64,000 nucleotides of DNA from a bacterium (GTDB lineage Bacteria > Zhuqueibacterota > Zhuqueibacteria > Residuimicrobiales > Krinioviventaceae), in NCBI GenBank assembly GCA_963674595.2, contig CAXXFV010000004.1, forward strand, positions 224,001 through 288,000, given 5' to 3'. The notes beneath the pieces are model-generated. The model made no database searches. It was not told where the DNA came from and saw only the letters and a program-made list of their open reading frames with translations. Made by a program: the position numbers and the translations under genes. This document shows positions 1 to 64,000 of the stretch, piece after piece (the stretch's first letter is position 1; every line of letters begins with the position of its first letter).

Positions 1-317
1 GTAATTTCGGCTTTACCGTCATTTTGCCAGGCAGAACCATCCCATGATTTGGATAAAATCTGGGTTTGGTTACCATGGGCATCATAACTGTATTGCTCAA
101 GCTCTGAGTTTACCCATGCATCACCAGTCCAATCTTCAGTCAAAGCTTCTTGTACGTAGCCCATTACATCAACACTGGGCATTTCGGCCTGAAACTCGGC
201 AATTTTGTTTTTTAAGACTTCACTTGGCCTGATCTTGCGCTCAACGCTGTTTGCAGCAAAAATCATAGAGGATACAGTTAATGACAAGAGGACTGTTATT
301 AACAATTTTCTTTTCAC
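1..317 (-). CDS. Secreted Trp/Tyr-repeat protein (DUF3836-like), N-terminal part; runs off the left window edge
   Basis: Not in the ORF track. GTG at 317 preceded by AGGAG; open to position 1. Translation MKRKLLITVLLSLTVSSMIFAANS...EDWTGDAWVNSELEQYSYDAHGNQTQILSKSWDGSAWQND shows a signal peptide and the same W-x-G-x-x-W...Y-x-Y-D repeat as 1369..2766. Confidence 0.75.
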   Translation of the reverse strand, partial: MKRKLLITVLLSLTVSSMIFAANSVERKIRPSEVLKNKIAEFQAEMPSVDVMGYVQEALTEDWTGDAWVNSELEQYSYDAHGNQTQILSKSWDGSAWQNDGKAEI

Positions 318-430
318 GTTTCTCTCCTATTTAGATTTATTAGACTAACTTGTGTCAGATATTCCAATCGATCAAATCAGTGCTTTGAATAAAAAGGTTT
401 TTTATTCTTACCTTATTACTCAAATTGATC

Positions 431-1153
431 TCATTCATCAAAAGCCATACCGGTTTTCCAGATTTTCCAAACATTGCCGACCAGGTCAGGACCGGGTTTT
501 AGGGTCATTTTTCCTGGTTTCCAACCGGAAGGCGTTGCTTCGGAACCCTTACTGTTTCGAACAAGCTGAAACGCCTGTATCTGTCTTAAGGATTCGTTCA
601 CGTTACGTCCAACCGGTGGTGTTAAAACCTCATACCCCTGCACAACACCATCCGGATCAATGATGAACCGGCCTCTTGTTTCCACACCTGCATTCTCATC
701 ATAAATCCCATATACAGTTCCAACCTTACCACCGGCATCAGAAAGCATAGGATATGGAATGCCGCCTGAAACCATTTTTGACAACTCGTGGTCATTCCAC
801 ATTTTATGAACAAACACACTATCGATGCTCATTGACAATACCTGAACACCCAATTTTTGAAATTCTGGAAATTTTTCAGCAACTGCTGATACTTCGGTTG
901 CTCAGACGAATGTAAAATCACCGGGATAAAAACATAATACAACCCATTTGCCAAGATAGTCGGACAATTTAACATTAATAAATTTTCCTTGATGATAGGC
1001 AGGGGCTGAAAAATCCGGAGCTTTTTGACCAACTTTGATCATTTTGGTTACCTCCACAATTGGTTTTTCATTATTTTCAGGTGGGTTAGTAATTGGCTCA
1101 CCAACAGGCCCTCCTGTTGGACGTGCACATCCGGCTTTGATTTCTTCTCCCAT
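431..1153 (-). CDS. prxU: Selenocysteine-containing peroxiredoxin (AhpC/Prx1 type, PrxU-like), 240 aa with Sec at codon 84
   Basis: ORFs 902..1153 and 431..853 share a frame separated only by TGA at 902-904. Read-through gives [21 protein letters not shown], placing UGA at the peroxidatic Cys of FYPxDFTFVCPTE. The C-terminal half has [10 protein letters not shown] and VGRNVNE. Confidence 0.93.
876..901 (-). promoter_or_regulatory. Putative bacterial SECIS element
   Basis: mRNA after UGA reads GCAACCGAAGUA-UCAGC-AGUU-GCUGA: a hairpin starting 12 nt after the UGA with a G/U-containing apical loop. Confidence 0.65.
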
Positions 1154-1322
1154 ACTAAATCTCCCAGGGTTTTATGAAATCAGCAATCAAAAAAATTTAT
1201 ACAGCGAGTCTATTTTTCGCTTAATAATTTAATATAAAGGTTAAAATTCCAATTTTCAACTGATTTTTGAAATTTTACTCTTTATTTAACACTGGATAAA
1301 ATAACCTTTTCCAAACCTTTTG

Positions 1323-1340
1323 TTGTGATACATTTCACAG
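1323..1340. promoter_or_regulatory. Rex/CRP-type palindromic operator upstream of prxU
   Basis: TTGTGATACATTTCACAG: perfect TGTGA-N6-TCACA, with two mismatches to the Rex consensus TTGTGAANNNNTTCACAA. Intergenic. Confidence 0.5.
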
Positions 1341-1368
1341 TTTAAAAAAGAAAAGTCTATCTTTAATT

Positions 1369-2751
1369 TTATTTTAACAATATACACTGCCGTGAAAACA
1401 ATTGATTTGCAACCTGAAGGCGATAAATATATATGCCGCTTGGCATATTTTGTCCGTTATTATCAGTTCCGTTCCAAACATATTTATATAAACCTGAAGA
1501 TAAAAAATCCTGATCAAACAAAGTTTTTATTTCCTGGCCGCTTATATTAAAAATCCGCAAAGAAACCGGATTAGGTGACAATAATTGAAATGAGATTGTA
1601 GTTTGTGGATTAAACGGGTTGGGATAATTTGATAATTCAAATGTTTGCGGTACGTTGGAATCTTTTGTAACAGAAACAGTATGACCATAGGTATAACTTG
1701 TACGCTGAAATTTTTTCCAATCGTTATCAGTAAACTGGTAACAAACCTCATTACTCAGGCAGGCCATCCCGTCATAACAGCATTCTGTTTTTGTGCCGCC
1801 TGCAAGCTGCCATGCACCATCATTCCACAGATATTCCGTAGATTCGATACATTTTCCCTGAGCATTATAATTTTTATTCAAGCTGTCGACATTGGTCCAA
1901 CTATTATCCTGCCATTGCTGCACACATTTTTCCGTTAACCGGGCCATGTCGTTATATTTATAAGTATAATGACGACAGTTGGTCCATTCTCCGTTTTGTT
2001 TTATAAACAACGTTTTATTTACAGGGTCTGAAAAGGTATTCAACTCTGAAACATGTTTTTCCAAATCAACATATTCGCCGTTTACCCATTCCTGAACAAG
2101 TTCTTCCCGCATATTTTCATCATTCATTGAGAACAAGGAACGAAAAGCATTTTGCCATTCTGTCTGACCGGCATACATATAATCAGTCTTCCATTCTACA
2201 AGGAATCCATCTTGATAGCTTATTGTATATTTGGCGCCCAATGTCAATTCACCTGTATCAACGTCAAACTTTACAATAATCCATTCTTTATAGCGGCCAT
2301 CGGGAACGTATTGATATGTTTCCTGCTGTGTAAGGGCCATGGCATCTTTATCAGGTTGATATGTATACAATGACTGCATAATCAGTTTATTTTGATAATT
2401 ATATACGTAAACCTTTTTCTGATCAACCTGCCACTGATCACCGTCCCACTTTTTTATCGTTATTTCTATGGCATTATCATTTGCATCATATTCATACTGT
2501 AACAGCCGTTTTTTCTCCCAATCAACATCATTCCAGATTTCTTCCATGCTTCGCTGCAAATGATTATTAACTGCTTCATTGAGCATAAAATCAAGTTCAC
2601 TTGAATTTTCCGATAAATGACCCGACCGTAGTGTGTTATCATTTGAATTAATTAAATCTGTTAAATCAGGTCGATTTTGACCGGAAAAAACAAAACCACA
2701 TAAAGACAAAAGTAACAAAATTGACCATTTGCAGGTTTTGTATGAGTACAT
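1369..2751 (-). CDS. Secreted Trp/Tyr-repeat (DUF3836-like) protein with T9SS type-A/FlgD-Ig C-terminal domain
   Basis: Signal peptide; repeats such as WNDVDW...YEYD and WDGDQW...YVYN; C-terminal NYPNPFNPQT...WNGTDNNG...SGIYIYRL. ATG at 2751 has a GGAGG RBS (the ORF track starts at 2766). Confidence 0.8.
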   Translation of the reverse strand: MYSYKTCKWSILLLLSLCGFVFSGQNRPDLTDLINSNDNTLRSGHLSENSSELDFMLNEAVNNHLQRSMEEIWNDVDWEKKRLLQYEYDANDNAIEITIKKWDGDQWQVDQKKVYVYNYQNKLIMQSLYTYQPDKDAMALTQQETYQYVPDGRYKEWIIVKFDVDTGELTLGAKYTISYQDGFLVEWKTDYMYAGQTEWQNAFRSLFSMNDENMREELVQEWVNGEYVDLEKHVSELNTFSDPVNKTLFIKQNGEWTNCRHYTYKYNDMARLTEKCVQQWQDNSWTNVDSLNKNYNAQGKCIESTEYLWNDGAWQLAGGTKTECCYDGMACLSNEVCYQFTDNDWKKFQRTSYTYGHTVSVTKDSNVPQTFELSNYPNPFNPQTTISFQLLSPNPVSLRIFNISGQEIKTLFDQDFLSSGLYKYVWNGTDNNGQNMPSGIYIYRLQVANQLFSRQCILLK

Positions 2752-2950
2752 GATAATTCCTCCCAAATATAAAAGGCAATCAAATGAAACAGATGTTTAT
2801 CTGTTCAATATGATTAATTTAAAGATCCCTGGATGCAAAATTTATAAAGTCAAACTGGACAGGTGAATCTCCCAACACGCTGTAATTATATAAAAACGTA
2901 TAAAGAAAATAAAAAAAAAGCAACAAAAAATTAATATTTTTAAAAATATT

Positions 2951-3931
2951 TTAAAACCAACTCTTTTCTTTATACCATGCAACAGTCTGTTTAAACCCGT
3001 TTTCAATCGTCATATTCGGCTGAAAGCCGAGCTCCTTATTTGCTTTGAGGTTACTACACAACCAGGAATCCTGTTTCATTTCACGGACTTTATCCCGGTT
3101 TAACAAAGCAGGTTTATCCTTTATTTTTGAAAAAAAAATATTAATCCATGATACAGCATCAAGAAGCAGGAATGGTACAAATAGGGGTAAAAAATATTTA
3201 TCAAGAGACGCTGCCATACACTTGCCAATTTTCATCAAAGTATATTCTTCATCTCCTGACATGTAAAAAATCTCTCCGTTGCCCTTTTCGGAGCCGGAAG
3301 CCAGCAAGAGTCCCTCAACCAAATCAAAAACATGAATCATGCTGAGCCTTTGCCTTCCAAATCCGGGTACGGGGAAAATACCTTTTTGCACGTTTTTAAA
3401 CATGACAAAAATATCTTTATCACGCGGTCCGTATACGGACGGAGGTCTTATTATTGTCACTGGTCTGTATTGACCGTGTTCAATAACGGCTTTTTCCGCT
3501 TCCAGCTTTGATCGCCCGTATAAAGATATGGGATGCGGTACATCCAACTCTGTTCGGGGCTGTCCGCTCAAACTCGGGCCTCCGGCTGCCTGACTAGAAA
3601 CATAGACAAATTTCTGATGTTGAGGTCCATATTTTAAACAAGCATCCAGCAAATTGACGGTTGCCTGACAATTACCGTTAAAATAATCCTGAGGATCTTT
3701 AGCCTTTGTAACACCTCCCAGGTGAAAAACAAGGTCAACATTTTTAACAGCTTTAACTAAAGATTCAGGATGTAATAATTCCCCATAAAAATATTCAATG
3801 TCCAAATCCTTCAACCATGTCAGATCACTTGTTTGGCGAACAAGACACCGAACATTATAGTCCCTCTCTAGACATTTTTCCACCAGGAAACTACCGATAA
3901 ATCCGTTACTTCCTGTTATCAACACCTGCAA
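2951..3931 (-). CDS. NAD-dependent epimerase/dehydratase (extended SDR)
   Basis: ITGSNGFIG Rossmann motif, YGRSK catalytic YxxxK, RPPSVYGP. Confidence 0.9.
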   Translation of the reverse strand: MQVLITGSNGFIGSFLVEKCLERDYNVRCLVRQTSDLTWLKDLDIEYFYGELLHPESLVKAVKNVDLVFHLGGVTKAKDPQDYFNGNCQATVNLLDACLKYGPQHQKFVYVSSQAAGGPSLSGQPRTELDVPHPISLYGRSKLEAEKAVIEHGQYRPVTIIRPPSVYGPRDKDIFVMFKNVQKGIFPVPGFGRQRLSMIHVFDLVEGLLLASGSEKGNGEIFYMSGDEEYTLMKIGKCMAASLDKYFLPLFVPFLLLDAVSWINIFFSKIKDKPALLNRDKVREMKQDSWLCSNLKANKELGFQPNMTIENGFKQTVAWYKEKSWF

Positions 3932-3964
3932 AGCAATTCTCCATTAATCCATACTCATTACATA

Positions 3965-4930
3965 TTACATCTTTTCAGGAAACCAGCCTGTTAAAAAATC
4001 TCTTAAAGAACCCTGATAAACCGCCTTTGCTAAAAATTCAGTACCTTGCTGGTCCCCCCAGGAATAGCTGATAATCAATTCTCCTTTATACTCGCACATA
4101 TCGATATCGGAATTGTTAATATTTCTGGCTTTAACAACGAATTCAATTTGTTGGGGAGTTAAAGATGAATTTGCAATTAATTTATCATCCTGAGAAGCAC
4201 GCAACACCGGATTTAGCGGGCTTTGTTCCCAATTTATCAGGTCCTTTGAACGGACAACACGGGTTTCATATCCCTCTCTGTTCTCCAAATAAAAATTATA
4301 AAAATAACCATCCAGATAACGTAAACAATGCGGCGCACTGTAGCGTTCTTTTGTATAGGTGCACTCCGGCGGCGTCAACTCCCAGTTTCGAAGATCAGTA
4401 GAAACAGCAAATCGGGCGGTAAAACGATTACCGGCAATTTCAGGCGGTTTTCCCACTTCAAACATGAGCACGTATTGGCTGTCCGCTTTACAAAGAGATG
4501 TATTAAACAAACCATATCCCGGTAAAGTCAAAGCATTCCAGGAGGTCCATGTTTTCATATCGGTTGTAACAAACATGTCGATTTTTTCGCCATCCCAAAT
4601 ATCCGTTCCGATAGCGTATAACGAATCACCTTCGACAAAAGCACTGCCTAAATGGTAGCCATGTGCGAACGCGTCAGAAACCTGGCCTGTTTTATAGTCT
4701 ACAAAACGAAAATAGGAATCACCGGTATCATTCTGCTTATATTTCGGACGAACATATTCAAATCGGTAAAGAGTATTTTTAAAAACAACCGGTGTTGCCT
4801 CAACCAGGTCACAATCTATGGTTCCTAACTTTTTAATAAAAGGCCGGCCAAGTTCATCAGTTGGGGGAGTGTTGCTCACACACGATAAAAAAATAACGGT
4901 TAAAGTAAGGAAAATAAAAGTTATTTTCAT
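3965..4930 (-). CDS. Lipoprotein, probable five-bladed beta-propeller glycoside hydrolase-like protein
   Basis: Lipobox FLSC; repeated SxDLxxW blade motifs (STDLRNW, SKDLINW); EATP near the N-terminus. Confidence 0.6.
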   Translation of the reverse strand: MKITFIFLTLTVIFLSCVSNTPPTDELGRPFIKKLGTIDCDLVEATPVVFKNTLYRFEYVRPKYKQNDTGDSYFRFVDYKTGQVSDAFAHGYHLGSAFVEGDSLYAIGTDIWDGEKIDMFVTTDMKTWTSWNALTLPGYGLFNTSLCKADSQYVLMFEVGKPPEIAGNRFTARFAVSTDLRNWELTPPECTYTKERYSAPHCLRYLDGYFYNFYLENREGYETRVVRSKDLINWEQSPLNPVLRASQDDKLIANSSLTPQQIEFVVKARNINNSDIDMCEYKGELIISYSWGDQQGTEFLAKAVYQGSLRDFLTGWFPEKM

Positions 4931-5030
4931 TATGCATCCTCGCCAGATTTAAAACATTTTACATTTTAATAATATTAATTATACGCTGAATTATTGAATT
5001 AATCAAGTACGGATAATCAGCACGGTTTAA

Positions 5031-5065
5031 TAAAAAAGGCAAAGTATTAAATATACTTTGCCTTT
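5031..5065 (-). terminator. Rho-independent terminator after the metallophosphoesterase gene
   Basis: 13-bp perfect stem AAAGGCAAAGTAT/ATACTTTGCCTTT with 5-nt loop, ending in a U run on the minus strand. Confidence 0.75.
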
Positions 5066-5089
5066 AATTACATTGCTAAACCAAAAACT

Positions 5090-7372
5090 TTATTTTAAAT
5101 AAAGCGCCTGTAAAGTTTGCTGCCAAATTGAGGTTTGTAACCGAATGAAATATATACCACTGGCAACCTGTTCACCCTGTTGATCTAAACCGTCCCATTT
5201 TACACTATGTTTCCCGGCAGACAGATCTTGCTGCATAAGGGTTTTTACCAGACGACCGCTAATATCATAAACCGTTACTTTAGTAAAAGACTTTTCAGGA
5301 ACATCAAACTCAATAACAGTGGACCCGTTAAACGGATTTGGATAATTTTGATATAGCTTAAAATCCTTTGGTATCAAATTTTGATTTACATCCTCATCCA
5401 CATCTGTTGTGTTTTTGTCACTCTGTAAATAATCTATAATTTCTCCCTGACGATTTATGGCGCTTAACATCATGGTTTTATCATTCAGATCGACACGTAC
5501 ATAATGATGCTGATTTATCCAAACAGATACATGCTCATAATCATAAGCATGAATACCCTCTTCCAAAGGGGCACCACCACCACCGGCAATAATATAATAA
5601 ACGCCGTTTAAATATCCGCGTTCATAATCGTGAGTATGCCCGTTAAACACCATATCAACCCCATATTGTTCAAAAAGCGGTACAAGGTATGTCTGAACAC
5701 TGGTTTCTCCGGGATACCCGGGCCATCCTTCGCTCCAGGGTGGTTTATGGAAAATAATAACCGTCCACATGGTCTCGCTGCGCATTTCAGATTGCAGGTC
5801 CTGGACCAACCACTCATATTGTGCACTGCCCGGAGAGTAAGGCCAATCTGTATCCAGTGAAATAAAATGTCCGTTACCATAATTAAAAGAATAATATCTT
5901 TCCGTACTATCAGGATTATTATATGGCAAGTTAAATGAGGCAAGATAGGTTTGTGAATGATCGTAAGCATTATCATGATTTCCGATACAGGGAAAAATAG
6001 TCTTGTTCTTTAAAATATCCTTATAAGGTTGATAATAAACAAGATCATACTCTTCACCACGATGCTGATTAACATCACCTGAATGAAGTCCAAAATCACA
6101 ATCAGTTTCCAGTAAAAGTGCCGCTATATCTCTTTGTGCCTCACTGCTGCCGAATCCTTCATAGGGACTGGAATCACTGATAACAAAAAAGCTGACATTT
6201 TCCTCGGAAGAAGGTTTTGCAGAATAAAAGTGTTCGACCTTAGAAAGAGAGTCTCCGTTCCATACTTTATAGAAATATTTTGTATGAGGTTCAAGATTCG
6301 TAATTTTCGCTTTATGTTCGCTCTTTGTCGTCAGGTCTTCAATGACATTCGTACATTCTTTTGTTGTTCCCCAATACAAAACAGAGGGTTGTTGGGTCAA
6401 TGTATTCCATTGTACGATAATTGATGATGTTGTCGGACATTCCACATGCGGATACCGGGCAAAACCATCCAGGCCTTCCGGTTTTTCAATATTATAATAT
6501 AATCCATATTCACCTGTCGGAGGGTGATTTTCATTTAAAACCAGGTCTTCATTAGCTATTGAATTATAATAGCTTCTAACACAAACATAATAAACACCGG
6601 TTACAGAGAAAAGACCTTTTAAACTGGAAAATGTACAATTGACAGTTCCGCTTGGTGTATCAACATTCCCAAGATCATCATTTTCCATAACAATTTGACC
6701 GGAAGCATTGTATAAAGTGATATATGTATCCGTATCCCTGGGATGAAGGTCTAAAATCGGCATTGTACCGATTTCAAAATAATTACCTGCCGTACCTTCT
6801 ATTTTATAATAATCAAAATCATTTGCCGGGTAAATCGCGCCATAAAGGGTATCACCCATTGCAAGTGGCTGAACGCTTCCGGATTCAATTTTTGTATTGT
6901 CCGGTTCATGAATTAAAAGGGAATCCGTTCCACGACCTCCGGCAAATCGAAATTTATACTGCCCGGTCTCGTTGTCTGCTTCAAAAACTCTGGCATAATA
7001 AACACCAGAGTTGTATGGCACATATCCGGATAACCGAAAATTGTTATTTCCATTTCTGCCGGCTACAGAAGATTGTAACAAATTTGTACTGGAAGCCTGA
7101 TTATATAAATTTAAATCAGGCTTCAAACCGGAACTATTTTCGACACTTGTCAGATAATACATTTTATCCAGTTCAAGCTCGATTTTAAAATAATCCTGAT
7201 CTGTTGTTGTATGAAAGGATGCTTCTATTGTCTGCCCAACAGAAACAGGATTTGCAAATAATTTATCATTATTAGGTTCTGTCTCACTCGTTTGAGACTG
7301 TAAAAAGCTTGTAGAAAATAATATAACCGCAAGCACCATCAATTTTCTCATATCCTGGCTCCATGTATACAA
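5090..7372 (-). CDS. Secreted purple acid phosphatase-like metallophosphoesterase with N-terminal PPC-like domains, FN3-like domain and T9SS/FlgD CTD
   Basis: Calcineurin-like motifs ISD, HSGD, GNHD, FHKPP, GHTHDYER; DxDYFK PPC-like repeats; NYPNPFN CTD. Likely start ATG 7351. Confidence 0.85.
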   Translation of the reverse strand: MYTWSQDMRKLMVLAVILFSTSFLQSQTSETEPNNDKLFANPVSVGQTIEASFHTTTDQDYFKIELELDKMYYLTSVENSSGLKPDLNLYNQASSTNLLQSSVAGRNGNNNFRLSGYVPYNSGVYYARVFEADNETGQYKFRFAGGRGTDSLLIHEPDNTKIESGSVQPLAMGDTLYGAIYPANDFDYYKIEGTAGNYFEIGTMPILDLHPRDTDTYITLYNASGQIVMENDDLGNVDTPSGTVNCTFSSLKGLFSVTGVYYVCVRSYYNSIANEDLVLNENHPPTGEYGLYYNIEKPEGLDGFARYPHVECPTTSSIIVQWNTLTQQPSVLYWGTTKECTNVIEDLTTKSEHKAKITNLEPHTKYFYKVWNGDSLSKVEHFYSAKPSSEENVSFFVISDSSPYEGFGSSEAQRDIAALLLETDCDFGLHSGDVNQHRGEEYDLVYYQPYKDILKNKTIFPCIGNHDNAYDHSQTYLASFNLPYNNPDSTERYYSFNYGNGHFISLDTDWPYSPGSAQYEWLVQDLQSEMRSETMWTVIIFHKPPWSEGWPGYPGETSVQTYLVPLFEQYGVDMVFNGHTHDYERGYLNGVYYIIAGGGGAPLEEGIHAYDYEHVSVWINQHHYVRVDLNDKTMMLSAINRQGEIIDYLQSDKNTTDVDEDVNQNLIPKDFKLYQNYPNPFNGSTVIEFDVPEKSFTKVTVYDISGRLVKTLMQQDLSAGKHSVKWDGLDQQGEQVASGIYFIRLQTSIWQQTLQALYLK

Positions 7373-7420
7373 TTTTTAAAAATATCACGATATAGTCAAA
7401 TAAACACTATTAATACAATA

Positions 7421-8782
7421 TTATTCCACAAGCTCCAAAACTAAAGTAGCCGGTAAATCATTTGTTTTTATATTTATCTGAACAGTATCTCCTTTTTCAT
7501 TCAACGTTAACATTTTATCTTTGTTTTCCAAAGAATAAGCTGTAGTTATAGTATTTTTGCTCACCGGTATGGTTATTATGTTATTTTTCGGACTTTTAAA
7601 AACATGAACATAAAGCTTGTTTCCTTTTTTTGTATACCGGCCCCATTCGGGTTTTTCAAACGGGCTTGCCTGGGTTGCATAAACTGATTCACCATTTACT
7701 GCCATCCATTCACCGATCTGCTGCAGTCTTTCAATACTGGCCTGCGGGATTAATCCTTCAGATGTCGGACCGACATTCAGTAGATAATTTCCTCCCTTGG
7801 AGGCAATGTCTACAAGATTTTCTAAAAGTGTTTTTGTCGACTTCCAATTTTCATCAAAATATTTGAATCCCCAGGTATCATTCATTGTCATACAGCTTTC
7901 CCAGTCCATACCGGGAATACCCGTATCCGGAATTTCCTGTTCGGGCGTTCCAAAATCACCTGCGTACTCGCTACTTTTACTCAAGCCCGCCATACCGTCG
8001 CGTCCTTTTCCAACTCTGTTGTTGATAATAATATCCGGTTTTAAAGAACGAACATAATTATACAAGTCTTTTCCATCCTCTTCAGTCCACCAGTCTACCC
8101 ATTCACCATCAAACCATAAAACGGCCGGATCGTAATTTGTAACCAGTTCAGCAAGCTGTGCCTTTAAATAGGTGACATATTCCTGTTTTTTACCCTCTTT
8201 CATCTTGTTACTGCCATAGCCCTCAGGTCTGTGAGCTTCTTCAGGGTCCACCCATTGGGCCGGATGGTGCCAGTCCAAAATAGAATGATAAACACAAAAT
8301 TTAAGGCCCTGTTTTTTACACTCCCGGCTTAATGGCGCCAATAAATCTTTGCCATAGGGTGTGGAATCAACAACATCAAAATCAGATACTTTGGAATCCC
8401 ACAATGCAAAACCATCATGATGTTTTGATGTTATGACAATATATTTCATACCGGCATTTTTTGCCAGCTTGACCCATTCTTCTGCATTAAATTTTACCGG
8501 ATTAAAATCCTTGGCAAATTTTTCATACTCATCTCCGGGAATATTTAAATGGGCACGTATCCATTCACCAATCCCCTCATCTCTTTGGCCGTTATATTCA
8601 CCAGCCGGAACGGAATAAATTCCCCAATGAATAAACATGCCAAAACGTGCATCTCTCCACCACTGCATTCGCTGGTCCCGTTGTTCTTTTGTTTCATTTA
8701 AATAATTGACTTTAGTGTTCTTGGCACATGAGATAAAAAGTGAACTTGTAAAAAACATTAAAATAAACATAACTCGAAACAT
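7421..8782 (-). CDS. Alpha-L-fucosidase (GH29)
   Basis: [27 protein letters not shown] nucleophile region, [23 protein letters not shown]. Confidence 0.95.
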
Positions 8783-8797
8783 AGGGCCTCCTAAGGG

Positions 8798-11167
8798 TTA
8801 ATTTTCAATTATGAATCCGTGATAAAGTCCCATATAATAGGGAAGTAAAAATACGGCACCATCGCCCATTGAATGTCCGTTTCCACCGGTATTCAATTGC
8901 CATGGATTTCTGTTCCAGTGATTAAAGTAGCATTCATCAACAGGAATCACTTTGCCGTTAAGCTGATGTCCGTTACCAGCCATGGATCCCTTATCAAAAT
9001 CGCGCATCCACTCCGGTAAGGGAATAATGTCCAATCGATGACTGTTTGTATGCCGCCAGTCCACCCGATCGAGAGGAAATCTTTTCAAGGTTTCTATGGA
9101 ATCTTCCAACCAGTCTCCGGTCGGATCCATAGGATGCTCTCCCCAGGCATCTTTAAAAGAAACCCCGTCGCACATGGCAGCAAAGGCAAAATTAAAAAAA
9201 GGATTCATTTCCGGTTGTTCCAACCGCCAGCTCTTCCAAAATGAAAGCGCATAGCGGGACGTTAATTGAGGATTTTTTTCATATTTTAAAATATTGTAAT
9301 AGCACATAAAAGCCATTTCATCATCGGATTGGTTGCCGGAACCGGCCCCACGTTGCGGTTTAAGGTACATTAAATTTTGATGATAACTGTGCTTTTTAAT
9401 GAGTTCATTTGCAATCTTGCGGTATTTTTTATCTCCTGTAATATGTTCCGTTACAGCCAGATATGAAAGCATGCTGAGAGAATTTAAACCCCGTTCAGTA
9501 AACCAGTTTTCACTGTAATTTATTTCTTTTGGACTAAACCGCGCCCATCGTGTTGGTTTACCGTCATGATCAACGAGTTGAAAATCATGCTTTACAAGAT
9601 GGTCTGTTAATGCTTTAATATGTTTTCTAACCCGTGTTTTTTCTGCTTCTGTTTGCGCAACAAGGTCGTAATAAAGGCCATAAAAGAAATAATGACCATC
9701 CAGTTCGTCGGAGCTTGTATCACATTTCCAATACCATTTTCCATCTTTGCTTACCGGCCACCTGGGATCAATGACCTTCCACAGCTTATCACCGTGTTGT
9801 TGTTCTCGCCTGTCACGCTCAAGCCTTCCATCATTTGGATTATGACCGGACGTTGGAAGAATTGTTCGGGCAACAAATCCCGGAGGAGCAGGATTTGTTC
9901 CTCCCTGGGTAACCTGGCCTAAAAACTCAAGGGCTGCAAACGCTTTATCTGCCCGTTCCTTGGCCTTTGGGTCTTTTGTAACAGCATAGGCAAAACATTC
10001 CCCGGCGCCATACATACTGGTCCACAAACCATCATTATCACTGTCGTGTTTAACAACATTGGTTTTATCCCCGGCAGCAGGCAGGTTAACTTCCAGGACA
10101 TACTCGTAAGGTGTGCGCCGGTGATACCGGTCGATTTCATCTTCATACCATTTTGCTTTTTCAGCAAGAGTCATTTCAATGTTTTTAATCAAGCCGACTC
10201 CGGCATTTGTAGCAAACCAGGCATCTCCGTTATCGGTAACAGCAATATCTTTAACCTTATCATCCGGCAGCCATCGTTTGCCCTGGCGGTATTCCCATTT
10301 GTTGCCATCATACCGCATAGCGCCAATTGTGGTGCCAAACCAAACATCCTTTACACCATTCGCCGAAACAACGGTAAAATCATTAAAGGGTAATCCTTCC
10401 GCACCTGTAAACAATTTCCAGGAATCATCAAAACAACCCACTCCCTGGGGACAGGCAAACCACACCCGACCGTTTTTATCAACCGCAACACCTCTCACAT
10501 CACGGGGCGCCCAGCTATATTTTTCATCATGCGGATAAACAGACTGCCATTGTCCCAAAGATTTTGAATATTTTAACAGAGAAGCTTTTGTAGCCGCCCA
10601 AATATCACCATTTGACAAAACAGAAAATTGTCGTATGGGTAAATCCGGTATTTTTAGAGGGGTAATATTCATTTTTTCTTTAGAGATTTCGCACCGGTAA
10701 AGATCATTCACTCCGGCGAGGTAAATGGCATCGGCATATTGAACAAGATGTGAACTCTGAGCGAGTTTCAGCATTTCGGGAATTATGATACTCGCCTTTA
10801 CGTCGCTGCCGGCCAGAAAATGCAATTCCGCATTTTCCAGATAATCTTCGTTTAGCGAACCCGTGACAAAAACCAAATCCTGTTCGTCTTTACAAATTGC
10901 ATATACGGCTTTTTTCTGCCCGGGTATATTATACCATTTCGTTTCTTTAAAAACCGACAATCCCTTTGCCGTACCGGCATAAACATTGCCATTATTTGCT
11001 ACAAAAATTGAATAAATTTCGTTTGAAGGTAAACCGTCATTCATTGAAAATGTAATTCTTTTTTGCTGATAAAAAGAACCGACCTCAACCCCTTTGCTTT
11101 TACCACATGCGCTGCTTAAAGCAGCCAGCACAATAACAGCCGTGATGATAACCTTGATTCTTTTCAT
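8798..11167 (-). CDS. Lipoprotein with two-component-regulator-type beta-propeller repeats and a C-terminal helical (probable alpha/alpha-barrel) domain, function unknown
   Basis: Lipobox LSSAC; DGLPSN / EGLPFN / WLPDD propeller repeats; acidic C-terminal motifs DSDNDGLWT, DTSSDELDGH, QSDDEMAF. Confidence 0.7.
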   Translation of the reverse strand: MKRIKVIITAVIVLAALSSACGKSKGVEVGSFYQQKRITFSMNDGLPSNEIYSIFVANNGNVYAGTAKGLSVFKETKWYNIPGQKKAVYAICKDEQDLVFVTGSLNEDYLENAELHFLAGSDVKASIIIPEMLKLAQSSHLVQYADAIYLAGVNDLYRCEISKEKMNITPLKIPDLPIRQFSVLSNGDIWAATKASLLKYSKSLGQWQSVYPHDEKYSWAPRDVRGVAVDKNGRVWFACPQGVGCFDDSWKLFTGAEGLPFNDFTVVSANGVKDVWFGTTIGAMRYDGNKWEYRQGKRWLPDDKVKDIAVTDNGDAWFATNAGVGLIKNIEMTLAEKAKWYEDEIDRYHRRTPYEYVLEVNLPAAGDKTNVVKHDSDNDGLWTSMYGAGECFAYAVTKDPKAKERADKAFAALEFLGQVTQGGTNPAPPGFVARTILPTSGHNPNDGRLERDRREQQHGDKLWKVIDPRWPVSKDGKWYWKCDTSSDELDGHYFFYGLYYDLVAQTEAEKTRVRKHIKALTDHLVKHDFQLVDHDGKPTRWARFSPKEINYSENWFTERGLNSLSMLSYLAVTEHITGDKKYRKIANELIKKHSYHQNLMYLKPQRGAGSGNQSDDEMAFMCYYNILKYEKNPQLTSRYALSFWKSWRLEQPEMNPFFNFAFAAMCDGVSFKDAWGEHPMDPTGDWLEDSIETLKRFPLDRVDWRHTNSHRLDIIPLPEWMRDFDKGSMAGNGHQLNGKVIPVDECYFNHWNRNPWQLNTGGNGHSMGDGAVFLLPYYMGLYHGFIIEN

Positions 11168-11179
11168 ACTCCCTCACTT

Positions 11180-11920
11180 TCAAGAAAATTTTTCAATAAT
11201 TTTTAGTATTTTTTGATAATGCGATCCTTTCCAATAAATTTTATAACATTTTTGACATTGACTATATTCATTGTAAAACATGGCTGTATTCGGCGGCAGT
11301 TTGTCCAGAATATTCTTTTTTTCAACACTTTTAATAATTCCATTACAAACAATACACCTGGTAAAAGGCGCTGTTTGAGAATAAAGTTCAAACCGGTTAA
11401 AGACTTGTTTGATTTGCTCTGTCCATAAAGTAGACCGGACCCAATATCCGCAGGACACAATTTTATTTTTCAACAAGCCAATGTCACGGGTTAAAATAAT
11501 CCGTTTCTGCTCAAGAGCAAGATCAATTATTTTTGGGTCACTAAAATCATTTTCATAAAGGCAATCAAATCCAAACATACGTAAAACGCGTGTCAGTTTA
11601 CCCAAATGTACATCAAGGATAAATGTTTTAGTGTTTTGAGAAAAGTTATTGAGTTTTATTACGGGTGAAATATTTAAATTTTGATAAACTGGATAAACAT
11701 CAACAGAATCCCCATTGTATATATGTTTTTCAAAATCAACAGATTCCCCGTTTATCACAATCATATCAATCTCCGTATGAGGAATTCCAATTGCTTCTAT
11801 GGCATCTTTGACTGATGGTTTACCAGAAAAAAAATATTTAAAATATTTTTCTCTGCGGCTGCTGGGTAAAAAATCATTTAATTCTTTATGAAATTGAAAT
11901 ATAGCGCAATTTAGCGGCAT
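11180..11920 (-). CDS. Mut7-C RNase (PIN-like) with N-terminal ubiquitin-like domain
   Basis: SVKDAIEAIGIPHTEI, FILDVHLGKL, RIILTRD, RCxxCNG...CxxC..IYWKGSH. Confidence 0.9.
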   Translation of the reverse strand: MPLNCAIFQFHKELNDFLPSSRREKYFKYFFSGKPSVKDAIEAIGIPHTEIDMIVINGESVDFEKHIYNGDSVDVYPVYQNLNISPVIKLNNFSQNTKTFILDVHLGKLTRVLRMFGFDCLYENDFSDPKIIDLALEQKRIILTRDIGLLKNKIVSCGYWVRSTLWTEQIKQVFNRFELYSQTAPFTRCIVCNGIIKSVEKKNILDKLPPNTAMFYNEYSQCQKCYKIYWKGSHYQKILKIIEKFS

Positions 11921-12052
11921 GATTGCATTTTTATTTAAAATACATTATCTGCTAAGGATTGACATTCTATTAAAAGTTATCGACGGCATTTATATTTTTT
12001 AAAAACATATTATATCAAATCTAATTATTGAAAGCAAGTAATGATTTTAGTT

Positions 12053-12517
12053 TTAAATATCTTTATCAAAATCAAATTTAATTAAATTGTTGTCTGAAGG
12101 ATAATTCAATATTAAAATATTATTAATAAAATCAAAATCCAATTTTTTATTAAAATAAAAAAAATGAGATTGACACCTGCAATCAGAACAACCAAAATCT
12201 GTTATACAATCATCGGCGAAATGACTTAATAATTGCGCATACTGACATTCCCGTTTTTCAGGAAAGTTTGTATACCATATATCCAAAAGGTTTGCAAAAT
12301 TTTTAAAATAGTCAATGTGCCATCTTGGTTTGGTGGATTTTTTTATGTGGTGCTTTATTCTGGCAAAAACACCGCCGGGTCCAAAAGCGCTTCCAATATA
12401 ATAATAATAACCTGCTTTGAAATGTTTTTCCCCAAGCTTACCAATAACTAAACTCTGATCATGATCCAGAAAAAAGAAAAGTAGATAGGTCCCCTTGAAA
12501 TTTACATTATCATTCAT
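12053..12517 (-). CDS. GIY-YIG nuclease family protein (DUF123-like)
   Basis: GTY...YYYIGSAFGPGG...RIKHH...WHIDY...FGCSDCRCQSH. Confidence 0.85.
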   Translation of the reverse strand: MNDNVNFKGTYLLFFFLDHDQSLVIGKLGEKHFKAGYYYYIGSAFGPGGVFARIKHHIKKSTKPRWHIDYFKNFANLLDIWYTNFPEKRECQYAQLLSHFADDCITDFGCSDCRCQSHFFYFNKKLDFDFINNILILNYPSDNNLIKFDFDKDI

Positions 12518-12522
12518 TTTAA

Positions 12523-13617
12523 TTAAATTTTCACAAAATGTTTTCCTGCCAGTTGCCGAACATAACTCTTTAATTCAAGAGAAAGCAAAATCGATAAAAC
12601 CAGCGAAGAGGATAAGCCGCATTTTTGACAGAGAATATCAATATGTAAAGGTTCTTCAGAAAGATATTTTAAAACAATTCTTTCATCATCTGAAGCATCT
12701 TTATAGGTTTTGGCAAGCGGAACCTTTTTCTTTTCAACATTATATTCAGATAATATGTCATCAGGGGTTAACACCAAACGTGCCCCATCCTGTATAAGCC
12801 GGTTACAACCGATGCTTTTCGGATTTGTAATATTGCCGGGAACGGCAAATACTTCTTTTCCTTGATCCAAAGCATATTCTGCGGTAATAATTGCACCGCT
12901 CTTATTTCCGGCTTCAATAACAAAAACCGCCTTACTTAGTCCGGAAATTAATCTGTTTCTTTTGGGAAAATTTCGTGCATCCGGTTTTGTAGACATTGGA
13001 AACTCGGATATTAAAGCACCGCATTCAAATATCTGTGACAACATGGATATATTTTCCGGGGGATAAATGACATCAACACCAGACCCTAATACAGCAAAGG
13101 TAATGCCTCTGTTGGTAATGACGGTTTTGTGGGCAATCGTATCGACACCTCTGGCAAAACCACTAATTACAGAAATATTTTGCCGAGCAATTTCCGCAGC
13201 AAACTTTTCTGTTATCAGTTTTCCATAGGTACTGGGATGTCGTGTTCCAACAATGGCCAGGCTTTGATGGTTTAACTTTTGAGCACATGAGCGAACATAC
13301 AAAATACAGGGAGGATCATAGATATTTTTCAATGATACAGGATAATCCTGATCCCAATAAGTTAAAATTTTGGTATTAAACTGTTTTGCGCGTTTTATTT
13401 GCTCAGAGGCAAACTCAGCATTGTTGGTATTTTTAATTAGCTGAGCCAGCTTTTTATCAATCCCATCAACTTCAATCAATTGACGGGGTGACGCCGACAA
13501 AACAGCCCCGGGTTCTTTAAACCGTTTCATTAAATTAAGAAGACGATATGAACCTACCCCAGGCACACTCGATAATCGGAACAGAGCATTTAAATCAATT
13601 TCTTGATTTTTTTCCAC
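12523..13617 (-). CDS. dprA: DNA-processing protein DprA
   Basis: AIVGTR, ISGFARGVD, FPKRNRLISGLS, EAGNKSGA, C-terminal winged helix. Confidence 0.95.
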   Translation of the reverse strand: MEKNQEIDLNALFRLSSVPGVGSYRLLNLMKRFKEPGAVLSASPRQLIEVDGIDKKLAQLIKNTNNAEFASEQIKRAKQFNTKILTYWDQDYPVSLKNIYDPPCILYVRSCAQKLNHQSLAIVGTRHPSTYGKLITEKFAAEIARQNISVISGFARGVDTIAHKTVITNRGITFAVLGSGVDVIYPPENISMLSQIFECGALISEFPMSTKPDARNFPKRNRLISGLSKAVFVIEAGNKSGAIITAEYALDQGKEVFAVPGNITNPKSIGCNRLIQDGARLVLTPDDILSEYNVEKKKVPLAKTYKDASDDERIVLKYLSEEPLHIDILCQKCGLSSSLVLSILLSLELKSYVRQLAGKHFVKI

Positions 13618-13627
13618 AATAAATTAT

Positions 13628-14617
13628 CTATTCAATTTCGGATTTTATTAAATCAAATAATTTTTTCTTCATTATATCAATGTTATCCCCACGAACAGAG
13701 GAGATTAAAATATATTCATCATTCGGATCTATAAAAGAAGGTTTGTCCGGAAATTCGTCTTGCAATAAATCTGCTTTGGTAAAAATAACCAGTTTTGGTT
13801 TTTCAAGCAGTAATTTATCAAAAGAGGCTAATTCATTTAACAGAATGGTATAGTCCTGTTCCATATCTTCAGATGTGGCATCCAAAAGAACAGCCAAAAC
13901 CCGGGTCCGTTCAATATGTTTTAAAAATTGGATTCCAAGTCCCTTTCCCAAGTGGGCACCCTGAATAAGGCCCGGTATATCTGCAGCAACAAAAGTCTCA
14001 AATTGACCGGCCTGCACAATACCTAACTGCGGTACGAGTGTGGTAAAAGGATAATCTGCAATTTTGGGTCGGGCCGCTGTAATACGCGAAAGCAAAGTGG
14101 ATTTACCGGCATTCGGCAGACCAACAAAACCAACATCCGCCAACAGCTTGAGTTCCAATTGTATGTTCTTTTCTTCGCCTTCTTGTCCGGGTTCCCACTC
14201 TTGAGGCGCCCTATTGGTCGGAGAAACAAAACGGGCATTTCCACGTCCTCCTCGGCCGCCTTTGGCAATAATAACTTGCTGCTTGTCTTTAACCAAATCT
14301 GCCAAAATTTCTCCGGAATCAATATCCTTAATGACAGTACCGATAGGAAGACGTATAAATAAATTATCAGCGCTTTTGCCGATTTTATTATCACCCTCTC
14401 CGTGTCTGCCTCGTTTGGCTTTGTAGTGTCGTTTATACCTAAAGTCTAGCAATGTTTGTATGCTCTTATCCGCAACGGCAATAATATGCCCGCCTTTTCC
14501 ACCGTCTCCGCCGCTTGGGCCTCCTTTTGGGACAAATTTTTCCCGTCTAAAAGCCAAACAACCACTACCGCCGTCACCGGCTTTTATATAAACTTTTGCA
14601 CTATCGACAAAATTCAT
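13628..14617 (-). CDS. obgE: GTPase ObgE/CgtA
   Basis: Gly-rich Obg domain (FRREKFVPKGGPSGGDGG), GLPNAGKS, DYPFTT, DIPG, TKAD. Confidence 0.97.
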   Translation of the reverse strand: MNFVDSAKVYIKAGDGGSGCLAFRREKFVPKGGPSGGDGGKGGHIIAVADKSIQTLLDFRYKRHYKAKRGRHGEGDNKIGKSADNLFIRLPIGTVIKDIDSGEILADLVKDKQQVIIAKGGRGGRGNARFVSPTNRAPQEWEPGQEGEEKNIQLELKLLADVGFVGLPNAGKSTLLSRITAARPKIADYPFTTLVPQLGIVQAGQFETFVAADIPGLIQGAHLGKGLGIQFLKHIERTRVLAVLLDATSEDMEQDYTILLNELASFDKLLLEKPKLVIFTKADLLQDEFPDKPSFIDPNDEYILISSVRGDNIDIMKKKLFDLIKSEIE

Positions 14618-14686
14618 TTTTTTCTTACAACTTTAATTTTGAATGGAATAATAAAGATTTGTAACCCAAAGTCCCCCCGTTTTCCG

Positions 14687-15360
14687 CTATGAATAATTAA
14701 CAGAAAAAATTTGTCGTTTCTTTTTTGAATCCAGATCTATTTTTTTTAATATCTTACGTAAACCAAACCATCCTATTTTCACATTTCCGTATTGTGGTGT
14801 ATTTAACATCCGGGCAATATTTAATGTACTGGAATTGGGATGAGTTGTTACAATTTTTTTAACTTTATCTTCAATAGACAAATCCGTTCTAATTGGTTGA
14901 TCGGATTGTGTTGTTTTTATCTCTTTGTCCGCAACAGGAGTTGCTGATTTGGGTTCAGTTGTATTAACTTCAACAACGTTTGTTTGTTTACTTCCATTTG
15001 ACAAAAGTCGTTCAAAGTCGCTAACAGCTTCTTCCAACGTGTCAAAGGCTTTTAAAATATAATGAAACTCGAGTAATTCAAAAACTTCATAAACTTCAGG
15101 AATCATTCGAACCAGTTTCAAGTCTCCGCCTTTTTCACGAATACCTTTAATTTCACTGATAAAAATACCCAGCCGGCACTGCTGACATAATCAACATTTC
15201 CTAAATCAATAATGATATTGTATGAACCCGCTTTTAATAAAGAGTTCAATGCATGTTCCAGCTCGGAAGAGGTAGTGGTATCAATATACCCGCCAACCTT
15301 AATAACTGAAACACTGTTCTGGCTTCCAGTTTTTTCTACAGACAACTGAATACCTTCCAT
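14687..15360 (-). CDS. STAS-domain anti-anti-sigma factor (RsbV/SpoIIAA-like) with C-terminal HTH; frameshifted at ~15168-15170 (about 224 aa if repaired)
   Basis: ORF 15118..15360 gives GYIDTTT...IIIDLGNVDYVSSAGW. Adding one G to the GGG run restores WGIFISEIKGIREKGGDLKLVRMIPEVYEVFELL, continuous with ORF 14687..15121. Confidence 0.85.
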
Positions 15361-15473
15361 TTTTATTAGTCTCCATTAGTTCCCCATTCTATTCCTACGC
15401 CACTCTAAAAGAATGCATTTTATATAATATTTTCATTTTCCTTGAACTTCCCCGCAACACCTAAAGTGTCATT

Positions 15474-15502
15474 AATATAGTTGTTAAACCTTAAAATGTC
15501 AA
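15474..15502 (-). promoter_or_regulatory. Sigma70-type promoter for the STAS gene (possibly extending to obgE-dprA)
   Basis: Minus strand TTGACA-N17-TATATT in the intergenic gap. Confidence 0.65.
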
Positions 15503-15529
15503 TAGTATTTTCTTGTCAAAACAGTAGAA

Positions 15530-15937
15530 TTATGAAAGATTAAGATATTGTTTAGCACGTTCTATGCTGTTTCTAATATCTTGTCTTTCAGGAGAAATTT
15601 TGAGAATTTGTTCCCATTGATTTATAGCTCGCCTAAAGTCTCCCTGATTGGCATGAATAACTCCTAAATTTTCATGCGCCTCGATATTTTCAAAATCCAA
15701 TTTAATTACTTTTTCATATTCTTTAGCGGCTTCGTTATATAAACGTTGTCTGTAAAGTGCATTCCCGCGCAAAACATGGGCCTGCCATTTATCCGGATAA
15801 TTTTGTATTATAGTATTTAATAGTTCCATTGCTTTTTTATAACTGCCATCAGAATACAATTTTGAGGCATCTTCCATCTTTTTTGTTATACATATATTCA
15901 TCTTTTTCAAGATTGACATCAAGAGGAAATTTTTCAT
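15530..15937 (-). CDS. TPR domain; probably the frameshifted C-terminus of the 15849..19646 protein
   Basis: Three TPR-like repeats (AHVLRGNALY, AHENLGVIHA). It overlaps the end of the upstream ORF, and removing one A from the A6 run at 15879-15884 fuses them (DEYMYNKKMEDASKLY). Confidence 0.75.
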   Translation of the reverse strand: MKNFLLMSILKKMNICITKKMEDASKLYSDGSYKKAMELLNTIIQNYPDKWQAHVLRGNALYRQRLYNEAAKEYEKVIKLDFENIEAHENLGVIHANQGDFRRAINQWEQILKISPERQDIRNSIERAKQYLNLS

Positions 15938-18900
15938 GATCGGACATTTTCTTTTTATCTGTTAAAGCTTCTTTTAACAGCATTTCAAACTGTTCTTCAT
16001 CTTCATCATAAAAAGTATCATCCGACTCTACAAAATCCAACAATTCATCAAACGATAAACTTTTGGAATCTTCTTCAACAACAGATTCCTCATCACCTTG
16101 TTCAAACTTGAAATCGGAAATATCCCAGTTTATTTCCTCTTCAAATTCATTTTCCGAGTGGTTGTTTATTTGTTCCTTTATTTCATTTTCAAGAATTTGT
16201 TCAGAAATTGTTTCTTCTATTTCGCCGGTTGTGGAAATAACACCTTCTTCATCTATTATTTCAATAAACTCATCAAAGGAATCGGAAAAATCTTTTTCTT
16301 CGTCAAACAACAAAGAACTTTCTTCATCTATAAAATCTATATCCTCAACCGGTTCACCTTCAAATTCATCCTTTTCTTCTTTCTTTTCAGGTTCATCAAG
16401 ACCACCACCGGCATTTAAAGCATCAATAAAATCAAGCTCTTCTTTTTCCGATTGGGTTTGTAAATGATCGGTGTCGGAATATTCAAGATCCCCTATTTCT
16501 TCTTCCTTTTCAGCTTCACTTTCCGGTTCGGTTTCATCTCCGGCAAAGTCAAAAATTTCCAGGTCAGAGAAATCATCGGCTTCCAGTTCAAGGATAGCAT
16601 CATCAGTTTCTGTGTCGGGTTCCGGTTCTATCGATGCTTTTTCGTCTTGTTTAACTTTATCTCTTTCTTCATCAAAAGGAGCTTCAAAAAATTCAGATTC
16701 AGACACATCAATTACTGATTCGTGTTCAGATAACAGTATATCTGTATCCTGGTCAACAATCATATCATCTTCATCATGGACAAAATCAAAATCCATTGAA
16801 TCATCTACAGATGACAGTTCATCATCTTGATTTTCGTGAATATCATCTTCTTTTACATCTTTAACTAATTCTTGTTGTTCATCAGATTCATCACGATCTT
16901 GAACTCTATCCGGCTGCTCAGGCCCGCTTTCCTGCTGACGGACGGTTACATTTTTTCTTTTATCAAATAAATCAACAAGAGGGGTCAGCAATAAAGAGTC
17001 CGGTTCTAAATCCAAAAGCTCCAGGGGGGACTTGAATTCCTGAATTACCTGGGCAACCTCTTCTGTTTCAACCGGCTTTGTTGTAATCTCAGCGTCTAAT
17101 TCAATATCCTTAGATTTTTTATCCTGTTTCGGAAGTTCTTCAGATTCAAACTGTTTCAAATCTTCTTCTTCAGGCAGCGAATAATTTGCTTTTTGTAAAA
17201 TGACTTTGCCGTCAATGGTCAACATGGGTGTTCCGGGCGGCTTAATCCGGCGTTTTTTACCACCTCTGGCAATAAAAGCTTTCCTCAATTCTTTAGTGTT
17301 TAGCCTGGACCGAACAAGTTCTTCATAAATTTTAGCAGCGCTGATGATAGAAAAACTATAACGTTCTGTATTTAATTCTTCACTGATCCTTTTTGCGCCA
17401 TAGTCCGGGAACCGTCGGATAATGTCATAAATTTTTGTTTTTTCTTCAATACTGAGATGGCGAGCTTCAATTTGTTCTTCTTCGTTCTCCAGGGTAAACT
17501 GATCAAGACCTTCTTTTTCAAAACTGGCTTTATACTTGTTATAGGCATAAGTCGTGATGCCGACCGATTCACAGGCCTCTTTGATACTTTTTCCTTCGGA
17601 AACGAGATTAAAAACTTTTTTAGCCCGTTTTAGCTCTACTTTTTCAGCAGATGACTTTTCTTTAATAGAAACAAGTGTAATATCATCGTTTTGTGGAAAA
17701 CCTTCGGTGAAAGCTACAATTTCCCGTTGGAGTTTTTCAACAAACTCACCGGCGGTCAAATGTCCAAATCTTCGTACAACATTCAAAAAACGTTCTTCAG
17801 CAAACAATTGCCGTTTGGCATTCATTGCTTCTGTAATGCCGTCCGTATATATTATTAAAATATCATCTTCAGCTAAAGAGACAGTTCCGGACTCGATGGA
17901 GTTACGAAACAGGTGCTTATCCGGCAAAGAAATACCTATGGGGAAGCCTCGGGGATTTAAATAATAGGTATTATTCGTACTGGGTCGAAACAGAATCATC
18001 GGATTGTGGCCGGCGCTGGCAAAATTTAAGCGGCGACGTTTAGAATCGATAATGACATAAAAAAGGGTCACAAACATGCCCTTTTTCATGTCATTAACGA
18101 CAAAATCGTTTACGCGCGCTAATACTTCTGCAGCATCTTTAATTCCACGTGCTTCTGTTCGTAATGCAGTACGAATCATGGTCATAACAAGTGAACCGGG
18201 AACACCCTTTCCGGAGACGTCGGCTACTACTATACCCAGAGTATCGCGGTCTACTTCTACAAAATCAAAATAATCACCACCTACCTCTTTTGCGGCTGCA
18301 TAATAGGATGAAATGTCATAACCTTCAATATCAGGGAACTCACTCGGCAAGAGCGTTTGCTGAATTTCCTGTGCAACCTGCATTTCTTTTTGCAGACGTT
18401 CCTGTTCCGCCAGGTTGAGCTGCGATGCTTTAAGCTGTTGCGTAATATCGCTAAAAGCCTGGGCAATTTCACCAACTTCGGTTGATGAATCAATATCCAT
18501 TTCTTCAGCGACGCCGGGTTTTCCAAGTTCTTTAACCCACTCCTGAAGACGGCGAAAAGGATTCATTACAATGTAAATCAATAAAAAGAGTCCTGCGACT
18601 CCTATGACCCAAACGAACAATGCCAGACTAAGATTATTTTGCCTGGCTTTAGAAACATCAGAGTAAATTTTGTCTCCATCAATGAACAGGTGGGCCCTGG
18701 ACATTATATGGTCCTGTTCGTCCACAACGGGATAGACAATATCCACGACTTTTTTTCCGTCAGGCTGCCGAAATTCAAAAACATTTTTTTGAATTTCCTT
18801 AACATTATCGGGAAATTTAAAAGGCTCTAATATTTCTCCTTCATCAGCCCGGGCGATAATCGTGTTGCTGTTATCAACAACAAAGGCATTATATAAAATA

Positions 18901-19646
18901 TCCCGATGTTCGGACATTTTTAAAGTAGAAATAGGCTTGTAAGCGCTGGATAATACATCCCACTCCTGACTGCCCGATTCAATAAGCTGCTGCCGTCGTT
19001 CAGGGTCAAAACCCTGAAAGCTTGTTGCAACTTCAGTGGCAAGAACAGAGCAAGCCTGCCGTCCCCTGTCCAGATAATCTTTCAGGACAATATCATCATC
19101 CCTAAAAAATAAAAAGAAATACCCTATTATTATCAATACAGTGTAAATGGACAGGGAGATAAGCCAATAACGTGCTTTTAGAGTTAATGGAATGGTTGGA
19201 ACCGCCAGCCTTCGCTTTGTAAGAGGCTCCCTGTTTTTAACCATCCATAATTCATTTCCCTCTTCTGTCTTTCGGTAATCTATGGAATCCAAAAGGCGGC
19301 GCATAATAAAAATACCCAAACCGCCTTTTTTACCAATTTCGACATAACGCTGCAGGTCTGGATCACCAACCTGGCGCGGATCAAAATATTTTCCCTGGTC
19401 GATAAGAACGATAGTAATACTGTTCTTCTTTAACAAGGCACGAATGGTTATACTGCCTTCCCAATCACGATAAGCATGCTTGATAATATTGGTAGCTGCT
19501 TCATCTATAGATAACTTGAAAGCATTTACAATTCGTTCGGAAAAACCATGTCTTCTACCCACCTTTGTAACAAAATCTCGAAGTTCTCCCAAATACTCAA
19601 TTTTTGCCGGTACTTTTAATTGTTCTTTTACAATATTCCGAAACAA
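15849..19646 (-). CDS. Membrane partner-switching protein: RsbW-like HATPase, TM, periplasmic domain, TM, HAMP, SpoIIE/PP2C phosphatase, tandem HTH, acidic tract (TPR follows after the frameshift)
   Basis: IDEAATNIIKHAY, DQGKYFDP, GGLGIFIM (anti-sigma kinase); two hydrophobic segments; EVGEIAQAF (HAMP); VGGDYFD, ADVSGKG, SAGHNP, YTDGITEA, DDIT (PP2C); long D/E-rich region. Confidence 0.9.
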   Translation of the reverse strand: MFRNIVKEQLKVPAKIEYLGELRDFVTKVGRRHGFSERIVNAFKLSIDEAATNIIKHAYRDWEGSITIRALLKKNSITIVLIDQGKYFDPRQVGDPDLQRYVEIGKKGGLGIFIMRRLLDSIDYRKTEEGNELWMVKNREPLTKRRLAVPTIPLTLKARYWLISLSIYTVLIIIGYFFLFFRDDDIVLKDYLDRGRQACSVLATEVATSFQGFDPERRQQLIESGSQEWDVLSSAYKPISTLKMSEHRDILYNAFVVDNSNTIIARADEGEILEPFKFPDNVKEIQKNVFEFRQPDGKKVVDIVYPVVDEQDHIMSRAHLFIDGDKIYSDVSKARQNNLSLALFVWVIGVAGLFLLIYIVMNPFRRLQEWVKELGKPGVAEEMDIDSSTEVGEIAQAFSDITQQLKASQLNLAEQERLQKEMQVAQEIQQTLLPSEFPDIEGYDISSYYAAAKEVGGDYFDFVEVDRDTLGIVVADVSGKGVPGSLVMTMIRTALRTEARGIKDAAEVLARVNDFVVNDMKKGMFVTLFYVIIDSKRRRLNFASAGHNPMILFRPSTNNTYYLNPRGFPIGISLPDKHLFRNSIESGTVSLAEDDILIIYTDGITEAMNAKRQLFAEERFLNVVRRFGHLTAGEFVEKLQREIVAFTEGFPQNDDITLVSIKEKSSAEKVELKRAKKVFNLVSEGKSIKEACESVGITTYAYNKYKASFEKEGLDQFTLENEEEQIEARHLSIEEKTKIYDIIRRFPDYGAKRISEELNTERYSFSIISAAKIYEELVRSRLNTKELRKAFIARGGKKRRIKPPGTPMLTIDGKVILQKANYSLPEEEDLKQFESEELPKQDKKSKDIELDAEITTKPVETEEVAQVIQEFKSPLELLDLEPDSLLLTPLVDLFDKRKNVTVRQQESGPEQPDRVQDRDESDEQQELVKDVKEDDIHENQDDELSSVDDSMDFDFVHDEDDMIVDQDTDILLSEHESVIDVSESEFFEAPFDEERDKVKQDEKASIEPEPDTETDDAILELEADDFSDLEIFDFAGDETEPESEAEKEEEIGDLEYSDTDHLQTQSEKEELDFIDALNAGGGLDEPEKKEEKDEFEGEPVEDIDFIDEESSLLFDEEKDFSDSFDEFIEIIDEEGVISTTGEIEETISEQILENEIKEQINNHSENEFEEEINWDISDFKFEQGDEESVVEEDSKSLSFDELLDFVESDDTFYDEDEEQFEMLLKEALTDKKKMSDHEKFPLDVNLEKDEYMYNKKDGRCLKIVF

Positions 19647-19668
19647 CGAATGTAACCTCTATTATTTT

Positions 19669-21678
19669 TTAATTTGTCTTTTGTTGGCGTAACTTTTCAA
19701 CAGCAGCATCCAATGCGCGTAAAATAGATATATTGTTTGGTTGTAAATCTAATGCTTTTTGATAAAAATCCAAAGCAGTTTTAAAATCACCTTTTGTATA
19801 AGCCATAACACCTTTTGTATAAAGGTCTTTAACTTCGGGGGTCATTTTCATTTGTCGTGCTTCTGCACGTTGTTTTGTTGCTTTATATTTTTTCTGTAAT
19901 TCTTTATTATTCGGATCGCTTTTTAAAGCGTCTTCATACAAAGCGGCAGCTTCTTTCCAGTTTTTATCACGTTCATAAATAGCCGCACGTCTTACTTTAT
20001 CTTCATTGTTTAACCTTAATTCCAGTCTGTTTAACCGATTGGCGATATAAGATTCCACTTGTTTATTTCCACGGGCGAGGCGCCGTGCTCGGTTATAATA
20101 ATTTACAGCTTCATATCGTTGACCACGTTCTTCAAATTTTTTCGCATTTTCAAGTAATTCTTTTAATTTTTGTTTCAAATCTTCGGTTATTTTATCGCGA
20201 AGTTCTTTAACAATTTCACTGTTCGGTTCAACTTCCAATGCCCGTTCACATTCAAGCAAGGCATCCGGGTACTCTTCATCTGCAAAATAACCCATTGCCT
20301 TGTTATAATGCTCTTCAACAAGCTGTTGCTGGCGCCTTCTGGCCGCCGCTTCCTGATCACGTTTTAACAATTCCAGGTTTTCTTCTTCCTGCTGTTTTTT
20401 GATCGCCATATTAATGCGGCTTAAGAGGTCCCTTGCGTCGGCAAGTTCAGGATCATCACCGGATTCATCATAGGTAAGGACTTTGTTAATGGTCGTAAAT
20501 GCGCGCGCATAATCTTTACTCTCAAAAAATTGATTTGCCCGTGCCATTCCGCTGACTATGGCATTTTGTCTTTCAAGCTGTTTCTGCCGGTAAACCTCTT
20601 CCTGAATGCGTTGTATTTCTTTTTCACGAATTTCCGCCAAACGCTGCTCCCGATCTTTACCTATATTCATAACAAAAGATAACCGGTGGCTGCTTCCCAA
20701 AAGAGAATCCCAACCATTCCAATATGAATAATCGAGTTCAAAACCGACAAATTTTAAACCAAAACCATAGGTCGGCATCGCGCTTTTAGTGTCGGTAATG
20801 TCGGGTCGCATATCATAGCCCAGCCTGAGCATAAAGTTTTGGTTAAAATCATATTCTACACCCATGTGATATTGGGTTGGGATATTATAATTAAAATTAT
20901 TTGAAAATTGTCGTTCATTAACATCCATCTCAAAAGCAAAAGTAAGATAGTTTTTTGGATTGCTCATAACAACAGTTTTTGACAATCCAAACCTGTAATT
21001 TCTCGGTGTTGTTTCGCGGTCTTCTATGGCCCGAATACTTCTTTGAATAAAATTCTGGATATTAAGACCGATTTTTACATTGCCTAACACTCCTGAATTA
21101 AAAGGCGACAGTAATATGCCGACATCCGTACCAAATCCGGATTCGGTAATATTGCTGACATTTAATGAATTATCCGCATACCCCGGAAGATCAACACGTT
21201 CCAATTTAAATGTTGCACCCAATGACATCCAGTCAAGCATTTGGTAACCATAACCAAATAAAAACAATGTCCGGCTGTAATTTGTTGATCCCAACTTTGT
21301 AGCATCATCATCCCGAACCGTTATATCACCTGTGGATAACCTGAGAATACCTACAGACATGGTTCCCATTGTCAATGTTGGGTAGGCATAGGAAAAATAA
21401 TTATATTGGGTTCCGGCAGGCAAATTTGAATAATAGAAACCCAGTCCCATTTGAGGAATTTGGTCCAATGCAGCCGGGTTCCAGTATAGCGCAAAAGGAT
21501 CGTTGGCAACAGAAACATAAGCGCCTCCCATAGCCATAGCCCTGGCGCCGACCGGAGAATCAAAAATATCCGTCATTCCTCCCCACTGGCTGCTTGAGTT
21601 TTGTGCAAAACACACCAGCGGAAAAAATAGAAATGCGAGTTTAAAATATTTTAATATTTTTGTTTTCAAATCAGTCAT
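19669..21678 (-). CDS. PorV/PorQ-family outer-membrane beta-barrel fused to coiled-coil and TPR repeats
   Basis: Signal peptide; VGARAMAMGGAYVSVANDPFALYWNPAAL signature; FMLRLGY...ELDYS...LGSSHRLS barrel end; multiple C-terminal TPRs. Confidence 0.85.
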   Translation of the reverse strand: MTDLKTKILKYFKLAFLFFPLVCFAQNSSSQWGGMTDIFDSPVGARAMAMGGAYVSVANDPFALYWNPAALDQIPQMGLGFYYSNLPAGTQYNYFSYAYPTLTMGTMSVGILRLSTGDITVRDDDATKLGSTNYSRTLFLFGYGYQMLDWMSLGATFKLERVDLPGYADNSLNVSNITESGFGTDVGILLSPFNSGVLGNVKIGLNIQNFIQRSIRAIEDRETTPRNYRFGLSKTVVMSNPKNYLTFAFEMDVNERQFSNNFNYNIPTQYHMGVEYDFNQNFMLRLGYDMRPDITDTKSAMPTYGFGLKFVGFELDYSYWNGWDSLLGSSHRLSFVMNIGKDREQRLAEIREKEIQRIQEEVYRQKQLERQNAIVSGMARANQFFESKDYARAFTTINKVLTYDESGDDPELADARDLLSRINMAIKKQQEEENLELLKRDQEAAARRRQQQLVEEHYNKAMGYFADEEYPDALLECERALEVEPNSEIVKELRDKITEDLKQKLKELLENAKKFEERGQRYEAVNYYNRARRLARGNKQVESYIANRLNRLELRLNNEDKVRRAAIYERDKNWKEAAALYEDALKSDPNNKELQKKYKATKQRAEARQMKMTPEVKDLYTKGVMAYTKGDFKTALDFYQKALDLQPNNISILRALDAAVEKLRQQKTN

Positions 21679-21690
21679 AAAATTAATTAA

Positions 21691-24600
21691 TTATTTAACA
21701 ACAGCAATTTTTGTAATGGCTGTTTCTGTTTCTGTTATTATATAAGCCAGGTATACACCATTCATTACCCTGAAATTCTGGCCATTAGTTCCGTCCCAAA
21801 TGACATCACCTTGATGAACACCTTCACTTGTTTGTAACTGGTCTGAACTTTTTGAAAAACTCCAGGACCGTACCAATTCTCCGGTTAAAGTAAAAATCTT
21901 GATTTCAACATCACTCGGTTGACTGAGATAATATAAAAATTTTGTTTCCGTTCTGTCCGGACGTCCAAACGGGTTTGGGTAATTACAAAATGTTTTTTCC
22001 AGTTGTTCTTCAACAACAACAGATAATTTTGAAGAGATACCTAAATCTAATACTTGATTATAATTAGAATCAACAATTGTCAACGGCAGTCCGGATACAT
22101 CAGAGGCCCGGATATTTTCAGGACTGTTGATATATAATTGAAATCCATAGGCACTGCCAACATTTCCAATATCTGCAACAATATCAATAGAATCCGGTTC
22201 TGTACCTTTCAGAGTATCTGGTAAATTCGATTTTAAATCCAACAGGATAAAGTCTGTACCAAAATTCGTCTGCCACGCAAAAACATGTGCCGGATCGGAA
22301 TGTCGAACGGCAGCGACGCGTGAAAAAACGGATGCCGGTGATACCGGTTCACCTTTTTTATCTTTAACAAATATTTTCAAGCTGTCAATAATGGAAACAC
22401 TGCTCGAAGCCGCATCCTTGTTTCTGGCTTTAAAACCCATCATTTTAACATTTTGACTGCCTTTAGAAACAACAGATTTTTCCTGTAAAACATAGGGTTC
22501 GATAACTACCATACCTGCTTCGGAGGATACCAATATTTTTGCCAAATCTTTGTCAATAGAGGCTTGCTGTTTTGTATAGGTGTCATTTGGTGCTTCCAGC
22601 AAATAAAACTTAATCGTATCGGGAACATCTGTTTTATATTTAGGGGCCTGAATTGTCCAGGAAATTGCATCATTTGCACCGGCAGCGGTTTTAATCGTAT
22701 CACCTTTTGTTGTAAAACCATTATCTGAAAGTTTTATTTTAACCTGATAGGAACCGATCAGGTCAGACTCTCCGATATTTGATAAATAGCTTACAACCTG
22801 AAATTCACTACCGACACGCACGGTACCGGAATCAATAAAAACATCCTGGTCCATTGAAGCTAAAAGTTCGACACCTGCTTTATTTAATGTCTGTAAAGTA
22901 AAGGTCTCAGTATCTTTAGAAATTTTAGCGTTTGTACCGGAATTTTGATCAACAGGCGCCTGAATAAAATTAAACTCAAATTTCGACAAACCCTCTGGTT
23001 TGGCAGCGGGAGCCTGTAGTTCCCACTCGGGAAAGATATTATTCTTAACATCCGCAACGGTAACAGAAAGTCGTCTCTCACCTGACAGAGAAAAACCAAC
23101 AGGTAACGGAGCTAATTCGACAACAAAACTGTCCGTATCTGCAAAGCCGGCATCACCCGAATTGGTAATAGATGTTGTAAGGGTAAAATACTGGCTTGTG
23201 GAAACGCGATCTACAAGTCCTTCAGGAGCCGATATTTTTGGAGTTATAGAAACAACAGCCTGGTTTTCAACGGTGATGTCCATAGCATCAGAAAAAATTT
23301 CTAAATCTGCTCCAGACCGAAGGTCCTTTGCATTGACTTTAATTTGTACATTCCCATCGCCGGTCACACCTGGTGCCGTGACTTTCCAGGTAACTCTTTG
23401 GTCGTCTCCTACAGCGATATCCTGGTTTACCGGATTTACAGCGTCGAATTCTTCCGAAGAAAATATAATCTGCGCACTTATATCTTCAGCAACCTGACCG
23501 GAACTTATTTCGGCTGTAATGTAAAACGTTTGATTCGTGGACAATTTATTGTCTCTTGCACCGACAGGATTACTGACCCACAAAGAATCAACACTGATAT
23601 ATCCGCCTTCCTGTGTATAAACGATTAATTCCCGAGTATTGGTTTCAACTTCCACACTTTTATTGGAATTTTCATCTTTTGGAACGCTGTCAGAGTCAAT
23701 TTCTACCTTAACTCGTTTATTTTGCAATACTTCATTCGGAGCAGTAATAGTCCAGCCAATATTTTCATTTATATCAAAATCTTTAGTAGCAGATTCTCCG
23801 TCAGCCAAAGATAATCCACTATCCAATAGATCTAGTTTAAGCTTTCCTTTTGCTGTTTCAGGATCAAGACCGGCAGAGCCAAGGTTGGTAACCCGGGCCT
23901 GTAATGTTGCTGTTTGACCTGTTGATAGATAGGTTGCCCCGTCTGTCATTGTTGTCAGAGGTATTACAGACAATGCTTCCAAATTTAAAATTGCTTTAGT
24001 AACAACTTTTTTAATGGTTATACTTGCTTTAGAAACTTTTTCTTTTCCGTTTTCTTCACCTTTTAATTCAAGTTGAAGGGTATGATTATCTGAAACTTCG
24101 GCTGATGGAGCAAAGATCGTCCATGACAATGTAGCAGAATCCTGATCAACAGTTTTTTCCAGACTATCATCGTCTGCTAACGAATAACGCCGGCTGCCGG
24201 CAATTGCCGGTAATAAAAGTTTGACTTTTCGATTGGTCAAATTCTTTGACGTTTTGACCTTGGCTTCCAATTGAAGGGTCTGTTCCGTAGAAAGCACACT
24301 GTCTTTGGCGCCTTCGGGTTCAATAATTGTAAAATAATCTATTAGCAGAATTGAGGTTTTGGTCTCTACCAGAAAACTATCCTCTTCCACCTCTATCAGG
24401 GCATCTTCAAGTGTGTTCAAATCTTTAGGTGTTTCAGTAATCGCAGCCTTGACCGCTAACGGAGCGGTATCTGTATCAGGGGATTCTAATTCGTAATTAA
24501 CTTCTTTTGATACATCATCTCCTGTAAGACTGAAATTTGCCGTCTGAGGATCCGTTATATAATCTATTCCATCAAAAATTCGATAACCTTCAGGCGGCGT

Positions 24601-27600
24601 AAAGACAAAGTTTCCATCCTTAACCTGAGATGTTCCTAATCTTTCAACTTTGACTGTAACCTTAAATTTGCTCGACGCTGTTACAACCGAATCTGCTGAA
24701 TTTGCCGGGAACACAGAAATATTAACCCGTGCCGGTTCCTGAATTCGAATCCGTGCCTGGTCATCATCCGCATCAGGTTCCTGAATCTGGGCTATTTCAT
24801 CACTGCCGATAGCTTTTGCAGATAATATTTTCGCCGTATAAAGTTCCGAAAGTTCTTCATTAACACCCAAATCATTTACAGCCGTAACATCAAACACAGC
24901 ATAGGCCGTTGAATCTTTAGCAATACGCGGGATTATTACGGTATCCGGTTTAACCATAGACAAAACAGTATTTGATGTGACCTCTCTGGAATCCAATTCA
25001 ACCTTAACACTGTCAACGCCCAAAACCTGCCCGGCTTTAACTTTAACCTGAACCTGAAATGCCTGACCTCGATTAACCAGACCGATTCCATTGTTATCAA
25101 ATGTGTTACAAACTATTTCCGTGTCTTTAACCTGCACCCTGGCATTAACACTTCTCACAATAATATCGGCCGATGCATTATCCGTCAAAACCGGGCTGTC
25201 CGTCGGCAGGTTTTTATCTCTGGCCTGCAATGCTACATCAATTTTCCCTGTTCCGGCCAGCTTTCCATTGTTACGGACAATATAAACCAACGAATCTATA
25301 GCGCCGCCGGGTAAAACCAATCCTACCTGGTTTTTTAATTTTTGTGGTGGAGCGATGTCATAGTCCGCGTCAACAACATCGTTTATAGAAAAAACAATAT
25401 TCTCAGCATTAATATTGACAAATTCCAAATCAGAACTTCCTGTATTAGTAACCTGGACAAAAATATTCCAGTTTACCAACTCATCTCCGGCATTGATAAT
25501 GTCCTCTTGCGGACTGACAGATAAAATTTCAAAAACTGCCGGGTTTTCCACAATGGCCTGAGTTATGTTATTTCCCTCAGGATCTAAAATTGTTACACCC
25601 TGGTTATTATGAACACCCAGGGCATTATTAATATTTGCTGTAAACTCTACATTCCCTGATTCACTACCGGCAGTTATTCGAAAACTCAGTTCCTGTTCCT
25701 GGTTGCCTTGAATGTTTTGAGCAAAAGTAATAGGTGATGTTAATACTTTACCCAATGTTTCGCTACTTGTGCCTAAAGATACCTGAACATCTTTGGCTGC
25801 TTCTGAACCTGTATTTTTGACTTTAACACTTACATCAAAACTCTGTCCTGTATTAACAGTCCCTTCTGAACTAGGGGCAAGATTTTCGACAGCTATAATT
25901 TGCAGCCTGGCAGGTTCATGAATTTTAATAATGGAAAAATTATCATTTGATGACGAAATATCAGCAATTGACCCGTCTCGGGCAACAGCCCTGATAATGT
26001 GTGCCTCAATTTTCTCACCGGTCAAATTCTCAGCATCAGCAGCGGTCAGGTTAAATGTCAGCGTATCAGTTTGACCAACGCCCAATCTGTGACTTTCTTT
26101 TATACCATTTATAATAGCCGAACTTGGCGCTGTTAATTGAACTTTAACGGTATCCAATTCCTGAGCACCAACATTTTGGACCATCACCTTTATAATTAAA
26201 TCCTGACTAATATTTACATAACCCGTATCATTAACAACCACGGGCAAATCAGGATCAACAAAAGTTTTCACAAGCATTACATTAGAGCGGTTAGTTGCCT
26301 GCACGGATGTTTGTTTGGCCTGGGTAGCGATAGTACGGTTTGCGTCATTCAGGTCCGTGGCCGAAACTTTTCCGGTTATTGTAATTTCGCCGCCGGCTGG
26401 TCCGTTTGAAGTAACATCAAAAATTAATGTATCGCGTTCGCCGCCCTTTAACACCAAGTCATCTTCGGTTACAGCCCGTGGACTAAATACATATCCTTCT
26501 CCCGGATTAAACGTAATGTCGTCCTTGGTCGGCTGTTTCAGTTTTAATGAACCACCCTGCTCTGTGTTATTTTCAACATCGAGAAAAATTTGCCAGTCGA
26601 CACTTGTCCCGGGGATAACGGTATCAACAGATGTATATACCTGGTGTAAAACAAGGTTTCCGGGTTCCTGAACATGAACCGTAATTGATGAATCCAGGGG
26701 CGTTAAAATTTTTGCCGACTGTTTTGTATTACGTGCAATAGCTGTTTCAACTTTGGCAACGAGATTATCTTTAAATCCGGGTAAATCAGGTGCATTAACT
26801 CGTACACCAGGTTCCGTCCATACTGATTCTCCCGGACCTAATGATTCAATATTAAAAGTCTGGCCTTCCGGGGAAAATTGAAATACATCCGATTCCGAAT
26901 AAAACCGAATCGTGGTTTGCTGAACAGTATCACCTGATTCCGGATTGCCCGGATTTGTCACAAGGGCTTTAACATAAAATGATTGTTCGGAATTTACAAA
27001 AGAATCTGATGGAACATCTATAATAACCTGGTCCAGTCGTATAGCCGCCGAATCCTGAATTGCCAAACTAACCTGGCCATTTCCCGGAGCTGTTGAAAAA
27101 CTGTATATCAAATTCCTGTTTACTTCGGTCATTCGGACTGTGGCGTTGACTGTTGTTATACCGACTATTGATTCTTCCGCACTTGTTAACTGAACATTAT
27201 AGATCAAACTATCCCGGCTTCCGCCTGAAAGTATTTTACTATTACTTCCATCAAAAAATCCGGGTTTGGTAAAATTAAAATATTCATCACCAATTCCAAA
27301 ACTCAGTTTGGTATTTTCTGAATCCAATAATAAATCTGCTTCTCCTGCATTTTCGAGATGCAAAGTCACTTTCCAGGGCGTAGTCTGTCCGCGAGTGATA
27401 CTCGACTGGCTCAAATGCAGCCGCGTAAATTCCAGTTCAGCAGGGTTTTGGACCTGAATTTCATCGCCTCTCGGTAGTGTACTTTCCGGATGATCATCTG
27501 TATTGACCAAATCGGTCATAAATACAGATCCATTAAGGACCGTCTGTTGGTTCGGTGTTTCCGCAGATACATTTGTAACCGCAATACGAATGGTGTCGGT

Positions 27601-30600
27601 TTGTCCGGCTGATAAAATATTACTTTCACTAACAAAAGAATTCGGAATATCAAAAGTAAAATATTCGGACACGTCGTTGGTGCCCTGAGAAAAAGTCAAT
27701 TCCGCCGTATCATATTGCAAATTATTGGAACCATTATTGACCAGAATAAAATCAATTTTCCATTGATTGGTTTGGCCAATTGTAACACTGGGTGTTGAAG
27801 CAACAATATGATTAAGTGAAAATTTTCCCGGATCACTGACCGTTAATGAAGTTGTTAATTCTATATTATCAGAAAAAGCATTATTGTTTTCAGTACCACT
27901 TATTATTAATTGAGGTAAATACTGGCCCTTTTGAAATGCAAGCGGTATTAATGTCCTTAAAAAGTTTATTGTAACCGTTTGTCCTCCCGGCACACGGTTA
28001 TCATAAGCCGGATCAAGAGCAGCACTGAAAAAATGAAGACCATCGTTAAATTGAAATTTCGTTTGGCTTGTGTTTAAAATTAAATCAGAGCCGCCGATGT
28101 TGCTAACATCAACAGTAAAACCAACCTGTGCACCGGCAGAAACAGTCGTTGGCTGAAGACTGTTTTCAACATATTCGATATTTGCCGGTTCCTGAACGGT
28201 AATAATTTTAGTTGACGATGTAAATTGTTCAACAAAAAATTGATTTCGGTTAGGTTCACGAACACGAACCTGAGCCTGTCCAAACAGGTCACCCAGCACG
28301 TTTCCAATGGTTGTTGCTTTAAAAATAAGGCTGTCGCTTTCACCGGCCTTTAAAATAATGGAATTGGATGCAGATAGTTTTTCCGGCAATGTAAAAGTAA
28401 AATCTTGCTGATGTACGCCTTCCTGCAATAACCTTACCCAGGTATTTTCAGCATTTGTTAAATCGATTTCAACATCAGCGCCGCCGTCATTGGCTACATG
28501 GACCGTAACCCACCAATTTGGTTCAACCCCAAAAGTAACAAATTCCGGAACGGCCTTAATATTTGTTATTTTAAAATCAGATGCTTCCTGTATGGACACA
28601 ACAGCTTTCATAGCTTCAGATGCGGTGATCTCTTTTGCGGCCTGAGTGTTTACATTTTTATAATGAATATTTGCACCTATTAAAACATCACCGACCTGGC
28701 TGCCCGTTTCGGTAACGGAAAAAACAAGCGTGTCTGTTTCATTTGACTTTAACTGTGAACCTAAATTTTGAAGCGCATCCGAACAATTATGAACAAATGT
28801 ATCATTAGAAAACTGCAGGACGCTTGTATCAAAATCCATTTCAATGGTGCTGCCGCCCTGGTTTTTCAACACAACGGCAACAGTCCAGGGGTGCGTAGCA
28901 TCACCAGCAGTGGCTGTTGTTTGTGAAGGAATAATGTCAAGAATGCGCAGGTCATCTGCTGTTTGGACTTCGAATCCTCCAAAAACATCACTGATATTGG
29001 AATTGGTATAAATCTGGTTTGTCGCCTCAACCCGCCCATAAATATCGATAGGGCCTGTTGTTGTTCCGGTCTCATTAACAGTAAATTGTAAATGTCTCGT
29101 TTCGCCGGCAGGAATGGTTAATCCGCCCTCTACCAGAGCTGTAGGGGTTGAAATATTATATTCAGATTCCGTATAATCGGTACCACCACGTTTAAAACGA
29201 ATATATGTCTTGTCTGTGTCTATGGATAACGTCAGATCAATTCCGCCGGTGTTATGAATCCCCATTAAAACAGTCCAGTCAGCTAGTTGCCCGGCAGTAA
29301 CGGTAGATTGAGAAGCGGTAAGCTCTGTAAACTCTAATGATGAGCCTTCGACCACCTGAAATAAATTCGGGATTTGTGTAACAACTTGTTTTTCAATTCC
29401 GGAATTGGCATCACTGTAATTAATTGTCTGACGAACTGTTATATTGCCAAGGTCCGCTTGATCAGTAACTGTAATATAATAGGTCAACGCCTGAACAGCG
29501 CCGCCATCAACAGTTTCAGGATTTCCATCATATATAACAACAGAAAACTGTGAAGTAACATCTTCCAGATTATTAATAAACTGAAATTGACTCGATATCA
29601 AATCGGCTGGAGCCGAGTTTGTAAAATTTAAATTATTTGAAACCTGAGTTTGCAGCTCAATCCCCCGGCTTCCCTGGGCCAGTTGATTATCTTCAATCGA
29701 AATACTGTTAATTGCCAAATTTGCTGCTTGCTGGACAATCCATGCAGGATTTGGGTTTGTAAAGATCGTTGAAATCGAACTTGTACCTACAAGACCATCT
29801 AATTGACCGTTTATTGTAATAACTTCCAGAGCAGCCGTAGACGCTACATCAACTAAAAATTGTAACGTTGCTATTTGATTCGCGGCAATGGATCTGGTTT
29901 CAAACGCCGGAACCTGATAATCAATATCCCGATCAACAGTTCCTGATCTAAATTGAAGGACTGCTGATGTTAATGTTATTTGTTGACTACCACTGTTCTG
30001 CACACGCATGGACACCTGAACATTTGATTGTCCCTGACTAACACGGTCGGTAGCGCTGGTTATACTCAAAATATTAAGGGCACTAACAGTTATAGAGCTG
30101 GATTGAGTGGATATCCCTAAACTCTGGTCATGAACTGTAAATGTTTGTGTACCCGGTGTATTAAAAACAAAATTATTTCCGCCAAATACCATAGGGTGAC
30201 TTGTAAAATTGGTAGAGCCTGGTAATGTAGCAGACCCATCAGTACTGGTAAAATAAATTAACCCGCTGTAATTTGTTTTTTCATTGCCATAAGCATCTAT
30301 AGCACGAACAATAACATCTGTATTAAAAGAATTGCCTGCGGCCACAGATGTCGGATAATTTGAAAGTTCAAATTTGGCCAGACTTCCGGGAAGGACTGTA
30401 ATTGTACCGGTGGTCTTTGTTACACCCGTGGTTTGGTCCACTCCCCGCAGGGTGACCGATTCCACCCGATAAAGGGTCTGCTCTGCTTCTCCTGTTCCAT
30501 TAACCACAGGAATTTTTGTAAAACGCGGGGCATCACCATTGGGAGAACTACTACCGCCAATGGCCGCACTGATAACAATATTACCGGAAACCGGATTTAA

Positions 30601-31851
30601 GTACTGATCGACAGCATTGGTAACCTGCAATGTAAAAGGTACACCCGCTGTCTGAGTTGAATTCATAACAAGGGCAAAATCGTAAAGAGGGCCTGCCGAC
30701 ACCTGTATAGCACTGCTGGTTTTGGCGATTGTACCGTTCGTTACCGTAATTGTTTGTGTACCGGCAGAGCGGAATTGAAAATTTGAACCGGAAATTGATT
30801 TAATTCCGGCGTCATTTACCGGGTCAAAAGCAACAGGATTTTGGTCATCATAGGTCAATTCGGCACTGTTATCGGTTGACTCAAAATAAATAGTGCCGGC
30901 GTAATTTGTCTTGATATTTTTCCAGGCATCATAAGCGGTAACGGTTACATTACCATCAAGCCCTGAACCGGCATTTGTTGCTGTGTCATCAAGATCTATA
31001 TTATAAGAAGCAAGGGTTGAAGGTTGAATAGAGAACAATCCGGTTGTTCGTGAAAGTCCATTCACCGTTCCCCTTAGCTGAATATTTGTCTCTGCTTTGT
31101 ATAGCCGGACCGTTGCCTCACCTTCACCATTTTTTACAATGACATTGGTTAAAAAAGGCTGTGTAAAACCATCCGGAGCCGTATGTGCCTGACCATCTGA
31201 AAAAGAGAGCTGCACAATACCATCGGTAGGAGAATTGGCATCATCTAGAGCATTTTCAACACGAACGGTAAAATCACTGCCCGCATTAAAAGCCAAATTA
31301 GATACATCAATATCAAAACTGTTGATAGGGTTACCAATATCAAAAGGATCTGACCAGCCCTGATCAATAACAATGTCACTGTGGTCCAATGTTTCAACAA
31401 AAACAACAGCGTCCTGGACAACATCCGGAGGATTAATAATTGAAGTGATTGTTATTGTAAATGTTTCACCTGGCTGCACGGTTGAACCGGTCCCATCACG
31501 TTTACATACAATTTTTTGCAACCCATCTTCACTTACAAATTCGGGGTCATCAAAATTACCACTAAAAATAGTTTGACTGTCACTATAAACCGCGATAACG
31601 GGTGCCAGATCAAAATCGTAAATACTTAGATCAAAACCAATTTTTATACTTCCCTTACTCGGAATAGCGGTTCCGGCAGGATCTGTGGTGATTGTAAAAG
31701 AATAAGTCGATTGTTCACCAACAACGGCATAACGTGGATTAACAACAACTTGCTGCAAAGCGCCTGCAAGTGCGCTGACTGACCACAAAAATAAAAATGG
31801 AAAAATATATTTAAAATACTTGATTCGCATTGTAATTGAACAAAATCTCAT
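21691..31851 (-). CDS. Giant (3386 aa) secreted Ig-like repeat surface protein with T9SS-like FlgD-Ig CTD
   Basis: Signal peptide ending ALA; repeats VTAYDAWKN/VRAIDAYGN, GQxxxWxVxxxxxNxG and STxQxFxV..VxNxG; C-terminal NYPNPF...IFTLTGELV...WDGTNG...NGVYLA...KIAVVK. Alternative start ATG 31830. Confidence 0.85.
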   Translation of the reverse strand: MRFCSITMRIKYFKYIFPFLFLWSVSALAGALQQVVVNPRYAVVGEQSTYSFTITTDPAGTAIPSKGSIKIGFDLSIYDFDLAPVIAVYSDSQTIFSGNFDDPEFVSEDGLQKIVCKRDGTGSTVQPGETFTITITSIINPPDVVQDAVVFVETLDHSDIVIDQGWSDPFDIGNPINSFDIDVSNLAFNAGSDFTVRVENALDDANSPTDGIVQLSFSDGQAHTAPDGFTQPFLTNVIVKNGEGEATVRLYKAETNIQLRGTVNGLSRTTGLFSIQPSTLASYNIDLDDTATNAGSGLDGNVTVTAYDAWKNIKTNYAGTIYFESTDNSAELTYDDQNPVAFDPVNDAGIKSISGSNFQFRSAGTQTITVTNGTIAKTSSAIQVSAGPLYDFALVMNSTQTAGVPFTLQVTNAVDQYLNPVSGNIVISAAIGGSSSPNGDAPRFTKIPVVNGTGEAEQTLYRVESVTLRGVDQTTGVTKTTGTITVLPGSLAKFELSNYPTSVAAGNSFNTDVIVRAIDAYGNEKTNYSGLIYFTSTDGSATLPGSTNFTSHPMVFGGNNFVFNTPGTQTFTVHDQSLGISTQSSSITVSALNILSITSATDRVSQGQSNVQVSMRVQNSGSQQITLTSAVLQFRSGTVDRDIDYQVPAFETRSIAANQIATLQFLVDVASTAALEVITINGQLDGLVGTSSISTIFTNPNPAWIVQQAANLAINSISIEDNQLAQGSRGIELQTQVSNNLNFTNSAPADLISSQFQFINNLEDVTSQFSVVIYDGNPETVDGGAVQALTYYITVTDQADLGNITVRQTINYSDANSGIEKQVVTQIPNLFQVVEGSSLEFTELTASQSTVTAGQLADWTVLMGIHNTGGIDLTLSIDTDKTYIRFKRGGTDYTESEYNISTPTALVEGGLTIPAGETRHLQFTVNETGTTTGPIDIYGRVEATNQIYTNSNISDVFGGFEVQTADDLRILDIIPSQTTATAGDATHPWTVAVVLKNQGGSTIEMDFDTSVLQFSNDTFVHNCSDALQNLGSQLKSNETDTLVFSVTETGSQVGDVLIGANIHYKNVNTQAAKEITASEAMKAVVSIQEASDFKITNIKAVPEFVTFGVEPNWWVTVHVANDGGADVEIDLTNAENTWVRLLQEGVHQQDFTFTLPEKLSASNSIILKAGESDSLIFKATTIGNVLGDLFGQAQVRVREPNRNQFFVEQFTSSTKIITVQEPANIEYVENSLQPTTVSAGAQVGFTVDVSNIGGSDLILNTSQTKFQFNDGLHFFSAALDPAYDNRVPGGQTVTINFLRTLIPLAFQKGQYLPQLIISGTENNNAFSDNIELTTSLTVSDPGKFSLNHIVASTPSVTIGQTNQWKIDFILVNNGSNNLQYDTAELTFSQGTNDVSEYFTFDIPNSFVSESNILSAGQTDTIRIAVTNVSAETPNQQTVLNGSVFMTDLVNTDDHPESTLPRGDEIQVQNPAELEFTRLHLSQSSITRGQTTPWKVTLHLENAGEADLLLDSENTKLSFGIGDEYFNFTKPGFFDGSNSKILSGGSRDSLIYNVQLTSAEESIVGITTVNATVRMTEVNRNLIYSFSTAPGNGQVSLAIQDSAAIRLDQVIIDVPSDSFVNSEQSFYVKALVTNPGNPESGDTVQQTTIRFYSESDVFQFSPEGQTFNIESLGPGESVWTEPGVRVNAPDLPGFKDNLVAKVETAIARNTKQSAKILTPLDSSITVHVQEPGNLVLHQVYTSVDTVIPGTSVDWQIFLDVENNTEQGGSLKLKQPTKDDITFNPGEGYVFSPRAVTEDDLVLKGGERDTLIFDVTSNGPAGGEITITGKVSATDLNDANRTIATQAKQTSVQATNRSNVMLVKTFVDPDLPVVVNDTGYVNISQDLIIKVMVQNVGAQELDTVKVQLTAPSSAIINGIKESHRLGVGQTDTLTFNLTAADAENLTGEKIEAHIIRAVARDGSIADISSSNDNFSIIKIHEPARLQIIAVENLAPSSEGTVNTGQSFDVSVKVKNTGSEAAKDVQVSLGTSSETLGKVLTSPITFAQNIQGNQEQELSFRITAGSESGNVEFTANINNALGVHNNQGVTILDPEGNNITQAIVENPAVFEILSVSPQEDIINAGDELVNWNIFVQVTNTGSSDLEFVNINAENIVFSINDVVDADYDIAPPQKLKNQVGLVLPGGAIDSLVYIVRNNGKLAGTGKIDVALQARDKNLPTDSPVLTDNASADIIVRSVNARVQVKDTEIVCNTFDNNGIGLVNRGQAFQVQVKVKAGQVLGVDSVKVELDSREVTSNTVLSMVKPDTVIIPRIAKDSTAYAVFDVTAVNDLGVNEELSELYTAKILSAKAIGSDEIAQIQEPDADDDQARIRIQEPARVNISVFPANSADSVVTASSKFKVTVKVERLGTSQVKDGNFVFTPPEGYRIFDGIDYITDPQTANFSLTGDDVSKEVNYELESPDTDTAPLAVKAAITETPKDLNTLEDALIEVEEDSFLVETKTSILLIDYFTIIEPEGAKDSVLSTEQTLQLEAKVKTSKNLTNRKVKLLLPAIAGSRRYSLADDDSLEKTVDQDSATLSWTIFAPSAEVSDNHTLQLELKGEENGKEKVSKASITIKKVVTKAILNLEALSVIPLTTMTDGATYLSTGQTATLQARVTNLGSAGLDPETAKGKLKLDLLDSGLSLADGESATKDFDINENIGWTITAPNEVLQNKRVKVEIDSDSVPKDENSNKSVEVETNTRELIVYTQEGGYISVDSLWVSNPVGARDNKLSTNQTFYITAEISSGQVAEDISAQIIFSSEEFDAVNPVNQDIAVGDDQRVTWKVTAPGVTGDGNVQIKVNAKDLRSGADLEIFSDAMDITVENQAVVSITPKISAPEGLVDRVSTSQYFTLTTSITNSGDAGFADTDSFVVELAPLPVGFSLSGERRLSVTVADVKNNIFPEWELQAPAAKPEGLSKFEFNFIQAPVDQNSGTNAKISKDTETFTLQTLNKAGVELLASMDQDVFIDSGTVRVGSEFQVVSYLSNIGESDLIGSYQVKIKLSDNGFTTKGDTIKTAAGANDAISWTIQAPKYKTDVPDTIKFYLLEAPNDTYTKQQASIDKDLAKILVSSEAGMVVIEPYVLQEKSVVSKGSQNVKMMGFKARNKDAASSSVSIIDSLKIFVKDKKGEPVSPASVFSRVAAVRHSDPAHVFAWQTNFGTDFILLDLKSNLPDTLKGTEPDSIDIVADIGNVGSAYGFQLYINSPENIRASDVSGLPLTIVDSNYNQVLDLGISSKLSVVVEEQLEKTFCNYPNPFGRPDRTETKFLYYLSQPSDVEIKIFTLTGELVRSWSFSKSSDQLQTSEGVHQGDVIWDGTNGQNFRVMNGVYLAYIITETETAITKIAVVK

Positions 31852-32303
31852 TTATTAATTCGCATAACCCGATTTTTACTTTTATTAACATTGGGTATTA
31901 ATTTCTTCTTGTCTATTAACAAGTCAAACCCGTATTCGGTCTCCATGTTTGAGGGAGAAATAACATCCGCTACAATAATATCACAATCTTGATTAGCCGG
32001 TAAACTATTTCCGAGTCCGGTTCTTTTCAAAAAAACAGTATCCTGTTTTACGTTTATTGTAAAACCGCCCTTCAATTTAGAAGACGCTGCCATAATAACC
32101 GTAGAAAGTTGAAACTCCCTGGGAAATATAATAGCTATTTCAGCATCAGATCGAATTTCATTTTCTGCTCGAAATTCAAATTTGTAAGCGGCAGGTTTAT
32201 TGGGCTTTGTGTGTGCTGCTGAGACACGTAAGCCCTGTGCCTGTAAACCACCGGCAATACATAATACAAAAAATACTAATCTGTATAATTTCATATATTT
32301 CAC
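31848..32303 (-). CDS. Small secreted protein homologous to the N-terminal domain of the giant protein
   Basis: Signal peptide (GLQA-Q); YKFEF...IIFPREFQL...LKRTGLG...IIVADVISP aligns by eye with YSFTI...IGFD...CKRDGTG...ITITSIINP of 21691..31851. Confidence 0.7.
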   Translation of the reverse strand: MKYMKLYRLVFFVLCIAGGLQAQGLRVSAAHTKPNKPAAYKFEFRAENEIRSDAEIAIIFPREFQLSTVIMAASSKLKGGFTINVKQDTVFLKRTGLGNSLPANQDCDIIVADVISPSNMETEYGFDLLIDKKKLIPNVNKSKNRVMRINK

Positions 32304-32358
32304 AAGCTATTTTTATTGAATTTGGTTACTATTCATTTATAAAACATATATTCTGATC

Positions 32359-32423
32359 ATTTAGTTTCCTTTTTTTCCACTGTTTCACAGCAAACAAAAG
32401 TGTTTAACAAAGGAACACTAAAT
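32359..32423 (-). promoter_or_regulatory. Long imperfect hairpin in the 5' leader of the giant-protein operon
   Basis: ATTTAGTTTCCTTT pairs with AAAGGAACACTAAAT (one bulge); inner CACT/AGTG and TGTTT/AAACA pairs. Confidence 0.45.
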
Positions 32424-32461
32424 AGCTCTAAAGTCTGATTTTTAAAGGCTTTTAATTAATC

Positions 32462-32477
32462 AGCAAACTTTATACCA
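32462..32477 (-). promoter_or_regulatory. Putative sigma54 (-24/-12) promoter
   Basis: Minus strand TGGTATAAAGTTTGCT = GG-N10-GC with TGG and TTGC flanks, ~160 bp upstream of the 32303 start. Confidence 0.55.
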
Positions 32478-32607
32478 CAGTAAATATACGGGATTCAGTC
32501 ACGAAAACTGTGATGAATAATACATTTCTTCATTTTTTAAATTTGTAATTTTTTTCCATAAGGCATGGCCAAGAGCCGTTTGTTGCCTGTCAAAGTTGCC
32601 TAATCTA

Positions 32608-32638
32608 TAAACAGCCACTCAGTTTTTAATGAGGCTGT
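32608..32638 (-). terminator. Possible terminator after the TPR gene
   Basis: Minus strand ACAGCCTCA...TGAGTGGCTGT imperfect hairpin followed by only a short U tract. Confidence 0.4.
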
Positions 32639-32705
32639 ATTGGTGTGAGAATAATTTAATCTAAAATATTTATACAAAAATTGCAACAAAATAATTAATT
32701 ATTTT

Positions 32706-33854
32706 TTATTTAAACAATGCTCTCAGCAAAATCAAAAAGCCACGAACATCATTTTCCAAAAGTTTTAAATTTTGTGAGGCTTTTTCAAAATCCGGATTTA
32801 TTTTTAATGCTTCCCGGAATTCATCTGTCGATTTTATAAAAAAATGCCATGATTTGATCATGTATGCAATGCCAAGACTTTGATGTAAATCAGCATAATC
32901 CGGATATTGCGAAATAGACTTTTCCATGGTTTTTAAATAATGATCGAGTGATTTATTATCCTTGTCCAAACCGGCAAACAAATACTGAAGATAAAATTCG
33001 CTGTCAACAATACTGCTTTTGCTGGTAAAACTGGTGGATTTGGAAGCACCTTTGATAAGGTCAAAAGCCTGTTGAATTTTATCCTTTTCATCCAGTAAAT
33101 CAATACCTTTATCAAAAAGCTCAATATCATATACATCCGGCGACAGTGATTTGGCTTTTTGCAGATATCCAACAGCTTCTTTAATGCGCTCTATAGGCGG
33201 AACCAAATCCTTATTTTTTGGATCAAGAATGCAACTCTCTAACAGTAAAAGTCCCAGTTCAAAATAGGCTTTATGGTAATCGGGATTTATTTCAAAAGAT
33301 TTTTTAATATGTTCAATCCCGGCAAGGACATTCTTTAACATCCATTGACATTTTCCATACAACAGTTGCAAATCGGCATATTCGGGATTTTTGTCAACTG
33401 CTATTTCAAGTTTTTCAATGGCTTTATCATATTCTTTGTTATAAAAAAGAGCCTTACCATGTTCATAATTACAACAGTCCTTATCAGATCCGAGCTCCGA
33501 TGCCTGTTCAAAAGCTGCAATTGCTTCTGAGAAAAATCCTTTTTCCAGAAAAAGTAATCCCAATCTTTTTACGGATGAAAATTGTTTGGAGGATTCTACT
33601 TTAGTGGCTACATCAAATAATAACTCAATATCAGACAAGACCAAATCATGAAATTGTTTTACTTCTCTTTTTAATCTGGATGAAGAAATATCATCTTTGG
33701 ATAGAGGCGCTTCCCGTGTATCCAAAAGGGCGCCAGCATCGAAAATACATGATACGGCTAACTGATTGTCGCTGTTATAACTTGTTTGAATGTGAAGTTG
33801 ACGATTGCCAACTTTGAGATTGCTATTCAAACCAATTTCGTCTGACATAATCAA
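32706..33854 (-). CDS. TPR protein with N-terminal GxNxN...HxQT domain
   Basis: IGLNSNLKVGNRQLHIQT N-terminus; TPRs with NPEYADL, NPDYHKA, YPDYADL, NPDFEKA. Confidence 0.8.
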   Translation of the reverse strand: MIMSDEIGLNSNLKVGNRQLHIQTSYNSDNQLAVSCIFDAGALLDTREAPLSKDDISSSRLKREVKQFHDLVLSDIELLFDVATKVESSKQFSSVKRLGLLFLEKGFFSEAIAAFEQASELGSDKDCCNYEHGKALFYNKEYDKAIEKLEIAVDKNPEYADLQLLYGKCQWMLKNVLAGIEHIKKSFEINPDYHKAYFELGLLLLESCILDPKNKDLVPPIERIKEAVGYLQKAKSLSPDVYDIELFDKGIDLLDEKDKIQQAFDLIKGASKSTSFTSKSSIVDSEFYLQYLFAGLDKDNKSLDHYLKTMEKSISQYPDYADLHQSLGIAYMIKSWHFFIKSTDEFREALKINPDFEKASQNLKLLENDVRGFLILLRALFK

Positions 33855-33910
33855 TTCTCTTTTTTAATTTATTATTTAACAAGAACAATTAATATAAAAT
33901 TATTCTCATG

Positions 33911-35104
33911 TTATTTCAACGATAAAAGCCCGTTTTCAATCCGATCCAACGCTTTTTTCAGGACATCCATAGATGTCGCAAAGGACAGCCTGACGTGTTT
34001 ATCCATACCGAAAGCAATACCCGGTACTATAGCAACATTAAATTTTTCTAAAAGATAGCGACACAGATCAACTGACGAATTTATAGCTATATCATTATAA
34101 AATTTACCAAAATAGGCGCTAATTTCTGGAAAAGCGTAAAAAGCGCCATCCGGTATATTACATGTTACATTCGGAATGGCATTAAGCCGTCCACAAACAT
34201 AATCCCTCCGCTCTGTAAAAGCTTTGTTCATTGTTTGTATAAAGTCTTTACTGCCTTTATAAGCTGAAAACGCGGCTTTTTGAGAAATCGAGGCCGGATT
34301 AGAGGTACTATGCCCCTGGTATTTCTTTACAGCCGCTGCAACATTTTTATTTGCCGCTAAAAATCCGATTCTCCAGCCTGTCATTGCAAAACTTTTCGAA
34401 ACACCGTTAACAAGCAAAAGTTGGTCCTTCAGGTCTTTATATTTAGTAAAACTCGTAAATTTTAAATTATCATATAAAATATTATCATAAATTTCGTCTG
34501 ACAAAATATAAATACCTGTTTCCCGAATAACATCAGCAATTTCATCCAGTTCCTGTTCGCTATAAACAGCGCCTGAAGGATTATTAGGGGAATTGAGTAT
34601 CAGTAATTTTGTTTTGTTTGTTATGGAATTTTTCAACTGTTTCGCTGTTATTTTTAATTTGTTTTTTTCATTGCTCTCCATTTCACAAACAACAGCACCC
34701 GGTAATTTAATTTGTTCAGGGTAACTGACCCAATAGGGTTTTGGAAGCAGTACCTCATCACCAGGATCACAAACAGCACATATAGCCTGATAAACAGCAT
34801 GTTTACCGCCGCTGGTAATTATTATTTCCGAAGCATCATATTCTGCCTGATATTGTTCCAGCAACCAGGCAGCAATAGCATCTTTTAAATCAAGAGAACC
34901 ATCGGCAGGTGTATATTTTGTAAAACCTTGCTGAATCGCCTGAATAGCCGCATCTTTAATATGTTGAGGGGTATCAAAATCAGGTTCACCGGCACCAAGA
35001 GTAACAATATCTTTGCCTTCTCGCTGCATTTTAGCTAAAAGACCACTCAACGCAACTGTTTGCGATTCTGCAATATTTTTAAATCTTTTTGAAATTTCAG
35101 GCAT
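33911..35104 (-). CDS. aspC: PLP-dependent aminotransferase class I/II (aspartate aminotransferase-like)
   Basis: GAGEPDFDTP, NSPNNPSG, SDEIY, GVSKSFAMTGWRIG. Likely start MPEISKR at 35104 (the ORF extends to 35155). Confidence 0.9.
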   Translation of the reverse strand: MPEISKRFKNIAESQTVALSGLLAKMQREGKDIVTLGAGEPDFDTPQHIKDAAIQAIQQGFTKYTPADGSLDLKDAIAAWLLEQYQAEYDASEIIITSGGKHAVYQAICAVCDPGDEVLLPKPYWVSYPEQIKLPGAVVCEMESNEKNKLKITAKQLKNSITNKTKLLILNSPNNPSGAVYSEQELDEIADVIRETGIYILSDEIYDNILYDNLKFTSFTKYKDLKDQLLLVNGVSKSFAMTGWRIGFLAANKNVAAAVKKYQGHSTSNPASISQKAAFSAYKGSKDFIQTMNKAFTERRDYVCGRLNAIPNVTCNIPDGAFYAFPEISAYFGKFYNDIAINSSVDLCRYLLEKFNVAIVPGIAFGMDKHVRLSFATSMDVLKKALDRIENGLLSLK

Positions 35105-35127
35105 ATTATTCTTTATAAAACAAATAG

Positions 35128-36105
35128 TTAATTTGCTTTCAAGCTGCAAATACAAGCCACATTTATAATATCTTCAACCTTACATCCGCGTGACAGATCA
35201 TTCGCAGGTTTTGCCAGGCCCTGAATAATGGGTCCGATTGCTTCTGCACCGGCCAACCGTTCCACCAGCTTGTAACCAATATTGCCTGCCTGAAGGTCCG
35301 GGAAAATTAGTACGTTAGCTTTGCCGGCAACTGCGCTTCCCGGTGCTTTTTTAGAACCCACGGCTTCAACCAAAGCAGCATCAGCCTGCATTTCGCCGTC
35401 TATCTTGAGCACCGGATTTGCTTCCCGGGCCAAAGCAAGGGCTTTTTGCACTTTTTCAACATTAGGATGTTGGGCACTCCCCATTGTCGAAAAGGACAGC
35501 ATGGCAACAACAGGTTCTTCACCTGTTAAACTCTGGTGTGTATTCGCAGAGGCTAAAGCAATATCAGCAAGTTGTTCTGCCGTTGGATCCGGAATTACAG
35601 CACAATCGGCAAAAGTCATCATTCTTCCATCTTTTAATGCCATTAAAAAGGTACTTGAAACGGAAGAAAATCCTTTGGCAACACCAATTATCTGAATAGC
35701 TGCGCGTAATACATCTCCGGTTGTGTTAACCGCACCGGCAACACTTGCCGCTGCTCTTTCTTTTTTTACAACCATGGCAGCATAATATAACGGATCAGCC
35801 AAAATTTTTGCCGCTTTTTCAGAATCCATACCTTTATGTTTTCGAAGTTCCACAAATGTTTCTATATAATCATTTTTAGAACTATCGGTTTCAGGATCGA
35901 TTATTTCAATATCAGAGATATTTACATTTATTTCAGCAGCAATTTTTTGAATTTCACTGGTATTTCCGACGAGTATGGGATTTACATATTTATCATCTTT
36001 ACAAATTCTAACAGCTTTTATAATCCGTTCATCGGTTGCTTCAGGAAAAACGATGGTTTTAATATTTTCTTTTGCTTTTTGCTGGATTTGAGATAAAATA
36101 TTCAT
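35128..36105 (-). CDS. pta: Phosphate acetyltransferase
   Basis: [39 protein letters not shown]. Confidence 0.95.
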
Positions 36106-36584
36106 CAGGACCTCAATTTTTTAAAAAGTAATTGTTCAACATGTTGAGGAACAAAACAGGAAATTTCCCCGCCAAACCTTGCTAATTCTTTGACAATACT
36201 TGAATTTAAATAAGAATATTTTTCATGCGGCATCAAAAAAACAGTAACCAGCTCTTCATCCAACTTGCGGTTAACAAGAGCCATCTGAAATTCATATTCA
36301 AAATCGGATACGGCTCTGAGCCCACGTATTACGGCGTTTGCTTTACATTTTTTGGCATAATTAACAAGTAAACCGTTAAAGCTGTCAACCTGGACCTTTG
36401 GAAATTCTTTAACAGAATATTTAATAAGATCCATTCTTTCTTCTTCGTTAAAAAGAGGTTTTTTATTAATATTAACAGCAACAGATACGATAACTTTGTC
36501 AAAAAGTGTACAGGCACGTTTTATAATATCAATATGCCCGTAAGTTATTGGATCAAATGATCCTGGATATAAGGCGATTTTCAT
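36105..36584 (-). CDS. coaD: Pantetheine-phosphate adenylyltransferase
   Basis: [30 protein letters not shown]. Start taken at MKIAL (36584). Confidence 0.97.
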
Positions 36585-36588
36585 GTTG

Positions 36589-37140
36589 TTACTCAACATT
36601 GTATTGGTAAATTATTATTTGGGTATCACCAAAATTTTTTTGTTTAAATATTTGGAATGTATCAGATACTGAGATAGTATTCTGGGGACCAGTTTCACAT
36701 ATTAGGAAACACTTTTTTTGTAAAATATTTAATTGATCCATTTTCAAGAGCAATTCAGATAATTTTTTATAATTATAAGGCGGATCACAGAACACCAGGT
36801 CAAAAGACCAGTTTTTTTGTTGAGAAAATTTTAAAAATGATTCGGCGTTCATTCGAAAGGTTTGAGCCTGACATCCACACTTTTCAATATTTCTCCTGAC
36901 AAAATCAAGCGATTTGGATGAAGAATCAACAAATTTACATTCTCCGGCACCCCGGCTTAATGCTTCAATGCCGAGATTTCCACTTCCGGCAAATAAATCT
37001 AAAACATGATTATCTTTAATTTGTTGGTTTAAAACAGAAAAAATATACTCTTTTACTCTATTTGTCGTTGGGCGAACGCTGTTACCTGGTGGAGTAAAAA
37101 GCTTAAAACCTTTATATTGTCCGGTAATAACACGTATCAT
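36589..37140 (-). CDS. rsmD: 16S rRNA m2G966 methyltransferase
   Basis: RVITG, RPTTNRVKE, LDLFAGSG, EALSRGA, DPPY; adjacent to coaD. Start taken at MIRVI (37140). Confidence 0.93.
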   Translation of the reverse strand: MIRVITGQYKGFKLFTPPGNSVRPTTNRVKEYIFSVLNQQIKDNHVLDLFAGSGNLGIEALSRGAGECKFVDSSSKSLDFVRRNIEKCGCQAQTFRMNAESFLKFSQQKNWSFDLVFCDPPYNYKKLSELLLKMDQLNILQKKCFLICETGPQNTISVSDTFQIFKQKNFGDTQIIIYQYNVE

Positions 37141-37151
37141 ATTAAATATAT

Positions 37152-37210
37152 GAAAGCCCCTCGATACTATCAACTAAAATGATAGCATCAAAAGGGGCAA
37201 ACTTTTTTTT
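37152..37210. terminator. Long hairpin, probable terminator between the pil-like cluster and rsmD
   Basis: GCCCCT/AGGGGC, GAT/ATC and CTATCA/TGATAG pairings (37156-37198) with T runs on both sides. Confidence 0.55.
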
Positions 37211-37219
37211 AAATATAGT

Positions 37220-38194
37220 TTATTGAGGATTTATTAAATGAAACCTTGTTACTAATGAAAAACTGTCATTTTGGGCCGTTAAAATAAGTTTTAACAGCTT
37301 GATATTCCAGCCCTGTTGTGAAATTTGTTTTAACAAATTTTCAATTTGAGTCATTGAACCATTACATTTTATATAAACCAAAGAACGTTTAGAGTTTTTC
37401 CATTGCTCTGGTTCATTTACTGCAAGCTCCTGAACAGTGATACCGGCATCAACAGCCATTTTTTTAAGACTGTTTTGAAAATCTAATCGTGTGATATTGG
37501 AGGAAGCAAATTCATTCATCCCACTGCGATTTGAGGTCATTAAGCCGTTTATAACATAGTGATTTCCGTGTCCAGGGACCAAACGAACATTAACTCGTTC
37601 TGAAAAAAGTGATGTCAATTTATCATAATAACTCTGCACATCAGTCTTTGATACAGATGTTACTTCTGCTAAAACAGAACTTTCATCCAAAAAGACAGAA
37701 CTAATTTTTACAGATTGAGACCTTTGCCCAAATAAATCATACAAAACAGACATAGCATTTGCAAAAGCTGATTCTTTAGCTGAAACAGTTTTTACGGGTT
37801 GTTGTTTCTGTTCCTGTGGTTTTTCTTGCTTGCTAGTAGGTTTTTCAACAATTTTTGTTGAAGGCGTCTTTAAACTGTCTTCTGTGACAAATGGGTTTTC
37901 AGATGGTGGTGGTAACAATTCTGTTGTCTTTCTACCTTTGAAAAAACCCAAATAAACTGCTGCTGTACCAACGACAAAGACCATTATGATAAGAATTATA
38001 GGTAAAAGAATAGATTTTTGTTTCTTAACTTTTCTATAATCTTTATCACTTTGTTCTTTTTCTGTTGGTTCCTCTTCCGGCGGCTGAGCAATGACAGGTT
38101 CTTCACCCAAATCGTCAAAATCCTGATCGGGAATAGTTGTGTCTTCCTCAGAATGATTAATTCTTTTTTCAAGTTCATCATTTAATAAGTTCAT
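37220..38194 (-). CDS. Bitopic membrane protein, probable PilN-PilO-like fusion
   Basis: Acidic cytoplasmic N-terminus, one TM, then PilN-like (VKISSVFLDESSVLAEV) and PilO-like (IKCNGSMTQIENLLKQI...IKLLKLIL) segments; follows the pilM-like gene. Confidence 0.5.
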   Translation of the reverse strand: MNLLNDELEKRINHSEEDTTIPDQDFDDLGEEPVIAQPPEEEPTEKEQSDKDYRKVKKQKSILLPIILIIMVFVVGTAAVYLGFFKGRKTTELLPPPSENPFVTEDSLKTPSTKIVEKPTSKQEKPQEQKQQPVKTVSAKESAFANAMSVLYDLFGQRSQSVKISSVFLDESSVLAEVTSVSKTDVQSYYDKLTSLFSERVNVRLVPGHGNHYVINGLMTSNRSGMNEFASSNITRLDFQNSLKKMAVDAGITVQELAVNEPEQWKNSKRSLVYIKCNGSMTQIENLLKQISQQGWNIKLLKLILTAQNDSFSLVTRFHLINPQ

Positions 38195-38248
38195 AATTAC
38201 CCCGCACGCCTCAAGTTAGTCATTAGTATCAATATTATCATTTTAAAC

Positions 38249-39220
38249 TTAAACGATTGCCATACCAAAACTGGTAAAATATTTTTCAGGATGATCTGAT
38301 ATGAGTTGTTTCTTATCATCAGACAGTTCTTCTGAAAAGTCTTCGAATGGTGGGATAATCGTAACCTCTACAGATTTGTTCAACTTGAAAAGCTGTTCTT
38401 TTAACGCCATGGTAGCGGTACCACCGAAAAGGAAAATATTGGAATAGCTTGTAGGGTATTTTATTGTATCAGCAAATTTTAATACTTTACTTAATTCTTC
38501 ATTATAAAGAGCTGCTAATTCATCTGCCGGAGCATCCAATAAGGTTTTTTCCTGTGCCTCTGAATTAATAGAAGGTAATTCTCTTAAAGTTATTAAATCA
38601 TCTTTAAAATAGACAGAAATATCTGCCAGAGATCGCTCACATTTTATAATAGCAGTGAGACCTTTATCTTCTTTATTATGAACAATATAATTTAAAGCCC
38701 GTAAATTAGCTAATACATCAATGTCTATACGGTTCAAGTTTATATCTGCTTGCTGAAATGCATTTTTTATAAAGTCTATAACAGCTTTTCTAACAGCAAC
38801 AAACATAACATGGTTTAAACTTGTATGATGTTGACCAATAACCTCATAACCAATATTAAATTCTTTTCGGTTATCAATTAATAGCTGATTGGCTTCCCAG
38901 GCAATTTGTTGAGAAAGTTCAAATTCGTTCATGCCCTTATCAATAGGAACTGTTTTTAATAAAACAAGACGTCTATTAATAGCCAGTCTTACATCTTTGG
39001 AAGCAAAATCAATTTGATTTTTAAGATCATTTAGTGTTGCAACCAGCATTGGTAACATTTGAGGATCCGCAACGGATTCGAAATCAAAAGAAAAATCCAT
39101 TTCAGCTTCAGCAGCATTAGAGACAAAATAATTTCCATTATGCTTTTGGACTTCGATAACTCTCAAGCAAGGCCCGATAAGATCAAGGCCTAAAAATGAA
39201 TTTTCTTTGTTTTCGTTCAT
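38249..39220 (-). CDS. pilM: Type IV pilus assembly PilM-like protein (degenerate actin fold)
   Basis: FLGLDL, QQIAWEANQ, VMFVAVRK, RIDIDVLA, IFLFGG. Confidence 0.7.
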   Translation of the reverse strand: MNENKENSFLGLDLIGPCLRVIEVQKHNGNYFVSNAAEAEMDFSFDFESVADPQMLPMLVATLNDLKNQIDFASKDVRLAINRRLVLLKTVPIDKGMNEFELSQQIAWEANQLLIDNRKEFNIGYEVIGQHHTSLNHVMFVAVRKAVIDFIKNAFQQADINLNRIDIDVLANLRALNYIVHNKEDKGLTAIIKCERSLADISVYFKDDLITLRELPSINSEAQEKTLLDAPADELAALYNEELSKVLKFADTIKYPTSYSNIFLFGGTATMALKEQLFKLNKSVEVTIIPPFEDFSEELSDDKKQLISDHPEKYFTSFGMAIV

Positions 39221-39261
39221 TACTATGCCACCATTTTAGTTAAGTTTTAAATACCTAATTT

Positions 39262-39936
39262 TTATTTCCAGGTCTTTTCAACGCTTTCAATAGAGCCATG
39301 GTTCGTTATGGTCAAACCACCGAGTTTGCTAAGTTTAAAATCAGACGCAACTTTTAAACTATCCAACGAATCAATGGGACAATAAATATTCACTACTTTG
39401 ATGACAGAAGTGTCGACTACAGTTATACGATAAGAATCAGCTACTGTTGGGCACAAAAACATGTTATCAAGGCTGAAAAGAGCGATTGAATCAATTTTCA
39501 ATGCAAACTCTGGGTATGATCTTAAAGAATCCAAAATCATGGTTTCTGTAGTGTCAATATCCCATTTACGCCCAAACTCGGCCAAAGTATCAACAATCGA
39601 TTTCGACAGATCATCTAGGTTTTTCATGTAATCCACAATACTGACGGATAAAATAGAATCACTTTTTGTATAGCTTCTTAACATTCTTCCGGTTGTATCA
39701 GATTTTATAAAATCCACTACCTCTGTGATTTTATTGTTAAAAGAATCTGTTTCCGCCAGATAAACATATTCAGCATATAAAATATGTTCCATATTTTGTC
39801 GACACAATTTTGTTAACTGTTCTTCTTTCTTCCACAAGGAATCCGGATACAAAATTGAAGCAATAACGGCAGCCGCTAAAACAACAATTAAAATTTTGTA
39901 AATTATGGAGCCCTTTGGACTAGCATCCTTTGCCAT
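39262..39936 (-). CDS. Atypical pilin-like membrane protein
   Basis: Short leader ending KG, hydrophobic helix ending in P, then C..NM..I..A...Y, and C-terminal CP...CP...HG. It lacks the canonical Glu5. Confidence 0.45.
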   Translation of the reverse strand: MAKDASPKGSIIYKILIVVLAAAVIASILYPDSLWKKEEQLTKLCRQNMEHILYAEYVYLAETDSFNNKITEVVDFIKSDTTGRMLRSYTKSDSILSVSIVDYMKNLDDLSKSIVDTLAEFGRKWDIDTTETMILDSLRSYPEFALKIDSIALFSLDNMFLCPTVADSYRITVVDTSVIKVVNIYCPIDSLDSLKVASDFKLSKLGGLTITNHGSIESVEKTWK

Positions 39937-39977
39937 TTTTCCTCCTACTACTCTTCAAAACCAAGTTTTGTAGTTGG

Positions 39978-40406
39978 TCAGTCTACGGTTATTTTTGTTT
40001 TTATTTGTTCAAATGTTTTTTGACCGATACGTTTCACATGAGTTATTTCATTGATTGTTTTAAAAGGACCGTTTTCATGCCGATATTTTATAATATTTTC
40101 TGCAATCTTGGGTCCAATTTTGGGTAGCGTCTGTAATTCTTCACACGACGCATTGTTAATGTTAATTTTTTTTGTTAGGAACTTTTTATGTTCTTTTACA
40201 TTGTTGTAATTAATCGCTTCTAAAGAATCCGTATTTTTTAATGTCAACTTTTGAAATTCAGCCAACATTTCCTGATGTTTTGTCTGCCATTCTTTACCGG
40301 ACTTTTTAGTAATATAGTTCTTATAAAAGGTGACTGCAACACCTAAAATAAAAACACAACATAATAATAGAATAAACTTTTGTTCTTGTTTCGAAAAACC
40401 GAACAT
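39978..40406 (-). CDS. comEA: ComEA-like helix-hairpin-helix DNA-binding protein
   Basis: N-terminal TM; KININNAS.EELQTLPKIGPKIAENIIKYR...GPF...VKRIG. Confidence 0.9.
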   Translation of the reverse strand: MFGFSKQEQKFILLLCCVFILGVAVTFYKNYITKKSGKEWQTKHQEMLAEFQKLTLKNTDSLEAINYNNVKEHKKFLTKKININNASCEELQTLPKIGPKIAENIIKYRHENGPFKTINEITHVKRIGQKTFEQIKTKITVD

Positions 40407-40408
40407 TT

Positions 40409-41548
40409 TTACAGAATAGCTTCTTTCATTCGTTCAAAAAAACTCTTATCATCCTTTTGAGGAAAGATGTTTTCCTGTTTACTTAATTCTTTCAAAAGCT
40501 CCTTTTCTTTGGAACTGAGTTTTGTTGGTGTATAAACTAAAATCCTTACCAACTGATCACCAGAACCATAGGAATTTAAATGTGGAATGCCTTTGCCGCG
40601 CATACGAAGTATTTTACCGCTTTGAGTACCCGAACTAATCGAAATTTTCGCCTTACCTGTCAGCGTTGGTACTTCAATGTCGTCACCAAGTGCAACCTGT
40701 GGAAAGCTCAATTGGAGATTGTACACAATATCATCACCATGTCTTTCAAAAAGATCATGGGGCTTTTCTTCAATAATAACAATAACATCTCCGTTAGGAC
40801 CGTTGCGAGGCCCTGAATTACCGGCATTACGAATCGTTAAATACTGACCCTGTGCAACACCTGCAGGGATTTCGACATCAATAACAGCTTCTTTTTGTAC
40901 TCGCCCATCTCCACGGCATTCCAAACAAGCTTTGTCAATAATTTTTCCTTCCCCATGACAACGTTGGCATGTTTGGCTTACAGAAAAAAACCCTTGCCTG
41001 TACGCAACTTCTCCGGCACCATGACACATGGGACAATCAATCGTTGACGTACCGGGCTTTGCACCACTACCGTTACATGTTTCACATTTTTCTTGTCTGG
41101 AAAATTTTACTTTTTTAGTAACACCTTTGGCAATCTCTTCATAACTTAATTTAAGACGGATTTGCAAGTCGGAACCTCTTTTGGCAGCAGAGCGTCTTCG
41201 CCCGCTACTGCTCCCACCCATTCCAAAAATATCGCCAAAACCACCACCAAAAACTTCTCGAAATATATCAAAAGGATCGGAAAAGCCACCACCTTCAAAT
41301 CCGCCAAAACCACTGCCGCCGCCACGCATTCCGGCGCGGCCAAATTGGTTGTACTGTTGTCTTTTTTGTGGATTTGATAATACTGTGTAGGCTTCACCGA
41401 TAGCTTTAAATTTTTCTTCTGCTTCTTTATTTCCCGGATTTTTATCAGGGTGATATTGCATTGCAAGCTTTCGGTACGCTTTTTTTATTTCATTTGTATC
41501 AGCATCCCGACTAACACCCAATAACTCATAATAATCTTTTTCTATCAT
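40409..41548 (-). CDS. dnaJ: Chaperone DnaJ
   Basis: J domain with HPD, G/F-rich region, four CxxCxGxG repeats. Confidence 0.98.
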
Positions 41549-41564
41549 ATAATATCTTATTTTA

Positions 41565-42071
41565 TCACTTGCTAACTATTACTTTTGCATGACGCAAAAC
41601 ACGGTCTTTAAAAATATAACCTTTTATATGCTCTTCAACAACTATATTAGAGTCCTTGCCTTCTGCTTCAACCTGTAAAAGAGCATCATGACGTTCAGGA
41701 TCAAATTCCTGTCCCACACTTTCCATTATTTCCAAACCATGATCCTGCATAATTTTAAAAAAATTATTTCGTAATAAACTCAAACCTTCGACAAGTGTAT
41801 TCTTATCGCTGTCACTGGATGCTAATGATCTTTCCAAATCATCAAAAACAGGAAGCAACTCTTTAATAAACATGGAATTTGCTGTTTCAACAAGGTCACT
41901 TTTTTCACGAACTGTTCTTTTTTTGAAATTATCAAATTCGGCAGCAATTCTCAACAATTGATTTTTAAGTTCTTTATGCTCTTTTTCTAAGACAAAAAGT
42001 TCCTTTTTATAATTCCGTCGTTTTTTAGTTTTAGTTTCTTCGGCCGTTTGATTGTTAATATCTATATTCAT
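41565..42071 (-). CDS. grpE: Nucleotide exchange factor GrpE
   Basis: [20 protein letters not shown]...[10 protein letters not shown]. Confidence 0.95.
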
Positions 42072-42091
42072 TTTATTATCAGTACTCTTTT

Positions 42092-43126
42092 TTATTTTGG
42101 ATGCCCTACAAGACAGCCCAGGGTTTCAGCCATAAATGTAACAAGGGCAACAATTTTGGCATAGGGCATTCTTGTCGGCCCTATAACGCCTATTGTTCCC
42201 TCAACATCATCAATTTGGTAGGTCGTTGCAATAAGACTGCAATTTTTCATCAAAATTTCTTTATTTTCATCGCCAATAACTATGGAAATACCTTCGGTTC
42301 CAAAATCATCCAGGATTTGGATAAGTATATCCTTCCTGTCCAACAGTTCTAAAATTTTACCAACTTTCTCTTTATTTTCAAACTCTGGCTGCGCGATAAC
42401 GTTTTTTGCACCAGAAAAATAAAAATCACTTTTGGAACTGAAATCTGAAAAATCAGAAACTTTTTTACCTATTGCATCGACAACACTTTTACTTTTTACA
42501 TCAATATCGGAAAAACGGCTTACCAGAGATTCACTCAACTCTTTGATTTGTAATCCGTACAGCCTTTCGTTTAAAATTTCCGAAACAGTTCGCAGTAAAT
42601 TATCCGGGATAACCTGCTCAATTTCTACCAGAACAGTTTTCACAAACCCGGATTGTATTCCAATAACAAATAATACTTTATCACTTGAAATGGAAACAAG
42701 ATCTACCTTTTGAATAATACCCTTTTTAAAACGCGGTGCAAGAATAACACCTAACTGACTTGAGATATTACCCAAAACTTCACTGGCTTTACTAACAATG
42801 GAATCAACATCTCTTGAAAAATGATTTAGTTCGTTAACAATAGCTCGTTTTTCTGTAAGTGTAAGCTTGACTCTCCCCATCATGCTGTTAACATATTGAC
42901 GGTATCCAGAATCGGTAGGCACTCGGCCAGCAGAAGCATGAGGTTGTAAAATCAAACCCATCTCTTCCAGGTCAACCATAACATTTCTGACAGTTGCCGG
43001 ACTGATGTTTAAATTGTAGTGTTTTGACAAATAGCGAGAACCGACAGGTTCTGCTGTTTGTATAAAACCGTGTACAATTGATAAAAAAACTTGTCGCTCT
43101 CTTTCAGTGAGCTTGTCAACATCCAT
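42092..43126 (-). CDS. hrcA: Heat-inducible transcription repressor HrcA
   Basis: EPVGSR, SPATVRN, PHASAGRVPTDSGYR, GVIGPTRMPY. Confidence 0.97.
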   Translation of the reverse strand: MDVDKLTERERQVFLSIVHGFIQTAEPVGSRYLSKHYNLNISPATVRNVMVDLEEMGLILQPHASAGRVPTDSGYRQYVNSMMGRVKLTLTEKRAIVNELNHFSRDVDSIVSKASEVLGNISSQLGVILAPRFKKGIIQKVDLVSISSDKVLFVIGIQSGFVKTVLVEIEQVIPDNLLRTVSEILNERLYGLQIKELSESLVSRFSDIDVKSKSVVDAIGKKVSDFSDFSSKSDFYFSGAKNVIAQPEFENKEKVGKILELLDRKDILIQILDDFGTEGISIVIGDENKEILMKNCSLIATTYQIDDVEGTIGVIGPTRMPYAKIVALVTFMAETLGCLVGHPK

Positions 43127-43170
43127 GTTTATTAGAAAATAATTAATAGGTTATTACAAAATTAATGTTA

Positions 43171-43199
43171 AAAATAACGATTTTTATTAGTGTTGTCAA
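43171..43199 (-). promoter_or_regulatory. Sigma70-type promoter of hrcA-grpE-dnaJ
   Basis: Minus strand TTGACA-N17-TATTTT. Confidence 0.5.
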
Positions 43200-43244
43200 G
43201 AAAAATTTAGCTAACGGAATTACTAATAAAAACAATATACTACA

Positions 43245-44096
43245 TTATAAAAATTTCTTAATTGCGAACAAACTTCCGGTTAATCCAAACACCAAGCCGG
43301 CAACGATAATAACACTCATTTGTTTAAAAGTAACAACCAGCAATCCGGGATAGTAATAGTGAATCAGGGAATTGAGCCCATATAAGGCACTAAAAGCAAT
43401 AATGCCACCTATTAATCCCTGCAAAACACCTTCTATTATATAAGGCCTTCGGATAAAGGATTCTTTTGCCCCAACCAGCTTCATTGTTTTGATAATATGC
43501 TGCCTTGCATGGATGATAAGACGAATGGTGTTTGAAACGACAAAAAACGATCCTAAAAACACTATAACAAAAATAATGGAATTAACAATTGTAGCAATTT
43601 TGGAAAACTTGGACAAAACTCCGAGTTCAAAACTCGGGTAAACAATTTCATCTATTCCGGGAAGCGATTTCAGTTCATTTGTCAGATTTTTTACATATTT
43701 TAAAGAACGATAGTCCTTTTTTATTTTTACAATAAAACTTGAGGGTAATGGGTTATCTTCCAAAAGGATAAACAGGTCCTCACCAAACTCTTTTTCCAGT
43801 TCTTTGGCCGCAATATCCTTTGACATAAACTCCACATTTTCAACAACTTCATAGGCCAAAATTTTTGCTCCCAGGTCCGCAACGGCCTGATCATCCATGG
43901 TATTGGATATAAACAGTTGTATATCTATTTTAGCGTTTAAAACTTGTATCAACCTGTTCACGTTTAAGGAAAGGAGCCCAAAAAAGCCAACAATAAACAA
44001 TAAAAAAGCAATTGTAAAAATACTCATAATGCTGGAAAACCTGGCCCGCTTAAAACCTTCGAATGCTTCCTGAATACTATATAGGTAACTTTTCAT
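43245..44096 (-). CDS. ftsX: Cell division permease FtsX
   Basis: Four TMs, DNPLP, SNTIRL, MKLVGA...IRRPYIIEG; follows ftsE. Confidence 0.93.
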   Translation of the reverse strand: MKSYLYSIQEAFEGFKRARFSSIMSIFTIAFLLFIVGFFGLLSLNVNRLIQVLNAKIDIQLFISNTMDDQAVADLGAKILAYEVVENVEFMSKDIAAKELEKEFGEDLFILLEDNPLPSSFIVKIKKDYRSLKYVKNLTNELKSLPGIDEIVYPSFELGVLSKFSKIATIVNSIIFVIVFLGSFFVVSNTIRLIIHARQHIIKTMKLVGAKESFIRRPYIIEGVLQGLIGGIIAFSALYGLNSLIHYYYPGLLVVTFKQMSVIIVAGLVFGLTGSLFAIKKFL

Positions 44097-44099
44097 ATC

Positions 44100-44747
44100 T
44101 TACACCATTCGGCCGTTTCGAATATTTATTATTCGTCCACCATTTTGTTTTGCCAAATCAGAATTATGGGTTGCCATTAATATACAAGTTCCACGCGCAT
44201 TGATACGCTTTAATACATCAATTATTCCGTTAGCCGTCAAACTATCCAGATTTCCGGTAGGTTCGTCAGCTAAAAGGACATAGGGCTCATTAACAATGGC
44301 CCTGGCAATGGCTACACGCTGCTGTTCACCGCCGGAAAGTTCATGTGGAAATTTTCTGGATTTATGGCTTAGTCCAACATCAGCCAATGCCCGAAGCACT
44401 CTTCTTTTAATTTCCTTACTTCTTTTTCCAATTACTTCCAAACTAAAGGAGACATTTTTAAAAACGTCTCTGTCATCCAATAATTTAAAATCCTGAAAGA
44501 CTATTCCCAGCTTACGACGCAGAAAGGGAATCTCTTTTTTCTTTATATATAGAGAATTATATTGTTCAACAACAACCTGGCCTTCAACCGGCACAATGTC
44601 CATATAAATACTTTTTAAAATAGTTGATTTACCGGCGCCACTAGGGCCCACCAAAAAGATAAACTCTCCCGGCGACACTTTAAAAGTAATGTGCGAGACA
44701 CCTTCCCCTGTCGGATATTTTATTCGTACGTTTTGAAGTTCTATCAT
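44100..44747 (-). CDS. ftsE: Cell division ATP-binding protein FtsE
   Basis: GPSGAGKS, GIVFQDFKLL, LSGGEQQR, LADEPTGNLD. Confidence 0.95.
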   Translation of the reverse strand: MIELQNVRIKYPTGEGVSHITFKVSPGEFIFLVGPSGAGKSTILKSIYMDIVPVEGQVVVEQYNSLYIKKKEIPFLRRKLGIVFQDFKLLDDRDVFKNVSFSLEVIGKRSKEIKRRVLRALADVGLSHKSRKFPHELSGGEQQRVAIARAIVNEPYVLLADEPTGNLDSLTANGIIDVLKRINARGTCILMATHNSDLAKQNGGRIINIRNGRMV

Positions 44748-44751
44748 AACT

Positions 44752-45510
44752 CTATTCTTTTTTCAGAACCAGATGGATCCTTTCCGACTTTTCAACTGCT
44801 GGCTGAAAAGTAAAATTTCTATAACAACCAACCAGGCTGAAATTTGTATCATCAATCAGTGATTTAACATTTTCAAGTGATCGGATTCTCTGCTGATGTG
44901 TTTCACAAAAAATAGTTTGAGGAAATTCATTTAACTGTATTTCAAAATAATTAATCTGAATTTGATCATCCTTTTTAAAATAACTCTTGCGATAATAAGA
45001 TGCATTATAAAACTCTTCACGTTGTACATAATTTTTAAAAATATATATCGAATTGTATAATGTGCTTACATCAAAAATAAAGAGTCCGTCTTTTTGTAAA
45101 ATATCATAAACATTTTCAAAACACTCTACCCAATCTTTATCATCTAAAAGATAGTTCATACTATCATATAATGATACCACAATATTCACTTTTTTATGCA
45201 GGCTGGGGCGTTTCATATCCGCGCACCAAAAAAGGATAGAATTATCGTGCATCTCTTGAGCGGTTTTAACCATTTTCGAGGAGCTATCGCACCCCATTAC
45301 CGAATAACCATAACGCTCTAAAAAATCGCATAAATTACCTGTTCCACATGAAATATCAAGAACATTTTCAACATTCATTAAATTGCGTTTTGCTATTTTG
45401 GCAATATAATTGGCCCAAAGTTCATAATTTACATGACTCATAACCTGATCATAAATATTCGCCAATATCGAATAGGGCGCTACTTGTTTTTTTTCTTTTC
45501 GATTTAACAT
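44752..45510 (-). CDS. Class I SAM-dependent methyltransferase
   Basis: VLDISCGTG, DSMNY, DGLFIFD. Confidence 0.88.
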   Translation of the reverse strand: MLNRKEKKQVAPYSILANIYDQVMSHVNYELWANYIAKIAKRNLMNVENVLDISCGTGNLCDFLERYGYSVMGCDSSSKMVKTAQEMHDNSILFWCADMKRPSLHKKVNIVVSLYDSMNYLLDDKDWVECFENVYDILQKDGLFIFDVSTLYNSIYIFKNYVQREEFYNASYYRKSYFKKDDQIQINYFEIQLNEFPQTIFCETHQQRIRSLENVKSLIDDTNFSLVGCYRNFTFQPAVEKSERIHLVLKKE

Positions 45511-45935
45511 TCGACAATTTTTACCAAATATTTTCGGTTACGGGCGCCGTCAAATTCACAAAAATACAAGGATTGCCAGGTTCCCATGGCCAACCTTCCA
45601 TTTTCAATAATCAAAGTAATGGATGGCCCGACAAGCGTGGTTTTTATATGAGCAGCAGAATTGCCTTCATAATGAGCATAGGAATCATTAAAAGGAATGA
45701 CTTTATTCAACTCCATGATCATATCCCGTACCACATCCGGATCAGCATTTTCATTTATCGTAACACCGGCAGTTGTATGAGGTACAAAAACAACACACAA
45801 TCCGTTTTGTACACCGCTTTTTTCTACCAGACTATTAACCTGGCTATCAATATTAATCATCTGAACTCTTTGTGACGTACGGATTGAAATATGGTGAACA
45901 TTCACAGGCATAATCCTCCAGCTAATTTTTATCAA
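45504..45935 (-). CDS. yjbQ: YjbQ/UPF0047 family protein (secondary thiamine-phosphate synthase-like)
   Basis: PHTTAGVTINENADPDV, EGNSAAH, GTWQ...CEFDG. Confidence 0.92.
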   Translation of the reverse strand: MIKISWRIMPVNVHHISIRTSQRVQMINIDSQVNSLVEKSGVQNGLCVVFVPHTTAGVTINENADPDVVRDMIMELNKVIPFNDSYAHYEGNSAAHIKTTLVGPSITLIIENGRLAMGTWQSLYFCEFDGARNRKYLVKIVEC

Positions 45936-45993
45936 ATTTAATCAATATAAGGGCATAAATCAACAAGTATGATACTGAAATTAATGTTTATTT

Positions 45994-47277
45994 TCAGGTT
46001 TTAAGCTTTTTCTTCCTGGCCGCAGGAAAAAGAATATTGTTTAAAATCAGCCGATAGCCTGGTGAGTTTTTGTGAAGTGATAATTGTGTATGTGGATCGT
46101 TGACAAAATGTTGATAATCCTCCGGATCATGTCCGCCATAAAAAGTAAATGTTCCTTTGCCCTGATTACCATGCAGGTATTTAATCTGATTTGTGTTTTC
46201 AGCCTGTCCCAGAATGACAACGGTTTTTTTCAGATTATTACGATTAAACCCGGTCGTCTGTCCCATAAATCCTTTTACAACAGACACATGATTTTGTGTA
46301 AGCATAGTAGGAACAGGATCATATTTTGCTGAAAATTCAAACAAGGTAAAATATTCTGCTTCTGCACCTCTTAATGCCGGTGCATAACTGGGAGGAATAT
46401 CAATCGAAGAATATTCATATAACATCGGATTTAGTTCCAATGTAAAATTTTCGAATGCCAGGCATTTTGAAAAATCGAGTTTACCCTGAGCATGGCCATC
46501 AGGCGGATCACCGTCAAACATATCAGCAACAACATCAACATTTTCTGCCGCCAAAGCTATATCAAATGTATCCGTTGCTGAACACATAGCAAAAAGGAAA
46601 CCACCGTTTTGCACAAATTTTTTTATAGTTCTGGCAACAGCCTTTTTTAATTCAGAGACTTTGGTAAATCCCATTTTATGTGCCATTGCCTGGTTTTTTT
46701 CAACCTGGTCTTTATACCAATCGGTATTTCTATAATTAGCATAAAATTTTCCATATTGACCGGTAAAATCCTCATGATGCAAATGCAGCCAATCATATTC
46801 TTCCAGCCGGCCTTCCAAAACCTTGTCATCCCATAATAAATCGTGCGGTATTTGGGCGTATTCCAAGGCCAGCAAAACAGCATCGTCCCAGGCCTGTTTA
46901 CTGGGTGGTGCATAAATAGCAATTTTAGGCGCTTTTTCCAAAAGAATAACGTCCATGTTTTCCTGTTCGATTTTAGCATATATTTGAGAGGCATCCGAAC
47001 CTGAAATCATGTCAAAGGAAACGCCCCGAACCCTTAATTCACGTTCAACAGCCGGATAGTGGTCCATCATAAAAGACCCGCCGCGATAATTTAACAACCA
47101 TTCTACATTAATACTATGTTCCAGGGCCCAAAAAGCAATTCCATAGGCTTTCAGATGGTCTTCCTGCTTTAAATCCATATATATTAATAATTTTTGAGAA
47201 AAACCAACGGAATAGGTGGATAATAAAAATCCGATAATCACCATTAATAATATTCTAATTTTCAAAAACATTTTCAA
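45994..47277 (-). CDS. Conserved FCB-group secreted protein with class I GATase-like fold (family often labelled 'asparagine synthetase B')
   Basis: HLKAYGI, WLLNYRGGSF, WDDAV, WLHLHHEDFTGQYGKF, FAMCSATD, GHDPEDYQH; signal peptide. Confidence 0.75.
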   Translation of the reverse strand: MKMFLKIRILLMVIIGFLLSTYSVGFSQKLLIYMDLKQEDHLKAYGIAFWALEHSINVEWLLNYRGGSFMMDHYPAVERELRVRGVSFDMISGSDASQIYAKIEQENMDVILLEKAPKIAIYAPPSKQAWDDAVLLALEYAQIPHDLLWDDKVLEGRLEEYDWLHLHHEDFTGQYGKFYANYRNTDWYKDQVEKNQAMAHKMGFTKVSELKKAVARTIKKFVQNGGFLFAMCSATDTFDIALAAENVDVVADMFDGDPPDGHAQGKLDFSKCLAFENFTLELNPMLYEYSSIDIPPSYAPALRGAEAEYFTLFEFSAKYDPVPTMLTQNHVSVVKGFMGQTTGFNRNNLKKTVVILGQAENTNQIKYLHGNQGKGTFTFYGGHDPEDYQHFVNDPHTQLSLHKNSPGYRLILNNILFPAARKKKLKT

Positions 47278-49124
47278 TTCCCTGATTCTATTTCCCGAAT
47301 ACGCTCACGGGCATATTCCAAATATATACTTGCCGGAAAATCGGTTAATAAAAGTTCATAATTTTTAACAGCCAGGGCTTTGTCCTTGATTTGAAAATCA
47401 TAAACTTTGGCTATTTCTACAAGGGCCATGTCCTGTAATATACTGTCCTCATTTGAATATATTTTATTCAAAAGTGCCAAACTCTTTGAGGATTCACCTT
47501 TTTTTATATATAAATCTGATAATAAAAGATAAAAATCTTCATTTAGCATGGAATAAGAATTTTCAGTTAAATAATTTTCTATTATATGAATAGCAGAATC
47601 CTGCTGATTTTGAAAAAGGAGCAGTTGTACATTTCCCATTGTTGATAATGCAAGCGTGTCTGATTGGTTTTCGAACAACATGGACTGTAACTCAAGGGCA
47701 TCGTTGTCAACAGTTTTGGAATAATCCTGCTGTCTGGAATTAAATCGATCTTCAAAAGCTTTTAAAGATTCCAAAGCCTCGTGTGGTTTTTGTTGATAAA
47801 AGGACAATTCAGCCAGTTTATATTGTGACTGCCAATATTCCTCTCCCCTTTGGTTGTGAAACAAATTTTTAATATTATTCAGGTACTTTTTTGCCATTTT
47901 AAATTGATTTAGCTGCAAAGCGCAATTGCTCAGGTTAAAATAAGCTTGAGCTAAATAGGTAACACTTGGTCGCTTGTCCAACATACGTTTATAAACATCG
48001 GCTGCCGTTTCATAATCGCCCAGGGAATACCATATATCACCAATTCGCAAAAATGCCTGCATGGCTTCCATCGCATTTGGAAATTCTTTAATAAAAGATT
48101 CATAGGCTTGAATGGCAAGATTATATTTTTCCTGCTTTTCTAAAATATATGCCAAACCCAGTTTTGACTGGTGCATAAAAGGCCCGGCAGGTAAATTGTT
48201 AATGATATAACGATAGGCTTGTTCCGCATATTGAATCGAGTTGTTTCTGATGGCGGTATTGGCAAACTGAAATAAATACTGACCGGCAAGATATTTTTCC
48301 TTTAATTCCTTGGTGGATTGTTTTGCTAAATAATTCTCCAGGAAAACCAGGTTTGTAAAAGCCTGTTCATAATTTCCGGTAATTGTATAAAGATAACCCA
48401 GTAATTGTTTTCGAATCCATTCCGTTTCCGGTGTAAGCTGGATCTTTTTTTCCAGAGTTTCAAAAACTATTTTCTGAACTTTTGGTTCATTAATGATCTG
48501 GGCAAACCTGGATTGGATAAACGATATTTGACCGGGATATTTTTGGACATATTTTACATATTCAAAAACTAAAAGTTCATACTTTTCCGTTTGCTGATAA
48601 ATAGCAGCCAGTTCAAAGATAAATAAATCCTGATTTTTTATCTTTTTCCGTCCGGTTAAGAATAAATTTAAAGCTTTTTTATACATTTTATTATTTAAAT
48701 AAAATCGTCCGGCCAGTGTATAAGCTTCAATATTTGTGGAATTATCGGTGATCGTACTTTCCAAAAGCTGCATGGCTTTTTGTTCTTCACCCTTTAAATA
48801 ACTTATTTCTGCCAAATCAATTTCAAAACGAACATGGCGATAACTTTTCTTTAGATTATATATTAATTGCTCTAATTTTGAATAATCATTCAAATTCAGT
48901 AAACAACGCTTTGCACTGATATAGGCAGATATATCGTGCGGATTTTCATCACATAATGAAATATAAATATCCGCAGCCAAATCGTATCTTTTTGCACGTT
49001 CATATTGGCTTGCCAAACGTCTTTTATTATCGTTATTTTGTTTGGAAAAAGTTTGCGCGGCACAAAAAGAGATTTGAGCACACAAAATAATAAAAATTAT
49101 ATTATTGAGAATTCTGGACCGCAT
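47274..49124 (-). CDS. Secreted tetratricopeptide repeat protein
   Basis: Signal peptide; many TPRs; C-terminal LLTDFPASIY...AR. Confidence 0.85.
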   Translation of the reverse strand: MRSRILNNIIFIILCAQISFCAAQTFSKQNNDNKRRLASQYERAKRYDLAADIYISLCDENPHDISAYISAKRCLLNLNDYSKLEQLIYNLKKSYRHVRFEIDLAEISYLKGEEQKAMQLLESTITDNSTNIEAYTLAGRFYLNNKMYKKALNLFLTGRKKIKNQDLFIFELAAIYQQTEKYELLVFEYVKYVQKYPGQISFIQSRFAQIINEPKVQKIVFETLEKKIQLTPETEWIRKQLLGYLYTITGNYEQAFTNLVFLENYLAKQSTKELKEKYLAGQYLFQFANTAIRNNSIQYAEQAYRYIINNLPAGPFMHQSKLGLAYILEKQEKYNLAIQAYESFIKEFPNAMEAMQAFLRIGDIWYSLGDYETAADVYKRMLDKRPSVTYLAQAYFNLSNCALQLNQFKMAKKYLNNIKNLFHNQRGEEYWQSQYKLAELSFYQQKPHEALESLKAFEDRFNSRQQDYSKTVDNDALELQSMLFENQSDTLALSTMGNVQLLLFQNQQDSAIHIIENYLTENSYSMLNEDFYLLLSDLYIKKGESSKSLALLNKIYSNEDSILQDMALVEIAKVYDFQIKDKALAVKNYELLLTDFPASIYLEYARERIREIESGN

Positions 49125-52100
49125 TTTTATTCAATGCCTCAAAATATTTTTTAACAAGTTCAAGATAATCTTTAGTATATCCTTCCTTTTTCGCTCTTAA
49201 AAGGTCCTGGTACAATTTGTTGCGTCGTTCACCCAAATCTTTTGGTAAATCATCAGGACTTTTAGCCAAATACTCCTTACCGGTTTCCGCTTTACGTTTA
49301 CGGCTGTATTCCCGTTCCCTTATAGACCGTTGAGCATCCAGCATACGGGACAATATTCTGTTTTGTCTTTCCAGGGTCATGCGCGTTACATTTTTATCAA
49401 CAAAATCTTTTTCCACTTTTTCCATATCATTTATAATAGCGTCCATATCTCCCAAAACATCCGAAACCTGTCCGGCCTCGTTCGCCAGTTCCTGCATGGA
49501 TTTTCGAATTCTGTTTTGTTCGGATGCCAATCGTGACATGGCAGCCTGCTGTGCCAGACTCATTTTACTTCCCAAGCCCATGGTTTGCTGATTAATACCT
49601 TGTTGACCTTTTGCAAGTTGCTGCATTTGGTCCATAAACTGCTGAAATCCCATCCCGGAAGGACTCTGGCCCTGCATCATACTCTGCAATGTAGATTGTA
49701 TTTGATGAACTGCCATATTAAGGGCTGCCATGGCAGATTTTTGGTCTGTTGCTGCATTAGTGGTTTTTCGCTCTTCCAGGGCACGTAATGAACTTTCCAT
49801 CTTTTCAAGAGATTGACCAAGGGCCCTGCTGGTCTTTGGTGAAACACTCATACTTTTTTTTGATGTTTCGAATAATAAATCTGTAATACGTTTCACACCG
49901 GATTGTATCTGATGTTGTTTTTCGGCTGTCTCTGTTACCTTGTCCATATTATTGGATAACTGGTTGGTTTCATCTATAAGCGATTCCTGCATTTTTGATA
50001 TTTGCGCCAGTTGTTTTTTGCTCTTCATCAAAGCCTGTGTGGTTTTTTTCTGCATCTCCCCATTCATCCGCTGCTTGGCATTCATCAATTGCATGCTTAT
50101 ATTTTGCATGGTTTGGATAGCCTTCATGGCTGACTTGGAAGCCTCCTGCATTTGTCCCTGCTGCATTTGATTTTGCATATTTTCAAGATTTTGCATATGC
50201 TGATCAGCATTCATCTGATCTGAGGCCTTTTTAACATCATCCTGCGGCATTGTCGGAAATTCTTTCATGTCCTGCTGCAATTCTTGCAGCAAATCAGATA
50301 AAGCCTGGGAATCGTTTTTCATTTGCTGTTGCTTTTGCATCGTTTTATTATCATCAGCTTTTTCATTTGCCATATCATTGCTTGCATTTTCAAGCTCATC
50401 TGAAATCTCTTTGGATAATTTTATAGCCTGGTCTAGTTTTTGTTCGATCTTTAATTTTTTTAAAAGAGAAATAGAACGTTCCAAACTCTTTTGAAACTCT
50501 TCTTCCGAGGTTTTAAACTCTTCCATTGCTTTTTGCATCATCTCCGGATCTATATCTTTCATACCTTCGGATATTTTTTTCATGGCCTCTTGCAGTTCAG
50601 GCGTCATTATATCTTTTAAGAGGTCCTGGAGCTGTTCATATTTTTCAAGGGTCTCCTTGGAAACCAGCTCGTTTTTCTCCATATTTTCAATCATTTCCTG
50701 AAAAATATCGGACATCTCTTTCAGTTCTTTTTGCATTTGCTTTTTATTTTCAAGCGCCTTTTCCAGCTCCTGCTGCTGCTGCCAGTCCATCTCTTTACTT
50801 TTATTCAGTTCACGGGCCAAATCATCCATTTTACTTTTTATTTCTTTACTTTTTTCATACATGTTTTCCATTTCATCAGCGGCTTTATCATGCTGATTTT
50901 CCAAAGATTGGTACATTTCAACAAGCGATGGAAAACGTGCCCGAAAAATTTTACTTTGACTAAATTTTGGTCCTGAAATATTATCATTATCATATACCCC
51001 GGCAAAATAAACCAAAACATCGGTCGGCAGCATTTCAGACTCTGTCAGGTCCCAGTTAAAATTAAAACTGGTTTTTAAATCGGGTTTGGATAATGGTAAT
51101 TGTGAAAAAATATAACGACTGCTATCGGGTTCTGTTTGACCAGGTGTTAGTACCTGATAGCCTAAAACCATTTTAGAAAGCCCAAAATCATCTTCTGCAC
51201 GAATAAGAAGGGGAATCTGCATCTCTTCGGTTAAATCGATATCTTTACCGGGAACAACTATTTCAATAAACGGATATTGGTCCACTAAAACACTTGCTCT
51301 ATATTTAATCGGATTTTGATTGGTAAACCCTTCAAAATCCAGCAATTTAAATGAATAAGTAATATTTTCCTGCAAAACAAAACGGCCATTAACCCGGTTA
51401 TCTTTGATATTTAATGGAACCGATTTGTTATTGCCGATTTCAACAGAGGCCGTATGCAAATTTTTGTTGGCAGAACCACTTATTTCAATAGAGGAACCTT
51501 TTAAGGCACTGAAATCGCCCACATTTTCTTCCAGTAAAAACGGCTGCAAACCAGAGTACGCCGGCGGGACCACTTTGAGTGTCAGGGACCGTAAGAGTGG
51601 AAACTCGTGAACTGAAACGGCATATACCTTCGATGTTTGTTTGCCGTATCGAAAAGCATAACGAAAAGAATCCCTTACTGTAGTAAATGTGTAACGAAAC
51701 GTATCGTCTTTTGTCAATTGCAGTTCAATGTCCTGTTGATATTTATCCTTCATTACCTGTAATATTAGGGATTCATCTTTTTGCTGATCCACAATACATT
51801 TTACTGTCAGGTCTTTTCCTTTTATCAACGTTGTATCCTTGGGCCATATTTGAAAATGAACAGGATCAACAAGCTGGTAGCTCGTCTTTGGATGAACAAG
51901 ACGTACAAAAGCAGGATTCAGGTGGTTAATCAAAACAGTATAAATAGACAGACAAACAATAAATGATATAATAAAAATACGAACGGCCTGATGAAATGGT
52001 CTTTTGTCTATTTTATTAGAGAATTTTTCATGTTCAAGCTTTTCTGAAACATTTAAAATAGCGGCTTCCAAAAGTGCAAGAGAATAATTTTCTTTATTGT

Positions 52101-52467
52101 CCTGACGCTTTTCATAAAGCTGTAAAGCATTTACAATTTTATCATCAATACCATTATAAAATTTTCCAACTTTGGCAGCAATTTTATAGAGTGAAGGATT
52201 ATGACGATTTAAAACACTTGCAACCGGCTGCAATAAAAAATAAAAAAAAGAAACGACGACACCGGTAACTGTTACAGCTAAAAGAATCCCTCGGATATTT
52301 GTGGAAAGTTTGAATAGAAATTCAATACCGCCAGAAAAGAGAGTTATCCACATTACTGTTACACAAAACCATAAAAACGCTTTGTAAAGCCTGTTTCTTT
52401 TTTCAGCATTTCGAAACTGGCCAAGTCTCTTTACAAGCAAGTGATATGTTGGATATTTGTTTTCCAT
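49102..52467 (-). CDS. DUF4175-like membrane protein with long Met/Gln-rich coiled coil
   Basis: Three N-terminal TMs, PPAYSG, DDFGL, YDNDNISGPK, heptad-rich C-terminus, RQNRILSRML, YLELVKKYF. Confidence 0.8.
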   Translation of the reverse strand: MENKYPTYHLLVKRLGQFRNAEKRNRLYKAFLWFCVTVMWITLFSGGIEFLFKLSTNIRGILLAVTVTGVVVSFFYFLLQPVASVLNRHNPSLYKIAAKVGKFYNGIDDKIVNALQLYEKRQDNKENYSLALLEAAILNVSEKLEHEKFSNKIDKRPFHQAVRIFIISFIVCLSIYTVLINHLNPAFVRLVHPKTSYQLVDPVHFQIWPKDTTLIKGKDLTVKCIVDQQKDESLILQVMKDKYQQDIELQLTKDDTFRYTFTTVRDSFRYAFRYGKQTSKVYAVSVHEFPLLRSLTLKVVPPAYSGLQPFLLEENVGDFSALKGSSIEISGSANKNLHTASVEIGNNKSVPLNIKDNRVNGRFVLQENITYSFKLLDFEGFTNQNPIKYRASVLVDQYPFIEIVVPGKDIDLTEEMQIPLLIRAEDDFGLSKMVLGYQVLTPGQTEPDSSRYIFSQLPLSKPDLKTSFNFNWDLTESEMLPTDVLVYFAGVYDNDNISGPKFSQSKIFRARFPSLVEMYQSLENQHDKAADEMENMYEKSKEIKSKMDDLARELNKSKEMDWQQQQELEKALENKKQMQKELKEMSDIFQEMIENMEKNELVSKETLEKYEQLQDLLKDIMTPELQEAMKKISEGMKDIDPEMMQKAMEEFKTSEEEFQKSLERSISLLKKLKIEQKLDQAIKLSKEISDELENASNDMANEKADDNKTMQKQQQMKNDSQALSDLLQELQQDMKEFPTMPQDDVKKASDQMNADQHMQNLENMQNQMQQGQMQEASKSAMKAIQTMQNISMQLMNAKQRMNGEMQKKTTQALMKSKKQLAQISKMQESLIDETNQLSNNMDKVTETAEKQHQIQSGVKRITDLLFETSKKSMSVSPKTSRALGQSLEKMESSLRALEERKTTNAATDQKSAMAALNMAVHQIQSTLQSMMQGQSPSGMGFQQFMDQMQQLAKGQQGINQQTMGLGSKMSLAQQAAMSRLASEQNRIRKSMQELANEAGQVSDVLGDMDAIINDMEKVEKDFVDKNVTRMTLERQNRILSRMLDAQRSIREREYSRKRKAETGKEYLAKSPDDLPKDLGERRNKLYQDLLRAKKEGYTKDYLELVKKYFEALNKNAVQNSQ

Positions 52468-52471
52468 AATA

Positions 52472-53134
52472 TTAATCAGTCAATGCATATACAACTATGT
52501 TAGCACCCATTTTTAGCGCTTTTTCTCTTATTTCCGGCGGATCTTTATGGACCTCCGGATCAGCCCAACCATCAGAAATATTGGTATTAAAACTGTAAAA
52601 AGCAACCAGTCTTCCTTCATGAAAATATCCGAACGCTTTAGGCGGGCCTCCATCATGTTCATGGATTTTTGGAAGACCATTGGGAAAATTGTAAACTGAA
52701 TTAAAAATCGGATGAGAAAAAGGTATTTCAACAAGTTCTTTATCCGGAAAGACCTTTTTCATTTCACGCCGGAAATGTTTATCCATTCCATAATCATCAT
52801 CCGCATACAAAAATCCACCATGAGTCAAAAAAGTCCTCAATTTTTCAACCTGGCTGGGTGAAAAATAAATTCTTCCATGACCTGTCATAAAAAGAAAAGG
52901 AAAAGAAAATAACTTGTCATCATCCAGATTAACCTGAACTTCATCGTCCAAAGTATTTATATGAACATTTGTTTTTAAAAATGATAATAAATTCGGAATC
53001 ATGGAGGGATTATTATACCAGTCACCACCGCCATCATATTTTAAACGCGCAATTGTAAAATCACTGCTCACAGGATTTTGAGCAAAAGATGATGTACAGA
53101 TTATGAAAAAAAATATTATAAATTTTTTAAACAT
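52472..53134 (-). CDS. DUF4159 domain protein
   Basis: ARLKYDGGGDWY, FMTGHG, GGFLYADDDYG, GLPKIHEHD, DGW. Confidence 0.9.
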   Translation of the reverse strand: MFKKFIIFFFIICTSSFAQNPVSSDFTIARLKYDGGGDWYNNPSMIPNLLSFLKTNVHINTLDDEVQVNLDDDKLFSFPFLFMTGHGRIYFSPSQVEKLRTFLTHGGFLYADDDYGMDKHFRREMKKVFPDKELVEIPFSHPIFNSVYNFPNGLPKIHEHDGGPPKAFGYFHEGRLVAFYSFNTNISDGWADPEVHKDPPEIREKALKMGANIVVYALTD

Positions 53135-53156
53135 ATTGATAATCCAGTATAATATT

Positions 53157-53183
53157 AAAAAAGCCGGTCTTAAAGACCGACTT
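53157..53183 (-). terminator. Rho-independent terminator after the surA-like gene
   Basis: mRNA AAGUCGGUCU-UUA-AGACCGGCUU followed by UUUU. Confidence 0.65.
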
Positions 53184-54468
53184 AGCTTACATCTCTGTAA
53201 ATTTTTATATAAACTTCTTTTTTAAGGCTCTGAAGCCATTGGTTGAATTCTTTTTGTTTTTTATATTCCAGGGCCATTTGCTCTATTCTATCCCAGTCTT
53301 TTTCGAGGTCCAGCTCCCGTCCCTGATCTCTTTTATTAACTTTTAGAATATGAAATCCATACTTTGTTTTCACAGGCTCACTAATTTGCCCTTCTTTAAC
53401 ATCTGTTATTGCATAAACAAATTCTTTTGCCGTGTTTCTCAGTTGATCAATTTCAAAGTATCCCAAATGTCCTTGTTCTTTATTTGAAGACTTGTCATCA
53501 GAATATTGTTCAACCAAACTGACAAAATCCTCACCATTTTTTAATTTTTGATAAATCTCTTTAATTTTATTTGCGGCCGTAACCTCATCTTCTTTTGAAG
53601 GAGTTAAAGAAATTAATATATGGCGGGTATGGATTTTATCACCACGTTTGTCTTCCAGTCGAATAATATGAAACCCAAACTCCGTTTCCACAATATCAGA
53701 TAATTCACCAGGTTTTAATTTAAAAGCCGCTTCTTCAAAAGGTCGAACAAATTCACCTTTTGACATAAATCCAAGGTCACCACCCCGTTCGGCAGACCCC
53801 GGGTCCTGAGAATAATCCTGTGCCAATTGAGCAAAATCATTACCCTCTAAAATCAACTCTTTTATTTTGCTAATTTTTTCGAACGCTTCTTTTCGTGCCT
53901 CTTCTCCGGGTTTTGTTTCAACTAAAATATGGCTAATATCCACTGATTCTTTCAAGTTTCCCAAAGAATCTTTCATTGTTTTATAAAATTCTTTAACTTC
54001 CCGGCGATTTACAGAAATATCCATAACCTTTTGGTCTCGAACAGTCTGCATTGTTAAATTATTTTCAATTTGTTCTTTAAAAGTACGACGAACTTTGGAT
54101 AAAGGGGATTTATAATAGGCTTCAACTTTATCCTCTCCGCCCAACTGCTGAATAACACTTTGCATTTGTTGCTGCAAATAGGTATCAACCTGTCTTTCGT
54201 CTGCAAGTACGGTATCCTTTTTTGCCTGAATCAACAATAATTTTTGATTTATAAGAGAAGTAAGTGCTTCGTTGGTTAAACGCTCAAACTCTCGCTGATT
54301 TTTGTTCAAGTCAATTTCCTGTTGCATGGCTAAAAACTGAGCTGCCTGAGTCACCTCAGAAGCCAATATGACTTTATCATCAACTATTGCGATAATTTTG
54401 TCCAAAACTTGTTGGGTATATCCTACGCTTATTAAAAGTAAGGACAAAAGAAATATTAATCTTTTCAT
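53182..54468 (-). CDS. surA: SurA-like periplasmic chaperone / parvulin PPIase
   Basis: DKIIAIVDD N-terminus; two parvulin domains (SHILV...GGDLG...FGFHII; RHILI...YGFHILK). Confidence 0.88.
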   Translation of the reverse strand: MKRLIFLLSLLLISVGYTQQVLDKIIAIVDDKVILASEVTQAAQFLAMQQEIDLNKNQREFERLTNEALTSLINQKLLLIQAKKDTVLADERQVDTYLQQQMQSVIQQLGGEDKVEAYYKSPLSKVRRTFKEQIENNLTMQTVRDQKVMDISVNRREVKEFYKTMKDSLGNLKESVDISHILVETKPGEEARKEAFEKISKIKELILEGNDFAQLAQDYSQDPGSAERGGDLGFMSKGEFVRPFEEAAFKLKPGELSDIVETEFGFHIIRLEDKRGDKIHTRHILISLTPSKEDEVTAANKIKEIYQKLKNGEDFVSLVEQYSDDKSSNKEQGHLGYFEIDQLRNTAKEFVYAITDVKEGQISEPVKTKYGFHILKVNKRDQGRELDLEKDWDRIEQMALEYKKQKEFNQWLQSLKKEVYIKIYRDVS

Positions 54469-54480
54469 AATAAATCCAAG

Positions 54481-55326
54481 TTATTGTAAAGAATCTTTAA
54501 GGATTTGCTGTAACAGCATCCAATCGGTTTGAATTTCGGCATTCTCATGTAAGAGAGAGACATACCGGTGATAATTTTCTTCCTTTTTATTTAACACCAC
54601 ACGCCATTTTATCTTTTCAGCTACTTCATCAAAGTCCTGAACCTCACCTTTAGGTCTGATATCTAATATCTGAATAATATAATATCCAATTGTCGTTTTT
54701 ATTGGGCGTGAATAAGCATTTACTTTTGTTTTTAAATTTTCACGTGCACCTTCAGGCAATTCTTCAGCCGTCGTCCATGGAACATCATCAGCATTTTTTA
54801 AATTTGTGTCCAATGATTGCGTTCTTGACAACTGAAAAAAATCTGCATCTTCCATGACACTTTTTCGAAAAGCATTGGCCTGCCTGTAATTTTCAAAAAG
54901 AGCATATCGAACTTTATACATATCATAAGGACGAATAAATTCTTGTTTATTTTCATTATAAAATTGCTTCAACTCATCATCGGAAACTTTAATATTTTTT
55001 TCAATTTCGTTATCAATAAAATGGCTGATAATACAATTTTTAGTTAATTCTTTTATTTGTTTTTGAACAGCTGGATCTTTGGTCAAATTTCTTTTTACCG
55101 CTTCCTGATAAAGCAGTTCTTTTTCTATCCAACTCTTTATGTAAATCTGAATTTGTTCAGCAGAAATCTGTAATGCAGAGTTTTCAGGAACAACCTCTTT
55201 CAAGTCATTAGCGGTAAATTTTGTCTCTCCTACTTGAGCGATAACCGGAGAGTTATCTTCCGGCTGACTTTTACATGAAATAAAAAAGAGGCAACAAACG
55301 ATTAATGTTTTAAAAATCTTCAACAC
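54481..55326 (-). CDS. Lipoprotein PrsA/PpiC-like foldase with degenerate parvulin domain
   Basis: Lipobox FISC, VIAQVG, ELLYQEA, SRPIKTTIGYYII. Confidence 0.75.
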   Translation of the reverse strand: MLKIFKTLIVCCLFFISCKSQPEDNSPVIAQVGETKFTANDLKEVVPENSALQISAEQIQIYIKSWIEKELLYQEAVKRNLTKDPAVQKQIKELTKNCIISHFIDNEIEKNIKVSDDELKQFYNENKQEFIRPYDMYKVRYALFENYRQANAFRKSVMEDADFFQLSRTQSLDTNLKNADDVPWTTAEELPEGARENLKTKVNAYSRPIKTTIGYYIIQILDIRPKGEVQDFDEVAEKIKWRVVLNKKEENYHRYVSLLHENAEIQTDWMLLQQILKDSLQ

Positions 55327-55335
55327 ATTACCTTT

Positions 55336-57045
55336 TTAACTTTGAAATTCTTTTTTTAAAACTCCATTATATACCTGCACAGGTATTTGTTTCTTTAAAC
55401 TAATTTTCCAGGCAGAATCAAGTTGGTCACGCATTTTAGTTTTATAATCACCGATAACCTTGCTTTTAACAAGATTATAGTCTTTAAAAACCGGCGCCGG
55501 TTTCTCAAGAATTTTAATAACCGAATACATGCTTCCATATTTAATTACATCAGATATTTGGTTTTCTTCCATATTCACGGCAGTGGATCCTATAGGTCCG
55601 TATTGAATTCTTGTTATATATCCCAATATACCTTTATTATTTTTTGTAGCTGATCGCTGGTTATATTTTTCAGCCAATCGGTCAAAACTTTCACCCTTTA
55701 TCGCACGGGATAAAATTTGATTTGCCAAACCAATATCTTTTACCTGAATTTCCTGTACCTTAACTTTTACGGGTTCCATATATTGGGATTTATTCTTTTC
55801 ATAATAGTCACGATAAACTTCCTCAGAAGAATCAAGCTTTTCGTTGATTTGAAGGTTCTCAATTTGGCGTATCATCAAACCCTCTTTAAGAGTAAGATAT
55901 TTGCTGTGTAACTCATTTTTACGATGATAGCCTTTATCATAACCAAATTGAATCAACAGTTCATAAGTAAATATACGTTTTAATAACCTATCAACACTTT
56001 CTCTTGATTCCAATGTTGGGCGACGTTCAGGAGATATTATATCAATTTCTGAAACAAAATCAGCAACAGTAAATTGTCCGTTATTATACTCAACCAGAGG
56101 TTTATCTCTCAAACTATCACTTAAAAAATCATTCAATAAACAAAAGGGATTTTTTTCATATTTCTTTATAATAAAAACAGATAAAGAATCAATATTGATG
56201 TCATTATAACGGCAATTGTAATTTTTTAATACACCTTTAGAAAATTTGTTATATACCTTTTCCAATTCCTGACTATTGCTACGAAACAGACTGCGTTGAA
56301 TTTTTTCCCGTTCAAACTTGTAGGGAGGCTGTTCAACCGGCCGGATTTTATCAACCTTGACCAGGTGAAATCCATATTGTGATTGTATCGGTTTTGATAT
56401 TTGACCTTCTTTCATATTAAACACTTTATGATAAAAGCTTGTTCCAAAGCCGCGTTTTCCCCATTTTACAAAACCTAATTCACCGCCTTTTCCTGCTGTC
56501 AGAGAATCTTTGGAAAATTTACGAGCTAATGTTTGAAAATCAGCTCCTTCCCTCATTTGTTTTCTTAATCCGTTTAATTGACTAACAACAACACTCTTGA
56601 CAGAATCCGGTGCATTTTTGGCCATTGGTAAAAAAATGTGATAAAGCTTTACTTCTTTTAATTTATGGTTATAGTTTTCCCGGATTTGATCATCAGAAAT
56701 AACCTTGTCAATTACTTTATCTGCAATAACAGCCTGATACATGTCTTTTTTAAAACTTTTTTTTGCAGCTTTTTCTATATCCGGATCTTCATTTAAATGA
56801 TGAGCGTAAGCATCAATGAGCTTTACATATTCATCAATCATATTATTCAAGTATTGCTTACTCATATCATAATTTACTTTTTTGACAGAAGCCCCATGAC
56901 TCGAACGAATATAGGAATTCAAGTCTTTTAAATAAATCAGATGATTACCAACACGTGCAATAACTTTTTTTTCACGACAACCAAAAAAAATGCACCCAAA
57001 TCCAATAAAAACAACAACAAAAACCTTAAATAATCGATAATTCAT
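55336..57045 (-). CDS. Lipoprotein peptidyl-prolyl isomerase (two parvulin domains)
   Basis: FFGC lipobox, HIFL...KGGELG...YGFHLVK, second domain NKGILG. Confidence 0.82.
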   Translation of the reverse strand: MNYRLFKVFVVVFIGFGCIFFGCREKKVIARVGNHLIYLKDLNSYIRSSHGASVKKVNYDMSKQYLNNMIDEYVKLIDAYAHHLNEDPDIEKAAKKSFKKDMYQAVIADKVIDKVISDDQIRENYNHKLKEVKLYHIFLPMAKNAPDSVKSVVVSQLNGLRKQMREGADFQTLARKFSKDSLTAGKGGELGFVKWGKRGFGTSFYHKVFNMKEGQISKPIQSQYGFHLVKVDKIRPVEQPPYKFEREKIQRSLFRSNSQELEKVYNKFSKGVLKNYNCRYNDINIDSLSVFIIKKYEKNPFCLLNDFLSDSLRDKPLVEYNNGQFTVADFVSEIDIISPERRPTLESRESVDRLLKRIFTYELLIQFGYDKGYHRKNELHSKYLTLKEGLMIRQIENLQINEKLDSSEEVYRDYYEKNKSQYMEPVKVKVQEIQVKDIGLANQILSRAIKGESFDRLAEKYNQRSATKNNKGILGYITRIQYGPIGSTAVNMEENQISDVIKYGSMYSVIKILEKPAPVFKDYNLVKSKVIGDYKTKMRDQLDSAWKISLKKQIPVQVYNGVLKKEFQS

Positions 57046-57105
57046 ATTTTCCTCTATATTATCGACCTATCTTTTTGATTTATATTAATTAACAAAGATA
57101 ACTAT

Positions 57106-60100
57106 TTAAACTATTCTTTGCAAGAATTTTTTAGCTGTTTCCATGTGCTCTTCATGAGAAGAAAATTTTAATTCAAACAACAAGTCCGTTTTTTCTTGCT
57201 TTAATTCCAGGTCTTGTTCAACACCTTGAACAATTTTACTAAGCCAGGGCCGGAATTGTTCCCCCTTTGGAATATTCTGCTGGTTAAATTTTCCAACCAG
57301 TTTTCCATCTCTGAGTGAAATGGAATGCAGCTTGGCGCTTTTTGACAAAATTTTCAATAAAATATAATTAAACAAATTTTCTGCTTTTTGGGGAAGCGGA
57401 CCAAAACGATCTCTCATTTCATCAATTAAGCTTTCAACGCCTTCCACATTTTTCATCTCCACCAATCGACGGTAAATATCAACTCTTTCAGCCGGAGACT
57501 TTACGTAATAATCCGGTAAATAAGCATCTACAGCCATTTCGACCTTCGATTCAACATCCTGTTCCTTCTCTTTTGCTTCACCCACAGGTTCCAGATTTAA
57601 ATCCCGCCGCAATTCTAAAATGGTTTCTTCAATAATTTTGTTATACAACTCATATCCCAAAGCATCGACAAATCCGCTCTGCTGAGCACCAAAAATATTT
57701 CCTGCGCCGCGAATTTCCAAATCTTTCATGGCTACCTTATAACCGGATCCCAGATGCGTCAGTTCCTGGATTGTTTGCAGTCTTTTAATGGCAATTCGGT
57801 TTAACTTTTTCAAAGAAGGAATGAGTAAATAGGCATAGGCCTGCTGGTCAGAACGACCGACACGGCCCCTTAATTGATATAATTGGGCCAAACCAAATCG
57901 ATCAGCCCGGTTGACGATCAATGTATTGGCATTCGGAAAATCAATACCGGATTCGATAATCATCGTACAAATCAGACATTGTACTTTTTTTTGAGCAAAA
58001 GCGTGCATTACTTTTTCCAATTCATGGCCTTGCATTTGACCATGGGCCACGGCAATAGAAACCTCCGGTACGATGTCCCGAACAAGATTTGCAATACTGT
58101 ATATAGACTGAACCCGGTTATGAACAAAATAAATCTGACCATTCCGGTCAATTTCTTTGATAATAATTTCCCGAATCAAGTCCTTATCAAACCGGCTGAC
58201 CTCGGTTTTAATTGGCAGACGGTTACTGGGAGGAGAATTGATTAATGACATATCCTTGGCGCCGATTAAAGACATGTGCATTGTACGGGGAATTGGCGTT
58301 GCTGATAAAGATAATGTATCGACATTACTTTTTAATAGTTTTAATTTCTCTTTATGGAGGACTCCAAATCGCTGTTCTTCATCAACAATTAAAAACCCCA
58401 GATTTTTAAATTTTACATCCTCTGATAATATTCTGTGAGTACCAACGAGTAAATCAACTTCTCCGGCAGCTACGGACTTTAAAACAGCTTTTTGCTGTTG
58501 AGGAGTACGGAATCGGGAAATCATATCAACCCTTACCGGAAAAGACCTGAATCTTTCTGAAAAGGTCTCAAAATGCTGTTGTGCTAAAATTGTTGTTGGA
58601 ACAAGCACAGCAACCTGTTTGTTATCAGATATGGCTTTAAAAGCAGCCCGGATGGCAACTTCGGTTTTACCATAACCAACATCGCCGCACACCAATCTGT
58701 CCATGGGGCGATCCGACTCCATGTCTTTTTTAATATCTTCAATAGCACTGAGTTGGTCAATTGTTTCGTCATATTTAAAAGAGGCTTCAAGTTCACCCTG
58801 CCACACCGTATCTTTAGAAAAGGCATAACCCTTTTGCATTTTTCGCGTGGCATACAGTTTTATCAACTGTTCAGCAATTTCCCGAATTCGTTTTTTGGTG
58901 CGTTTTTTAAGCTTTTCCCAATGTACGGTCCCCAGTTTGTTTAGCTGAGGAACCGCACTCTCGCTTGAAGAATACTTTTGGACCCGGTCCATTTTTTCAA
59001 GGGGCACATATAACATGTCCCTGTCCTGATATTCAATCATCAGACATTCGCGTTCTTTGCCATAGGCGTCAATCTTTTTCAGTCCCATAAAAACACCGAC
59101 ACCATGATCCGTATGAACAACAAAATCTCCCCGATTAATAGATGACAGGACTTTATATGAAATGGCCCGGCTTTCTATTTTATTCAAACGAGGCGTCTTG
59201 ACACGACTATACAGCTCTTTATCCGTATAAACAAAAATATTCTCATCCGGCCAGGAAAATCCGGATTTGATTTCCAGAACATCACAGATCACTTTATCAA
59301 TTTGGTGCTGGAACAAAAGGTCTTGAAATCGCTTTTTTTGAGATTCCGACTCGCATAGCAAATAACATTTAGAGTCTTTTGTTGACACAATCTGCTTTTG
59401 AAAAAGATCAAGATTTCCGGCAAAATGCTGGCTTTCCTGAATATTGAAATCAATACATTCTTTATTTGTATAAACACGGACATTATTAATGGATTGAAAA
59501 TTTTCCTGGTTTTTTTCAAAAAGATCGAGATCTAAATAATAATCTTCAAAAGAGATCGGAAAACCGTGCTCCTGAACAAAGGATTCAAGGCGTACAGATA
59601 CCTCTTTGATTGAATCTTCCAAACTGTTTACAACAAGTGAATAATCAGAAAAAAACAAAACCGTATCATTAGAGAAAAAGTCTAGAACTGTTTTTGAGAA
59701 AGATAAACGGTCCAACGGGTGTTCATCCGGGGTACCATAAGGCCCGGCAGAACAATTCGGGAAAATCTGTATATCTTTAATTTTATCGATTGATTTTTGA
59801 GTCTCGACATCAAACAAACGAATAGATTCAACCTGGTTTCCAAAAAACTCTATGCGAACCGGATGAATATTTTCAAATAGAAAAACATCTACAATACCTC
59901 CCCTTACACTCATTTCTCCGGGTCGGTCAACCCGTTCTTCACGGACAAATCCCAGGCGTACTATTTGTTCAACAAACTTTTCAAAATCAAATTCATCGCC
60001 TACTTTTATATCGAGCATACGTTTTTGAATTTGTTCGGCATCGGCTACTTTTTCAATTAAAGCAGCGGCAGATAGGACGTAAACCTTGGACGCGGACTGC

Positions 60101-60435
60101 ATCATACTTTTCAAGGCTGTTATACGTCGGCCAACCACAGTGCTGATCGGACCAACTTCACTCCACGCCTGTCGTTGATGAGCAGGAAAAAATTCCACAC
60201 GATCCTCGCCAAGGACTGCCACCAAATCTTCATAAAATATTTTGGCTTCATCCAGACCCGGCATTATACACACGATGTCTTTTTGAATATCACCAAACAA
60301 ATTGGAGATAAAAAAAGCAGAAGAAGAGCCGGCCAGATTTTTAACCTGTAGAGACTCGTTACCGGCTATCCGGTCCAAAACCCGGCGGTAGTTTATATTC
60401 TCAGAAAAACAATTTTTAACTTTATTAGTAAACAA
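57106..60435 (-). CDS. mfd: Transcription-repair coupling factor
   Basis: RGGIVD, CarD-like RID, CGDVGYGKTE, DEEQRFGV, ATPIPRT, QLRGRVGRS, TRCF C-terminus. Confidence 0.98.
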   Translation of the reverse strand: MFTNKVKNCFSENINYRRVLDRIAGNESLQVKNLAGSSSAFFISNLFGDIQKDIVCIMPGLDEAKIFYEDLVAVLGEDRVEFFPAHQRQAWSEVGPISTVVGRRITALKSMMQSASKVYVLSAAALIEKVADAEQIQKRMLDIKVGDEFDFEKFVEQIVRLGFVREERVDRPGEMSVRGGIVDVFLFENIHPVRIEFFGNQVESIRLFDVETQKSIDKIKDIQIFPNCSAGPYGTPDEHPLDRLSFSKTVLDFFSNDTVLFFSDYSLVVNSLEDSIKEVSVRLESFVQEHGFPISFEDYYLDLDLFEKNQENFQSINNVRVYTNKECIDFNIQESQHFAGNLDLFQKQIVSTKDSKCYLLCESESQKKRFQDLLFQHQIDKVICDVLEIKSGFSWPDENIFVYTDKELYSRVKTPRLNKIESRAISYKVLSSINRGDFVVHTDHGVGVFMGLKKIDAYGKERECLMIEYQDRDMLYVPLEKMDRVQKYSSSESAVPQLNKLGTVHWEKLKKRTKKRIREIAEQLIKLYATRKMQKGYAFSKDTVWQGELEASFKYDETIDQLSAIEDIKKDMESDRPMDRLVCGDVGYGKTEVAIRAAFKAISDNKQVAVLVPTTILAQQHFETFSERFRSFPVRVDMISRFRTPQQQKAVLKSVAAGEVDLLVGTHRILSEDVKFKNLGFLIVDEEQRFGVLHKEKLKLLKSNVDTLSLSATPIPRTMHMSLIGAKDMSLINSPPSNRLPIKTEVSRFDKDLIREIIIKEIDRNGQIYFVHNRVQSIYSIANLVRDIVPEVSIAVAHGQMQGHELEKVMHAFAQKKVQCLICTMIIESGIDFPNANTLIVNRADRFGLAQLYQLRGRVGRSDQQAYAYLLIPSLKKLNRIAIKRLQTIQELTHLGSGYKVAMKDLEIRGAGNIFGAQQSGFVDALGYELYNKIIEETILELRRDLNLEPVGEAKEKEQDVESKVEMAVDAYLPDYYVKSPAERVDIYRRLVEMKNVEGVESLIDEMRDRFGPLPQKAENLFNYILLKILSKSAKLHSISLRDGKLVGKFNQQNIPKGEQFRPWLSKIVQGVEQDLELKQEKTDLLFELKFSSHEEHMETAKKFLQRIV

Positions 60436-60449
60436 GACTACTCCAAAAA

Positions 60450-61076
60450 TCAGTCAAGAATGACCATCAATTTTTCATTCCCTTGTTGATCTTTTTTAGT
60501 ATCTATCTCAACATGAACATGACTATCAAAATCCTGCAAATCTTTAACTTCCTGATCCAGGTCTCCCCCCTTCAAAGTCAACACCCGACCGTTTTCTTTT
60601 AAATGCGGATGCGACCAGATCCATAACTTTTTCAACTCACTGACTGCACGAGCCATAATAACATCATAGCGACGAGAACTCTTGAATTCCTCAACTCTTT
60701 CATTATAAACAAAAACATCTGTTAAACGTAATCTATCAATGACTTCTTTTAAAAAAAGAACCTTTATACGCTTGGACTCTACTAAATGAATTTCAAAATC
60801 AGGTTTTAATATCTTTACAGGAATTCCCGGGAAACCAGCCCCTGTACCCAGATCCATTATAAATTGATCTGTCGCTTTTAAATAATCCGCATAAACAAAA
60901 GACTCTGTAATATGCTTTTCAACAATTCGTGACACATCATTTTTAGAAATCAGATTTGTTCTTTTATTCCACTCTTTTAAAAGCTGAATATACTCTGCAA
61001 ACTGCAAAAACTGCGCATCATTAATAACAGCCTCATCTTTTAATTTTTGCAAAGCTTTTAAATTTATCTTATCCAT
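60450..61076 (-). CDS. rsmG: 16S rRNA m7G527 methyltransferase (GidB)
   Basis: WNKRTNLIS, DLGTGAGFPG, ARAV, LKG; follows mnmG. Confidence 0.96.
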   Translation of the reverse strand: MDKINLKALQKLKDEAVINDAQFLQFAEYIQLLKEWNKRTNLISKNDVSRIVEKHITESFVYADYLKATDQFIMDLGTGAGFPGIPVKILKPDFEIHLVESKRIKVLFLKEVIDRLRLTDVFVYNERVEEFKSSRRYDVIMARAVSELKKLWIWSHPHLKENGRVLTLKGGDLDQEVKDLQDFDSHVHVEIDTKKDQQGNEKLMVILD

Positions 61077-61085
61077 TATAACCTA

Positions 61086-61101
61086 TGTTTCACGTGAAAC
61101 A
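61086..61101. promoter_or_regulatory. parS: parS centromere-like site
   Basis: Perfect TGTTTCACGTGAAACA between mnmG and rsmG. Confidence 0.92.
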
Positions 61102-62982
61102 TTATTTCTTTCTTTTCCGACTTAGAAAAACCATTAAAACAGCAATATCCGACGGAGAGACGCCCAATATCCGGGATGCCTGACCCAAAGTACGGGGACG
61201 TATGCTCGATAATTTTTCTCTTCCCTCATTGGATACAGAATTCAAACAATTATAATCAAAACCATCCGGAATGATCATATTTTCCAAATCATCCATTTTT
61301 TGAACAAGGTTTTTCTGTCGCTGTAAAAACCCTTCATATTTAACTTCTATTTCAACCTGTTCTCTCACCTTATCCCAAAACCGGGTCTGTTCATTAAAAA
61401 CAGGGTGGCTGTCAAAACCAAAAAAATGAGACAGTGACAGTTCCGGTCGTTTTAGTAGTTTATCAAAAGGTTCAACCTGCAAAAGAGTCGATGAACCGGC
61501 TTTTTCAAGAATGGTATTAACATCATTAACAGAAGGACGAAATGATTTGAACAGATGAATTGTATCATCAATTTCTTTTTTGCGTTGCTGTACATCCTCG
61601 TAAATATGTTCAGGTATGGTTCCGAATTTATAACCATATTCCATAAGACGTAAATCAGCATTATCCTGACGCAGTAATAACCGATATTCTGCTCTTGAGG
61701 TAAACATACGATAGGGTTCGGTAACGGTCTTGGTTACCAAATCATCGATAAGAACACCAATATAAGCTTCGGAGCGGGGCAATACAAAAGGTCCTTCTCC
61801 CCTGTTTTTTAAAACAGCATTAATACCCGCCATAAGACCCTGAGCTGCGGCTTCTTCATATCCGGAGGTACCGTTAATCTGTCCGGCAAAATACAAATTT
61901 TCAACAGCCTTTGTCTCAAGAGTTGATTTAAGTTGTGAAGGCGGGAAAAAGTCATATTCAATAGCATAACCTAAACGTGTCAGTTTTGCATTTTCGAGTC
62001 CGGGAATTGAATGAACAGCCTCAATTTGCGTTTCTTCAGCAAGACTGGTAGCAAAACCATTCAGGTAATATTCATAGGTATCACGGCCTTCAGGTTCTAA
62101 AAAAAGTTGATGGGAATCTTTATCAGAAAATCGAACAATTTTATCTTCAATAGAAGGACAATAGCGGGGACCTACACCTTTAATCACACCTGTATAAAGC
62201 GGTGACCGATCAAGTCCCTGTTGTAATATCTCATGGGTTTTTGAGGTCGTTTTTGTCAAATAACATGGTAATTGCTCGGTGGTAATATTTTCGTGTTGAT
62301 AGGAAAACGGGACAGGGTTTTCATCACCGGGTTGAAGTATTGTAGATGCATAATTAATGGTACGACCGTCAATACGTGGCGGTGTTCCTGTTTTAAGTCT
62401 TGCAACTTCAAATCCCAAATTTAATAACTGATCAGACAATCCAACAGAAGCTATCTCACCGGATCGTCCACCCTGGATATTTTTTAATCCAACATGAATC
62501 AATCCATTTAAAAAAGTACCATTACACAGAATAACAGAATGGGCTTTTATAACAGTTCCAACTTCAGTAACAATGCCCGTTACTTTATCATTTTTTATTA
62601 CAAGCTCTTTTACATCATGTTGACGAATATAAAGATTTTCCTGGTTTTCAACATAATGTTTCATTCGCAATGAATATTCAGCCCGGTCATTTTGCGTCCT
62701 TAGCGACCAAACAGAAGGTCCTTTGGAGGTATTGAGCATTCGAAATTGAATACCGGTTTCATCCGCAACGACACCCATCTGACCGCCAAGAGCATCAATC
62801 TCTTTAACCAAATGTCCTTTGGCCAACCCACCTATGGCCGGATTGCAGGACATTTGCGCAATTGTAAATAGATTGATCGTTACCAACAAAGTCCGGGCCC
62901 CCATTTTAGAAGCGATTAAAGCAGCCTCACATCCGGCATGACCCGCACCTATAACTATAACATCATATTCTTCCAGAGTCAT
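61102..62982 (-). CDS. mnmG: tRNA uridine-5-carboxymethylaminomethyl modification enzyme MnmG (GidA)
   Basis: GAGHAGCEAA, MSCNPAIGG, LKTGTPPR, GPRYCPSIEDK, AGQINGTSGYEEAA. Confidence 0.98.
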   Translation of the reverse strand: MTLEEYDVIVIGAGHAGCEAALIASKMGARTLLVTINLFTIAQMSCNPAIGGLAKGHLVKEIDALGGQMGVVADETGIQFRMLNTSKGPSVWSLRTQNDRAEYSLRMKHYVENQENLYIRQHDVKELVIKNDKVTGIVTEVGTVIKAHSVILCNGTFLNGLIHVGLKNIQGGRSGEIASVGLSDQLLNLGFEVARLKTGTPPRIDGRTINYASTILQPGDENPVPFSYQHENITTEQLPCYLTKTTSKTHEILQQGLDRSPLYTGVIKGVGPRYCPSIEDKIVRFSDKDSHQLFLEPEGRDTYEYYLNGFATSLAEETQIEAVHSIPGLENAKLTRLGYAIEYDFFPPSQLKSTLETKAVENLYFAGQINGTSGYEEAAAQGLMAGINAVLKNRGEGPFVLPRSEAYIGVLIDDLVTKTVTEPYRMFTSRAEYRLLLRQDNADLRLMEYGYKFGTIPEHIYEDVQQRKKEIDDTIHLFKSFRPSVNDVNTILEKAGSSTLLQVEPFDKLLKRPELSLSHFFGFDSHPVFNEQTRFWDKVREQVEIEVKYEGFLQRQKNLVQKMDDLENMIIPDGFDYNCLNSVSNEGREKLSSIRPRTLGQASRILGVSPSDIAVLMVFLSRKRKK

Positions 62983-63004
62983 AAAACACCTTTTTAATCA
63001 AAAA

Positions 63005-63020
63005 TGTTTCACGTGAAACA
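63005..63020. promoter_or_regulatory. parS: parS centromere-like site
   Basis: Perfect TGTTTCACGTGAAACA between mnmE and mnmG, within a 24-bp perfect palindrome (63001-63024). Confidence 0.92.
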
Positions 63021-63022
63021 TT

Positions 63023-64000
63023 TTATTTGCCAATACAAAATGACGAAAATATATCATTTAAAATTTCATCTGTTGTTACTTCGCCTGTAATCTCTCCAAG
63101 AGCATCCAGTGAAGCTCTGAGATCAAAGGATACAAATTCAGGAGAAAAGTTTTCTTTTAACGAAGCAATGGCATTTTTTAAATACATCAATGATTTGTTT
63201 AAAGAATCATAATGTCGCATTTTTGTCAGCATGTTATTAAATTGTATATCTGGCTTGTTTGATACCAGACTTACAAGTGTATCTTCAAGAGAAGAAAAAC
63301 CAAACCCGGTTTTGGCAGAAATTTCCAATGAGGTATAATCATTAAAAATTTCTTTATATTCAGCGAATGATTGTTTATCCACAATATCTATTTTATTGAA
63401 AACGACAATCAACATTTGATCAGGTTTTATAGATGTTTTGATATATGTATCTAAAAAAGTTTTTGTTGAATTTATATCAGGCAGAGACGAATCAACAATC
63501 AGTAAAATAATGTCAGCATTCTTTAAAATCTGATTAGACCGGTTAACTCCTTTATTTTCAACAAGATCATCAGTGTCTCTAATTCCAGCCGTGTCTGTTA
63601 CTTTAAACAAAAAACCTTTTATATCAAGAGATTCTTCCAAAGTATCCCGGGTTGTTCCAGGAATTGAAGAAACAATAGCACGGTCTTGTTTTAATAACAT
63701 ATTTAAAATACTAGACTTACCAACATTTGGCTGACCAACAATTGCAATATGTGCGCCTTCTCTTAATAATCGGCCGTGTATAAAGGAAGAGGATAATTTT
63801 TCCAACTCTGTTTCAAGTTTGACAAGATCATTTAATAAATCATCTCGTTTAGCAAATTCAATATCTTCTTCAGAAAAATCCAATTCAATTTCTAAAAGCG
63901 AGCATTGTTTTTTTATGTTATCTTTTAGTTCATGTATGGTATCAGATAACTTGCCTTCCAATTGTGAAACCGATAATCGCAAATTAATATTTGTTTGAGC
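63023..64000 (-). CDS. mnmE: tRNA modification GTPase MnmE (5' part outside the window)
   Basis: GQPNVGKSS, GTTRD, DTAG, NKID, C-terminal FCIGK; the frame stays open to the window edge. Confidence 0.97.
   Translation of the reverse strand, partial: AQTNINLRLSVSQLEGKLSDTIHELKDNIKKQCSLLEIELDFSEEDIEFAKRDDLLNDLVKLETELEKLSSSFIHGRLLREGAHIAIVGQPNVGKSSILNMLLKQDRAIVSSIPGTTRDTLEESLDIKGFLFKVTDTAGIRDTDDLVENKGVNRSNQILKNADIILLIVDSSLPDINSTKTFLDTYIKTSIKPDQMLIVVFNKIDIVDKQSFAEYKEIFNDYTSLEISAKTGFGFSSLEDTLVSLVSNKPDIQFNNMLTKMRHYDSLNKSLMYLKNAIASLKENFSPEFVSFDLRASLDALGEITGEVTTDEILNDIFSSFCIGK

Follow-up and report, generated by a model that had tools for sequence, protein, structure and literature searches.

A phylum-wide KSB1 gene cassette encoding a giant surface protein, a PorV/PorQ-family barrel and a candidate sigma-factor-independent partner switch

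Introduction

What is the role of a partner switch whose genes lie beside those of a giant surface protein and an outer-membrane barrel, and through which output could it act when no sigma factor is encoded nearby? This question is raised by a locus in a 64-kb stretch of DNA (in the following, the window) from an uncultured bacterium of the phylum KSB1. In the first-pass annotation, the locus had been interpreted as a continuous signalling path from the cell surface through the barrel and its TPR half to an inner-membrane sensor and a STAS protein, with direct DNA binding as possible output. Such a side-by-side arrangement of surface protein, barrel, kinase/phosphatase and substrate suggests an undescribed coupling of the cell surface to gene control in KSB1.

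Results

Organization of the locus and correction of the record

Every gene of the cassette is located on the minus strand according to the ORF calls in the window. The spacing given in the first-pass annotation agrees with the ORF coordinates: the genes of a small secreted protein and of the giant protein overlap by 4 bp, the giant and barrel genes are separated by 12 bp, and the barrel and sensor genes by 22 bp. As printed in the record, the sensor appears as a 1265-aa ORF (19646..15849), its C-terminal TPR being read in a different frame (ORF 15937..15530), whereas the STAS gene is broken into two ORFs (15360..15118 and 15121..14687). In the contigs of 4/4 public runs, derived from four studies, an additional base compared with the record is present behind 15167 and one base is missing at 15879. 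Because four independent public assemblies lack the frame breaks and both genes are single ORFs in relatives, the breaks at 15167 and 15879 are two one-base assembly errors of the record. After correction, the sensor is therefore a single protein of ~1371 aa and the STAS reading frame is unbroken, so that the earlier read-through of both genes was correct.

Conservation across the phylum

The cassette, comprising the genes of the small secreted protein, the giant protein, the barrel-TPR protein, the sensor and the STAS-HTH protein, is kept in 40/40 KSB1 loci; the small gene precedes the giant gene in many relatives but not in all. The order TPR gene, (small gene), giant, barrel-TPR, sensor and STAS gene was found at 20/20 loci within the same family or order and at 20/20 loci from other families and classes of the phylum, one of which is cut by a contig end. 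The flanking genes obg and dprA occur in only part of these loci. Furthermore, the sensor is matched in 41/41 genomes and the STAS-HTH protein over its full length in 167/167 KSB1 genomes (including two unpublished ones, G158 and G162), both tallies including non-independent kin. The genes are thus co-conserved in relatives across the whole phylum, in support of the first-pass interpretation, and gene order conserved within one phylum is partly a matter of shared descent.

Predicted promoters and a second STAS locus

A sigma-54-type -24/-12 element (TGGTAT-N5-TTGCT) is located at 32462..32477 on the minus strand, ~160 nt upstream of the small gene, and is the sole match to TGGYAYN5TTGCW in the window. 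Among 22 relatives, 15 have such an element in front of the giant operon, at a background of 0.032 per kb per strand, and rpoN is present in the genome. The giant operon hence starts at a predicted sigma-54 promoter, a feature missing from the earlier interpretation. The STAS gene of the cassette (STAS1) showed no such element in any of 39 loci. Ahead of it lies a sigma-70-type promoter sequence, TTGACA-17-TATATT (15474..15502, minus strand), with 11/12 matching positions, and TTGACA-type elements were seen by eye at the equivalent position of most orthologous STAS spacers. STAS1 thus has its own predicted sigma-70-type promoter, and co-regulation with the giant gene is therefore not required.

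A second STAS-HTH paralogue (STAS2), encoded elsewhere in the genome, stands at the head of a Wza/Wzc polysaccharide operon, an arrangement seen phylum-wide. Genes for Wza, Wzc, an epimerase and a priming transferase are located downstream of STAS2 in 46/49 loci, the remaining three ending too close to show the Wza/Wzc genes. With the sigma-54 element in front of it in 29/50 cases, the STAS2 operon is predicted to be driven by sigma-54. A search for a common operator or enhancer motif found none.

Surface protein, secretion system and barrel

The small secreted protein (31848..32303, minus strand; 151 aa) has a signal-peptide-like N-terminus and belongs to no family. It is followed by a giant beta-sandwich repeat surface protein of 3386 aa with a signal peptide (21691..31851, minus strand), identified by ORF and profile search. 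Orthologues of 1802-3837 aa are present at all loci, and weak matches to CARDB, NPCBM_assoc and Invasin_D3 occur in the giant protein and its orthologues. Its last residues (aa 3291-3386; 21694..21981, minus strand) form a putative T9SS-type C-terminal sorting domain (CTD) with a conserved NYPNPFG motif. The FlgD/T9SS-like character noted earlier is borne out by the tails of 36 orthologues (FlgD_ig in 32/36, CHU_C in 15/36, Por_Secre_tail in 9/36), while the copy in the window stays below the cut-off of TIGR04183 (18.2 vs 23, E 1.8e-3). Of the secretion system itself, SprA and PorU exceed their cut-offs in the genome; GldK stayed below its own in the profile search of the genome, and in the search for GldM the controls were silent.

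The next gene (19669..21678, minus strand) encodes a 669-aa outer-membrane barrel of the PorV/PorQ family (NF033709, 158 bits vs a cut-off of 90), composed of a barrel (aa 42-338) and a coiled-coil and TPR half (aa 340-669; TPR_2, E 4.8e-20). The cut-offs of the PorV and PorQ equivalog models were not reached. In total, 19 PorV-family barrels of the genome exceed the cut-off. Look-alike barrel-TPR clusters were also seen in several phyla and are regarded as leads only.

The membrane sensor and its modelled contact with the barrel

Derived from ORFs, profiles and public assemblies, the corrected sensor gene spans 15530..19646 (minus strand). The bifunctional membrane protein consists of an RsbW-like kinase (HATPase_c_2, E 1.6e-27), a transmembrane segment, a periplasmic Cache-like domain, a second transmembrane segment, HAMP, a SpoIIE/PP2C phosphatase (E 1.9e-49), two transposase-type HTHs, an acidic disordered tail and TPRs. 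This C-terminal TPR is cytoplasmic, which corrects the earlier interpretation. Orthologues are single ORFs of 1111-1665 aa. The N, G1 and G2 boxes of the kinase and the four PP2C aspartate motifs are invariant in 38/38 sensors, so that these motifs are intact.

The periplasmic domain (aa 183-338; 18633..19100, minus strand), located between two hydrophobic segments, shows the lowest conservation within the sensor (mean column identity 29%, no invariant column). In distant homologues it matches sCache_3_2 (E 2e-11, 6.8e-5 and 2.2e-6), and weakly so in one KSB1 orthologue (E 0.04). The Cache fold usually binds small ligands. Since relatives show a Cache-like domain here, a small molecule is just as good a candidate for the input signal.

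In a complex model, the last TPRs of the barrel protein and the sensor periplasmic domain reached a score of 0.65, against 0.00 for the best of three controls. The mark applied to this score is reached by 116/157 solved complexes and 2/215 mismatched pairs, counts that apply only approximately here since own alignments were used. All contacts (100%) agree between model runs, with a pLDDT of at least 89 for the partner. The modelled interface involves barrel residues 612-658 and sensor residues 227-240 and 271-273, and is conserved in type: an aromatic residue (Y/F/W) at 620 in 37/38, N649 in 34/38, and an acidic residue at sensor position 228 in 32/38, followed by a hydrophobic one. Binding of the barrel TPR to the sensor periplasmic domain, one element of the earlier interpretation, is thus a prediction that the model supports.

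STAS proteins and a shared 60-aa module

With the base missing behind 15167 restored, STAS1 (14687..15360, minus strand) is a protein of ~224 aa in which a disordered linker connects the STAS domain with a C-terminal HTH-type module. Its model shows a STAS fold, the linker and a four-helix C-domain (pLDDT ~90), and Foldseek matched it to SpoIIAA and RsbV (E 2.7e-8 to 1e-6, TM ~0.8 on target). The serine pair of the motif DYVSSAG is invariant in 33/33 STAS proteins.

The sensor HTH region (aa 668-815; 17202..17645, minus strand) contains an HTH_28/HTH_23-like unit and the 60-aa module shared with the STAS proteins. It matches an IS481-transposase-like N-terminal HTH (E 1.3e-9), was modelled with a pLDDT of 79, and matches HTH_32 in 28/38, HTH_28 in 27/38 and HTH_23 in 26/38 orthologues. 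The proposed HTHs on both switch proteins proved to be homologous: the modules of sensor and STAS protein align with a probability of 97.9% (hhalign, E 3.8e-13). Exactly three copies exist in the genome, in the sensor, STAS1 and STAS2, and only 329 proteins among 1.84 billion representatives match the module at E<=1e-3. Among 42 sampled module proteins (those of at least 200 aa), 29 carry a STAS domain and three are such sensors. A Foldseek search with the module fold gave nothing below E 2, and the matches by VIA-align are weak (Z 5-5.9) and tied among many HTH proteins, the best all being DNA-binding domains. From its sequence relationships, the module appears to descend from transposase-type DNA-binding HTHs, and its last helix and tail are rich in Lys and Arg.

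Discussion

With modest confidence, we favour a Syp-like switch that works without a sigma factor and governs adhesin and polysaccharide; its output may be DNA binding as in CapS, and a physical coupling to the barrel of the adhesin is possible. The observed basis of this reading consists of gene content, conservation, intact catalytic motifs, the module common to sensor and STAS proteins, promoter motifs in the sequence and the modelled TPR-sensor interface, and the assignment of who phosphorylates whom, DNA binding, the direction of signalling and a biofilm-type role are inferred from them. A sigma-54 promoter would drive the operon of small secreted protein, giant Ig-like-repeat protein, PorV/PorQ-family barrel and inner-membrane sensor. 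The giant protein would be exported by the type IX secretion system, and the dedicated barrel would most likely hold its CTD at the outer membrane. The sensor, with RsbW-type serine kinase and PP2C phosphatase, would set the phosphorylation state of STAS1 from the adjoining gene and probably also that of STAS2. The STAS proteins would constitute the output and, as SypA, need no sigma factor; their HTH-type domain may bind DNA, as in CapS, or dock on its homologous counterpart in the sensor. The input would be periplasmic, either the TPR arm of the barrel touching the Cache-like domain and reporting the state of adhesin and barrel, or a small ligand. Cross-talk is possible because the genome also contains the 19 PorV-family barrels, four other RsbW-like kinases and eight STAS loci besides these.

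A canonical partner switch, in which the RsbW-like domain is the anti-sigma factor of a sigma encoded elsewhere, STAS1 its antagonist, and HTH modules and surface genes are incidental, appears improbable. The kinase is closest to models of the anti-sigma-B factor RsbW (E 2.2e-21, below cut-off) and the genome has three group-3-like sigma candidates; however, it contains no SigB/F/G equivalog (best 122.9 bits vs a cut-off of 234), and ORF tables and marker searches revealed no sigma gene at the 40 loci, in line with the claim that the locus lacks one. Fusion of kinase and phosphatase in one membrane protein, a fusion also described for SypE, in which the STAS protein is the downstream partner (PMC10120452), and an output-type domain on the STAS protein in 167/167 genomes also argue against it. 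A tentative alternative is that the 60-aa modules are docking domains instead of DNA-binding outputs, by which the sensor copy recruits the STAS proteins through module-module contact, the output being a protein partner of the unphosphorylated STAS protein as proposed for SypA. The module is carried by both the enzyme and its substrates and is very rare in other proteins, the sensor is membrane-bound, which is awkward for a DNA-binding role, its module is followed by an acidic tail of 189-725 aa in orthologues, and SypA is described as acting below transcription through an unknown partner (PMC10120452). Against this stand the apparent transposase-type ancestry of the module, its weak fold matches and its Lys/Arg-rich end, as well as CapS, reported as a STAS-wHTH repressor under phosphorylation control (PMC13373217).

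A functional cassette without physical relay through the barrel is likewise a tentative alternative. Here, the Cache-like domain would bind a small environmental ligand and the switch would tune adhesin and polysaccharide production, with the TPR arm serving only secretion or anchoring, for example by T9SS or peptidoglycan contact. This would suit the sCache_3_2 matches and the fast divergence of the periplasmic domain, and TPR arms are known from T9SS outer-membrane parts such as PorE, as far as described in PMC12773672; the look-alike clusters of other phyla, as leads, point the same way. The complex model, with its clear separation from all three controls, and the adjacency of barrel and sensor genes at every locus speak for the relay instead. 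Overall, the earlier interpretation holds with regard to co-conservation, motifs, the lack of a sigma factor in the locus, the shared HTH module and the TPR-sensor model, and had to be revised for the promoter of STAS1, the operon start, the location of the sensor TPR and the candidate input signal.

The first pass also did not recognise the locus as a described system. No description of the cassette was found in the literature searched, but sigma-less STAS switches are known from SypE/SypA and CapK/CapS. With RsbW-RsbV-RsbU and SpoIIAB-SpoIIAA-SpoIIE, the KSB1 system shares the same three catalytic and substrate folds; it differs in that no cognate sigma was found, in the fused, membrane-anchored kinase and phosphatase, and in the output-type domain of the STAS protein. 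PorU-PorV and PorZ-PorQ are paired in the T9SS, and the KSB1 arrangement resembles these and SprB-SprF-type pairs in that a CTD-bearing protein is encoded beside a PorV/PorQ-family barrel, whereas its barrel is extended by a periplasmic arm of 330 residues, made of coiled coil and TPRs, and a signalling protein is encoded next. Type B CTD cargo is described as associating with adjacent PorP-like barrels for anchorage (PMC9143113).

In CapK/CapS (Chambers et al., EMBO J 2026), phosphorylation of the conserved STAS serine is reported to control DNA binding with no sigma factor, and both the order of STAS and (winged) HTH and the presence of an HTH on the kinase partner are shared with KSB1 (PMC13373217). 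In contrast, CapK is described there as a soluble HTH-STAS-GHKL protein activated by single-stranded DNA and without a phosphatase, and the pair as located upstream of anti-phage operons (PMC13373217). The KSB1 module is transposase-type (HTH_32-like). SypE of Vibrio fischeri is described as a single polypeptide with an RsbW-type serine kinase at the N-terminus and a PP2C phosphatase at the C-terminus, both acting on the STAS protein SypA (PMC10120452), and in syp the STAS gene is reported at a polysaccharide locus with promoters that are sigma-54-dependent via SypG (PMC3843225). The kinase-PP2C fusion, a STAS protein as presumed downstream partner and the lack of a sigma factor are common to both, and in KSB1 a sigma-54 element precedes the Wza/Wzc operon that begins with STAS2. 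SypE, a cytoplasmic protein, has a receiver domain in its centre, and SypA is a single domain of 105 aa, whereas the KSB1 sensor spans the membrane twice and contains a periplasmic Cache-like domain, HAMP, HTHs, an acidic tail and TPRs, its STAS proteins carry an HTH-type module, and its gene accompanies those of a giant T9SS cargo and its barrel outside the polysaccharide locus.

Results

The cassette genes lie throughout on the minus strand and are closely spaced. The small gene (ORF at 32303..31848) encodes a protein of 151 aa with a signal-peptide-like start and shares 4 bp with the start of the ORF for the giant protein of 3386 aa (31851..21691). The ORF of the barrel-TPR protein (669 aa; 21678..19669) follows 12 bp past the giant gene, and after a further 22 bp comes the sensor ORF, which comprises 1265 aa as printed in the record (19646..15849). 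There, the TPR end of the sensor appears in another frame (ORF 15937..15530, minus strand), and the gene of STAS1, the STAS-HTH protein encoded beside the sensor, is split into two ORFs (15360..15118 and 15121..14687, minus strand). Contigs from all four public sequencing runs, which belong to four studies and of which one may stem from the source sample, carry one base more behind position 15167 and one fewer at 15879. Both errors in the record are homopolymer errors of one base, one in a G run and the other in an A run of the coding strand; they break the STAS1 gene and deprive the sensor of its TPR end. In relatives, single ORFs encode a sensor of 1111-1665 aa and a STAS protein of 215-247 aa in 37 of 39 complete loci, and the two exceptional loci carry many further frameshifts. 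Judged by the public-run contigs and the single ORFs of the relatives, the actual sensor has about 1371 aa, with three TPRs at its end, and the actual STAS1 protein about 224 aa. The first-pass annotation had read through both frame breaks, and did so rightly. Similar single-base errors may affect other genes of the assembly.

Within the family and order, every one of 41 genomes has a full-length match to the sensor, and within the phylum 167/167 genomes have one to STAS1 (165/165 without the unpublished genomes G158 and G162). The gene order TPR gene, small gene (where present), giant gene, barrel-TPR gene, sensor gene and STAS gene is kept in 40/40 loci, 20 from the same family or order and 20 from other families or classes, one of them ended early by a contig end; these conservation counts include kin and hence are not independent. 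The first-pass annotation had treated the cassette genes as a unit, and the intact order in all 40 KSB1 loci bears out their co-conservation. Across classes the order of the cassette persists, while obg and dprA flank only some of the loci, the small gene is absent from some classes and the length of the giant gene varies between 1802 and 3837 codons. In a contig scan, the best 80 of 235 loci agree with the loci that a genome search assigns to this phylum; many record titles of these 80 name KSB1, and the remainder carry another or no phylum label. Look-alike clusters in the Atlas were most common in Zixibacteria, Calditrichota, Elusimicrobiota and Eiseniibacteriota and serve as leads only. 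In addition, a TPR protein of 382 aa without signal peptide is encoded at 32706-33854 (minus strand), upstream of a sigma-54 promoter. Across classes, its gene is retained next to the cassette in most loci, and the protein may belong to the system, though its gene is predicted to be transcribed separately.

The features of a partner switch are present in these genes, namely a STAS domain with a phosphorylatable serine, a GHKL kinase of the RsbW/SpoIIAB type and a PP2C phosphatase of the SpoIIE/RsbU type. The sensor starts with an RsbW-type kinase domain (aa 12-137; PF13581, E 1.6e-27), whose N, G1 and G2 boxes do not vary in any of 38 sensors; the domain scores below the cut-offs of the NCBIfam RsbW equivalogs (75.9 vs 145). 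Two hydrophobic spans flanking a domain of about 155 aa, and then a HAMP domain, separate the kinase from the PP2C domain (aa 467-662; PF07228, E 1.9e-49). The metal-binding aspartates of the latter, D458, D461, D476, D602, D654 and D655, are likewise invariant in 38/38 sensors. Next come a stretch (aa 680-789) that resembles IS481 transposases at their N-terminus by NCBIfam alignment, and a long acidic tail. Intact STAS1 orthologues match the STAS domain PF01740 with E-values from 1.7e-17 to 1.5e-21, and the serine pair S60/S61 of the DYVSSAG motif, at the start of helix 2, is invariant in 33/33 STAS proteins. In the STAS1 model (pLDDT 75.7), a STAS fold that matches SpoIIAA and RsbV is joined by a disordered linker to a C-terminal domain of four helices, which is modelled with confidence (pLDDT about 90).

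Switches of this kind usually act on a sigma factor. None was found at the cassette locus, as the first-pass annotation had stated. A cognate SigB/SigF-like sigma factor encoded elsewhere might instead be the partner of the kinase domain; genome-wide, no SigB, SigF or SigG over the cut-off was found, which argues against this explanation, and three partial matches speak for it.

The C-terminal domain of STAS1 is homologous to part of the region behind the PP2C domain of the sensor (hhalign probability 97.9%, E 3.8e-13). Among 38 sensor orthologues, this region matches the transposase-type HTH families HTH_32 (28/38), HTH_28 (27/38) and HTH_23 (26/38). The fold matches of the sensor HTH model are weak and tied, and all of them are DNA-binding HTH domains (VIA-align Z 5-5.9); a Foldseek search of the PDB with this model found no match with E below 2. 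Because the best-ranked VIA-align matches included three sigma-54 RpoN-domain entries, the module was compared with the C-terminus of the genome's own sigma-54, and a relation to the RpoN box was rejected at the sequence level (hhalign probability 1%). A weak match of the HTH region to an acetyltransferase (E 0.0031, profile against PDB sequences) was taken as chance. The module is rare, with 329 matches at E<=1e-3 among 1.84 billion representatives. Of 42 longer module proteins sampled, 29 are STAS proteins, some of them preceded by FHA, 3 are sensors of this kind and 5 are transposase-HTH arrays. The metagenome proteins P0109, P0117, P0119 and P0136 show an FHA-STAS-module architecture with the module at the end, and P0003, P0022, P0120 and P0151 are arrays of transposase-type HTH modules without a transposase catalytic domain.

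The studied genome holds three copies of the module, in the sensor, in STAS1 and at the C-terminus of STAS2, a paralogue of 236 aa encoded on another contig than the cassette (G000:C16:367009-367716; L133:10010-10720). Downstream of STAS2 lie Wza-like, Wzc-like, epimerase, priming-transferase and glycosyltransferase genes, an operon of which STAS2 is the first gene and which follows a sigma-54 element. The STAS2-Wza/Wzc order is found in 46/49 loci of relatives, including 20/20 from other orders or classes, and the remaining 3 end too near to show the downstream genes.

The window contains a single match to the sigma-54 element (TGGYAY-N5-TTGCW), which lies at 32462-32477, some 160 nt upstream of the small gene. 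Searched by regular expression in upstream regions, the element occurs at the giant operon in 15/22 cases, at STAS2 in 29/50 and at STAS1 in 0/39, against a background of 0.032 per kb per strand. With a position-weight matrix derived from these hits, the counts rose to 18/22 for the giant operon and 36/50 for STAS2; as this matrix is circular, the regular-expression counts are preferred. The genome encodes rpoN and about 30 enhancer-binding proteins. The STAS1 gene is preceded by a sequence match to a sigma-70-type promoter (TTGACA-17-TATATT; 15502-15474), and similar elements stand in most orthologous spacers. Counts of k-mers upstream of STAS1, STAS2 and the giant operon yielded no shared operator or enhancer; only promoter elements and A/T-rich words exceeded the shuffles.

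With 158.1 bits, the barrel exceeds the cut-off of 90 of the curated PorV/PorQ family NF033709 over aa 42-338; it falls short of the PorV and PorQ equivalogs (67.5 vs 250 and 76.6 vs 220, respectively). Past aa 338, coiled coil and TPRs follow. The tail of the giant protein in the window scores below all cut-offs (TIGR04183 18.2/23, PF18962 18.4/27, FlgD_ig 20.7/27). Among 36 orthologous giant tails, FlgD_ig was matched by 32 and CHU_C by 15 (E<=0.01), and in six giant orthologues Pfam showed only Ig-like matches that were scattered and below threshold. The small protein is not significantly similar to the N-terminus of the giant protein (BLASTP E 0.073).

Type IX secretion (T9SS) parts over their cut-offs are present in the genome (SprA, 656.7 bits; PorU, 879.7 bits), together with 19 PorV-family matches over cut-off and a CTD-like C-terminal stretch in more than 40 proteins. 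GldK remained under its cut-off, and the GldM family search of the genome gave no match, with controls equally silent. Within the window, a 465-aa protein with an FlgD_ig T9SS-type tail (1369-2766) and a 760-aa purple-acid-phosphatase-like metallophosphoesterase with a Por_Secre_tail (5090-7372) are encoded on the minus strand. Two paralogues resembling PorU, each about 1610 aa long (G000:C16:414305-419455 and G000:C4:130388-134934), are encoded immediately upstream of a PorV-family barrel gene, PorU proper being encoded on C15; these gene pairs suggest several parallel attachment-complex-like pairs in the genome. The stretch 49102-53134 (minus strand), with DUF4175 (1121 aa) and DUF4159 (220 aa) genes adjoining three PPIase/SurA-like genes and a TPR protein gene, is an envelope-biogenesis neighbourhood.

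The first-pass annotation had drawn a path from the periplasmic TPRs of the barrel protein to the sensor. A complex of barrel aa 340-669 and sensor aa 183-338, modelled with 38-row alignments for both, scored 0.65, the best of three controls 0.00. Among solved complexes, 116 of 157 attain the score mark, as do 2 of 215 mismatched pairs; own alignments having been used here, these counts apply only roughly. The runs agreed in 100% of contacts, with partner pLDDT of at least 89. The predicted interface joins the last TPR pair of the barrel (612-658) to sensor residues 227-240 and 271-273. Its TPR side is conserved (Y/F/W620 in 37/38, N649 in 34/38); on the sensor side, an acidic-then-hydrophobic pair is kept in a variable surrounding region. 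The model supports, and does not show, binding of the barrel TPRs to the periplasmic domain of the sensor. In distant homologues this domain is Cache-like, which counts against the barrel contact as the input. Cache domains usually bind small ligands. A physical relay from barrel to sensor is a specific, testable model rather than a finding.

Discussion

The cassette is real, conserved and, as far as the open-access literature is concerned, undescribed, since no paper on such a cassette was found there. Throughout this uncultured phylum as a whole, genes for a cargo protein, for its barrel and for a complete phospho-switch have stayed together, and the modelled contact between outer and inner membrane is concrete and testable. 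To our knowledge, T9SS regulation is known from few Bacteroidota only, and we know of no feedback from cargo to cell.

The components could be joined in a relay, in which loading or loss of the giant protein's CTD on the barrel would shift the TPR arm onto the sensor's Cache-like domain or away from it. This movement would flip the sensor between kinase and phosphatase, and two freed STAS-HTH proteins might then act directly on DNA, at the sigma-54-dependent adhesin and polysaccharide operons. Taken as a whole, from cargo-loaded barrel through the sensor to two STAS-HTH proteins on DNA, this relay is rather unlikely. If true, it would represent a sensor of secretion state or surface contact that is based on the type IX pathway, has transposase-derived DNA binding as its output and works without a sigma factor.

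The cassette is best filed with the sigma-independent STAS switches, so far a small set comprising SypA, HsbA and CapS. It extends them to a form with periplasmic input and two presumed HTH-tagged substrates, linked to a giant adhesin and a polysaccharide operon. Adhesin and polysaccharide together usually make up a biofilm matrix.

Two known systems serve for comparison. SypE of Vibrio fischeri carries kinase and PP2C around a receiver domain and controls its downstream partner, the STAS protein SypA (PMC10120452); the syp polysaccharide promoters are dependent on the sigma-54 activator SypG (PMC10120452; PMC3843225). Like SypE, the KSB1 sensor unites kinase and PP2C on one polypeptide and presumably acts on STAS. 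In contrast to SypE, it gives no REC match and has a TM-periplasmic-TM-HAMP arrangement between both domains. Likeness to the SypA locus is confined to STAS2, with Wza/Wzc downstream in 46/49 and a sigma-54 element upstream in 29/50 loci, whereas STAS1 adjoins the sensor, outside any sigma-54-dependent polysaccharide locus. CapS is a STAS-wHTH repressor which is released from DNA through phosphorylation by CapK (PMC13373217). CapS has its DNA-binding wHTH behind the STAS domain, where the KSB1 STAS proteins have a putative HTH-type domain (fold Z 5-5.9 for the sensor homologue). The KSB1 sensor differs from CapK in not being an HTH-STAS-GHKL protein, and its neighbours are surface-protein and housekeeping genes instead of an immune operon. 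By this comparison, the KSB1 system appears to unite traits of SypE/SypA and CapK/CapS, and has in addition a periplasmic input and a constant place beside the genes of a T9SS cargo and its barrel.
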